From positions 1,178,001-1,242,000 of the forward strand of contig CM120640.1 of assembly GCA_051362555.1 (NCBI GenBank): a stretch of 64,000 nt of DNA. Reading direction: 5' to 3'. Below are positions 1-64,000 of this stretch, one piece after another (position 1 is the stretch's first letter; each line of letters starts with the position of its first letter). A program made the translations under genes and the position numbers. Source of the stretch: Lingula anatina (Eukaryota; Animalia; Brachiopoda). The notes beneath the pieces are model-generated. The model was not told where the DNA came from. It ran no database searches and was given only the letters and a program-made list of their open reading frames with translations.

Positions 1-313
1 ATGCAACAATTACCCTTTTCATAGACAGGTACATTCCTCATTATATTATACCATAGAATCTACTTCTATGATTATACCAATGTTGACCCAAAATGAGAAA
101 ACTGCTATCAAAATACACTAACATTGTTCTTAGTAAGTAGTTTTCTGCCATATTACTGTGAGATGCTGGAAGTATCTGTCTATGAATAATATTTGCCACT
201 TGGGAAGGTGCTCAAAAAACAATAAGGTTTTCATGCCAAACATATCCAGTACTTTCCTGTCTAGAAAAAAATCAAACTTAAGCTACAATAAACTAAACAT
301 CTAAACTTCATAC

Positions 314-437
314 CTTGTTAATAACTTTATTCCCACCAAATCTCTTCACAAACTCCTCAGGGGTGGCCACCAGGAAATCCTTCACAGAAGCTCTCCTCCT
401 GTCATTCATGGCTGTCATATGGGTGCCTGACATACTC
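314..437 (-). CDS. ACACA: ACC exon containing the Ser79-equivalent regulatory site and start of the biotin carboxylase region
   Basis: Canonical ag/gt boundaries; translation (R)SMSGTHM...FGGNKVINK. Confidence 0.93.
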
Positions 438-3400
438 CTGTAAAGGGAAATAACTGTATGAGGTCTTGTCCTGCTTGACACACTGAATACTGGGTCAACT
501 TTGGCACAAACTGTGGCTGAAAGAATGTGATCTACAAGGCTGCAGCTATTGTGCCTTAACCCATCAAGGGTGTGTAACTGCCTTTTTGTGACCCTTGTAT
601 TGATATTCAAATGATGAATAAAAGAGAGTTGGACTTGTTTTTTCTTTTTATTTATGTACCAATATCTTATTGCATGAAGTAAGAAATTTCTACATTTTGG
701 ACTTGTTTTCCCCTTATTTTTATATACCAATATCTGGTTGCATGAAGCTGGAAATTTCTTAATTTTATGAACTCAAATTTGCATCAAATTAAAAAGAAAA
801 CACAACTGCCTATAAAAAGCTGAAATAAATACATGGCACCTAAAATTATAAGCACAAATACCACAGCAAACAGCCTGAGGTACAGGATAAAACACATTTC
901 AGCCAAGCAGCAGGATAATTTTAAAATTATATAGTGAAAATTTTCAACCAAATCAACAAGAACTTGCCAAATAAACCATCAAAAATTTCAAATTTCCCAT
1001 GGCTAAACTACAAGCATAAAATTCTCTAAATTAGTTAAAATTTACCATATGTTTAAGGAAACCTAGGCAACAGATGTCAATCCTAAGCCATACACAATCA
1101 AGCAATTTTATCCCAAACACAATAACTGCATTTCCTATCAGAAATCAAATTTTGTCTTCTGACATATTTATGAAACATGTAACATAATAGAACACTAAAC
1201 AACATATCAATTTTCAAAAAGGTTTTGTCATAGATTTTCTTTTTCCCTAATTCTGTTATCACTGTACTCACACTGAGAATGTCTTACTCAGTAGCCAATA
1301 CATTAAATAAAAAAAATGAATTCATAAACATTCCATAATGCCAAATAATTTGTTTCTCTCAAAACCCAATAGTAAGAAATCTTTAATGTTAGGGATTGTA
1401 TGTCTTATTTTTATTGAAAGAAATTATTTCACAGCCAGCTGTTAAAAGATGGTGAAACACACCACACCCCTCTAAAAAGTAGGGGGTGGGGGTAGACCAC
1501 TGTCCCTGTGTGAGGCCTTATCAGCTTATCTGACAATGGTGCTGTTTCTCACATCAGTCTGACGAAAAGCTTCGACCTAAGTGGTTGTCAACTTTTGTTG
1601 ATTCGAGAGTAAAAATGCCAAGCTTATGTTGAATAATTATTACTAGTACTTAAAAACTGGAGATTTTGCCCATGAGACAGCTATGATTGCCACTGTTTAT
1701 GACCTGGTGTATCACTAAATTGGCTACTAAAATTAATACATCATATTCTGACAGAACTGAAATACATATTCCTACTCGTAGGTCTTGTAGTAAAAATGAC
1801 TTTACACATGCAATGGCGCCGATCATACTAGGACATGGAACATATCATTATGAGACAATGAAGGTTTTCTCTTTTCAAAACAATAGAGGTAAATATTGCC
1901 ATATGCACTGTTCGATAGCACCTTGCTCAGCTGAAAATTTAGTAACAGCCCTACGTTTCTCTTTGTTACTTGCCTCTGAATAAACACCATCATTATAATT
2001 ATACGAAATATCCAGTTAATTTAGCCAAACCTTAGCTTTATTGCTTTCCAATAAAAAATATTGACCAGTGAGCTACCGATTTTCATTTGGAAAAATGCAC
2101 AGTTCGGCCCCATTCAGAATAGGGGACTAACTAGTCTGAGGGTCAAATGTGGCCGACCCATTTGAAAACTTTCCCACGGAATATTTATTCAGTGTCTATA
2201 AGCAGATAAGACGACATGCTTTGTAGTGGGTCGCTTTATTTGACCATTGGACTAGTAAGTCTCCTATTCTGAATGGGGCCTAAGAGCCAAATAATATAAA
2301 TTGTGAATTTTTAAGATGCTTTTTAAGGTGCTTTCTAAAACTCCTACATGATTTTAAGATATTTCATGTAATGTGCATAGTGCAAGAAGTCCTTCAATCA
2401 AAACATATGCACAAAATGACATTTTTAGGTTAGAAACAGCACATGTACTGTGAGTATCAAATATCAAGCTGCATAAAATAATAAGCAGGTTGCCAAGACA
2501 ACAAGAAATAAGCAGCAAACTTCATATACCTAAATTCAAATTATACAAGGTTCCAGCCTAAACAAGCGTACACCTTATAAAGTAAGCAACTTATTGGTTT
2601 TATAATTAGCACAACGTCAATGATACCTGTCCCCGTCTTCCCGGTCGCTGTTCATGACTTCACGTTCCTCTTTGACACAGCTACAATAATCACAATTGTG
2701 ATCACAATTTGAAAATGTGAAAACACTTGGTTGAACCTGGGCCATTCTCAACTAATGCAATTGACACAGCACAACAGCCAGTGAGTGGTGTTTCTTCATA
2801 CATAAGAGGAGCTACCTCCAGCTTCATATTTATATATGTACTTCAAAGTAGAACAATGGCTGTTTTGCTTTTAAAGTTATTGTCACAAAAAAATAGGTAA
2901 AGTCTTGAAAACTATCAAATTAGAACTTGGGTTTAAGTAATTTTACACATTTTTGTCACCAAGCTATTATATTAATACAGAATTACATCAAAATGCTGGA
3001 CTAAGTGCTTAAAACAGCATAAGTTGTGAAGTTCCGTGGCATTCAACCAAGTGTTTTTGATGATAGCTAAATATGTCTGCTCCAAAGCATATTGCAACAA
3101 ATTAAGTGAGAATCAAAGCTAGAAACTTTTCAGACATAACACAACTGTAAGCACCATATATATTTATTTTTCTTGTATCTTAGATTTAATTTGGGGGGGG
3201 GGGGGGTAAAAAAAGGATATTATCATTGAAAAATAACATAGCAAACCATACAAATAGGTAATTTAGCACATTAAAGATCATGCATTTCACTTTTATTAAT
3301 TAAGAAGGTCCAGCAAATCAAACAATGCCCTGGGGTAAAAATAAACAAAACTAGAGGATCAGAGAGGCGATACCGCCTCCTGGTATTGTACCACCAGCTG

Positions 3401-4178
3401 GAGTAAGCACATTCGTATGGGAAGGAAAAAGAAGGGGGAGGGGTTGACAAGCTGTATAAAATGCAGTAAACAAGGGTTATCATTTTACATAGATAATTTT
3501 TTTTTTAAATCAGGTGGGCAAAAGTAAAAGGTCAAATACAAGGATGTAGTATCATTGTGAATGTAGGATTTCCTCACTAACTGTGATGGAAACAATATTT
3601 GAAATTTTGTTTATATTTGGGTTAAACCGTGCTGCCTTTTATTCTGTAGTTGATATTGGCCTACATGGGCAACATCGTATATTCTTTATTTTTGTGCTTG
3701 TTTGTATCATATATATTAATGAAAATTTAAAAATGGGTTGATGCAGCTGTTTTGACATTTAAAATAATTAGAATATCAAAACTGGGAGAGAAATTATAAT
3801 TTAGGAAATTGAATCCACCCAAAAAGTGAAAAGCTTGTTTATGTAGTGCTGAAAAAAAAAAGATAAACAACAAAATATAGTTGAATCTGCGTGATGCGCC
3901 AAAATCCTTGGCAACGAATGCCTTGACGACCAGGAAGAAAGGCATCGAAAGCCCTATTGACAAGCACAGTTTTTAGTTTTACTACAATAACAGCTGTTTT
4001 AGTGGTGAAATGCAGTATAATATATTTCCGTGTGTTGTTTAGAATGTATTTCTTGCGGAATTTTGAATCTCAAAGGAAGAGTTATTATTGCTTTAAATGT
4101 ACACATGTACAGCTGACCAAATGGGTACTAATGTCAAACTAATCATGCATTAAAGCAAGTATATCTATATATAACTGC

Positions 4179-4220
<42 letters not shown>

Positions 4221-7005
4221 GGCAATCAGTTGGCTTTTGTGGAAAAAAAACTGCCTATTCATGCATCTGTAGGGTGGGAAAATTTGCAAACTATAGTTCA
4301 TGGTGAAAAATAGGTCAAAGGTCAATTTCAAAGTAAAAGTTTCCCAGTATATAACTTCCTATTCAAGATCAATAGCAACTATTGCCAGTTTTGGAGATAT
4401 AAGGGAGGGATTTTTTTTTAGTGCAGTTCATTATGAAAAGTAGGTCACAGATCAATTTGAAGGTCAGAGTTAGACTGCCAGTGAAAAGAAGGTCAAAGGC
4501 TAATTTCCAAGTTACAGTAAGACCCCATTTCCACAGATTATAGATCGATCTATCCCCATGGGGAGTCTCACTAGATTACTGTCAGCATAGCTGGCTTAAA
4601 TGCCTGTCCTGCCTACTAAAAGCTGTAAGGGAATAATTAAATTCCGTGTGCGGTCGGCTAACTGCAGGGAGTTAGGTCGATCAAGTAAGATCGATCTTAA
4701 TCTCTGGGAATGCGCTCTAAGATTGTCAGTATATCACTTCCTATTCAAGTTCAATGGTAACTATGGGTGTATCTCTGCTAGTTTTGATGATATAATTAAG
4801 GACCAGAAAACTTGCAAAGTGAAGTTCATCATGAAAAGTAGGTCAAAGGTCAATATCAAGGTCACAGTTAGATTGCTAGTTAATGACTTTCTATTCAAAT
4901 TCTATGGGCGTATCTCTGCTAATTTTGGGAGTGTTTTTTCATTTTATGTTAACTACTGAATATTGCATTGTTGTACTATTTAATAAAGTGCAACTCCTAA
5001 ACCGTATGGAAAATAAGAAAATGGACACCACCTCCAGTATTGTGCTTGACAAGCTGTACTTAATGCAAAAAACAAGACGTCTCTAGTGTAAACAGTTCCA
5101 CAATTACAGAGTTTTTAGTTTTGGCATCAAATGACTGCTTCTCCGGTGAAAATGCACCGATTGACCCCAAACCCATGAAGATGAAGGGAGTCCCTAAATA
5201 GTAGTCCCCACTGTAATATGAAAGCTTAGGTCTGTGTAGTTTCTGAAAATTGGCACAAACAATTCTTTTTTTGCAGAAAATTCCCATTTTTAGAAAATTT
5301 TGGCCTGTTTGACCTTGAAATAAAGGTCAAATGTCAAATCCAAGGGCATATTTGGAAACTCCATATATGACTTTTGGTCAGACCTCTATAGTAACTTTTT
5401 CCATAATTCCTTCAGTTTGGGAGATATTTAGCATCAAATTTTCAAAAATTTTGACAAGGGTGCATTTCAGTGAGCGTCACACCCAGACCAATGCACTAAC
5501 TGAGACAAAAATACCAGGGGGTTCAAGTTGAGATTATATGTGACCTAAATCCAAGAGATGGGGACACAGGTCCCTGCGGTCTAGGAGGAGAAGCGGTAAC
5601 GGTGACTTGTTTCCGGCGCCCGACTGCGGAGCCGCAGGAGCCGGCGGAGCCGCAGGAGCCGGCGGAGCCGGCGGAGCTGTACGAGACGGGCCGGGACTAA
5701 AACCATGAGTACCGCCAGCGTATACGCTGGTGGTACTAATAAAACCAAGATTTAGCTAAAATGAAAAACACTGCATTACAAAAAGAATTCACATATGAAG
5801 TTTACTAGTTATTCAAGTTTAACTATCTCACAACTGGGGTTATGCTAACTACTTTGGTTTGTCCACATGGCTCACTTATCAAAAATTGACAAACTACAAC
5901 TTGACAAAAGAATAAAAAGATGAGTTATTTGGGAGGTTGGCCAAAGCAAATCAGTGGGAATCACAGATATAGCCCAAAGTCTTATGTCTTTCAAAAATCA
6001 AGCAAGATTTGGAAAAGAAATGGGATTAGAAATGATGACACAGTAAGGGGTAACAATATATCAAAGTTATCAGAATTTGATCATGGATATTTTTCTGATC
6101 ATTTTCATTTTCCGTAGAATTACAATCTATTGCACAACAGTAAAATATCCACATTTTGCATGTCATTTTTGTATTGCTCTCAAAGATGCCACACCTAGCA
6201 CATAAAGTATTACTCTTATCAGTAAAATGTTAACCCAACCGTACTAGGTGGATTCTCACACATTTCTTAGTCTCATATGATGTCTCACACAATAAGACAG
6301 CCTCATTTTAGGCTTCTCAGATGATTTCCATGTTTTTTTTTTAATCAAATTTCAAATTCCAACATAAACCTAGTTCCTGCCACCCAGTCCAGAATTTCAC
6401 AGGTTATCTTCCCACTAGTTTCCAGTAGTCTTGGAAACTCAGGGTGTGACCACACAATCATTGCAGGGGCGGATTTAGGGTGTCTTCTGGGTCTTCCGGA
6501 AGACGGTCAGATTTTCAAGTTTACATTGTCGGGCATCTAATGTTTTCTGTCGGAAGACGGTCAAAAATGGAGAATGGATCAACAAAGATAATTTGGAAGA
6601 CTGTCAGAAAATATATCTGGATCCGCCCCTGCATTGTAACAGTTATATCATTTATTCATTTCTACCTCAGGGGTGAAAGACATAAAAGAATACATACATA
6701 AAATCGCACACAAAATTCCCATAGTAAAATCACACACATAAATATAATTAATATCATTCTATGACTCACCTTAATGGTATGGTGTTATTTTGTCTTAGTT
6801 GAATATCACCATCGCCACTTGAACTTGAAGTAGTTGAAGCTAGCGATGAAGATGATGTATTCCCTTTCAGTTTGCCCAACTCAGAATCCTGACTATCTCC
6901 TTCATCAACAGAGATACTGAACTGCACTCCCTTGGGTCGCTCATGCTCCGGCTCTTCTGCAATCACACCCTTTGGGTTCTTGTCTTCTTTCTTCTTAGAA
7001 CTCAT
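314..7005 (-). CDS. ACACA: Acetyl-CoA carboxylase, N-terminal coding exons (gene continues beyond window start)
   Basis: Exon 314-437 (cag acceptor, AAG|gtatga donor) encodes [42 protein letters not shown]. This matches the animal ACC segment RSSMSGLHL...[22 protein letters not shown] just before the biotin carboxylase domain. Exon 6770-7070 (ATG at 7005, AG|gtgagt donor, phase 2) encodes MSSKKKE...VQFSISVDEGDS...IPLR and joins it in frame. Confidence 0.93.
2106..2280. mobile_element. MITE, PIF/Harbinger-like (175 bp)
   Basis: About 55-bp imperfect terminal inverted repeats GGCCCCATTCAGAATAGG... / ...CCTATTCTGAATGGGGCC; TAA on the right flank; no ORF. Confidence 0.75.
2627..2680 (-). CDS. 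Candidate 54-nt phase-2 cassette exon of ACC (SCVKEEREVMNSDREDGD)
   Basis: Acceptor attattgtag, donor ACAG|gtatca, length divisible by 3, open in the ACC frame, purine/CpG-rich relative to the surrounding intron. Confidence 0.55.
3374..3451 (-). CDS. Candidate 78-nt phase-2 cassette (or alternative first) exon of ACC (SLSTPPPSFSFPYECAYSSWWYNTRR)
   Basis: Acceptor ttttatacag, weak donor GCG|gtatcg, length divisible by 3, open in the ACC frame; also in frame with an ATG at 3483. Confidence 0.3.
4182..4217. repeat. (TA)n microsatellite
   Basis: Directly visible TA run. Confidence 0.95.
4290..4935. repeat. Degenerate tandem repeat (catcatgaaaagtaggtcaaaggtcaat... units), probably a decayed non-autonomous element
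   Basis: Related units near 4298, 4428 and 4827; interrupted by the MITE at 4521-4717. Confidence 0.55.
4521..4717. mobile_element. MITE, PIF/Harbinger-like, copy 1
   Basis: TAA target-site duplication (4518-4520, 4718-4720); imperfect TIRs (cattt/cccacagat...agatcgatct); an inverted homologous copy lies at 55880-56092. Confidence 0.8.
5068..5744. mobile_element. Helentron-associated HINE/DINE-1-like non-autonomous element
   Basis: Begins AACAAG. Contains a GC-rich mini-repeat (gcggagccgcaggagcc) at about 5625-5680 and a near-perfect 30-bp palindrome agtaccgccagcgtatacgctggtggtact (5708-5737) followed by an A-rich end. The short agttccac near the 5' end mirrors the hairpin arm. Confidence 0.65.
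6464..6631. mobile_element. MITE with CAGGGGCGGAT TIRs (hAT-like), copy 1
   Basis: TIRs CAGGGGCGGAT / ATCCGCCCCTG, flanking direct repeat cattg; homologous copies at 16838-17001 and 56676-56831. Confidence 0.8.
6770..7005 (-). CDS. ACACA: ACC first coding exon (coding part; exon starts about 7070)
   Basis: ORF 6766..7005, acceptor ttttttcag at 7071, donor AG|gtgagt at 6769. The phase-2 junction restores R-S-M-S. Ser/acid-rich N-terminus resembles the vertebrate ACC1 N-terminus. Confidence 0.8.
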
Positions 7006-8859
7006 GCTGCTGGTCTTTCTCTTTTTACTGACTGTATGTTTTCATCTTATATATGAGAATCTACTTTCAGCTGAAAAAATAAGTAAAAACGTGTCATGCC
7101 CAAAACCACAGATCTTGCTGAACAAAAAACTGCTGCACTCCCTTCACTGTCTGCAGATATCATCACAAAACACACAGGTCGCATTTAAAACCAAGCTGAT
7201 CCAAGGACAAACTGGTCCAAAAATCAAATATGGCAGGCACTTGAAAATGGATTCCTGCCTCCCAGGACACCTCCCAGCAAGAACCAAGCAATTAAATCTA
7301 GGCACGCTTTCAAGTGGATTGCGCCATATTTGATCTGTGGACTAGTTAATCTGCGGACGAACTGGTTCTAAATGCACCCATACATATCCCAAATACTACC
7401 ATCATCAAGATTAAGTTCCACAATTTTAAAGACAATAGGAGCCCACCTCCCTTTTTCCTTTCAAGTCATATACCACTTTCAGGTGACTTTCTTTGCAGAT
7501 AGTTTTCTTCATTTTATTCATTACAGTAACTCTCAATTTTCTTTCAAAATCAGAAAAGCTTTTGGCATCATTACATGACCAAGTGACAGCCTAATCTAAA
7601 GTACTGTAGTATATATCCAGAGCCACACTAGTCCTAATGACCACAACCACTCACTTCCTACAGTACATGACCATAACTAAAACAATGCTAATAACAGTGA
7701 CATTCAGAGATGAACAACAAAATGGACTCAATCTTCAACCACAACCCAATGCCATGATGCAATCCTCAATCCCCAGTACACCTGGTCATCCAGGTACCCC
7801 AGGATATATATCTTGTTAAACAAACTCACCCCGTGTACCAGAGATTTAACAGAACAAAGTTAAGGTATGCTGATAATAGGGATGAGACTCTAATTATCTC
7901 TGGAATACAGGGTGAACAAACTGGACTATGACCTAAATATGTATGCACAGTGTATCTGAGTGAAATCAGCATGTTCATGGTCACTGTCAATACTGTGGAA
8001 GATATTACATGACCAAATACACGTTGACATTAAATTTTTTAACCTTTCAATATTGGCTATAACTGTTAAGGGTATACTTGGATCACAGGTACCAAAATAT
8101 TTTAACTATGTGAATCAATTTATAGAATTGTTGCTGCGAACAAAACAGTATCTAATGTAGTAATGTTAATTTATTTTTTTTTAAATCAAGAAAATTCATT
8201 CTTCATTGTACTGCACAGTACCTTAAAGTGACCATGAAAAAAATACATAAAAGCTTTGATATGATCTTTATTATAATTCATGGAAAGGGGATATTCTTGG
8301 ATTATCAGTGACTGTAAACTGAAGAGAAAACATGGCCTGCACATACCAGCTGTATATATCATAATAACGTATACATACACCTTTGATTTTACCTGTCACA
8401 CTGGGTTAAAATGAGACGCTGAGAGAGCGTCAAGTTACTGACAGTTATGAGGTGTAACTCACCTGATTGTGAGTTGACAAATGAGGATGGCATGGTACTG
8501 GTATTATGTTAATGTGAGGAGGGTTTGGTTGGGGGGGGGCACCTGTATTTCTTATTTAAGATCCACACAGTCCAGGTCGCAAATATCAACAAAAGTACTG
8601 GTACGCGACATTTCACCTGTAGTAAACTTGACCCATCGAAACTCTGTTATATGAGGTGACACACTTACGTAAAGCTGCCCCGAACTGAAAGTGCCTCACT
8701 TAAAACTGCCTTTAGAATTCCATAAACAAAACAAAATCAGCGAAGAACTAAGTGAAAACAACATGCACGGAAGTATCACAAAGCCGACAGGATGTCTTTT
8801 TAAACACTGCAATATATAGTAAAATATATATTCTGTAAACGTGCTAATCAACACACATT

Positions 8860-9400
8860 ACACTTACCTTTAACACAGTACAGCGTGTTAATCTAAGATC
8901 GGCAAACCGCATCGGCCGATATATGGTGTGACACAGTTTACTCTGACCTCATTGACATGACCCCGTTTGTGGGCGCCAGATAGTCTCAAATATACAATAT
9001 TAATAGAATGCGAAAATAGCTAATATTTTATGTTAATTTTATTATATTTTATAAACACTGAATGTTGAATTTGGTAAAGTTCAGTTCAAATCAGAGATAA
9101 TATCTTCTTACTTTATTTTTCATGAATAAACTGGCTTAGAGAGTATGCGCGGCCTCTATGTGGACGCCATCTTGAAGACGAGGTCTGATTTCGATTCGAG
9201 GTTTGTGACTCGCTTTCGTGCATTTTTTGCCTCGTCCGGAGGTTTATATTACCTTTGAAGGGGTTCCCCGAGAACCTTTAATGTTTGTGGTTTCGATTTA
9301 TTGAAATATGGGACAGATTTTGTTGCTCTGCGCACGCCGCACCATTTGCAATATTTCGTGTAACTTTTACCACGCACTTGTTCTCGCTGCGATCTTCCTA
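8860..9400. promoter_or_regulatory. Putative bidirectional ACC/CaRF promoter
   Basis: Local CpG enrichment between two divergent genes. YY1-type CGCCATCTTG at 9165-9174, E2F-like GGGCGCCA at about 8971, nuclear-receptor half-sites TGACCT/TGACCC at 8944-8963, and a perfect minus-strand donor AAG|gtaagtg at 8868. Confidence 0.65.
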
Positions 9401-9803
9401 AATTTCAAGTATGCAATGTTCAAGAGGGAATTCCAAGTCAAAGTCAAAATGGCAAGGGCTACTGAGCCCCACCTTTGTGAATATTTTTCTTTTTGGTCAC
9501 GAAAAATCAAATATGAGAGAATGGATAAGAAAAATGCAATATGATGCCAGGTTGCCTACAGCATTCCGTGGAATCCATTTTGTAAGACCGTGATTGTGGG
9601 TAAAATATTGAGGAGGCAAAAGTTTCCTTCACGTTCCACTCTGGGTTACTCTTTTGACAAACGTGTATATATATGAAAATAAAAGAAGAAATGGCTAGTA
9701 TTTAGACTTAAACCCTGTGTCATCAACCCTAACAAAAAACATGTTTATTTTTACGCTAATTTTACACCATTCAATTTTTACAGCAGTTGATTGATCCACA
9801 TTA

Positions 9804-12800
9804 ATGGCAGAGAATAAAGGAGAAGGAGACATGGCGGACAATCTAGCCACACAGGCCAGTGCAGACCAGGCAACAACTGCCAGTGCTAAGCTGAAGATAC
9901 AGCAACAACTACAACAACAGCAAGAACAACAGCAGCAGCCTGCGACAGCCAGTGGGTCTACAGGTTAGCACTGGACTATACTGGGCTTTAAAGTTGATGA
10001 TAACGTCTTGAAAGTAATATGAAAAACATTGAAAAGGCAGGTGCTCTGTCATTCTGCCTCTGCTCTCTCCCCCCAAGAAAGTTCACCATTATGTATGATA
10101 TCAAAAGTGAATTTACCCATTGCCATGTATTGTTGGTTGAAAGACCAGTGGGTATGTACATTTTTTGATAAAATTTTTATTGCTCCTTGCTGACGTGTAC
10201 CCATTTCTCTCCCACTCTCCCCCCCCCCCAAAAAAAAAATTTTTTTTTAAATTATGATCTGCACCAATCACATAAAAATACATTGATTTCAGTCATAGCA
10301 GCTGAGAACATCACACTACAGAGCTTGTTGAACAGCGTAGCTCCCAACTCTTCAATAGAGGGCAGCACCATACGTGTGATCCAAGTCAGTAACCCAGGAG
10401 ACCTGGACACCCTGGGGGATAAAGTGTGGCAGGTGATCCCCTCCTCCAGTAATGGGGAGATCTCAATTATTGCTGTCAGCCCCAATGAAGGTAAAGCATA
10501 TAGAAACTTTTGTTAAAAGACGAGTTCAAGCATTTTTAAAGAAAATGTTTGAATCATGTTCATCATGTGTGAGTTTCGGTCTTATTATTATTTTTTTTTT
10601 TTTGTTTTTATATTTATTTCTTTGATTACAGGAGATATAAAAAAAAAGTTAACTAATAACTTGACTTAAATAATTTTGACATTAAAAAAATTAATTTTTT
10701 TCAAAATGTTTTTGCTATGTAAAAATAGGGAAAAGTAATATGAAAATAACTGGGTGCTGTTATGAGGTGAACCCTATTTTGATAATCTAACATAACCATT
10801 GAATCTGTAGGTCAAGGTGGAGGGGACACAGACATCTCAGCACACTTCCCTGAAGGTTTACCTGTGATCATCCCAGCACCCAGACCCTCAGTGCCACCCC
10901 CGCCCAGGAAAGCACCCCCACCTGGCTGCCCCCCCTGGGCACTGAGGCTCAATGATTGTGAGGTAGAGAACGATTTACCTCTAGTGTTGTGTAAAGATTT
11001 CTTCTTTATTTAATTATTTTGATATTTATTTTTTATTTTCATTTATTTTTAACATTTTTCCTGAAAGTAGGTCTCAATCTCAAGCTGCTGGTTGCAGTGT
11101 CATATTGGAATTTCATCATCATTATTTTTTTGTATTAAATTTTTAAAACTCTAGTGTCAATAAAAAAATTATGATTACCAGGTCAGTCCTTTTCTTTACA
11201 ATTTTCTTTCTTTCATTCTTTTTTCATGTGGATAGATTTTTAATTGGACAAAAACATGTAACAAACTCATAATTATTATATTTTCAATCCAGACAATAGG
11301 TGATTCCTACAGAGGTTGGGTGGAAAGTGAGGTGGAGTTAGACCTACTGTTAACTTATCACAAACAACAGACCAATAGTTACTGGGGCACACGGCAGTCT
11401 CCTAGCGGCCCCCAGGCTACCAGACTCATGTGGAAGTCTCAGTACGTGCCCTTTGATGGGGTGCCATTTATCAACCAAGGTAATATCTGGTTTAGGGGAT
11501 AATTCTGCGTAAGTCTGCGCCAAAAACTTCTGGCAGTGAAAATGTAAGGTTTAGTTCCTGATAAATGGAAAATTTTTGTTTTGACCAATTAGTTGTAGTT
11601 AACCAATTTGAGTTTTAAAAAGTTGTGTCAGCTCACTGGTAAATCGAGTGCTTGTGAAAAATGAAGGTGGCAGTATTGTGGTACTGTTAGTGTTTTTCTT
11701 ACTGAAGTATTTCTATCAAAAGTCACAGTGATAAATGATTTATGTGTGATGTTGACTTGCAGGCAGCAGGGCTATAGTTATGGAGTGTCAGTTTGGTCCC
11801 AGGAGAAAAGGCAGGCAGAATAACAGCCTCAAAGGACCAGACAGTCAGAAAGAATTCAAACAAACGTGTCCAGCAAGGTATATTTGCAGCCTTTAGAGTT
11901 TGTTTATAATCAGTCTGTCACATCTGGTATATTAGCCATTTGCTTGTTTTGAACAGAGGCAAAGTTCCTGGTGATAGTGAGAAAATTCTATGTTGTTTTT
12001 ATTGCCTTTAGTTATAAGATATGTTCACTGGAAAAAAAAAACTTTAGGGAATTTTCTGGGGTTAGTGATTGTTTGTAATATAGTTGAAGAAGAAATTTTT
12101 AAATGATATTGAGGTGGAATGTTTTTGTAGATTCTATTTTAAAATTTATGTTGTTGCAATAAGACAACAGAATTTGCCTTTTATCCTGTCAGCTTAATTG
12201 AAGATTTTTTTCTCATGATCAAGGTTTATGCATGTCCTCTTTGTAGAATCTACATTAAGAAAGTGAAAAAGTTCCCAGAATTTGCTGTTGATGTCAATCA
12301 AGATAAAAAGACTATGAAACAGATGATGGATAAAACATTCCAAGAACTGAAGAAACGTGGGCGAGATTGGGAGACTTTAGGACATGACAGGTGTGTGTTT
12401 TCCACCACTAAAGAATGGCCTCACTCTAGGAAAACATTTCTTGTAACCAAATCACTCGACTATTGTAGCCATTAAAATTAATATGTTGACCTAGGCAAAA
12501 GTAACATAAGAGCTTCAGTTTACTTATGAGTGTTTTCCTATAGGCAATATAAGTATGTATACCTGGTATTTTGTCTCGTACCCAGATGGTATGTCCAGCT
12601 GCCTACAGACCAGGCCCATGAGTTCCACAGCACATTTGTAGAGCCCAACAATGCCACATTTGGTGAGGTGGAGGAGCCGGGACCCTCCAGGGTTCACCCC
12701 AGGGTGGCACTGAAGATACGGGAACTGGTGGCAGGGGGAATGAGGGAGATTTATCAAGTTAGGAAACAGTTGAGGTAATATGTGTGTGTGTATGTTTTTG

Positions 12801-14961
12801 TGCGTGTGTGTGTGTGTGTTTCTGTGCGTGTGTGTGTCACAAAGGTTTTTTACTTAAATCTTATCTATAGATTACCATGATAAACACTGTTAGTAGTTTC
12901 CTAACTGAACCTTGAAGAAAAACTGGGAGAGGGAGAAAGAAAGAAAGATATTCAGTCTTTGAAACTTTTCATTTTGTTTCCAGAAAATTTGTAGAGAGAG
13001 ACTTATTCACCAGCCCAGATCAAATCCCAGAGAAGCACAACTTGACGTATTTCCCAACTGTCCACGACCTTCAGAATCACTTCCACCAAGCTTTGAAAGA
13101 CATTGAGACAGGGGTCCTACCTGCAGTACATGTGGTAAGTTACCTGTGAGGGGTAAAACCCAGTTTAATAGACATTGAGAGGGGGGTCCTGCCTGCAGTA
13201 CATGTGGTAAGTTACCAGTGTGGAGTATATCCCAGTTTAATAGACAAAGAGATGGGGGTCCTGCCTGCAGTACATGTGGTAAGTTAACAGTGTGGAGTAT
13301 ATCCCAGTTTAATAGACATAGAGATGGGGGTCCTGCCTGCAGTACATGTGGTAAGTTACCAGTGTGGAGTATATCCCAGTTTAATAGACATAGAGATGGG
13401 GGTCCTGCCTGCAGTACATGTGGTAAGTTACCAGTGTGGAGTATATCCCAGTTTAATAGACATAGAAACTGGCAAATGAAGCTAGCATATTAAAAATGCA
13501 AATGCCAGGATGAGATTATGATCAGTATTTTAAGCATCTTTTGTGTATGGACATGAAAATGATCAGACTAATGACAGTATTCTGATTTTCCTTCTGTGTA
13601 AATATCATTACTATAAAATGGTTCAGAAAGTGGTCACATATCTTTGCAAACATTTTGTGCCAGGTTTATCTTAATATGGAAGATGTTGGTATTTTCAGGA
13701 AAATGTGAATGTTGAAGTTGTTACCCAGCAGGCTCAACTTCCACAAGACGGTCTTCAAATAGAGCTGACATCTTGGCCATCAAACAGTACCTCTGACGAC
13801 GCACATGCCGAGACTGTCACAGTGACACTGACGCAGAATCCAGGGGAAGGTATGGAAAAGTATTTATTGTTGAAATATTGTATGTCAGTCAGTCACTGTG
13901 ACGCTGACAAAGAGCAAAGGAATAAGACTGAAAATGTCATCAGCATGAATTTGTCTTAATTTATTGCCCTGGTCTCCAGCTACATTTCCAGGATTATCAG
14001 TTTTGACAACTTATGCCCATGTGATTACTAGTAAGTAGCAGTTGAAGTTTGCTGACAAAAATTCCTGATGCTGTTTAAAAAAACATGAGTGACTGCTGAA
14101 TTAATATAGGTGGCTACTTTAATAGATTAGATATAGGCAGTATTAGTTATAGTTAAAAAAAACAAAATAAGAAACTGTTGTAAAAAAAGAACATGACAGT
14201 TATTGTCTGTCCTCTATTCCAGATGGTCAACATGTGATCTCCAGAGTGGAGACATTAATGAGTGATGGGTCCACCCAGGTCAGCGACTCTCTGACCCCTG
14301 AGACAGCCCAGTTACTGTCCAAACTACACCCCAGCATGTTCCCAGCAGGGAGCTTCCTACAGGTAAACTACACCCCAACTTTTGCTTGGCTACCTTTTAG
14401 AGATAGAAATTTTCCTAACTTTTTTATGTGAAAGAGAGTTTAGAGTGCTGATAGATTTTGCTTGAAAGTTTCAAAGTCAGCTAGGGAAATTTCAGAGGAA
14501 TAGGGTTGTCTTTCTTCTTTTGGGGCATTTTCAATCAAAAGTAAGAGCATCTTAGTATTACGTGTTAGAAGAACAGATGCTGTAGCACAGAATGCAATTA
14601 ATTCTTTTTATTTGAAAAAAATGCAAAGTTATTAAATTTTCTGAATAACTTAAAATAAAGCTGGTGTATTATCTCACAGGTACAGGACACTGCAGGCCAG
14701 AGTGCAGACTCTGATATCAAACAAAGCTGGACTGTTAACAAAGACATTGTCCCAGCCTCAGAGGGGACAGTCACAGAACAAGAACAACAACAACCAGAAG
14801 AAGTGACAGTGATAGAACAGCCCCAGCAGCAAACAGAACAGATCACAGTGGCAGCAGGGGACGGGGCGGGACTGGAAGATGTCACCTATCATATTATAGA
14901 AAACCAGAGAAATGAATATGTACTGGAGGTGGTGCAGCCAGAAGGTACTGACACATCATGA
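9804..14961 (+). CDS. CARF: Calcium-responsive transcription factor (CaRF / ALS2CR8 family), about 622 aa, 11 coding exons
   Basis: Exons 9804-9963, 10293-10490, 10811-10962, 11293-11479, 11763-11877, 12247-12390, 12586-12774, 12984-13134, 13699-13849, 14223-14362, 14680-14961. All are GT-AG and phase-consistent, 1869 nt in total. The translation contains [19 protein letters not shown]...[16 protein letters not shown]...[37 protein letters not shown]...[17 protein letters not shown], characteristic of CaRF. Confidence 0.93.
12780..12838. repeat. (TG)n imperfect microsatellite in CaRF intron
   Basis: Directly visible. Confidence 0.85.
13098..13466 (+). repeat. 72-bp tandem repeat (5 copies plus partial) spanning the CaRF exon 8 / intron junction
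   Basis: Units start at 13098, 13170, 13242, 13314, 13386 and 13458 (partial); each full unit contains ...cctgcagtacatgtg|gtaagtta. Confidence 0.95.
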
Positions 14962-16837
14962 GAATTTTTTCTTTTCTTCGAATAACGTTGTCAATTTTTG
15001 TTTCTGTCAGACATTAGCTTTTTCTGCGGAAAAGCAGAATTCCACGTTTTTTAAAATCCAATTCTGAGATTCGTCTAAGTTAGGTGTTGGGTCCCATGAT
15101 AAATATTCAGAGGTTTTTTTTAAACCTAAGCTCATGTCTGTTGTATGAAATACATTTGATTGAATGATTTGATTGAAGAATGTTTTACATGGCAAAGCTT
15201 TTACTGTTACAAAATATAAAGGTAACAGACCCAGGAGTTGTTTCTATGAACACTTTTTGAGGACCCTAGACTTGTTTACTCTGCAGAGACAATTGAGAAC
15301 CACGTGGTCTCCTGTTTTTAATTTGGTCCACATGTCATTTCAGACCAGACAGAAGAATCCCAGGAGAACACGGGGACAGTGATCACAGAGACAATGGAGA
15401 TCCAGACTTCAGAAGACCAGTGCTAGTAGTGACCTCTATAGGGAGGTGGATTGCCCAGTAACTAGTTTTTTGGTGAGAAGTGGCTTCGTCAGTGACGTCA
15501 ACAAAGTCTGTTATGGCAGTTTGTGGTGACATGAGACAACTGTAGAACTTCCTGGTCATTGTTGACATTTGACATGGGTAACTGGATCAGTGGCCTTGAC
15601 CTAGATCAGCCAGTACTGACCTTTAACCTTTGACCCGGGAGACCAGTGACCCCAGGGTTGTACAACCACATTCTCTGTATGTGATATTTTACTGGCCAGT
15701 GTCTGTCACATGGGATGCCAAGGGTTTCATGTTGAAGATCTGTTGTCTACAAAATTCTTACCAAAGTGACAGAGATTCTTTCTAACTTGTTAGACTGTTA
15801 GGAGTTATGGAAATGTATATACCAGTTATGGAGATGAGAGCTCCTTGATAAGTTTTTCTCTTTTTACTCGTGAACTAACCTACTCAGACAGGGTTTTATA
15901 TTTTTGTGAATAATAATTTCATTGCTGGACCTTGTAGAATTACTCTAGTTAGTTAGTGTACCTCACATAGCACAGTGTTTGTTGGTTTCATTAGGACACC
16001 AGCAAAAACTGCGGGTAGTTCTTTCAAGAGTGTGTTATGACAATTTGTCAGAAACTTCATCATCAGCTGGCCTGATAATACTGTTGTTTGATTTTTATCT
16101 TGGTTTATTTTTCTGGGAGACAATGGTTTTTACAACTCTTTTTAAGAAAGAGACTCACACTGCACTGATTTGCTTGAATATGGTGTTGCACAATTTACAG
16201 TTCGATGCTGCAAATTAAAAAACTAATGTATGGAATTGTTAGTGGTAGTTAAATAATAAATGCACAGAATTTTCTAGTGTTTTAATAAAAAACCAGATTT
16301 TAATAGACCAGCCAGAACAACTTCCTATGGAATGTTTTTGTTTCTTTTTCTTGAAGGCAACTTCATTCCTTCATTTTGTTTTTATGTTGTAATCCTGTTG
16401 TAAGTTGTACTTTGATAAAATGGAATAAAGAAGAAGTTTTCAATGAACTTGTTTGTATTGCAGTTTTGCTTATTTATAAAGGAGTTAAGTTTTCTTTTCT
16501 GAATCTTCTTAAAGATCCACACGTTCTAGTGCCTTCATCTGCAGTGATTTTTTTTTACAAAGCAATTTTTATTTTTATCTAATAATTATTTTGCTCACAC
16601 ATATATAATTCCTAAGCCTGTAGGCTAGATGCAGCTGTCTTTTTCTCCCCATTCTTAAAAAGGTAAAGGGATCAAGTCATAAGGTAGGTGTGGATGCCAA
16701 CTTTTTTGACTGGCTAACATGGCACAAAAGTTGTAAAGGCACTTTAACAAGCAGCATTTAAGAAAACTTGAGGTGAACAGTAATTGTATACAGACTAATG
16801 GCACTCCCAGAGTCCAACTACTTGTAATGATCTTGTT

Positions 16838-17001
16838 CAGGGGTGAATCCAGAGATATTTTCCGACAGTTTTCCAGTTATCTTTGTTGAACCATCCTCCA
16901 TTTTGGACTGTTTTCAGACAAACAATTAGATACCCATCAATGTAAATCCAAAAAATTCTAACCATCTTGTGAAAGACTCAGATGGCTTCTGTCTACCCCT
17001 G
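16838..17001. mobile_element. MITE with CAGGGG TIRs (hAT-like), copy 2, inverted and more diverged
   Basis: caggggtgaatccagagatattttccgacag...tctacccctg; reverse-complement homology to 6464-6631. Confidence 0.7.
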
Positions 17002-18798
17002 TTGTGGCATGCTCTTTGTAAACTAGTAGCCATAACATTACACGGACAAATAAAATTTTTAATTTTAAAAAGTCTAAATTAAAACTCAACAATCTAACAG
17101 TTAAGAAGAATACATTTTATTTAAATTATTTTTTCTCACCTAATTAGTATTTCTTGGGTCAGATAAAAATCATTCAATTCTCTTTCTAGTTTCATAACAA
17201 TAACATTAAATTGTTTCAATTTTACAATTCAGAAAAGTTGACTTATACTTATCAAATCCATGCAAGTCATGACATTCATCTAAATACTGACCTTTGTATT
17301 AGTGAACATAGCACCAGTTTTGAATGCCAGAGAACCAGTTTCTCAAAGCATTCAATTAGATGGCATAGACAAATAAGTAGATAGCAAACTTTGCACCAAA
17401 CACTGAGCAAGATTGAAACTGTTCTAGGAGAAAAGGAATCATTTTTTCAGTCTAGTTTAATTGCACAAATGATCTAAAAAATGATTTAAAATCATTCTTC
17501 CTTAAAACTAGAACCTAGCATTCCTACAATCTGGAAATTACTGCATGCAGTTAAATTTTTCAATTTATTTCAGACAATTTTTCATGAAAAAATGTAGTTG
17601 CACTAACCCACTGTTTTATGTACATTTATATACAAGGATAATAGCTGCACTGATTATATATACATCCCATGATAAGTTCTTCACCAGCTGGAACATGAAT
17701 TTTTAAATATTAATAACATTGCCCAACATATCTACTTTCAACATGCAGATTACTTAACACTGAATATCTTGACACTGAACTTCAAGAGTTATGAACAAAT
17801 TAGTAAAAAAGCACCAATATACCACAACCAGTGAATTAAAATTCACAGAAAAAAATAACCCATTACAATGCAACTTAGCTAAATCTAATACTGAATACTA
17901 ATTCTGTATAGTTTTATGTCAAGGAAGACAATGAGAGATATGACATCCTAAATGACATTTGTGACACGGAATGTTTTCCTAATCTGTCTGTGCGCAATAC
18001 ATAAAAAATCCACGTCTCATTTTTCCACTGAAAAATAATCACCGTGACCCATTTAACAAGCCTTAAAGCATGGCCAAAACTGAATAAGTTTAATAGGATG
18101 TGACACTGATAAGTTCCAAGTTAACCAACTTGAAGGCACAAGGTTTTATGTCTAAAGAATATATCTACATATCACAATGTAATGTGAAGCAACTAACCTT
18201 GATCTCTACTTCATCAAGGAAAGCATTAAAATTTTCTAGCTACTTACAACATTGTTTTTTTCCTTTAAAATAAACATTTTCCATTAAAAGTCTAAATCAA
18301 TAATGTTGTCTTTTAGTCACCTCTCTTACTGTTGATGTGTAATCAATCAGGGATAACAACAACACAAGGTGTTTCTCTTAATTACTGGAGGAATTACTAT
18401 CATTTCACAAAGAAGAGATCTACAACAATATTATGGAAACATCAGGGAAATGTGACAGTAGTTTTCAGAATGCAACATTGACAAATGCTTGTCACCCGCC
18501 AATGTAGCCAATTCAACAGAGGGAAATGTACAATGATCTTACAACCTGTCTGGAAACACTAAGTCCTGACATAGTGTGGCTCCAGAGATAAATGCAGCTT
18601 GACACAATGATATTCCTTCCCTGTTGCAAATTATTCAAAATATTACATTTATTGCACTAAAATATTGGTATTGTATATGTGCCACATGATTACTTGACCA
18701 TCTTTAAATGATGAAAGGACTACATTCACAATTCTTGTTACTACCTCAACATGTAAACATAGTAATTGGCTAAGTAAAGAAACATTCCCTTGTTGTCA

Positions 18799-18910
18799 TC
18801 ATAGCAGCCCAAACATACAGGCTATCAGCAGAGCATGGAGCAGTATCACGTATAACAGGGCTATGTTCCTCATGCGAGGATACATCCTCAGTCTTCGGCT
18901 CAGGTAGACA
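18799..18910 (-). CDS. GOLGB1: Golgin terminal exon: C-terminal transmembrane anchor
   Basis: Acceptor gtttcag, phase 2; (S)VYLSRRLRMYPRMRNIALLYVILLHALLIACMFGLL-TGA. Not the frame shown in the ORF track. Confidence 0.88.
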
Positions 18911-20865
18911 CTGAAACGAGGAGGTAATGAGGATTGAGTAAAAGGAACAAAAGAATGCACTCACACTAGTGTGCAATAAGAAGAGACAAGTGAGGTCTCC
19001 TTTCACACATGCAAACATGCACACACATGCACACAATTTACAAGAAGAATTGTTACAGCTTATACTTAGAGCTAAAATTTTTCCATAAAGCCACAGAACT
19101 TTACCTTTGTCTATTAAACCAGCGCTGTAGTCTCTTACATGTCCCCAAAGCTCTTCTCGCTGGAAGTAAATCATTAATCAATGAAATAAACTTGTTAAAC
19201 CTGCATAGCAACAAATATAATATTTAAACAACACAAACTGTCATCAATAATCAAATATATCATTATTACTAAAATAACTTTATAAAGTATCAAGTGTTTA
19301 AAATGGTAAATTTATGCACATAATAATGTCTATTCCTTGTACTGCCATCACCTATCAATATGCATTTATTATATATAATTTATAATAATAAATATTACAA
19401 TGTATCAAAAATATCTAACTTACTTATATTTGGTGTCCTGGTGTCCAGAATTCTGCCATATTCATCCACCTCAGGTTCCATGTCTTGACTGAATGTGAAC
19501 TGAAAACATAATATACAACAGCTGTATTCAGTCTGCAGTGTAAAACACTCATAAGATATTGGTGGTATTGTCAGTCTCAAGGCCTGGACTTAGCTAAGAC
19601 TGCTATATTTGGAAAGTCAACTATGCTCAGCCCACTTCGTCATTAGTCGAAGTGAATTTTCATTTATCTTCTTTGTAAAATGAAACTTGGTTGACTAAAA
19701 AAATTAATTATTGGCAGACTTTCCGAGACTAATCATTTCATGAAATAGGACCCAGAACAGGGCCAAAGTACAACACTCTTTCTTGCCTTTTTCTTGGGCA
19801 CCCTGATTATAACCTACCTCTCTGGTGTACCCTAGCTGTTCCTGTTGGAGGTCCAGTTGTTGCTGAGCCTGGCTGAGCTGTTCCTCCAGTTCCATCCTCC
19901 TCTCCATCTCCTCCTGCAGGTGCTTGCTGAGAGCCTCTCTGGCCTGCTCCATGGACAGCTTCTCATGCTCTGCATCCTCAAGTCTGGAAGTTGATTACTT
20001 ATCATAATATGTTTTTCTTTGAGGATAAACTATGGTTTTGTCAAATCTATTCACATTAAAATTTGAATTCTGCAGCTATACTTACAATAATATTTTCAAT
20101 AAACAAATAAATAAAAGGGAAGAACATACCTCACTACTTTTACTGAAACACTGAAATTTTCTTTTTAAAGATATTATGGAGACCTGCCTGTGCTATCGAT
20201 TCCAGTTCATACCAACATAAAAAATATGTGCATCTTTCTTAAAAACATTAAAAACTTTAACTAATGACAACTCCACAGCCGAACCCTGATAAAAATAAGT
20301 GCAGTTTAATTTCCCATGCAGTTAGTGTGTTAGAAAAAACTCACGTCTCAGTCACAACTCTTGAACCGTCCACCACACTCTCTCTAAAAACCAGAAAAAT
20401 GACCCAGGTGACAATATACATGACCAAAACTTGACCACAAGGCAACATTTTTAAAAGTGAAGTGACTGAATGATAGATTGATTCCATATTTCCTCTCATT
20501 TCATAAATAAATAAATAAATACATAAATAAATAAATAATTTGGATTCAAATCAATTTTGAATTGTAATACATTCTACATCTAAATGCATTCTAAGATCAA
20601 AATTAATTTCAGTTGTCTTTCATTGGAGTTACCGGGCCATGTTTCTGTATACATCAAGAAACAAAATCATAACCAAATAATGATCTGCAACAGCAATGAA
20701 GCTTACACATCTTTTCCTATTCCTCTGAAGCGTATGTCCATTCAGGAGAGGAAAGAAGAAGTTTGTTACGACTTTTATTATAGTAATCACTGTCGCAAGG
20801 ATGTGTGAAACCACTTACTCAAACAATGGCACTGTCCAATCATTGCAAATTGCATGCACACCTAC

Positions 20866-20898
<33 letters not shown>

Positions 20899-23800
20899 AC
20901 ATTAAAAAAATTGAATTTTAGATTAATAGGGAAGAAATTAACATGTTCATTTGTCATTCATGTCAAAGATCGTAATTGTTAAATATCTTGTTCACATACG
21001 CATTCATCACGAAGTTCTACTACAAGTAGTCAGCTTAGTTCAACCTGTGGGGCAGTGTAATGTTGGTAATTTACAATGTTGCTGGGAACTAAGAGCTTTC
21101 CACTATGAATGATACATTTTAAACTACTAATATTAGCCAGGAGTAATTCTAAGATCATCAGTTCATTTGATAAGTTTGGTGATATGAAGCCAATTTGTTA
21201 ATAAATCAAACAATATAACAATGTTTTAAGAAAATTAGTGAACATCACAAAATTTTAATATCAAATATTTTTAGTCTACAAAACCTGCTAATCTTGTCTC
21301 CACTAACCTCTTAGCCATGGTGTGTATCTCAGCGTAGTCCACCTCCTCCATGAAGATAGACGTGGACATATTCTGTGGTGTGGATGAACCCTGGGGCTCA
21401 AGCTGGGACATACTCAGCAGTGTCTGGTCAGCAGGCGCCCTCTTGTGGCTGTCTACCTCCAGGGTCGGCTGCAGCACTGGCGCCTGGAGAGTAAAGGAAA
21501 TGTTACATGAAAAATTATCTTTTAAATATTTCTCCTATTGGGATTTTACTATTTAATTAAAATGCATTATAGTATGAATTTGATGAATTCCTTATTTAAA
21601 AAAATTATCTGAACTTTTAAAACTTTCTTGACATCAATGATTTTATACTGAAATGAAATAAAGTGATAAAAATAATGACAAATATACCATTTTATTATTT
21701 TTTTTTTTTATAATCAATTGGCAGTGAGTTACTCAGATATTTCATAATCTTTCAAAATGGCTTTAAATTTATTTAGCTCAGTTTAATTTTTTTATTTTGA
21801 AAAAAATCTCCACTGCTTAATAAATATACTAGCCTTCTCTTGCATTCTCTGTTGTTGTAATTTTTGGTGTTCTTGCTGCAGCTGTTGGTATTGTTGCTCT
21901 AATTGCTGACACTGTTCTTGCAACTGCTGGTTTTGCTGCTGTAACTGTTCCATCTGCTGATACTGCTGCTGTAACTGCTGATGCTGTGTATACAACTGTT
22001 GGTAATGTTGTTGTAATGTTACCATCTGTTGTTCTCTCTCCTGTAGTCCCTGGACAACACTGGACAGTTGTGAGTGCAGGTGTCCTCTCTCCTCTGACAG
22101 CTGAGTCACCTGACACAAGACAAGACAGCTTGTTAACACTGGATCAATAGGATGTTGGGCAAGCATTTTGAAAGTATGGTATTCAAGTGACTAAACTCCA
22201 AGAATAAGTCCATCAAAATACACCAATTATCTGTTTTAAATGACTGGAGAAAAATATGTTTCAAAAATGAAGCATGCTTATTTATAGGACTCGGAACCTA
22301 CACACCATAAAATTGCTCAAATTGCACTAAACACAACAATTAGCCCTGGGGAATTTGGACAATTTGATTTCTCCAATTTAAAGGAATTTGTCTTAATAAA
22401 ACCAATAAACCAGACTGCTGTACCTGCATAGCCAGCTGCTGTGCTTTGATAGCAGACTGGTTGAGGTCTTTCGCTTTCTTCTCTACCTCCTGGTGAAGCT
22501 GGTCCTTCTCTCCTCTCAGCCTGGTCAACTGCTCCTGTAGCTGGCTGTACTGGGCCTGATACGCTGACAGCTCCTCACTACCAGCCGCAGCTATCTCAAG
22601 CTGAAAATATTTAAAGAATAAAAAATCAATTAAACAAATTAAAGAAATTATTTTGTAAAAAATCAATAAATTGATAATGGCTGAATCTAACAATGCCTAA
22701 AATCTGAAGAATGATCTGAAGAATGATCAAAAACTTTTTACAGACTAGGTCAAAAATATTTTATGGAAATGTTAAGTTATATACATCAAGAAATTTCATG
22801 TTCTGTCAAAAAGTAAAAATAAATTATTAATATATCAAATTTAAAAAAATTATAAACGCAAATAAGTCATACATCAAAAATTAAGGATTCTCTCAAATAG
22901 ATAATGAGATTTATGAAAAGAGCCCAACCTGGGACTTGAGGTGCTCCATCTCAGACAGCAATCTGTTATTTTCTTCTTTGGCCTTTTTAGCTTCAGAAGC
23001 AGACGTGTCTCTCTCCTCCATCATCTGCTGCAGCTGCGCATTCTGCTGGTCCAACTGCGACTGGAGGGTTTCTTTTTCTGTCGCCAGGTGGCTCTGCTGT
23101 TGCTGCAGGGTTTCTCGCTCTAGTTTCATGTGTTTTTGCTCTTGCTGCAATGCCTAGAAAAAGTCATTTTGGTTTAAATTTAAGAATATAATGTGATATT
23201 TCTAATGTCTGTTGCAATTAAGTAACATCTCATGACACTGCTAGTGACAGTAATGTGTGTAAGTATGTGCAAGTAGCAAATTTGAAAAAAAGTTCTAGAA
23301 AAAATCTTAAATAGAAAAAACAAAATGCTTGAAAGGTTATTTTAAAGGTTTGGAAAAAATCCAAAATCAACTATGACTTATCCAAAAACTAAACTGTGAC
23401 ATGTCCAAGGTAATAATGATTTAATATAGCATCAATGTGTTACAATGTACCTGGAACTCCATCTGTGCCTGCTGCAAGTCATGTAACTTCTCCTGCAGCT
23501 CTCTGTTCTGTTTGACCAATGACGTGTTATCTTCCAGAACTTTATCATGTTGCTCTGTCAGAATGGTGTGTTCACTCTCAATGTTCCCAAAGTCCTGGAT
23601 TCTGTCATTCAGGGTGTTGATCTGTTTCTTCAGGGCACTGTTTTCAGACTGGAGTTTAAACAGCTGGTTTCTGGTCTCCTCTAGTTCCTCCTCAAGAGAG
23701 CTGAATTCTTCAATTTTCCATTTTAATCCTTCAAGTTCATCCTCTAGTTCAGTCCTTTCTTTTTCAACCACAGATAATCTCTCCTGTAAATTCTTTAAAT

Positions 23801-26800
23801 CTTCTGCCATTTCCTCACTGGACTCCCCTGAAGACTTCAGACTGTCCACCTCTTCCTGGAGAGCAGACACCTGTTTCTGGAAGGCACTGTTCTGCCTGGA
23901 CAGGGAGACATTTTCTGTCTGAAGATTTGTCACCTGTTCTTCCAGCTCCATCTGCCCCAAGGCTGCGTCTTTTAATTTCTTACATTCCTGTTGAAGCATG
24001 TTGACTTCCTGTTTGGAGTTTTCCAGTTCATTCTGCAAACTTGACTGATTAATTTCTCTTTCAGTCTCTTGCATGCTAAGGCTCTCATTTAAGGTCTTAT
24101 TTTCATCTTTAAGGTTCTCCAGCTCTGAGTGAAGAGATTCAGATTTTTCCTGCAATTTGGAATGTGATTCTCTCAGATCCTTCAATTCAGTTTTCATCTC
24201 AGTGTTCTCAGCCAGAACTCCAGCCAATTTGGCCTCCAGATTAACAACCTCTTGCTCAGATTCTTCAGCTTGTGTTTTATAATTTTGCAGGGTTTCCACA
24301 ATGGTCTCATACTCCTCATTTTTCTTTTGTAAATCAGCATTTGACTCTCGTAGAGACCCTATAACATCTGACAACTGCTCGTGATCAGTCACTAGCAAGC
24401 TGTACTGGGATTTCAACTCTGCATTTTGCTCCAACAGTTCTCCCTTTTCTATTGTGCCCCGTTCTTGAAGCTGCTTCAAATGTGACTCAAGATTCTCTTT
24501 TTCTTCGAGAAGAGTTTGTAATTGTGACCCAAGTTCAGATTTTTGTAACTGCATGGTTGACTGCAATTGGTCTATTGTTTGACTTAATTGTTCTCTTTCT
24601 GATTTAAAATGTTCTTGTAATTCTGACAGGTTTTCCCGTTCAGAAGACAGTTCCTCCATTAACCGATCACACTGTTCATGAAGACTGTGGACCAGTTCAG
24701 ACTTTTCTAACAGGCTTGATTCCAACTCAGTCTTCTTTGTTTTCTCGGACTCAAACTCATCCTTTAGAATCTTTCTCTCCTGATCAGCTTCCCCAAGCTT
24801 ATCTGATAGACTGCTGACCTCAGAAGTCAACCTGGCAACTTCAGCTTCCAGATCTCTATTAGGGTCTTCACCATGATCTCCCACGGATTCCAATTTTGAG
24901 GTCAGCTGGTCCACTTTGGCCTGTAACTGGTCATTTTTCCCTTTAAATGCCTTTAGCTTGACCAGCATCTTCTGTGCTTTAGCTTCTGTTGACTCCAACT
25001 TGCTCTTCACTTTCTGGTGTTCAGCTTCAAGTGTTGCGTATTTTTCCTCTGTGTCAGGTGATACAGCAGACTGCCTGGTGTGTTCTTGCTCTACCTGACC
25101 CTCCACTCTCTGAGCCCAGTCTTCTTGCTGTTTGGCCACACTGTCCACTCTAAGAGCTTCAACTTGCTCAGTCAAAGTCTGTTTTTCCTGAGACAACGTT
25201 TGCACTTGACTGGTCAAATCAGTTTTTTCACTACTTAGATCATGGATTTGACTAGATAGATTTGCCTTCTCTTCATTTAAGCTTCCAAGCTGTGTAAAAA
25301 GTTCCAGTTTTTCTGAACTTAGACTTTCATTCAAACCTGAGAGAGACAGCATGTCTTGATTTAACTTTTCAAGCTGTGCAGCATAGTCATTGCACTGAGT
25401 CAGCAAAGATGAAGATTTCTCAACTTCTTGTACAAGTTGTGAGTTCATGGATTTCAGATCTTCCAATAACTGATCTCTTGCTGCTGTTACAGTCTGTAGC
25501 TGCTGTTCAGCAGCTTCAAGTTCTTTCCTTGACTCTGAAAGTTTCTCCTGAAGTTTTTCTTTCTCAGAAATGGCACTGGCAATTTGCTCCTCTCTTCCCC
25601 TGGAAGTATCCATTAGTTCAGATTTATAAGTTTCTAACTGCTGTTCTAACTGAGAGGATCTTTCCTTCATTTCTTCTGCTTCAGCAAGCTGTGATTTCAA
25701 GTGGTTAATCTGTTCGTATGCACTTCCTAACTGCTCTTGTAGTTGTTGCATCTCTGCCACTACTTGCTTTTCTTCCATGCCAACTGCTTTTAATTTTGTT
25801 TCTAGTTCATCTAGCTGAGAATTCAGCTCCTGTTTCTCAAGGGCTACTCTTTCCATTTGTGAGATCAATTGATTGTTCTCTGAAAGTGCCCTCTGTAGCT
25901 GAGATTCCTTCTCTGCATCAGACAGTCCACTCTCTGAAATCTGCTGCTGAAGCTGTCGCTTCTCAGAGATGGCAGTCTCAAGGTTCTGCCTCATGGCTTC
26001 CAGTTCTGCTGCCAGCTGCTGCTTCTCAGCCTCAGCCGTTTCTTTTTCATGAAAACTGGAGTCCACTTCATCTTTGTATTTCTTAATGTTTGCAAGCTGG
26101 TCGTGTTTCTCAGTGGCCAAAAGTTCCGTCTGCTCCATAAGTTTTTCATTCTCGGCACCAAGCTGTTCCTTCTCCTCCTGCAGCTCTTTCACCTGACCTT
26201 CAAGGTCAGTCAACTGTGACAGAAGATCATGCTTCTCCATAGCGATTCTTTCAACCTGCTCCATCACTTTAGAATTCTCCGAAGACAACTGGTCTTTTTC
26301 TGTCTGCAGTGCTTCAAGCTGCAGTTTCATTGATTCGGCATCTGCCTGAGCAGTTTCAGAGCTAGAAGTCAATGACATATTTTGATTTTTCATTTCCTCC
26401 AACTGTTCTCTAAGAGATTGTAACTGCAGCTGAAGCTCATCTCCAACAGAAGCACTCTGTAACGTTCTTCCATGCTCCTCAACTAATGCTGCATGCTGAG
26501 AGCGTAGACTTTCCAATTCTGAGAGAGAATGCTGTTTTTCAGTCTCTGTGTCTCTCAGCATATCTTTCAGGCTATCCAACTGCCCCTGAAGTTCTTCACT
26601 CAGACTCTTGGTCTCCAACAACTTCCCATGTTCCTCTGCCAAAGCAGCATGCTGGTCCCTTAAACTAGCCAGTTCAGACTCCAGTTGAGCATTCTGAGAT
26701 TTGAATGCCTCTAACTCTACAGTGAGACTGGACCTCGTCCCAGTCAGTTCTAATTGGATCTTCTCCAGATCCGACATCAACTGAGAGTTCTCAGACCTCA

Positions 26801-29800
26801 GCCTCTCCAACTCTGGCACCAGCATGGTATTCACTGTATCCAGCTCTGACTGGAGGTGTTCACACGTCTGTGCCAGACTTTCCTTTTCTGCTATAGCTGC
26901 CTGTAACTCAGTTTGGAGTTTCTCAATCAAAGTGTCTTTTTCCTGCAACTTTATTTGCAGCTGTTCCACCTCTCCAACATGCCTGTTCACTTCTAACTCT
27001 TTTTCTGTGATGAACTCCTGAAGTCGCGCCACTTGCTGAGTGAGATGTTCTATGACCCCCTGTTTATCAGTGAGCTGAGCCTGTAGGGACTCCAATTCTG
27101 GGAGAGGGGCAGCAGAACCCTGGGACATTAACTGCTCCAGTTGCTGCTGCAGGGCATCTCTCTGTTGGCTTATCTTGGCAATGATGTTCTCCTTTTCTCG
27201 GAGGTTGGATTTGAGAAGCTCCAGTTCCTCATCGTGGACTGGGGTGCTTTCACGGCTTAATTCCTCAACCTTCTGGAGCAGGATTTCTCTTTCTTTTTGT
27301 AGTTCCTCTAGTTCACCAGCCTAGGGAGTAAAAAATAAGATATACAATCAATATCTAAAAAAGTCAAAGTTTTAAGTGCGACTAGTGGTTATCACACATG
27401 CAATGTGTTTAGTTATGTACAGTGGCTAGTAGACCTGATTAGACAGCTAAAACAGCCCATTTCAGTTCCCTATGGTTATAAAGTAAAATCATGTCAATGT
27501 ATTGTCAATCTTTTGCTCTGGTGGATTAGCAGGCTAGAACCTTAACCTGAAAGAACAGCAGAAAATTATCACATGCTAGAAAGCTAAAACTAAATATGAA
27601 GTTCCCCATTTTGGAGAAATTAAAAAAAAATTATACATATTAAGTCATTTTTGTATGTTCATTGACTGTATCAGGATCTGACATAATGGATTTTCTAAGT
27701 TTAACTTCTATTGCAGATAACATAGGAATATCAAACATGCTATCAAAGTGATTATTGAAAACCTTCAATCCCAGGAATTTTGTCAAGCAGAAAGAAACAC
27801 TTATGTAGTGAGGAAGGAAGAGGGAGGGAGAGAATTGGCTAATTTTAATCATCTTTATGAAACAGTGTCAATTCCACATCAGCCAGTGTATCAGTTTGAA
27901 CAATTACTACTACTTAAAATAACTTTAGGAAATTTGCTTAAAAAGAAATGAAAAGGAATAATCATTAATTTGCTGGAGTGATACATTCGTGTCTTAGTAA
28001 ATAGACTAGGGCAACTTAAATATTTTATAGGATGAACATTTACACCTTCCAAACAGTAACAAATAAAATGTCATATTGTCATCAGAGGCTGTCAAATAAA
28101 ATATAGGTGTTGAAATCAATTACAAATATTTTGTTAAAAGTGATAAGTCACACAAAGCTGGTTAAGAGCAATGTGATTTAAATGCTGAAATTAACACTAA
28201 AAATTAAACTTTGTGGTAATTACCAATTAAACATTAGTTAAAATTATAATACTCTAACAAAAAGCATTAATTTTTGTTAAATGGGTTAAAACTTAAGAAT
28301 ATCTGCCATTAGAATATAACTGCTGTTACAGTAACACATATTTACAATGACTGAGTATGGCAATGTGAATATGAGAGGTAACACAAAACACACATTGTAA
28401 TTTCAGAGTAATTTGATGACTTAGGCACTAAAGGAAGTGGTCCAAAACAAACTAAAATTAGGCTCCTTGAAAAATGATTCCAACAGTAACTGTAGTTTAT
28501 AGCCATAAAGAACCCTAAATCCAACATTTAACACTTAAAGAATTCTAATTCTGTCGAAGGAAATCCTTTCCTTCAGCCATAGTAACAAAACTTTAAGATT
28601 ATCCCCAGCAATAGGCCCATATTTATCAAAGACTAATGTATAGATCATATTTTACAGATGTAAGCTAAAGAAATTCCCCAAAAATAACATCAACCAAAAC
28701 CATATGTTTATTAAATATAACATTTTAACATAACTGTCCTCTTTTCCATACCATTATTTTACCCTCATATATCTCACCTTATTGATTATATTAGTCAGCT
28801 GAAATTAAACCAGTTTTGTATTGGATTATCAAGACAGTTCTAGGTAAAGCATGTGCTAAGATCAAAATAAAACAAAAATCTACAAATTCTGGCTGACAAA
28901 CAATAAAAAAAACAAGGCAAAAACATGCAAGAAACATCACAAAAGCAACTAGCAACAAATTTACTGACAACAATTTCTTCAAATTTAGGTCACGGGTAAA
29001 GACTCATTACAGTTCATAAACATGTGAACAAACAAACAAACAAACAAACAAACAAATATTCACCTGCTCTTCTGGCTGTGTTAACTGCTTCAGTTTCTGT
29101 TTCAGTTCATCTCTCTGCTTCTGGATTTGTTTACTCTTCAGGGACATCCCCTTCAGGACCTTCTCCTTGTCCTGGAGGGTCTTCTGCAGGATCTGGGTCT
29201 TCTCATTTGCTTGATGGACCTGGGGTTGTTTTAACAAGAATAGATTGGCTGTGATAAACAATGAACTTTTATTTGTAAAGAAATCTCAGGCACCAAAAGT
29301 CACTAAGTACTACAAATTATTTTAAAGCCTTTACAGGAAGCACTATGATTTCATAAAAATAATAAAATTTAAAAAAAATTTTGAAATTAAAAATATTTCC
29401 CTGGGTTCACTGATAATTATTGGTATTTAGTGATCATTGCTCTGTCAAGTTTCACAAATATCAGTTTTCCATATTGAAGTATGATATACCATTGATGGGC
29501 AATGTGGTTGATATTTTGTAACAAATCTCACACCTGTCTCAGCCAAAAAGCACATATTTCTAAATAAGCCACTAAGAGGAGAACAAAGTCAAAATATTTC
29601 AGAGCACCTGCATCTGCAGCTCCTGAATGTGTTCAGCAAAGTTCTGGAACTGCAGCCCCATCTGGTGGAGGTAGTACTCCCGCTGCTGTATCATCACCTC
29701 CAGCGCTATCACGCGGTCACGGTATACCTCGCTGTCTTCCGAGGGGGGTGGGGACTGGGCCAGGGGTGGGGTGCGGGGGCTGGGGGTTCTCCCTGGGGGT

Positions 29801-32800
29801 GGGGATCTGGCAGCAGCCTACGAAGCAGAACAGGGCAAGCTTTCATTTGTTTCAGTACAATTAGCATGAATTTTTACATTTTGTTTTTCCTGAACTTATA
29901 ACAATACTGAATAATATTACAAACAAGCTAAATTTCAGTTGTTCTAACACAAAATGTTTATGTTTGTTATTTACATGAATGCAAACTTGAAAAGTACCAA
30001 TCTTCACTTTGTTTTTTTAGAGCAAAGAATTGATGAATAGTCCTAGATTATTCACTGTACTTGAAAGAAAATTTTGACAATTCAAAATGAACAATAAGAA
30101 ACATTTATAAAAATTCATGAAGTCATTAAATATAACAGTTTTTAATTGCCCTTTCACAGACTTAATCCTCTATTTCTCACTTTAACCTGCTCTATCCAAT
30201 GATTACTAGCCATTTTCTAAAACTTACTGCTTGTGCATTCTGCAGCTCGGCCAGTTGTCTCTCATACTGTGCAGCAGTGTTCTGCAGGGTCTGGATCTGG
30301 CCAGCAGATGCCTGGAGCTGGTGCTCGTACTGAATCACTTTGCCTTGAAGGTTCTCTACTTGGCTGGCTGACTCCTGCAGCTGGTGCTCATACTGTGTTA
30401 GCTTTTCTTGGAGACCCTCTACCTGGCTGGCTGAATCCTGGAGCTGTTGGGTTAACTGTTCCACCTTTTCTTCATTCTGCTGTGATGTGGCCTGACTGGT
30501 ACCTTGAATACAAAATTCAGTGCTTATCATATGCATTCAAATGATTAAATAAACTGTAAACTTACATTTTTCAATTCTGAAATCTCAAGTTCACTTCTAA
30601 ATTCCATAAAAACTTCAAATCAAATAATAATATTATGAAGAAAAATAAAGGCTTTCAAACTACTATTTACAAGAAAAATGTGTAGTAGGATAATTAATTT
30701 AAAATTTGTCACAGAAGGTAATCAAGTTTAAAAATAAAATGACAGTAAATGCCTGTATCACATTAAAAATCAGCAAAACAAAACACTGGTACACAGTGTA
30801 ATCAGATGTATTGCTATGCAGTCGAGTATTTACTGCTTTAAGTACCTGGCACATCACATCAAGCACAGATGTTTACCTTGCAGTGCAGCATGTTGGGGCC
30901 GCACCATCTCCTCCACAACCTCCATGGAGTCTCCTCCTTGTGTCATCTGCTGCATCTCCTCTCCTTCATGGGACTGTCTTTCCTTTCCCTTCTCCTTCAA
31001 ATGCTTGTTTTCCAGTTTCAGTTTCTTTATCAGCATCAAATACTTTTTCATTTGAGTTTCTTTATCCTTAAGTGTTTTTCTCACTGTCTCCAAAGCTTCA
31101 TCTTTTTCATCCTTTTCTGCGAGTTGATCTTTCTCTACTGCCTGCTGGTCAATTAGATCTGCTTTCTCCTTATCTTGGTCTGTTCCAGGAAGAATAACCC
31201 GAGATTCCTTCTCAGAAAGCAGTGACTGAATCTTCTGTTCTTTCTCTGCAACTGTTTCATTGAGGTGCTGTATGACCTCTGCTGCCTCCTGGACTTGCAC
31301 TCTCAAGGTGTGCGTCTCCTCAGCATATTCTTCCACTTTTGAATTCATTTCCTGAATCTCTTCCATGAAAGAGGACATGCTTTTCTCCTTGTTTGAGAAA
31401 GCATTCTTGATTTTCTGTAAATGTTTATTGGAATGTTCCAGTCTAGTCTGAAGTACCTGTATTTCATTGATGTAACGTTCCAGTTCTCCTTCCAATTCCT
31501 GCTGCTCAGTTGTCATGGCAACTATTTGTCCATCTTTTTCCGTGATTGAGGCACTCAACTCTTCAGCGTGATCAGACGTGGTTGACAACTCGGCTGTTAA
31601 GTTATATATCTGCAGATCTTTTTCAGACACAATATCGTGCAGTTTCTTGGCATGATCAACAGCCATTTTTAGTTCCTCCTGAAGGTTTTCATCCTGGCTC
31701 GTGACTTTAGTCAACTGCTCCTGTAAAGAGGCAATTTCTGTGTCCTTCCCCTGAAGAGCTCCCTCAGTTGTTTCTAGACTTGTCTTGAGGTTGACTATCT
31801 GGGTAGCATACTCTTGTATCTGCTCATTAAGTTGTTGAATGGACTGAGACATGACAATCAGCTGCTGGTCCTTTTCTTCAGCAGACACCTGAGCCTGTTC
31901 ACTCTGTTGTGCTGTATGGTCCACCTGACATCTCAGCCTTTCCTTTTCAACATCCACAGTTTGAAGTTGTTCTGCAAGTTCTGACAAAGAGGAATTCAAT
32001 GTCATTATTCTCTCCTCTTTTTCAGCCAATGTTGTTTGAAGAGACTGCTTTTCTTCCGCAACAGTTTTCAGCTTGGCTTTAACAGCATCAAGTTCTTCCT
32101 CTTTTACAGATATTAATTCCTGTGATTCCTTTAACTGTCTTGTCTCCAATTCCAGCTGTTTAGTAATTTGCTCAATATCGCTGTCCTTTTTGTGTAAGAT
32201 GTCATCTTTTTCTCTAAGTCTCTCATCCAGGTCACCAGCCTGAGCCTCTTGTGATGCTCTCAAACTGTGAACCTCAGCAACACTCTCCTGTAACTTGGCA
32301 CTGATCTCTTGGAGGGTTTCATGTAATGTTGCTATCTCTTTGTTCTTATCCTCTTCAGAATATTTCAGAGTGTCACAGTCTGACAGCGCTTGTTTAAGCT
32401 GCTCTTTAACAGCTGCTATCTCGCTGGAAGCCTCTTCAAGTTGCATGTCTCTCTGTTCTACATCGGCTGCAGCATTCTTCCTAAGATCTTCCAACTTTTC
32501 TCTCAATGCTTTCACCTCATCATTTTTGGATTCTACACTTTCAATCAGAGAGGCCATGTGCCCTTCTTTTTCAGCTGCCATCTGCTGGATATCTTCAAGT
32601 TTAGATTTTGTTTTCTGAAGCTCTTCCTGCAACTTTTCATATTCATTTTGTTGCAAGGTTCCCTGGCCTTGGAGCTGTGAGACCTGCTCACTCAATTCTA
32701 AAATCATCTGGTCTTTGCCAGAAAGAGAATGCCGTACTTCTTCTGTTCCCTGAGAGAGGACTGCAACTTGAGTATTAAGTTTCTCCCTCTCTTGTTTGGA

Positions 32801-35800
32801 AAGATCGAGCTCCATCTGAGTATCCTGTAGCTGTGACTTCAGGTTCTGAATGTCATCTGCGTACACCTGCAGCTGGTTTGCAGAGTCCTCAAGTTTTGCC
32901 TTATGCCAGTCCAAGTCTGCACTAGTTTGCTCCAATATGGTGGACAAATTGTTCACATTTTCAGTAAACTTTGCTATTTCTTCAAACTTAGCTTCAAGGT
33001 CTAATTTAAACTGCTGGTTTTCTTCTACAAGCTGCTTGTTCCTATTTGTGCTATCATCCAGTTGTGTTCTCATCTCGTCCAATTTATCTGCCGACTCTGT
33101 TAAGTGTGATTCCCTTTCAGCCAGAGTTTTATTTCTTTCCTCTTTCTCTTCCTGAAGTGACTGTACCTGACTAATGAGTTCTTGATATTGTACTTTAAAC
33201 TGTTCTAGTTCTTCACTAATACTCTGCTGCTTTGTATTGGCTTGTTGCAAGTTCTCCATTATATGGGACATCTCAGAGTCTTTCTCCACAAGATTCTCAG
33301 AAAGTGTAGCCATAACATTTTCTTTTTCCAGCAAAAGAGTAGATTTTTCCTCTAGCTCAGCAGAGACCTTTTTAAATTCCTGCTGCCAAACCTCCTGCTG
33401 CTCTGCCATTTCAGTCATATTCTGTTTCAGTTCATCGCAGATCTGATTCAGAGCAGTGATTCTTTCATCTCTGTCAACAACTGCGGCCTGCTGTCTCTCA
33501 CATTCCTGCTGCAGGTGCTCCGTCTGCTGAGCAGAGAACTGCAGTTGAGATGACGTGGCCTCAACTTGTTGACTAAGCTGGGATATGCACTGGTCTTTCT
33601 CCATCATCACAGCCTGGTTCTCTTCTGATGCCACCTGAATCTGGGCAAGCATGGCCTTGTATTCCTGTTTCTCTTTTTCTAACTTCTCAAATTTCTCTTC
33701 AGAAGACATCCCAGTCTCTTCCAGCTGTTGCTGCACCTCTGTGAGTTGGTTTATCAACATGTCCTTTTCTTCTTTGTGTCTTTGTTCATTCTTATCTAGC
33801 TGTTGTTGCAGTTCAGCTAACTGTGACTCAAAGCCTTCTTTTTCTGACAAATAATTTTCACTGGCTTCTTCAGAAGATTTCCCCACTTCTTCAATCTGTT
33901 GTTGCAACTCAGTAAGCTGGGCAATCAAAGTATCTTTTTCTTCCTTATAATTTTGACTTTTCTGATCTAACAAATCTTGGAATTCTGTCAGCCTGTCTTC
34001 AAGTGCTTGTTTCTCTTGCTTGAACTGTTCATCCTTTTCCTCTGAAGTCTTCATTAAAGATTCTACTTGTTCCTGCAACTCTGTTAGCTGAGCTATCAAC
34101 AAACCTTTTTCTTCACCATGGTTTTTAGTATTTTGTTCTAGCTGGGTGGTAAGATCCCTTAATGCTGCATTCAATTCTTGTTTTTCTTTTTCATATCTTT
34201 CAGCTTTCTCTTCAGAAGACATGCCAGTCTCTTCAAGTTTCTGTTGCACTTCTGATAGCTGATTTATCAACATCTCTTTTTCCTCTTTATGTGTTTGGGT
34301 ATTAGTCTCCAATTGCTCTTGTTTTTCTGCAACTTTTGTTTCCAGATCATTCCTTTCATTTTCAAGTCTTTCAGTCTTCTCTTCAGAAGTCACTCTTGCA
34401 TCTTCCATTTGCTGCTGAAGATCTATTAGTTGCTGTATCAACAAGTCCTTCTCTTCTTTGTATTTCTGATTATTGTTTTCTATTAGTTCCTGTAATTCTC
34501 CTACCTTGGCCTCATACTCTTTCCTTTCTTCAATAAAACTCTCTTTGGCTTCTTCAGAAGACTTCTCCACATCTTCAAACTGTTGCTGTAATTCAGTACG
34601 TTGAGCAATAAGAGTGTTTTTTTCTTCCTTATATTTCTGACTTTTCCGATCTAACAAATCTTGGAACTCAGTAAGTCCGTTTTCAAGTGCTTGTTTCTCT
34701 TGCTTGAACTGTTCATCTTTTTCCTCAGAAGTCTTCATTAGAGATTCCACTTGTTCTTGCAGCTCTGTTAGTTGAGCTATCAACAGACCTTTTTCTTCAC
34801 CATGGTTTTTAGTATTTTGTTCTAGCTGGATTGTAAGATCCCTTAATGCTGTGTTTAATTCTTGTTTTTCTTTTTCATATCTTTCAGCCTTCTCTTCAGA
34901 AGACATGCCAGTCTCTTCAAGTTTCTGTTGCACTTCTGATAGCTGGTTTATCAACATCTCCTTTTCCTCTTTGTGTGTTTGGGTATTAGTCTCCAATTGC
35001 TCTTGTTTTTCTGCAACTTTTGTTTCCAAGTCATTCTTTTCATTTTCAAGTCTTTCAGTCTTCTCTTCAGAAGTCACTCTTGCATTTTCCATTTGCTGCT
35101 GAAGGTCTGTTAGTTGCTGTATCAACAAGTCCTTCTCTTCTTTGTATTTCTGGTTATTGTTTTCTATTTGTTCCTGTAATTCTCCTACCTTGGCCTCATA
35201 CTCTTTCCTTTCTTCAATAAAACTCTCTTTGGCTTCTTCAGAAGACTTCTCCACATCTTCAAACTGTTGTTGTAATTCAGTAAGCTGAGCAATCAAAGTA
35301 TCTTTTTCTTCCTTATATTTTTGGCTTTTGTGGTCTAACAAATCTTGGAACTCTGTAAGTCTGTCTTCAAGTGCTTGTTTCTCTTCTTTGAACTGTTTTT
35401 CATTTTCTTCAGAAGTTTTGGTTAGAGAATCTACTTGTTCTTGCAGATCTGTAAGCTGAGCTATCAACAAACCTTTTTCTTCACAATGGTTTTTAGCATT
35501 TTGTTCTAGCTGGGAGGTAAGATCCCTTAATGCTGCATTCAATTCTTGTTTTTCTTTTTCATATCTTTCAGCTTTCTCTTCAGAAGACATGCCAGTCTCT
35601 TCAAGTCTCTGCTGGACTTCTGATAGCTGGTTTATTAACATCTCTTTTTCTTCTTTGTGTTTTTGATTATTTATCTCCAATTGCTCTTGCACTTCTGCAA
35701 CTTTTGTTTCCAGATCATTCCTTTCATTTTCAAGTCTTTCAGTCTTCTCTTCAGAAGTCACTCTTGCAACTTCCATTTGCTGCTGAAGATCAGTTAGTTG

Positions 35801-38800
35801 CTGTATCAACAAGTCCTTCTCTTCTTTGTTTTTCTGGTTGTTGCTGTCTATTTGTTCCTGTAATTCACCAACTTTGGTCTCCAACCCCTGTTTTTCTTCA
35901 ATAAAACTCTGCCTGACTTCTTCAGAAGATTTCCCCATATCTTCAATCTGTTGCTGTAATTCAGTTAGCTGAGCAATCAGTGTGTCTTTTTCTTCCTTAT
36001 ACTTCTGACTTTTCTGATCTAACAGTTCTTGGAATTGTGCAAGCTGTTCTTCATGATCCTGTGCCTTTAGCTTCAACTGGTCATCTTTCTCCTCGCTAGC
36101 TTTGATAGCCTGTGCTAGTTGTTCTTGTGCATCTGTAAGTTGTGCAATCAAAGCCACTTTCTCCTCTTCCCTACTCCTTTCAGTTTCTTCCATACTGGCT
36201 GTAAGATCTGCGATAGTTGTCTTCAAATCTTCCCTTTCCCTTTCAACTTCTTCAAGCTTTTTGTTAAGGGTCAATCTTGCATCTTCCATTTGCTGTTGAG
36301 TCTCTGTTAGCTGATTTATCAACATATTCTTTTCTTCTTTGCTAGTTTCCTCACTCCTTTGCAACTGTTCCTGCAGACCAGCCAGTTGTGTCTCTAATTC
36401 CTCTTTCTCTGCAATAAAATTTTTGTTGGCTTCATCAGAAGATTTCCCAATGTCCTCTATCTGTTGTTGTAACTCCGACATTTGAGCAATAAGTGTGTCC
36501 TTTTCTTCTTTATATTTTTTACTCTTGGTATCCAAAAGGTCCTGGAATTCAGAAAGCCTCTCCTCATGAGCTTGTTTTTCCTGTTTCATTTGATCATCTT
36601 TTTCATCAGAAGCACAAGTAAGACTTTCAACTTGCTCTTGTAAGTCTGTCAGCTGTCCAATTAAAAGATCTTTTTCTTCTTTATTTTTCTGAGTAGTTTG
36701 TTCCAACCCAGTTTCAAGTCTTGAAATCATTGCATCTAAATTCTTTTTCTCGCTTTCGTACATTTCAGTCTTCTCCTCACTGGACTTAATACCATCCTCT
36801 AATTGTTGTTGTAATTCGGTGAGCTGGACAATTAACATCTCTTTTTCCTCTTTGTGTTTGTGATCTTTAGCAAGCAATTGTGACTCCAAGTCACTTATTT
36901 GTGTCTGAAGACTTTCTTTTTCCTCTTCATGTGTCTTCTCTTTCTCCTCAGTCAATTTCTGAAGTGTTGAGTACTGTTGCTGAAGCTCACCAAGTTCCCC
37001 AATAAGCAAGTCCTTCTCTTCTTTGTATTTCTGATCTTTCTCATCAGCAGAATACCCTAGAGACTCTAACTGTAGCTTTAATTCACTTATCTCATTCTGT
37101 AATGATGTAGCTTCTTCCTGATGTTTCTGAGTCTGGCTGCTGAAATCCTCACTTATGGTTTCAATCTGAGCATTCTTCTCCCTCACTATACCCCTGGTCT
37201 GTTCTAGCTCTTCTACAGTTTGGTCCAGCTGTGACTGAAAAGATTCTAGTTCATTACAGTAAGAGTCACACTTTTCATTACTTTCTTGTAAAAAGGTTTT
37301 CAATTCTGAAATCTGCTCTTCTCTAGCTGACAAGGTGGACTGTGTTGTTTGGTAGTTGAACTCAGCTTGCTCTAATTTTTTCTGTAGCTCTTCAACTTGT
37401 TCAGTATAACTCTGCAGCTGTGAGTTCACATCTCCCAGGTTTTCTGTCAGAGCAATGAGCTGCTGTTCTTTCTGTGCCATCTCCTCGCTGAGAGCTACCA
37501 TCCTCATACTGTTCTCCTCTAGCTGTTGTTTCAGCAGAGCACCCTCTTCTGCAGCCTGTGTCTGCACTCTCAGCTCCGAGACCAGTTGTTCACATTGGTC
37601 CTGGAGCCCCTTGCACTGGTCTTGTAGAGCAGCATTCTCTTCCTGTGCCTTCTCAATCTGTGCATTCATTTCCTGACTTATGGTGGATATCTGGGTATTC
37701 TTTTCCTTCAACCCTGTACGAACAAGCTCCAGTTGCTCTACTGCCTGCTCAAATTGGCCCTGCAAGGAATCTAGCTCCTGTTCCTGAGTCTGGAGTTTCA
37801 GGTTGGTTTCTTCCAAGGTGCCTTTCAACACAGAAACCTCCTGTTCCAACTCTGAACACCTTGCTTGTTTCTGATCATGTTCAGAGACAGACTGATTGAG
37901 ATCACCTTGTAATTTCTCTATCTGTTCACTATTTGTTTCTAGCTGGGAGTTCATCTCACCTATATTCTCTGTCAAAGCCAAGAGTTGCCTGTCCTTCTGG
38001 GCCACCTGCTCTCCAAGTTTGACAATCTCCTCCTCCTTTCCTGCAGCGTTCTCAGTTAAAGACACCAGCTTCATGTTGGCATCTTCTAACTGTTGTTTCA
38101 AAATGGCATTTTCCTCATTAGTGTTCTGGAATTGAGTTGAAATTGTGTCAAGTTTCTCATCAAGATCTGAAATAGTTGCATCTTTTTCACAGAGAGTTTT
38201 ATCTTTCTCAGTCAAAGCTGAGCGAGCCTCCTCACACTGTTCATGCAAGCCATCCAATTGTGTATTTAGTTCACTTATTATTTCTAGATTTTGGTTCTGC
38301 TTCACAGTCAGTTGCTCCTTGTCATTTGTCAAAGATTGAATTGATTCTGTCATTTCCTTCAGGGTATCCTTTTGCTTATCTCTTTGTTCAGCAAGTTCTT
38401 TACACTGTTCCCCAGCAAGAGTTAAACTTTCCTTCAACTGAGTTGTCTTCTGTGTTAGATTATCATACTCTGCTTGTAAGTCTGTCAAAATGGTCAACAG
38501 CTCATTCTTTTCTTTGTCAGCTCTGTTGTACTCTGCCTGTAAATGATCACATGATTCAACATACTTTTTCATCTGCTCATTTGTCTCTTGCAGATTTTGA
38601 CTGAAAGTCGCAAACTGGTCATCTCTGTCTTTGAGAACACTTTGCAAGCCCTGGACTTCTCCAATGGTGTCGCCTAGATGTGCTTTGAGTTTTTGGACTT
38701 CTTCAGCATAGTTTGCTGTCTGTTGATTGGATTCTTCGATGCTATCTTCCAGAGCCTTTATTAGTTCCTCCTTATCCTCAATATCCTCTGTCATTTCTTT

Positions 38801-41800
38801 AAGATTTGAGGTAAGACTGATACATTCTGTGCTTAAATCTGAAAGCTGCTGTTTGTAAACCTCTGCCTCTCCTGTCAACCTGTCAACTGCCTCTGACAGC
38901 AGCGCTATATCTGTTTCTTTCTGCTGAATCTGCTCTGTTAACTCAGCCCTAGACTCATCAAGTTCTTGACTGGCACTTTTCAGCTGGTCTGCCAAATTAT
39001 CGTTCTTCTGTTGAAGCTCCTGACTCTGCTGTAAAAGCGCTTCAATTCTTTTGTCCTTGTCACCTCCAGTTTTTTGCCATTCTGCTAACACACCCTGCAG
39101 ATTAGCATTGGTCTGTGCCCTGGATTCCAGCTCTCCATTCTGGGTCTCTACTTTCTCCTTAAGCACTTTTAACTCTTCATCTGAGGACTGCAGATGGGAT
39201 CTAAGAGAATCTACAGTCTCATGAAGTTGAACATTTTCTTCTTTGGCTGTGCTTAGCTGCCTGGCAAGATCTGCATATTGTTCTTCTAAGACCTGCATTT
39301 GTTTCTGGAGTTCCTCATTCAATTTGTCAGCCGACTTCAACTGATCCACTAAAGTATTCAGTGTTATGCAGTTTGTGTCAATATTATTCTGCTGTTGTGA
39401 AACAGTGTCCAAAACACTAGCATAAGCCTCCTCTGATTTTTCCAATTTGCTGGTCATATCTTGCACTGTCTTTTCATATTCTTCTAATTGATCTTTCATG
39501 TTACTCACAGTCTGACTTAAAAGTGTCTCTTTCTGTTTGCTCTCCTCACTAAAATGCTTGTATGCCTGCTGTAAAGTTTGTACACAACTTGAGAGGTCTG
39601 TAATAGTCACCTCTTTCTGTTCTACATCTGCTTGTATTTCAGCAAACTGTCTCTGCAATTCATCTAGCATTTCATCTTTTTCTTTCAAAACTTCAGAAAG
39701 ATCAGTATGTGTTTGATTCATAACACCTACGGCAGCTGTTTTGTTAGCAATCTCATGTTCTAGGCTTCCTTTTTCTGTTTCAAATTGGCTTGTTATCTCA
39801 CTCAACTGAGTCCTAGAAGCTTCCAGTTGTTGACTCACAGTATCAATCAATCCATCTTTCTCTGATAAATTGCCTTCCAGTTCAGCAACTTTGTCTCTTG
39901 CTTGCTGGAGATCAGTGTGCAGATCTGAAATTGTTTGACCCTTTTCATCTCCAGATTGCCTCAATTCAGCCAGCTGGTCTTCCAAGGTCTTGCAAACACC
40001 CTTGCTCTTACTTAACTCATCTTCCACCTCTACAAGTGCCTGACTTAATGAGGCATTGGCCTCTGTCACTTCTTGTAGGCTGGTTTCCAGATTAGCCAAG
40101 GTATTATTATTTTCTTCAATCTTCAAATGCTGGTTCTGAAGTTTATTTGTCAATTGTTCGTGGGTTTTTACTGCTTTATCTAGCTCACTGTGCAACTGAG
40201 AAATCATCGTATCAGAAGACATCAACTGTGACTGCAAGTCTTGAACAGTTTTTTCTAGGGTCTCCACCGTCTGTTGATTAGATGCATGCTCTGTGGTGTA
40301 AAGTTCTCGTTGTTTCCTAACTTCTGCAGTCAGTTGGTTGGAAAGTGCTTGCTTTTCAGCAACATCAGCTTGTACATTTGATATATGTTTCTGCATGGTG
40401 TCCAGCAATGTATCTTTCTCCAGGTTGACATTCTGTAAATCTTGAAGGTTTTCTCTCAAAGCCCCTATTACACCATCCCTTTCACTTAACTGCTGTTTAT
40501 AAGAGGCAGTGTCAACTTCTAACTGTGTACACAAGGCAGCATGCTTTTCTTCCCAATTTTTCTCACTGTCCTGATGTTTGTTCTCCATTTCTGTAACATG
40601 CAACTGAAGACCGTGCAAGGTCTCCCTCAGAGAGTTAATTAGTTGGTCTTTTTCCTCTGCAGATCTACGGCTGACTTGCTGTACCTCTTCCAAGTCCTGC
40701 TTCATCTTTTCAACAGCGGTATTTCTGTCACTCATATCTGCTTGAAGCTCAGAGACTACTTTACTCTGCTCTCTGAAGTCATTTTCCTTTTCCTCAACAA
40801 GATGTTTCTGTTGGTTGATTTCTGCTTCTTTTTGCTGGACAGCTTCCTTCAGATCTGAAATATCTTGCTGCAACTGACCCTGCATGTCATTAAATCTTCC
40901 CTGGAGTCCAGTCAGATCATGCTGCAGGCTGGCGCAAAACTCTGTTTTTTCTCCAAGTTGCTGTAGTGATTTATTCATGTCAGCTTCCTTCTGTTTCAAA
41001 GCACTCTGCAGCTCTTCCAAATGTACGGCTTGTTTTGACAACTCATCTTTCTTGCCTTCAATGTTAGACTCCAGTTCACTGCACTTCTCTGAAAACATCT
41101 GCAGTTGTGCTTGTACTTCCTTTAGAAGTTGGTCTTTCTCTGTTAGATTGCCATCTAATTCTTGAAGCTTGTCCTTCAGCTGTGCAAGTTCTGCAGTCAG
41201 TGCTGTTATTGTCTGATCTTTTTCGTCACCAGATTTCTGTTGTTTTGCAAGTGTATCTTCCAAAGTCTTGGCATTTTCTTGACTTTTTGAAAGTTCAGAT
41301 TCTAAACTACTTACTTCCCCAAGAAGCCCTTCATTGGTTTCAGTCAGGTTTTTGAGACTAGCTTCCAAAGATACCAAACAGGTGCTGTTTTCACCAATCT
41401 GTTCATTTTGTTTCCTCAGTTTATTGGAGAGTTCCTCATTCTCCTGAACTGCTAATTCCAAACCAGACTGCTGACTAGAGACAAGAGAATCAAATATGGT
41501 CACCTGAGATTTGAGCTCACTTATCACATTTTCTAAGGTCAACATTTTCTGCTCACTTTCTTCTTTATCAGCTACAGACTGACTCTTCTGCTCATCCACA
41601 GATGTAGACAGTGACTGCAGCTCTATTTGCTTGTTGAAAACTTCTTCATGGATCTTGGTCACCTGACCTTGCAGCTCAGATATGAAGCTGTCTTTTTCAC
41701 TGTTGACATCTGTCAGGTCCTTTATGCTCTCCTTCAGAGCAGTAACAATAGTGTCCTTTTCTTGAATTTCTTGACTTAAAGCTGATATTTTTGACAAATG

Positions 41801-44800
41801 CTCAATCTCAGACTCTTTCATCATTTGTTGTGAATTATTCAATGCTTCTGTCAAGTCAGCTATATCTTGCTGTAGCTGTTGCTGTAAGTCAGCAAATTTT
41901 CCTCTGGATACTTCAAGCTCATGGTCTTTGGATGCTAACTGCTCTGCAAAGTTGGCCTGTAGCTGCTGAGTGTGTTCAGAATTGCCTTGTACTTGCTGAT
42001 AGTGCTTCTGTTCTCTTGTTTCTATGTCCTGTTCTAATACAGCTATTGTCTCTGTGCGTTCCTGAATCCGTCCTTCTAGCTTGGTATTTGCTTCCAGAAG
42101 ACTATCAATCTGACACTGTAATTCAGTCACCCTTTCTTCAGATTCTTTCTTGGTTGTGGCAAGATTTTCTCTCTCAGTACCAAGTTTTTCACTAAAGTCT
42201 GTAACTGCAGTTTCGAGATTTTTGACCTTTTCTGTTAATTCTTCATTTGTCCTTGTAGCCTTCATCAACTGGTCTTGTTGAATGTTCAGTTCTTTTTCTT
42301 TTTCCTTCAATGCCTCTTCTAACATCTCCATCTGTTCATTTAGATTTCTGATAATTTCACTTAAGTTTTCTTTTTCTTTCTGGTACTCAGCTGTGGTGTT
42401 GGTAAGTTGTGCTCCCAAGTCCTCTGCCTTGGAAGATTTACTCTGCAGTTGACCCTGTAAGTCTGTTATTTGATTATGCAACTTTTCTGTGTCTTCACCA
42501 AAAGCATCCTTAAGTGCTGTTATTTCTTCCTTCTTTTCAGTAAGAGCATGGGTTAAGTCCTTAATTTCTTTCTGTAGAGATTCTTTTTCTGTAGAAGATT
42601 TTTGAGACAAGCTTTGCACTTCTTGAACCTGCTGTGAAACTTCACCCTCAAGTTCAAGAATTCTTGAATCCTTCTGCCTAATCTCTTCAGAAAGAGACTG
42701 TTGATTGTGAAGTAAGTGTTCCCTTTCTATGGCAAAGTCTTGCATCAACTTCTCAAGTTCTTCTCTCTGGTCCTGTATCTGTTGTGTTAGGTTCCCCACT
42801 CTGTTGCCAAGTTGCTCCTGAACAGTTTGTGAAGCTGACTTCAACTCAACCAGTTCAGCACATTTCACTTTCAGCTGTTCAGCAATGTCATCTTTTTGAC
42901 CAGTGAGATGTTTCTTTTCTTCTTCTGTAGCAGTTTTCAAAGACTCTAGTTCACATTCTGATGAATGTAACTTTTCTGTCAGATCCACCATTTTACATCC
43001 TAGTTCCTCTTGTGTCATATGGAAGCTTCCCTGCAACTGTTCAAATTCAGCAGCTTTATCTTTCAATTCCTTTGTTAGCTGTGATATTCTGTCTGACATT
43101 GTGTCTTTTTCTTCACTGAAAGACTTCTTTACAGCAGCTAATTCTTCTGATGCTAGGTTGAACTTGGCAGCTAAATCTGAAAGCTGACTATTTGAATAAT
43201 CTTCTTTTTCCTTCATTTCATCCAAAATCAATTGTTTTTCTTGCTGGGATGCTTTCAGGTGAGAGCCAAGTTCTTCTATCTCAAGCTGCAAACCCTCTTG
43301 AACTTTTGATGCTGAAGACATTTGCTGCTGTAACTGGGATTCTTTACTAACAATTTCCTGTTCCAGTGAAGATGTTTTCTCTTTATAGCTTGCTATTTCT
43401 GAATCATAATGTTCTGTTTTCTCCTTAAGAGTATCACTGGTTGTCAGCAGATCATTAGACAATAGTGCAATTTTCTGCATAAGTTCTTCTCTTTCTTTCT
43501 CAGCTGATTCCATAAGTTGCTTGTTTGAAGCATCCAACTCCTCCCGGTCCTTTGTCAGGTTGGATATTTGACTTTCATAATCTGTAGATTTTTGTTGGTT
43601 AAGTTCGGAGGCTTCTTTGGCTGACTCTTGTTGTTGTGCTAAAGCATTTTCCTTTTCTTGCAATTTTTGTGCCAGTAATGCCATCTGCTCTTTGTAATCT
43701 AATTCCTTTTCAGTGAGGTTTTGCTTTATCTTTTCTAGTTCCCCTAACTGACTGGTCAGATTTTGGCACTCTGACTGAGTCATCTGCAAGTTAACCTTCA
43801 GCTGGTCTACCTCTGCCTGTAACCCCTGTATCTGCTCTGCCATCTCTCCATTTTCCTTTTCCTTCTGCTGGCATTGTGCTGAAAGTTGTTCCACTTCAGC
43901 AGTTTTCTGTGTCAGCTGAGATGACAATTCTGTTACCTGGGTTCTACTGTCCTGTAATTGGTTTTCTGTTGTATTTAATGTACTGGCCACTTCATCATGC
44001 TGAGCAGTCACTTCATCCAGCTGCTTTTGCCTGTCCTGAACCTCCTGAGTCAGGAAGACTACATCTGACTCCTTTTCCTCCAGTTGCTTAGTCAAGTCTT
44101 CAGCCTCACTCCTCTTCTGCTGTAATTCATCAGTCAATGTCTTCAATTTGGCTTTGTTATTCTTGATGTGTTCTGATAATTTTTCTATTTTCTCTTCCTT
44201 CTCCTCCACTGCACTGCTGAACTGTTCCACTTCTGTCTTAGCCTCCAGGAGCTGGTTAGTGATTTGCTCAATACGGACTTCTCTCTGATCAAGATCTTTG
44301 GTCAAACTTTCAATTTTATTCTTCAGTGAAGTTTCAATGGATGTCTCTCTTTCTTGTGCTTCCTGCTTAAGAAGGCCTAAATCCGTCGCCATTTGGTCTT
44401 CTTTCCGTTTGGCTTGTTTAACTTCTTTCGTGAGAAAAGCTACCTCTTCCTTATATGAAGATTCTTTGGTTTCATACTCCTGTGCCTGTAATTCCAGTGT
44501 TTCTCTCGTCTGTTTAAGTTGGTCTGTCAGATCTTTGATTTGCTGGAAAAGATCTTCCTCAACTGCCTTTGAAAATGCTTGAAGCTCTCCATAATTATTC
44601 TCTTTTTTCTTGATTTTGGCATTCAAATCTTTAATCTTGCTGTTGTAATCTTGCTCCTTGTCATAAAAATCATCCTCAGTTTCTATGAGTTTTTTGTTTA
44701 AGTCTTTTATCTTTTGATTTAAAGCTGCCTCCCTTCTATCAGTTGTAGTCTGTAGCTCAGCAAGCAACTTTTCTTTCTCTTTCACGGTGGCTTTCAAGGC

Positions 44801-47800
44801 AGAGACCTCCTGGTTCAATGAAGCTTCCATTTCTTTATATTTTTCACTTTCAACTTGCAACTGATCCTGAGCATTTTTCAATTTCTCAGCATGGGAATCT
44901 TCAATTGCCTTCAGACTGGCTTCCATTTCAGCAAGTCTCTTGTTTCTCTCCTCCAGTTTAGCAGATAAGGACATGATGGTTTCTGAGTGTTCATGCACCA
45001 ACTTCTCCGCTTCATCTTTGGAATGTTGAAGCAGTTCCAGCTTTTGTTTATTATCAGCGAGAGCATCATCTTTCTGCTGTAGTAAGTCTTGCAACTTGGC
45101 CTGTTCCTCTTTATGTTGTTTTGTATTCTGTTCACCTTGTTCTCTGACAAGTGCTAGGTTTGTCTTAGTTTCTTCTAGTTCAGTAGACAAAGTATTGACC
45201 TTTGCTGAAAGTTCTTCCTCCATTTTAGAGGCGGTGGCTTTCAAGCTATCTAGCTCGGTATCTCTTCTGCTCAACTCCTCAAACAAGTGTGAAAGTTCCT
45301 CCTCTTTCTCCTTCAGTGCCTTTTGATTTTCATTTAATGAATCAGTAAGTTGTTGCTGCCTGTCTCTCAGGTTTTCAATTTCCTGCTCTAACTTGGCAAT
45401 TCTTTCTTCAGAATGTGCTGTATTGTCTGCAAGTAACGACTTTTGAACTTTGACCTCAGCAGTCAACTTTTCAATCTCCTTCTGGTAGTCTTGCTCCATA
45501 TTTTGAGATTGGGTCTGAATGGCTGACTTCTCATTCTGAACCTGTAAGAGCTCATTGCTGAGTTGCTCAGCCTGCTTGTTAAGTTCACTCTGCATTTGTT
45601 TACTTGACTCATTTAGTTCACCAAGAGCTGCTGTTTTCTCTTTTAACTGTGAGTCCAACTCTGCTACAGACTCCTGCAGCTGCTTTTCTTTTTCAGCCAG
45701 TTGCTTATTCTGATCATCCTGTAGTTTGACTTGCTGTTGTAGTTGGTCAACCACTTCTGACAGCTGTTTAGTTTTCTCTCGAAGAGAAGCAGCCTCTTCA
45801 TGCAAATGCTGTTCCTTCTCTGAGCTGGACATCTGCATCTTTTCCAGCTCCACCTCCTTGGCCTGAGCACTCTCATTCAGTGCTGAGATCTGTGCTAAGA
45901 GTTCCTCTTTCCTTTGGCTGAAGTCTTGATCAGCTTGCTCTTTCTCATTTAGAGCGGTATGTAACTGACTAGAAACGTCCTGCAACTTTTGAGTAATACT
46001 GTTAATATCATCTTCTTTATCTTTAATACTAGCTCTTAGGTCATCACACTGTTCTTTTTCCTGTTTTAATTTCTGCTGAATTTGGGAAAGCTCCTTAGAA
46101 TGACTATTCTGTAGATTTTCAAGGTCTTGCTTAAGTTTAGTTATTTCACTTTCTAAGTCCGATTTGCTTTTTTGCTGAGAAGAAAGATTTTCTTCAAGCT
46201 CTAAGACTAGCTCTTGCATGTCATGAATGGTGTTTGCAGATTCTTTTTGGTGCTCTTCAAGCTCCTTGTTTTTGCCTACCAAAGAAGCCTGCAAACTGTC
46301 AACTTCGAGAGATTTTGTCTGAAGAAGTGACTGGGAACGTTCTAATTCATCAGCTTTACTGGTTATTTCTGAGTTAAGTGTGTCAACCTCTCCAATCTTC
46401 TGAACTAATTCACCCTCCAAGTCTTTAGTATGTTCTTTACCCTCAGACAACTGCTGGATGTAGGTGGATATTTCATCTTGTAGCCTTATCACAGTCTTAT
46501 TCAGCTCATTTTGTTTACCCTCTGAACTATCAGTCATTTGCTTCAATGAGCTTTGTAGATTTTCCACCCTTTCTTCCAAGTTCTTAATGGTTAGTCCCTG
46601 TTCTTCTGAAGCAGCTTGTTGCTTGTTAATCTGGTCTTGAAGTGCAGCATTTTGCTGCTGTAGCTCTGACAGTCCACCTTCTAGTTTTGCCCTTTCTTCC
46701 TCTCCCTGTTTTAGCTGACTATCAAGTTTGGCACAGTCATCTAAATGTGTCTGAATAGCACCATCCTTCTGGAGTACCTTATTTTCAAATTCTTCAACAG
46801 CTTTTGCATAGTCACTTTCTTTTTGAGCAAGTTCATTTGTTAGCTTTTGGGAATGTTCTGTTGCCTGTTGCAGCTGTGTATCCAACTCTACCACCTTTGC
46901 TTGGGAAGCCCTTAGTTCCTCATCCAACTCGAGCACCTTATTTCCATTTTCGGAAGAACTTTTCTGAAGGTCAGTTTCCTTCTGAGCAAAATCTTGTTGG
47001 AGTTGCTGTATTTGCTGATCTTTGTCATGAAGTTGATTTCCTAAACTAGCCAACTTTGTTTCATGGGCTTCATTGGCATCATTCAATTCTAGCACCTTAG
47101 ATTCAAGTTCACTAACATATGTGTTTAACTCCTGTACTTTCTCATCAAACTGAGATTGCTTTGATTGAGCATCATTTTTAGAAGATTGTAGCTTTTGTAG
47201 TAGGTCCAAGTTTTCAGTTTCTAGCACCTTCACCTTCTCTCCACTTTCCTGTAATGAGTGCGAAAGCTGCTGGACTTGGTTTTCAAGAGAGTTGACTTTT
47301 TCCGTAGAATTGTGTAGGCTGGAGTCCAGCTCAGAGACACGCTTTGAAAGTCCTTGCTCAGCTACATTGGATTCATCCCTTGTGGTTTTAAGTTCAGTTT
47401 CTAAAGTTTCACATATGTCTGATAAAGACTTAATGTTATCATTTAAGACACCTTTGTCTGCATTTGCAGCTTCTACTGCCTTTTGTAAGGAAGCATTTTC
47501 TTCTTCAGCTTTTGAATTCTTAGCCTCTAGAGAGGAAATTATCTCTTGTTTACCAGAGATGTCCTCTGTTAACTGAGACATTTTCTCTGTTATCTCACGT
47601 ACTTCCCCTTGTAATCTGTTCACTTCTTCTTGTAACTTAGTTTCATTTTTTTCAGTTGCTGTAAGCTTTTCAGTTAGTTCTTTCAATTTATCTTGATTTG
47701 TTTTCAATTCCTCTTGTTTCACTTCAAGTTCATGACTCAATTTATCACATAATTGCTTTGACTGTTTTAATTCTGTCTGAACTTTTTCCAATTCAGATGT

Positions 47801-50800
47801 CGTAGAAGTTAGACATTTGTTTAGTTCTTGCAGCTGCTTTTCAGAATTTCCCTGTTCAGCTCTAGATGCTGTTTCAATAGTTGACTTTTCTTCTGACAAA
47901 ATACTTAACTGTTTTTCAAGATCTAAATTTTTGTCAGTCAGGTCTGTGATGTTGACAGAAATGTCTCTTATCTGGTCATTCAAAGAAGAAATCTGCTCCT
48001 GTTGTTTTTGGAAATACTGCTCAGCAGCTGATAAATTAGGGCCCTGGACAGCTATGTTAGTACAAAAGTCAGTTATTTCTTTTTCCTTCTCGCTGATCTT
48101 TGCAGACAAAGATTGCAGTTCTGTTTCTTTCTCTTGTAAAGTCTGTTTTGTTTCAAGTTCCTTTTCAGAGAACTTACTAGAAAGAGTTTGCAGTTCTGAA
48201 TCCTTTTCCTCTAATTTATGCTTGAAAGTTTCTGAATCCTTACTTTTATTGTTAAGTTCCTGCTCTAAGTTTTCTAGTTGCTTTTCAAGTTTATTACTAT
48301 TTTCGGAAACTGCCTTCAGTTGAGTTTGAACATTTTCTAATTCCTGTTCCAAGCCTGATGCCTTCTCCTGCAAGGAATTTCAAATGGCGTTGCAAATATC
48401 AGTGCAGGTGAGAATTCTTTCCTGTTTTTTATTGGTCAGTAAATGAAGCTGACACCTTTGGATCATGCTTAAAACAGTGTGAGGAGGCTCGGTGGATTAT
48501 TGATTGGATAATTGATACCAACACCCCAAATCATAGGGGCTTGGTGCTCAAAGTTCACTTTTGGTGATAAAATATTCCCTTCACATTCATAATTGAATAT
48601 CAAAATATCACACAAATAATACTTCCTTGAGATAAAAGACAGACAAACATTTTGAAAATAAATTGTAAAAATAAAAATAAAATAAAATTTAAATAAAAAT
48701 GAGTTAGATATTGTCAACTGCAGCTTTCCAAATTAGCACAAGACACCATGTGCATTTTATTATATAAAAAAGCTTTAAAAGTTCAAAATTTTGTTTTGAA
48801 TTCATTCTTTGAAAACAGTCAGATGAAATTTTCAAAGAGGATTTTAAAATTTCACTTGGTGTGTCACTTGATTTTTACCATAATAACAATTTCTTACTCG
48901 GGTGTCTTATTGCTACATGTGGACAATCAGCACAAACTTCTGTTGTTTTAACTTTCATTTTGGGGATCTCATTTCAAAAGTTGAAAAAAAAACAAGGGCC
49001 AAAGCTGAAGATTTCCAGACAATTTTGCAGCGCTTGTTAGTTGTTTCTTCCCCTTTCCTCTTGTATAGTCTTTCTGCAGCCAAGTCTACTTAGGTATTTT
49101 AGCTCTTCATGCTCTCTATCACAATACACTATGAACTCAAAATGCTAAATGTGTGCCTTTCTTTCTTCAAGTGAACTTTGTGCATCATGCCCTGCTTGTT
49201 ATTCCTACAAATCAGTCATAATGAATTACAACATTCAGAGAAGCTTCTATTAATGGTAATTACTTGCTAAAGTTAAGTATAACAAAATGAAAAGATTGAT
49301 GATTAGTTAAGAACTGCAGGTGACAAAATCTGTTGACAGACATGATACAAAGTGCCGGAACAGGAAAGAAGTCAAACAATTCAGATTGCATGCAATTAAC
49401 TTTCTTTGCATCTGTCCAAAAAAAGGGAAAAAACATAACATGTGCAGTATTTTACTAATTTATTATTATTTAGCCCAAGAGTTAAAAAAATATATATGCT
49501 ATGGGAAATTCACTTGGTGGCTTAAAAAAGTTTGCTTTCTTTATGACCATGACTTATGCCCAACTATTTTAGACATTTAGTTTATTCAGTTATTACAGAT
49601 AATAACTTTCAATAATGCCAGCCAATATGTAAAATGGTTAAGATAATTTAAGACTGCATTCAGTAAATGAAGGTTAACAAAACTGAATACTCTACTGAAG
49701 TAAAACTGAGCTTTTCCAAACTGAATGTGAAAAATTTCAAATAAAAAAAGGAATTTGTTTAAAGGAACAAGACTTGGTGCCATCCATTCAGATAAATTCT
49801 GATCATGCAAGTACATGTGAACAAACAACAAGTGTGGAAACCCAAATGCAAACTGCATGCTTGCTGAAACATTCATGGCTTCACCTTTAATAGAAAGATC
49901 AAACTTAAAGCAAGCCCCACATACCTTGAAACTCTCCAGTTCCCGTTCTTTGCTGGCAGATTCCGCCTCCAGCTGAGCCTTCGCGTTCTCGGTCTCATTT
50001 AGCTGCTGCAGAATGCGGTTGATTTCATCCTTCAACTCCTTGTTGTTGGAGACTTCCATATCAAACTGAGACTGTAGGTCTTCGAGCTTTGGGTGAAAAA
50101 ATCATAATTTCAAGTTTTTTGATATAAAGAATTTTCATAGACATAAGACCCACTGATCCTTCTAATGTATTGTATGGAAAAATGTAGTTTTTTTTAATTG
50201 TTAACCATATCTGAACAAAATTTATTCATTTCTGTTTTTTGTATTGTAGTTTTTGCTGAAATTCAGCGATAAATTATATAATAAATAGATAAATAAATAA
50301 ATACAGAGTTGTATTCAAATCAGAAGGTTCATAATTGCGAGCATTTGAATATATAAATTGAATCAATTTGTTTAAAATCTTCAAGAAATAACTCTGCTAA
50401 CAGTCAATGTTAGTTTATAACTTCAACAATGACCCAAGACCATCAGCCCCATGGCACTACCTTTGACTGCAGGGCTTCATTTTCCTTCTCATAAGCAATC
50501 ACTGGTTGTTTCTCCAGCTCTATCTGCTCTTTAAGCAGAACCACTGCTGCCTCTAAACTCTGCTTGTCTGCCTCCAGACCTGGAATGGCAACATTCAAAA
50601 AGGCATATTATTTAGACTTATCTTTAACCTGTATGATGTGGTGAGTTTTTTTTCACTGCATTCAAGTTGTCATATTTTAAACTGTAATATAATACATCTT
50701 CCCACATTCCTATCTAGCAGTGATTGTTGAAGTATTGGAAAAAACAACAATCAGTAAATTCACCATTTTAGATATATATGCCACATCAAAATAATAACAG

Positions 50801-53800
50801 AATGACATAAATATTGAATAATTTTTTGCATAAAAGTTCCAATTACTTTCTCTCTGTTCTTCAAGTTCTGTCATCTTTAACTCAGAGGCAACTTTCTCAT
50901 CTTGCAGAGTTTTCTGGACCTGTTCAGCATCATGCAACCTTTGTGTCAAATCAGTCAGCTTTTCAGTCATGGCAAGCTAAAAAGGGGAAAATACCAGCAA
51001 ATTTACTCTCCTGTAGCAATATTCTACAAACTGTGATGTGATTGGAGTGCTTAAACCATCTAAATGTAAGAAATATTTAACATTTGCATATTCACAGCTG
51101 AGACACAATCTTTTTTTTTATATATATTTAATTCATTACATAATTTCTTATTAACTATTACTATTATGATATGAGATAAACAGTTTTAAGTAAAGGATCA
51201 CAAAAAACTGGTGGTCAAATGGTGTGTAATGTTCCTCTACCAAATCTGGACTCACCATATCAGCCTGTGTATGTTCCTTCAGGGCTTCAAACTCATCCAC
51301 CTTGGTCTCCAGACTGGATATCCTCTGTTTATCCTGCGCGCTCTCTTCCTCCATCAGCACCAGGGACGCCTTGGTCTCTGACAGTTCTGTCTGTAGCTTT
51401 TTCACTAGTTCTTCTCTAGCTTCATCAAAGGTCTTTTGATCCTGTAAAAATAAAATGTAAGTTATTTTGATTTTGTCCCCATCGGTAATTCAGTTCCATT
51501 TATCAGACTTTTTCTCCCTTGAAAAGAAACATAACTGAATATCTGTTCACATATCTTAAATTTTCTTAAAAATAAATGTGGGAAACTGAATCCTGATTAT
51601 TCACCAACAAGCTCCAAGCTCTGTCATACCTGCTGTAGTTTCTCTGTCAGATCAGCTACCGTCTGCTGCAGGCTTGCTCTCTCCTCATCCACCAAGATAA
51701 GCTGATTCTCCACTTCCTGCTTGCCAGCTGTGGCAGACAACAGCTCTTGCTCCAGCTCTGCAGTCTTCTTCTGAAGTACTTCTGCAATGGAAAATGGTTA
51801 TAAGAATACCAGCCAGCATTTTTATCCAAACTTTCAATAATAATTAAAAATCTGGTGTTATATAACAACAAGAATCTAGCACAAAACATAAAGACAGACT
51901 GACTTCAAAAATACAGTTTGGTGAAAATGGCATTATATATTCAAACAAAAAATCATTTTTCAAGGCAATATATGCATTATATGAATAATCAAAACTGCAT
52001 GCATTATTTGCTTCTATTGTAATTCAAGCTATGTACCTCCAGCAACTCACAAAATGAAATCCACCTCTAACTATACATATAAGTAACGTCCACACCTCTT
52101 AAATAAAATATAGCGTGTACAGGTTGTGCAGCCACTAATTACTGTCAGTTAATGGAATGTGAATGTAATGCTGGCAGGTGTTTTATAATTATTTCAAATA
52201 TATTAGAAATGAACACACTGTAATGACTCAATAAATATGAACATAATATTTTTTTCAAAAAAAAAGTTTTGTTTGCAATATTTGATAAATGTTCTTTAAA
52301 GGTTTTGACAAATTTGAGGGCTTCATTGTCTAAAGGAACATTTTCGAAAGTGTCTAAAATGACAATTCTTTAAAAGTAAAGGGTTAAAATAATTGAGGAG
52401 TTTGAAATTTTTCAATAACTACCGTACTAAATTACACGCTAGTAATTACACGCTAGTAAGAACCATACCAGCATCATGTTGAAAGTGCAACTTTTTCATT
52501 ATCCAATCTCAAAGCTTGGTGATACAATATATATTCTATCTATATCATATTATCTACATCACTTAATGATACGTAGGACAATGTCTTCAAATCAATAAAG
52601 CAGAAGCAATAAACACTTGTGATCTTTGGGGAATTCAGCACTAACAGAAATTACAGAGATGAGAACCAGTGAAAATTGTAAAACATCTAAAGTGAGGTGC
52701 CACACTGCATTGTACCATATGTTCCTGTAAATGGTCTGCTTCTAATACTGCTATTAGTTGTGTGAGTTTCAAGAAGAAAAATGAGGACAACTGTATCATA
52801 CAACTATTACAAAGAAAAGATTACATTAAATCTATTAACTCTTTGAGGGTAATAAAGACAGAAGAAAATACTCCCTGAGAGAAGATATGATGATTCTGAC
52901 AGAGAAGCAGGAAAGCTACAGAAGCAGATAACCCAAGCAAAATTGCCACCACTTCTAGTTCAAAAGCATACATTCAGCTGAAAAAAGCGTAAAAGCTAGC
53001 TGTAAGCTCTGCTTGCATTGGTGATGGTCATAGCATGAACCATTTGCCTGGGGTAATATTCCTTCGTAACACCTGAAAAGTGAGACATCTTAACCCTGAC
53101 ACCTTTGAAGAGAAAAGGAAGACCTGGTTATACCTTAACACTGAGAAATTTAACCCAAGATACCTAGAAATAGACCTTCATAAAAAATATGCTTAGGCTT
53201 GAAGGAAAAATAGAAAACTTAGTAATCATTACATTCAGTCCTTTTATCTTTTAAACCCTCGTATCCCTAAGCCAGAAATACATGCATGTTTTATTCAAGT
53301 TTTATTCAAGTTGGCAGTATAAACATTGTATCCATCACTGTTCTTCAACTCCTTTAAGTATCTTAGATGATTTTTTATATAAAACTTATTATATAGCAGT
53401 GAGAAAATTCTAGCTTGTGCTCAATAACCTTATTTTATATAAATTTGACATGTTTACACGATTCCCCAAATTTTACTCCTCAAAACAAACCTTTAATATC
53501 TTTATAAATTTCAACGGACAGCAAATTGTTATTGTGAACGTATGTGTGTGCGTATGTGCATTTGTGTGCATGTGTTTGTGAGCACGTATGCCTGTTAGAC
53601 ACACATTTACTACTAGGTCAGATTCTCCAATTAGAAGTCAAGAAATGAGTTACTGATCTCTAATGTATGCACGTCACTGAAAAAATAGGGAACTTACTGG
53701 ATCAGTCTACTTTGAGAGGCCTTAACATGCAATTCACTTGGCTTTTTACTCCACAACCTCACTTGCTGCTGTTTAGTTAGTTTAATTGCAGAACAAGGGG

Positions 53801-56800
53801 GCTTCATATAAGTGACTCTCTAAGGTAAAGTTCTCAATCTCAAAGTTTAGTTTAGTGTACTGGTCCATGTGGAAAAGACCAATGGGAAAATTCTAACAAC
53901 TAATAAAAACTAGGAAATGAGCATCATCATAGAAAAATCTCTAAAAAAAAAACAACATGGTTTACTCATAAGGTATTTTTTACAAAAATTAACTTCAAAG
54001 GAAAAGAACAACAGTCATTCATAACCCCCCTCCCTTAAAGGATCTATTCAACTTATATAATGTAGCATGATAAATGAAGCAGGTTTTCCCAGGCGTATGG
54101 AGCCATGCTTTGACCTTCACCTTGCCTAGCTTTGCTTTCTTCGTAGTCAACCAGCCGCAGCTGTAGGTTACCTTTCTCCTCTTCTACTTCAGCAATCTGC
54201 TGCTGGAGCCTCTCCAGGTCCTCCGCCAAGTCGTTACGCTGGATAACAAATAACAAATAGAAATAGACTGTGAAACACAAAACCTTTAAACAACAGGAAT
54301 CTGTCTTAGCAAAGACTGCTTAGAATTTTAGTAAAGTTTTACAAATTTTGACACTTCTTTTCAATTACAACTTAGCCGCAAAAGCAAACTGTGAACATCC
54401 TGACCATAATTTACACTCAGTGGTGACGAGAGCCCATGGCCAGTTAGACATGTCTACAACATTTGTTGTGGTCAACTGCTCCTAAGGAACTCTTTGACCA
54501 ACATCATAAAGTAGCTATTATATTAGAAATGTACGATAACACAGTTCATAACACAGGCTTGAAATTTCTATAGATGGATACCTTTATTTATTACTAGGTA
54601 TCTTGTTCTTCATAAATTCTCTTTTATTAAATAAATTTCAATATTTTACCATATTTCATGTCGCAAAAGAAAATGTTCAATGCTGTTTGGAAAACAAAAC
54701 ATTACCTGTTTCAGTTCTTCCACTTCTTCCTGAACCATTGCCAGTTGATTTCCCAGTTCTTGTAGCTCAGATTCCTTCTCTGCCAACTGACTTTTCAAAG
54801 TTTCCACCAGTTCCTCCTTCTCTGTCTGTCCTGAGCTGACGTCATTTTTAGTCCTTTCTAACTCACTCCGAAGCTTTTCTAACTGACTGTCTTTCTCAGC
54901 TAATTCTGTCTCGTGTTTCTCTTTAACTTCACTCAGATCTGCTTCCATGTTGGATTTTTCAGACTGCCACTTTGTTTCCATGGCAACAAAATTTTCCTGC
55001 ATCAGTCTCATCTGCTCCGTGGTCATGTCCAGCTTCTCCTGGAGGGCCTTTACTTTAGAGTTGTGAGCCTTCTCTTTTTTGTCAACTTCTGCCATTTCCA
55101 TCTGTGCAACTTCTAAGGCTTTAGACTTGGCTGTTAACATTTCATTAGTGTCATGCAGCTGCTGCTCCATCATTTTAAGGACCTGGTCCTGAACGTCCAC
55201 CTCTCCCTTGGTGGTCAGTTTTATAATTTCTTCCTCATGTCTAGAAATCAAGGCTCTGATGTCTTCGTCACGAGCAGAAACCTCTGTCTCTTTTTCATTA
55301 ACACTCTCTCGGAGCTGAGAAATTTCTTCCTCCCTCTCCTTCAAAGTGTCCTCGAAATGCTTCTGTGATTCTCGAAGTTGAAGTTCAAACTTTTCTTTTA
55401 AGGCAGCAATTTCCTTGTCTTTCTCCTCCAAGTGGTCCTCAAAATACTTCTGGGTTTCTCTGAGTTTGGCATCAAAACTTTCGACATCAGTTCCCTGGAC
55501 CTGTTCCTTGAGAAAGCCTACCTGCTCTTCATAGGTCTCCACTTTTCTGGTCAGCTTGGAAACCAAGTTGTTCAGTTCTTGAATGTCTTTGTCTTTTATG
55601 GCAACGTTTTCTTGGATAAGCTGAAATCAGGGGAATCGAAACATCAGACTCGCCCATACTATTTTTCTACAGAATAAGACATATTCTACTATAGACTGTA
55701 TTGCAAAGCAAACAAGGTCTTGTAACACTTCAATGTGTAGGCTAAATATGTCTGAATATAAACAATGGTTTTATGTGACATAAGAAAAAGAGCCAAAAAA
55801 TGCATCTACTTTCAATTGTTCTCTCAGATCTATGTCACCTTCTGAACTCCAGGTCAATACACTTAACTTTACCATCAGTGACTGCATTCCCATAAAATTG
55901 GATCAATCCATCTAGTTTGACCTAACTCCCTGGGGGTTCACGCTAAATTGCTGTCAGCCGAACGCACATGGTAGTTAATTACCCCCTTACAGCTTTTAGT
56001 AGGCGGGACAGACACTTAAGCCAGCTAAGCTGACAGTTATCTTGTAAGACTCCCACAGGGATAGATCGATCTAAAATCTGTGGGAATGGGGTTAATGATT
56101 CTTTACTGTATTATTAATAACTTCTTTAACTATTCACTACAATAACGGTATTTAGCCCAGACATCAGGTACCTGGATAGCCTTGTCCCGTCCCCGGATGA
56201 CCTCGTCTTTCTCTCGAACCGTCTCCTGGACGTCCATAACCATCTGATCCTGTTCCAACATCTTCTGGTTCAGTTCGAGGATCTTGCTGTCCTTGTACAC
56301 CATCTGGGCCACCATCTCTTCGCGCTCTCTCTGCGATACGGAAGAAGAAATAACAGTTGAACATTAGCAGGAAAAAAATCCCCTTCTGGCTTGAAATACA
56401 GCAGTAACAGATAAAGCCAGTTTAAAAATTATCCCCAACAGTCTATATTTGCTATCTTAGTTTTAAAAATATGTCATTGAAAAAATTTTTTTGAGATTTT
56501 TAGCAAACGTCTTAACAACAAGGCAGCAAAGCTGTCAAATGTACAGACAAAAAACAGAAAAAAAAAGATGCAAAATAGGTCATTATGTCAATTTTGATGC
56601 AATAATAAATGCTTATAATAGCACAGTCAGTCAACACGATTTTTAATCATGCACAACAGGTAACATGGTCAATAACAGGAGCAGATTCAGAGATATTTTC
56701 TGACAGTATTCCAAAGTATCTTTGTTGATCCATCCTCCATTTTGATAGTCTTCCAACAGAAACCCGTTAATATAAACTGTAAAATCTGACTGTCTTCCAG

Positions 56801-59494
56801 GAGACCCAGAAGATGGTCTTAATCCACCCTTTCAATAAGATTACAATGTCAGGACCATGAGAGTTAAAATTCACATGATGAAAGTCCCTATATATGAAAA
56901 ATGATGACAGTGCATAAAATAATATTACATCGTGTTTAAAGACATAAATACCAATACAGCTGCTTATGTGGAAATACTGAAAATGTGCACAGCCTCAGGT
57001 GGATGGGAGTTAAAAATCACATCTTAAAAATGCCAGTGTTGGAGAAAAAATTAAATAGAAACAACAAAAATATAATTCTAATGAAGCTGTTATTCACTGC
57101 TTCCTTATTATGGACACTATGTTATCTAGCAGAGAGCTTAACAGGGAAATATCAACAAGTGTGCTTTATGAAATTTCAATTAATGGCTACTTAATTAGGT
57201 AAATGAGTTTATAGCACTGAAATTAGCCTTGTGAATACCCAAGGGGAATTAACAGACTGACCACACAAATTTGTCTATCAAAGGTCTTCAGGCCCATAAG
57301 TCACACCTTAAGAAAAGCAGAAAACAATAATGCACAAAAACAGGAGACTGCCCAATTCTGATGCAATAATACATTATGTTTAACTGCACAGTCAACATCA
57401 AATTTTAATTATGCACAACAGATAACGCTGATGAAAGTAAAAGCATAAGGCTCCAGGCCCATCAGAGTTCAAGTTTTCAATTAGAAAGTGCCAGAATGAG
57501 AAAAATGAAAATTTCACAAAAAAATGCATAAATTTAATAAAAATGATGACCCAATTGACCTGGCTTTCTAATTTGAACTGCATGCCAATCCTAAAAATCG
57601 TACTTATAAGTTAAATATAATAATAAGTAACACAGTTTTCTTTTCATAATGTTTGCAGTAGCAGTGCAAAAAGATTATTGTCAATTTTGATGTAACATTA
57701 CATAATAAATTATAGAATAATTATCACCAATTTTTGATTATTGACTATAAATAGCATGGACATGTAGAAAATTTGATTACCATTAGGCTTCATGTCCATG
57801 GGAGCTCTGAGTCCCACAATGAATATGCCAAAAAGATAATGAATATTTCACTAAGTGTATAACTTCCAGAAAAAGAAGCCAATTAGACTGCTTTTCCAAC
57901 TCAGGCTGCATTTTAGTCCTGTGTTTCTTTTTTGAAAGTTTGACAGTAATAAGTAACACCGTTTTCCCATAATGGTCATCATGGCAGCAGCACCAAATAT
58001 TGTGTTTTCTTCTATTTTGATGCAACATTACATAATGCTTAACAGCATAATGACCATCAATTTTAAATGATAAAATATACGTGTCATGGATTTTCAGAAA
58101 ATGTGACTAGCAAGGGTCTTCAAGCCCGTGGAGGTTCTAAGTCGCACCTTGAAAATGTCAATAAGTGAAAAAGTTAAATTGCCAGAAAAATTTACCAAAC
58201 AGACTGCATTGCCTACTGAGGCTGTATGTTAGACCCATGTTTCTTTCTTGTAAGTTTGAGAACAGCAAGTGACATGTTTTCCCTTAAATGGTCATCATAG
58301 GAGCAGTGCCCTAAATAGGGGTTTCTTCAAATTTTGATGCAACGTTACATAATGTTTAACAGCATAATAACCATCAAATGTTATTAATAAAATATTAGTA
58401 ACATGGACATTCAGAAAACATGACAAGCAAAGGTCTTCAGGCCCATGGAACTTCAAAGTCACATCTTGAAAATGCCAAAATGTAAACAAGACAGCACTGT
58501 CCTGAAATGGGTTTATTTCCATTTTTAACACTTTTTTTAACATAAAACAAAATAAACAGTTTTCTACCATTTGTATATGATCAACTAAGAAAATTGATGA
58601 GATGGGAAAAGTATCAATAGAACAGTGTTAAATGTCTTATTTCCTCCATTCTGAGATTCTGAACATAGTGGATGATTGAATCTGACAAACTGCAATGATA
58701 TGAGTTTATTTCCATTTTTGACACTTTATCACACAATACATGATAACAAGTTTACCATGTTTTTTTACATAATCAACTAACAATGTTGTAAAGATGCAGG
58801 AAATATCAAACAAACACTTTTACGCATCTAATTAGTTAAATAATGAGACTGTTAACATGCCTAATAATTGAATCTGAGGAAATGTGAAAAAACAGTATAA
58901 CTTCTAAAATAATGGCCCGATTATGCTGATTTTCGAACTCAACCTGCATTTTAGTAAGATTGACCACTCCTGTGAATTAATATTATATATTATATTGTGT
59001 TATCAGTGTTGCATTTATATTGAAAAGTGAAAAAACAGCATAAATTCCCTAAAAATAGCCCAATCATGCTGATTTTCGAACTTGACCTGCGTATTAAGAA
59101 TTTCCATCAGTTCTGTAAGTTTCAAGCCAAAAGGTAAAATGGTTTTCCACTTACTTATCGGTGCTGCATATATGCTGAAAAAGTGAAAAAACAGCATAAA
59201 TTCCCTAAAAATGGCCCAATCATGCCGATTTTCGAACTTGACCTGCATATTATGAATATTCATCAGTTCTGTAAGTTTCAAGTCAAAAGGTACAATGGTT
59301 TTCCACTTATCGTGTTATCGGTGTGCATATATGTTGAAAAAAGTGAAAAAACAGCATAAATTCCCTAAGAGTGACCCGATCATGCTGATTTTCGAACTTG
59401 ACCTGCGTATTATGAATATTCATCAGTTCTGCAAGTTTCAAATCAAAAGGCAAAATGGTTTTCTACTTATCGTGTTATCGGTAAAAGTGCACGG

Positions 59495-59525
<31 letters not shown>

Positions 59526-62076
59526 AGACGCAGATGATGGCTATATGTACAGACACATCTGTGTCTGTACATAAAAAGTGACTTGATTTATGGTGCAAAG
59601 GTTATATATTACAATTTATTACATCATAATAATCGCCAATGACTTTTGTACAAAACTATTCTGCTGAATATTATCCTCTTTTAAGTTAAACCCAGGCATC
59701 TGTGTGTGAACTTTAATTTAACTTCACTACCAACTGTGAATTCCTCACATACCAACAGTTCAACCTCTTATTTGAATAAATTAATAGAAAAAAGCAAGCA
59801 ATGAAGTTTATTTTGAATGATTTATAGCATTCCCCAAACTGAATACTATCTACATCATATAACATTATATACTGTTCAGAAAGGAGTTGATATTATTTTA
59901 CATAAAAATAATAAAACAATATGTATATTAAACATGAAAAGCAAAATAAAGAAAATATACAAAATAATCAGTGTAAGCTGACAACCTGCAACTCAGTACC
60001 TTTGCAATACTAAATAACACATTTCAGTCTCATATCTGTGAAAAAATCATGCAAAACAGACATAATACAAGCCTGAAATGCAGAAAATTACTTGAGAATC
60101 ACATAAAAAGGTAGAAATCTGATTGGGTTTATTTTCCACGTCATTCTAGCACTTCCCAGGAAACCAATCAGTTTGAAGGAATACAGAATGGCCCCTTTCC
60201 TCTTTTTTCCTTGTATGACTTTAGTTAATAAATTTAGAAAAAAGTTTTTAGAAAAACAAGAAAAAGATTTTTTTAAAATACTGGTTTTCAACCTTGCTTT
60301 TTTAACTTTAAATGATTCCAGTAACTCTGGGGATAATAAATTTATAATAATAATAATAACAAGGAGGAGGAAGGTTTTCTACCTTTTGCTGAAACAGGTT
60401 TGAAATACAAGCTAAAAATCAAAAACAGGACTTCAAAAAAAAATCAACCAAATCTTAATTTGCACAAGAACTACAATCCAAGCACAAAGGTAATTCTGTC
60501 ACATCTAAAGCAAAATGGCCAATAATTCATAGCATTAATAAGACATGTACACGGGTCCCTCTCCAGCCTTGGCGACAAGATGGTGACTAAAGATGACGGT
60601 GACTATACACAAAGACTAAGATCTGACATCACATACCATCATCAACCTACCTCAGAACACCCCGATGTCTGGATAAGATAAAAAGTCACATTTGGTTATA
60701 TAACATCTCAATGGAGCCAATTCTTGTGAATAAATGATCAATTAATGTCTGAGGTCAACTTCCTATTTTTCCCAAGAGTACAAAGTAAGAAAATTGTCTA
60801 CAACATTTACTTGGAGAAACAGTGGAGGACTGTTGGTGCAAAAGAACTTCAAGAACCAGATTCTGGTTGCAATTGTTGTTACTTTATGATCATGGTCCCA
60901 TGTTATAAATATATTCAATTTGTTTGAAATAAAATAAACCACCAAAAATAAAACTGGATTTTTCAAATAACCAGATTGGCCAGCCTTATGAAAATATCAC
61001 TTATTTGTTTTAGATCATTTTCCACAATTTACAGACTTCATTCAGAGACCATCAAATCTCTTAGTCCAACAAGTCCAAGTGGCCAGAGGTCTACAAAATG
61101 AAAGGGACAGACTCCTAAAAAGTCCCCTTTCCTCATCACCCACCTGTGTACTCTGCCCCCACCCCATCCCTCCCACCTGCACCCCCTGACCACCCACCTG
61201 TGCCCCCCCTCTCTCCCCCCCCCCCCCCCCCCCCCCCCCGGCCACCCACCTGAGCACTCTGGGCCGCCTCCTGGTCCTGTCTGGAACCCTCTCCTGATCC
61301 TGAGCCCAGCAGGGATGACATAATAATAGTCTTCAGCTGGAAAGATGGATAATAAAAAAATAATATATAAATATAATTACATGTATTTATATTATTACAG
61401 GTATCATACAGACTAAAATAATGTTTCAAGATGCATACAAAATATGTTTAACTTGTATGAGAAGTCAATGAGTCAAAGACTGAATGAAATATTAACAAGC
61501 ACAAAAAATTAATATATCTGCCTGAAGACTTATAAATTCTATTGGTGCATTATCAATTTGCTGCAACTTATCCATATATACATATTCATCAAGTTTCAAA
61601 AATTCTGGATGGCTTAAAATTAAGTTAAGCCTAATGATACAAATTTACAAATCTACTCTCAATCTACACAAGATGAAATTTCAATGAACTTTAAAATATT
61701 TCAAACACAGGCAAGCATATTGCTTACCAGCCACAAAACTTGCTTTATTCTGATGCAAAATTGCATCAATAAAGTGCCTTTAAAAACCTAAAGAAAGATG
61801 AAGAAAGTCTTCAAGAAAGAAAACAATCTTTACCTCACTGTCCTGTTCCTGCCCGTCTGCTCCGAGACCGTGAAGTCTCTCCAGTTGAGAGGACAGCGTC
61901 TGCACCACCTCATCTCTCTGAGCGATCATCTTCTCCATGTTGGCTACCTCACGTAACTTCTCCTCCAGCAGTGCCTCCTTTTCTGTGATAGTTTTGTCTT
62001 TAGCGTCAAGTTTTTTCTTCAGCACCAGAACCTTAGCTCTGGCAGCTTGATCTCCTCCGCTGCTTTCTTCATCTGC
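18799..62076 (-). CDS. GOLGB1: Giant giantin/GOLGB1-like tail-anchored coiled-coil golgin (at least 8,511 aa in window; 5' end outside window)
   Basis: Phase-consistent exons, 5' to 3': 61834-62076, 61250-61336, 56172-56330, 54706-55620, 54121-54238, 51630-51781, 51256-51441, 50847-50976, 50461-50579, 49925-50086, 30877-48367, 30228-30502, 29608-29817, 29064-29219, 23451-27320, 22929-23153, 22424-22600, 21834-22109, 21308-21483, 19818-19983, 19424-19499, 19105-19159, 18799-18910 (25,536 nt). Almost entirely E/Q/K/L heptad sequence. It ends ...RLQRWFNRQSVYLSRRLRMYPRMRNIALLYVILLHALLIACMFGLL*, a C-terminal TM helix with the Y-xxx-LH signature of giantin/golgin-84/CASP. The size points to giantin among these. 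Confidence 0.8.
20130..20150 (-). CDS. Candidate 21-nt golgin microexon (VSVKVV)
   Basis: aatttcag acceptor, GAG|gtatgt donor, phase 2-2 matching the host intron, open frame. Confidence 0.4.
20345..20383 (-). CDS. Candidate 39-nt golgin cassette exon (ESVVDGSRVVTET)
   Basis: tttttctggtttttag acceptor, AC|gtgagt donor, phase 2-2, open frame. Confidence 0.55.
20869..20897. repeat. (CA)n microsatellite
   Basis: Directly visible. Confidence 0.9.
23451..27320 (-). CDS. GOLGB1: Large 3,870-nt coiled-coil exon of the golgin (1,290 codons, phase 0-0)
   Basis: Contains most of ORF 23421..27128; acceptor ccctag at 27321, donor CAG|gtacat at 23450. Confidence 0.9.
29027..29056. repeat. (AAAC)n microsatellite
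   Basis: Directly visible just downstream of a golgin splice donor. Confidence 0.9.
30877..48367 (-). CDS. GOLGB1: Giant 17,491-nt coding exon of the golgin (5,830 codons, phase 0-1)
   Basis: Stop-free ORF 30854..48373; acceptor ttccttgcag at 48368, donor CAAG|gtaaac at 30876; both phases match the flanking exons. Confidence 0.9.
33610..37030 (-). repeat. Coding tandem repeat: about 20 x 171 bp (57 aa), with a 684-bp (228-aa) higher-order unit
   Basis: Motif K[YHN]KEEKxxLIxQLTELQQQ recurs every 57 aa; near-identical DNA blocks 684 bp apart (e.g. 34336, 35020, 35704). Confidence 0.92.
55880..56092. mobile_element. MITE, PIF/Harbinger-like, copy 2 (inverted relative to 4521-4717)
   Basis: Shares acagcttttagtaggcgggacag...ttaagccagcta.gctgacagt...gatagatcgatcta.aatctgtgg.aatgggg with the reverse complement of copy 1. 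Confidence 0.8.
56676..56831. mobile_element. MITE (hAT-like CAGG TIR family), copy 3, nested in HINE-like element
   Basis: Homologous to 6464-6631 and 16838-17001; flanked by direct repeat caataa. Confidence 0.7.
58880..59485. repeat. Tandem repeat of about 156-160-bp units (3 good copies plus 1 degenerate)
   Basis: gtgaaaaaacagcataaattccctaa...catgctgattttcgaacttgacctgc recurs with its cagca landmark at 59036, 59192 and 59352, and degenerate at 58893. Confidence 0.9.
61137..61249 (-). repeat. G-rich tract (about 25-nt poly-G on minus strand) with repeated CAGGTGGG donor-like motifs
   Basis: Poly-C 61215-61239 on the plus strand; four cccacctg motifs. Confidence 0.8.
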
Positions 62077-62794
62077 CTGTACGTCAGAAACAACTTCAAC
62101 ATTTATGGTATTAAACGACTGGCAAGTCTGAATAATTCAATGTTGTTTAATCAATATCCTTGCATGTGCCCTACCTATTATGACAGTTTTGAGAAAAACC
62201 GCAGAACTTGGTTTAATGACAAGGCCAAGTTTTTGGTGCAGTAAACTTCAACAAACTGCCAGAAATGAATCATATGTAGATTTTGTTTCATTCAGCTATC
62301 TGCTAGTCACAACTGTCCGTCACCATGAATATTTCAGTAGTAAAAATACTATGTCAAAGCCAAAACTGCAGCAATTGTTTGATTAATTCATGATATTTGA
62401 AGACAGCATCTGGTGTTTAAGTATACAATACAGGTGAAAATAATACCATTTAAAGAATACAAGCACAACAATGACAGCAAATTATAAGGAGAAAATTGAC
62501 TGAGTGACTATATTTCGTGCCTCCTTACATTGGTATGGTAATGACTCATGATTTTTTCAATAGAAAAAATGTGAATTTATGTACACCTTATCTTTTTAAA
62601 GTTATAAATTCTAAATATTAGCACATTCCTTTTGCAAAAATGAAATTACCTTATAATTACAATTGTATTCTATACAGTTATAGCACCACAAATGCTATAC
62701 AGAAATATATTTTAAATGGTTCCAAAACTGTGTATTTTGAAGACAGATAATTTCCCTATTAAAAAAACAGAGACCCATTAGTGCTGCATTTATA

Positions 62795-62795
<1 letters not shown>

Positions 62796-62837
<42 letters not shown>

Positions 62838-62850
62838 CAAAAAAAAAAAA
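62796..62850. repeat. Poly-T followed by poly-A tract
   Basis: About 42 T then about 12 A, directly visible. Confidence 0.9.
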
Positions 62851-62981
62851 GTTCAAATAAAGATAAATTAAGAGCAAAAACAAGTCAAACAGTTGTCATC
62901 AAAAAACAGCATGATTCTTAGAGGAACTGGTCATCAAATTATGTAATTTTTCAAGAGTTTTGGTCTTGCTGTTTTTGGTTT

Positions 62982-64000
62982 TGCTGTTGCTATTACTCTA
63001 CATAATGTTCTTACTTTTTTGGATCGTAAAATCCCTAACTATGCAAGGTTACTTTTTATTGACTATAGTTCTGCTTTTAACACGATATCGCCTTTTAAAC
63101 TTCACGAAAAACTTATTAACTCTCTCCATTTTAGTAAATCACTAAGTAATTGGATTTTAAATTTCTTAATTAATCGTACACAACAGGTCAGAGTCGGCAA
63201 TAACTTTTCCAAGATTATAGAGATAAATACTGGCACGCCTCAGGGCTGCGTCATTTCGCCTCTCTTATATTCTCTGTTTACATCCGACTGTGTGGCTTCG
63301 TATCCTGATTGCTTGATTGTTAAGTTTGCAGATGATACCACCTGCGCTGGCCTTATTAGCACTTCCGAGTCTGACTATCGAAATCAAGTTTCGGCCCTTG
63401 TTTCATGGTGCTCTGAAAACGACCTCGAGCTTAACGTTAAAAAGACAAAAGAAATTATTGTAGATTTTAGGAAAAACCCAACAGAAATTAGCCATCTTAC
63501 GCTGAATGGTTCTGAGGTTGAAATAGTCAGACATTTCAAATTTCTTGGCATACATATATCTGATGATCTTAAATGGCATATTAACATAGATGATATTGTC
63601 CGCAAAGCTCAGCAAAGACTCTACTTCCTACGACGATTGAGGTCATTCTATGTCAACCAAGAACTGCTGGCAAAATTTTACCGGGCTGTGATTGAGAGTG
63701 TGCTAACACAATCTTTCACCGTCTGGTACAGTAGTGCTACAGTAGAGGACAAGAATCGCCTCAACCGCGTAGTAAAAACTGCCAGGCGCATTGTAGGTAG
63801 GGACCTGCCGTCTATTGAATGTTTGTATACGAGACGAGTGCTCAAGAAAGTAAAGTCAATCACGAGTGACCCTGGTCACCCAGCGAATAGCCTACTTATG
63901 CATATGTCAACAAGCCGACTGCGGTCATTAAAAGCAACCTCCACGCGCACTAAGAATAGTTTTTATCCATCAGCAGTACGTATTTTTAATGAACAAAATG
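62982..64000 (+). mobile_element. 5'-truncated non-LTR retrotransposon, Rex1/Babar clade (reverse transcriptase plus C-terminal region), antisense in a golgin intron
   Basis: Stop-free frame to the window end: YARLLFIDYSSAFNTI...NTGTPQGCVISPLLYSLFTSDC...IVKFADDTT...LELNVKKTKEIIVDFRK...KAQQRLYFLRRLRSF...SFYPSAVRIFN. These are the typical RT motifs and C-terminus of Rex1/Babar elements. Confidence 0.92.

What the first reader, a model, noticed from the sequence alone, without database searches (positions are those of the whole stretch)
18799..62076. A roughly 1-megadalton 'super-giantin': tail-anchored golgin of at least 8,500 aa
Seen: 23 phase-consistent exons total 25,536 coding nt with no internal stop, and the N-terminus is still outside the window. 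The product is near-continuous coiled coil ending in a giantin/golgin-84/CASP-type TM helix. Established: human giantin, the largest classical golgin, is about 3,260 aa, and coiled coils rise about 0.15 nm per residue. Inference: this protein is over 2.5 times longer and could extend about 1.2 micrometres if fully stretched. That is far beyond ordinary vesicle-tether range and suggests an organelle-scale spacer, ruler or scaffold. Automated annotation would probably split it or mislabel it myosin-like or centromere-protein-like.
Basis: partly seen in the sequence, partly recalled or inferred. Interest (0 to 1): 0.88.

Follow-up and report, generated by a model that had tools for sequence, protein, structure and literature searches.

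The report
Length-switchable giant Golgi-tether gene
An animal gene, likely of an invertebrate, has a 17.5-kb stop-free exon that RNA reads show is spliced in at several lengths, so it likely makes a membrane-anchored helical rod, predicted to be a giantin-like Golgi tether, in sizes from about 2,700 to possibly 8,500 amino acids, the longer ones beyond human giantin.

Summary
The gene model is real: 23 exons, 25,536 nt, 8,511 codons without a stop, near-continuous heptads, one terminal membrane helix carrying the R-x5-Y-x4-H signature of golgin-84/CASP-type anchors. They also show what it missed: an internal acceptor (38125) and donor (37960) make the giant exon a nested cassette. Possible products are at least 2,736, 5,097, 6,150 and 8,511 aa. 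Read counts require the first two, plus at least one of the last two. The 5' 10 kb is in only about 12-13% of transcripts (two deeper runs), so the 1-MDa form is at best minor and is not shown end to end. Splicing from exon 13 to the membrane exon was not tested with RNA. Homologous exon fragments exist in other unnamed animals; orthology to giantin and Golgi location are inferred. The scan had not noted this on other DNA. Verdict: a new, splicing-tunable, very long variant of the tail-anchored golgins.

The parts
61834..62076 (-). exon 1 of the model (coiled coil; not the first coding exon; 5' edge uncertain)
   Evidence: not tested with RNA
61250..61336 (-). exon 2, Gly/Ser-rich 29-aa linker
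   Evidence: strong splice sites; not tested with RNA
50461..56330 (-). exons 3-9 (56330-56172, 55620-54706, 54238-54121, 51781-51630, 51441-51256, 50976-50847, 50579-50461), coiled coil
   Evidence: only the exon 9 to 10 junction seen in RNA (loose ends)
49925..50086 (-). exon 10, constitutive; its donor joins either 48367 or 38125
30877..48367 (-). giant exon 11, 17,491 nt, 5,830 codons, phase 0 in and phase 1 out
38126..48367 (-). optional 5' part of the giant exon (10,242 nt, 3,414 aa), in about 12-13% of transcripts in X1 and X7
   Evidence: reads in 15 of 15 bins in X1 and X7, 5 of 15 in X4, 7 of 15 in X5
37960..38125 (-). 166-nt core: internal acceptor at 38125 (phase 0) and internal donor at 37960 (phase 1), the same phases as the outer sites
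   Evidence: 49925>38125 X1 8, X7 3, X5 2, X4 0; 37960>30502 X1 8, other runs 0
30877..37959 (-). optional 3' part of the giant exon (7,083 nt, 2,361 aa), with a basic motif shared with relatives at aa 6526
33660..36740 (-). approximate span of a tandem array of 57-aa units grouped in 228-aa higher-order repeats
   Evidence: three units 87-94% identical as DNA, dN/dS 0.09-0.23; continuous helix in the model
30228..30502 (-). exon 12 with a 63-nt (21-aa) internal repeat; run X1 shows one more copy
29608..29817 (-). exon 13, proline-rich break in the rod (aa 6685-6704), predicted hinge
   Evidence: junction from exon 12 seen in X1
29064..29219 (-). exon 14
   Evidence: not tested with RNA
23451..27320 (-). 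exon 15, 3,870 nt, with four short motifs conserved in relatives (aa 7585, 7774, 8000, 8062)
21308..23153 (-). exons 16-19 (23153-22929, 22600-22424, 22109-21834 with GC donor, 21483-21308); the exon 17/18 intron position recurs in two related loci
   Evidence: not tested with RNA
19105..19983 (-). exons 20-22 (19983-19818, 19499-19424, 19159-19105), membrane-proximal region
   Evidence: not tested with RNA
18799..18910 (-). last exon: basic stretch, single membrane helix with R8489, Y8495, H8500, then the stop; no lumenal tail
   Evidence: compared by eye with the alignment; not tested with RNA

Best explanation
This is one transcribed gene whose 17.5-kb exon is spliced in at several lengths through an internal acceptor and an internal donor, and it likely encodes a giantin-type golgin, predicted to be anchored in the Golgi rim by its last helix and to project a coiled-coil rod whose reach is set by splicing. 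Shown: open frame, heptads, terminal helix with the class signature, four splice sites in use. Deduced from read counts: a short form (at least 2,736 aa) and a medium form (at least 5,097 aa) are the main transcripts, and a minor share carries the 5' part (6,150 or 8,511 aa). Inferred from the golgin family: post-translational tail insertion, retention at cisternal rims, homodimeric coiled coil, N-terminal capture of vesicles or neighbouring cisternae. Splicing would keep the N-terminal end and the anchor constant and change only the spacer (at most about 0.4, 0.8, 0.9 or 1.3 micrometres), probably by tissue or stage.
For: Junction reads for outer and inner sites, in matching phases. In stranded run X1 all but one bin has first mates on + only, as expected for minus-strand RNA; the neighbouring intron bin is empty in 4 of 4 runs. 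Depth 5' part / 3' part / exon 10: 2.3 / 7.3 / about 20 in X1, 1.7 / 4.7 / about 13 in X7. Coding constraint: 17 of 33 listed variants in the giant exon are synonymous against 19.5% expected (p 4e-5), none makes a stop; repeat units dN/dS 0.09-0.23. Models of two segments are long unfolded-back helices. The tail has R-x5-Y-x4-H: Y-x4-H stands in 28 of 28 and the Arg in 27 of 28 golgin-84 and CASP rows shown from PMC5840792 file 8; CASP_C is the top of two Pfam hits for the last exon, weakly (E 0.16). The short form is near giantin's 3,259 aa (PMC5082667).
Against: No sequence link to vertebrate giantin was obtained: three protein searches gave no hit and no Pfam golgin family passes its cut-off. 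Giantin is reported as chordate-specific (PMC5840792). No RNA test of exon 13 to the membrane exon. The outer acceptor was listed in 1 of 4 runs and the inner donor in 1 of 4. Depth is low (62-608 reads per run) and only 2 of the 33 listed variants lie in the 5' part. No localisation or protein data; giantin itself has not been shown to tether vesicles in cells (PMC6611411).
Confidence: 0.66

Rival explanations
1. Same gene and function, but the full 8,511-aa form is never made: the 5' part is always paired with the internal donor, so the largest product is about 6,150 aa (0.7 MDa).
For: 151-nt reads cannot span the 166-nt core; in X1 the internal donor (8 reads against 8 plus 4 loose ends for the outer donor) is used often enough to absorb all transcripts with the 5' part.
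Against: In X4 and X5 the internal donor was seen in 0 of 5 junction reads although the 5' part had reads (weak). Nothing in the sequence suggests coupling of the two choices.
Confidence: 0.25
2. It works like giantin but is not its orthologue: an independently elongated member of the golgin-84/CASP tail class.
For: Tail shares 7 of 16 positions in register with human golgin-84 (by eye); no hit to giantin; giantin reported in chordates only.
Against: It lacks the Trp two places after the His found in 13 of 13 golgin-84 rows shown and ends at the helix; size and near-complete coiled coil fit giantin; the survey's files name Helobdella but not Lottia, Capitella or Strongylocentrotus, so invertebrate sampling was thin.
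Confidence: 0.3
3. A non-Golgi, tail-anchored cytoplasmic scaffold like C. elegans ANC-1 or giant nesprins, holding ER, nuclei or mitochondria in place.
For: Same size class and topology: ANC-1 has up to 8,545 residues, tandem repeats and a C-terminal span that targets ER (PMC8139857).
Against: No lumenal KASH peptide (stop follows the helix), no KASH-domain Pfam hit on the last exon at E up to 1, repeats model as one straight helix, not three-helix bundles; golgin tail signature present. A calponin-homology head outside the window cannot be excluded.
Confidence: 0.12
4. The long forms use another 3' end and lack the membrane helix, acting as peripheral coiled-coil scaffolds (as recalled for Drosophila lava lamp).
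For: The chain from exon 13 to the last exon is untested with RNA.
Against: All downstream exons are phase-consistent to the membrane exon; the outer donor joins exon 12, which joins exon 13.
Confidence: 0.1
5. Assembly artefact or a separate gene inside an intron.
For: The exon holds a tandem array with units up to 94% identical.
Against: Longest identical run between units 100 nt, differences mostly synonymous; reads cover the array with no joint listed there, and junctions tie both ends to flanking exons.
Confidence: 0.02

Closest known systems
Giantin / GOLGB1 (tail-anchored rim golgin, 3,259 aa in human, 3,356 in zebrafish)
   Same: Almost wholly coiled coil, one C-terminal membrane helix, large internal exons; the short form here is of similar size.
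   Different: Forms of 5,097 to possibly 8,511 aa; length switched by nested splice sites, whereas giantin's length is described as conserved in vertebrates (PMC5082667); organism likely an invertebrate; orthology not shown.
Golgin-84 (GOLGA5) and CASP
   Same: Tail signature R-x5-Y-x4-H after a basic stretch.
   Different: Four to twelve times longer (their sizes of about 700 aa follow from the positions); lacks golgin-84's conserved Trp; no Pfam Golgin_A5 or CASP_C hit at cut-off.
Giant ankyrin-G (ANK3) exon
   Same: One giant exon used whole, in part through an internal in-frame site, or not at all, giving 480, 270 and 190 kDa forms (PMC5422562, passages).
   Different: Here both an internal acceptor and an internal donor, a 17.5-kb exon, and a coiled-coil rather than largely unstructured insert (ankyrin insert's nature recalled); unrelated protein.
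ANC-1 / nesprin-1 giant / MSP-300
   Same: About 1 MDa, tail-anchored, internal tandem repeats.
   Different: Spectrin-like bundles, CH head and lumenal KASH peptide there; straight heptad helix and no lumenal tail here.

Membership tests
Tail-anchored golgins (giantin, golgin-84, CASP class) | Long cytoplasmic coiled coil over most of the chain | tested here: met
   83 of 85 windows with period 3.4-3.7; helical models
Tail-anchored golgins (giantin, golgin-84, CASP class) | Single C-terminal membrane helix with little or no lumenal tail | tested here: met
   rests on the gene model, last junctions not seen in RNA
Tail-anchored golgins (giantin, golgin-84, CASP class) | Conserved Arg, Tyr and His in and before the helix | tested here: met
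   R8489, Y8495, H8500 in register with the rows of PMC5840792 file 8 (by eye); weak CASP_C hit E 0.16
Tail-anchored golgins (giantin, golgin-84, CASP class) | Golgi-rim localisation | not testable with these tools
   needs imaging
Tail-anchored golgins (giantin, golgin-84, CASP class) | Homodimeric coiled coil; Rab or p115 binding | not testable with these tools
   needs biochemistry; N-terminus outside the window
Giantin / GOLGB1 orthologues | Reciprocal sequence similarity to vertebrate GOLGB1 | tested here: inconclusive
   no hits; no giantin sequence was available as a query, and the searches had length limits
Golgin-84 (GOLGA5) | His-x-Trp-Val after the tail His; about 700 aa; Pfam Golgin_A5 | tested here: not met
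   no Trp there, present in 13 of 13 rows shown; no such Pfam hit listed
KASH proteins (nesprin, ANC-1, MSP-300) | Lumenal KASH peptide after the helix | tested here: not met
   stop codon follows the helix; no KASH hit on the last exon
KASH proteins (nesprin, ANC-1, MSP-300) | Spectrin-like three-helix repeats | tested here: not met
   228-aa repeat models as one helix, residues 2-227, pLDDT 89, pTM 0.32; 628 of 8,511 residues modelled in all
KASH proteins (nesprin, ANC-1, MSP-300) | N-terminal CH domains | not testable with these tools
   N-terminus lies outside the window and no genome is held

The most novel reading that the evidence does not exclude
A giantin-class golgin outside the vertebrates whose rod is dialled between about 0.4 and 1.3 micrometres by two nested splice choices in one 17.5-kb exon, with a real 8,500-residue form: the longest coiled coil known, 2.6 times giantin, used in particular cell types to space Golgi stacks or reach across a large Golgi zone.
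Probability: 0.35. Interest if true: 0.82.

Novelty: new variant of a known kind. Interest (0 to 1): 0.64.

Why it matters
A 2016 review calls giantin's 3,056-residue coil the longest identified and notes that its length is conserved (PMC5082667). Why golgins are so long is open, and giantin's own job is unsettled (PMC6611411). Here the transcripts imply a tail-anchored rod of at least 5,100 aa as a main form and 6,150 or 8,500 aa as a minor one, with the same ends and different spacers from one gene. Removing single splice sites would test directly whether golgin length sets Golgi spacing or cargo reach. If it is a giantin orthologue in a non-chordate, it would also move the origin of giantin back.

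Tried and rejected
No genome held, so the N-terminus and paralogues could not be sought. The run index listed no RNA holder; the 9 runs came by species label. Three word-based protein searches found nothing: exon 4 against 535-2,000 aa, the 3' part of the giant exon against 3,206-10,203 aa, exon 15 against 2,259-5,000 aa. Of 39 phmmer hits I kept 13 that carry shared motifs; the others looked like generic repeats or coiled coils where read and were dropped. Pfam hits on the rod are generic coiled-coil families; only ATG16 passed a cut-off, on a 3,000-aa piece, and is rejected as composition bias. PDB sequence search with the tail: 0 hits; Foldseek of the repeat model: 0 hits. Homodimer prediction of the 228-aa repeat: no verdict, score 0.02. 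The ESM Atlas gave no answer. Rfam: 0 hits. An alternative exon 18/19 junction (21830>21476) is in frame but scores far lower than the GC junction. The organism was not identified; 'invertebrate' is inferred from the divergence of the neighbouring acetyl-CoA carboxylase exon from the human one and is not a tested assignment. Ten literature searches (listings and abstract starts only) showed no paper on a golgin of this size or on nested splicing of a golgin exon; subscription papers and genome annotations were not searchable, and such models may exist there under names like 'golgin subfamily B member 1-like'. Gillingham 2002 and a second paper asked for by PMC id were not held.
Full report
Observation. 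Six-frame scanning shows a 5,841-codon open frame on the minus strand at 48379-30857, and others of 1,299 and 326 codons. The chain is 16.6% Glu, 12.9% Leu, 12.4% Gln and 0.3% Pro. 83 of 85 windows have a hydrophobic period of 3.4-3.7, and 5,616 residues run without proline. Breaks lie at a proline-rich exon 13 and in a linker near the membrane. The only hydrophobic segment is at the very end. The start codon is not in the model and no genome is held.

RNA evidence. Nine RNA runs with the same species label were listed; four, from three studies, were laid on 30150-50140 (608, 72, 364 and 62 reads). Loose ends match exon 9 and exon 13. The intron bin next to the exon is empty in all four runs, so reads on the exon are not pre-mRNA background. 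The separate-gene and artefact readings fail.

Two further joints lie inside the giant exon: 49925>38125 (X1 8 plus 5 loose ends, X7 3, X5 2) and 37960>30502 (X1 8). Their phases equal those of the outer sites, so all four combinations are in frame: 2,736, 5,097, 6,150 and 8,511 aa, or 315, 589, 704 and 978 kDa, before adding the N-terminus. Mean depth on the 5' part is 0.12-0.13 of exon 10 in X1 and X7, and on the 3' part 0.35-0.37; the 5'/3' ratio is 0.24-0.37 in all four runs. In X1 the inner donor takes 40-50% of junction reads, more than the 5' part can supply, so the short form must exist; the 3' part exceeds the 5' part, so the 5,097-aa form must exist; the remainder is the 6,150 form, the 8,511 form or both. 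The shared core is 166 nt and reads are 151 nt, so this cannot be settled here. These shares ignore 3' bias and loss of divergent reads (X7 is mostly 90-99% alike and lays poorly on exon 12). Joints under 3 reads are not listed, so more minor sites may exist. The inner acceptor ranks 8 of 2,080 AG sites in the exon, the inner donor only 75 of 623 GT sites. The junctions from exon 13 onward were not tested with RNA.

Constraint and repeats. Of 40 variant rows shown (370 more not shown), 33 fall in the giant exon: 17 synonymous, 16 not, none a stop, against 19.5% synonymous expected; only 2 lie in the 5' part. The one listed indel is 3 nt. The 3' part holds about twenty 57-aa units grouped in 228-aa repeats; three repeats compared are 87-94% identical with dN/dS 0.09-0.23, so they are real, selected duplications. 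AlphaFold2 models this repeat as a single helix and a 400-aa piece of the 5' part as two long helices with a 7-residue break; low pTM fits an extended rod.

The tail. The last exon encodes a basic stretch and a helix with Arg8489, Tyr8495 and His8500, then the stop. In the golgin-84 and CASP alignment of PMC5840792 (supplement file 8, 28 rows seen) Tyr-x4-His stands in 28 and the Arg six before the Tyr in 27. The text says these anchors share similarity with giantin's and that the Tyr is needed for ER exit of CASP (passages). The Trp of golgin-84 (13 of 13 rows) is absent. Pfam's top hit for the exon is CASP_C, weakly (E 0.16, profile positions 224-246 of 252). There is no KASH peptide. No giantin tail was available from a call, so likeness to giantin in particular rests on size, architecture and recall.

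Relatives. phmmer with 1,200 aa of exon 15 gave 39 hits. Thirteen chosen proteins and two of three related loci carry one to five short motifs in the same order as the model (patterns written after seeing the sequences; 0 to 0.045 matches per shuffled model). L002 and L003 share the intron position after exon 17, and L003 has the next exon at 46% identity. The distance between the first and fourth motif is 1,474 aa here and 721-1,200 in four relatives, so rod length is elastic in this family. The first motif lies in the optional 3' part, so that part is old. All relatives are unnamed fragments of up to 2,223 aa; whether they are giant is unknown.

Mechanism. Shown: transcription, four splice sites in use, open frames, heptads, tail signature. 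Inferred from the golgin family (PMC5267433, PMC6611411, PMC11974933, PMC5576078; passages): tail insertion at Golgi rims, dimeric rod, capture through the N-terminal end. Splicing changes only the spacer, at most 0.41, 0.76, 0.91 or 1.26 micrometres at 0.1485 nm per residue (rise recalled); real reach may be much shorter (GCC185). I put 0.66 on this reading and about 0.6 on the 8,511-aa form existing at all.

Comparison and novelty. Giantin is called the longest known coiled coil (PMC5082667, passages and Table 1) and chordate-specific (PMC5840792; giantin rows seen in one part of its Table S3 include amphioxus and an ascidian; invertebrate sampling looks thin; its alignment file 9 was not seen). 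Nested use of a giant exon is known from ankyrin-G (PMC5422562) and 1-MDa tail-anchored scaffolds from ANC-1 (PMC8139857). Two more papers read as passages added nothing. The combination in a golgin was not found in ten searches. It is a new variant of a known kind.

Noticed in passing
window 311-430 (-), gene runs off the left end: Exon of an acetyl-CoA carboxylase gene (phmmer to human ACC1, E 7e-7); upstream exon candidates near 6770-7080.
   Followed up: partly
window about 9800-15400 (+): Multi-exon gene like CARF / ALS2CR8 (Pfam PF15299 above cut-off on 11293-11478), convergent with the golgin gene and divergent from the ACC gene.
   Followed up: partly
window 62947-64000 (+): 351-codon open frame of a non-LTR reverse transcriptase (RVT_1 E 7.5e-21, plus ALKBH8_N), next to a 41-nt T run at 62797-62837; likely in an intron of the golgin gene.
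   Followed up: partly
   Followed up: partly
window 30311-30472: 63-nt repeat in exon 12; run X1 shows an extra copy (goes back 52 plus 11 letters, 9 reads), so rod length also varies between individuals.
   Followed up: partly
window 13098-13466 and 58993-59482: Intronic minisatellites of 72 nt (5.1 copies) and 160 nt (3.1 copies).
   Followed up: no
window about 4530-4710 and 55900-56090; about 6460-6640, 16840-16990 and 56680-56830: Two short dispersed repeat families seen by eye, probably non-autonomous mobile elements.
   Followed up: no
whole window: CpG observed/expected 0.24, suggesting heavy gene-body methylation.
   Followed up: no
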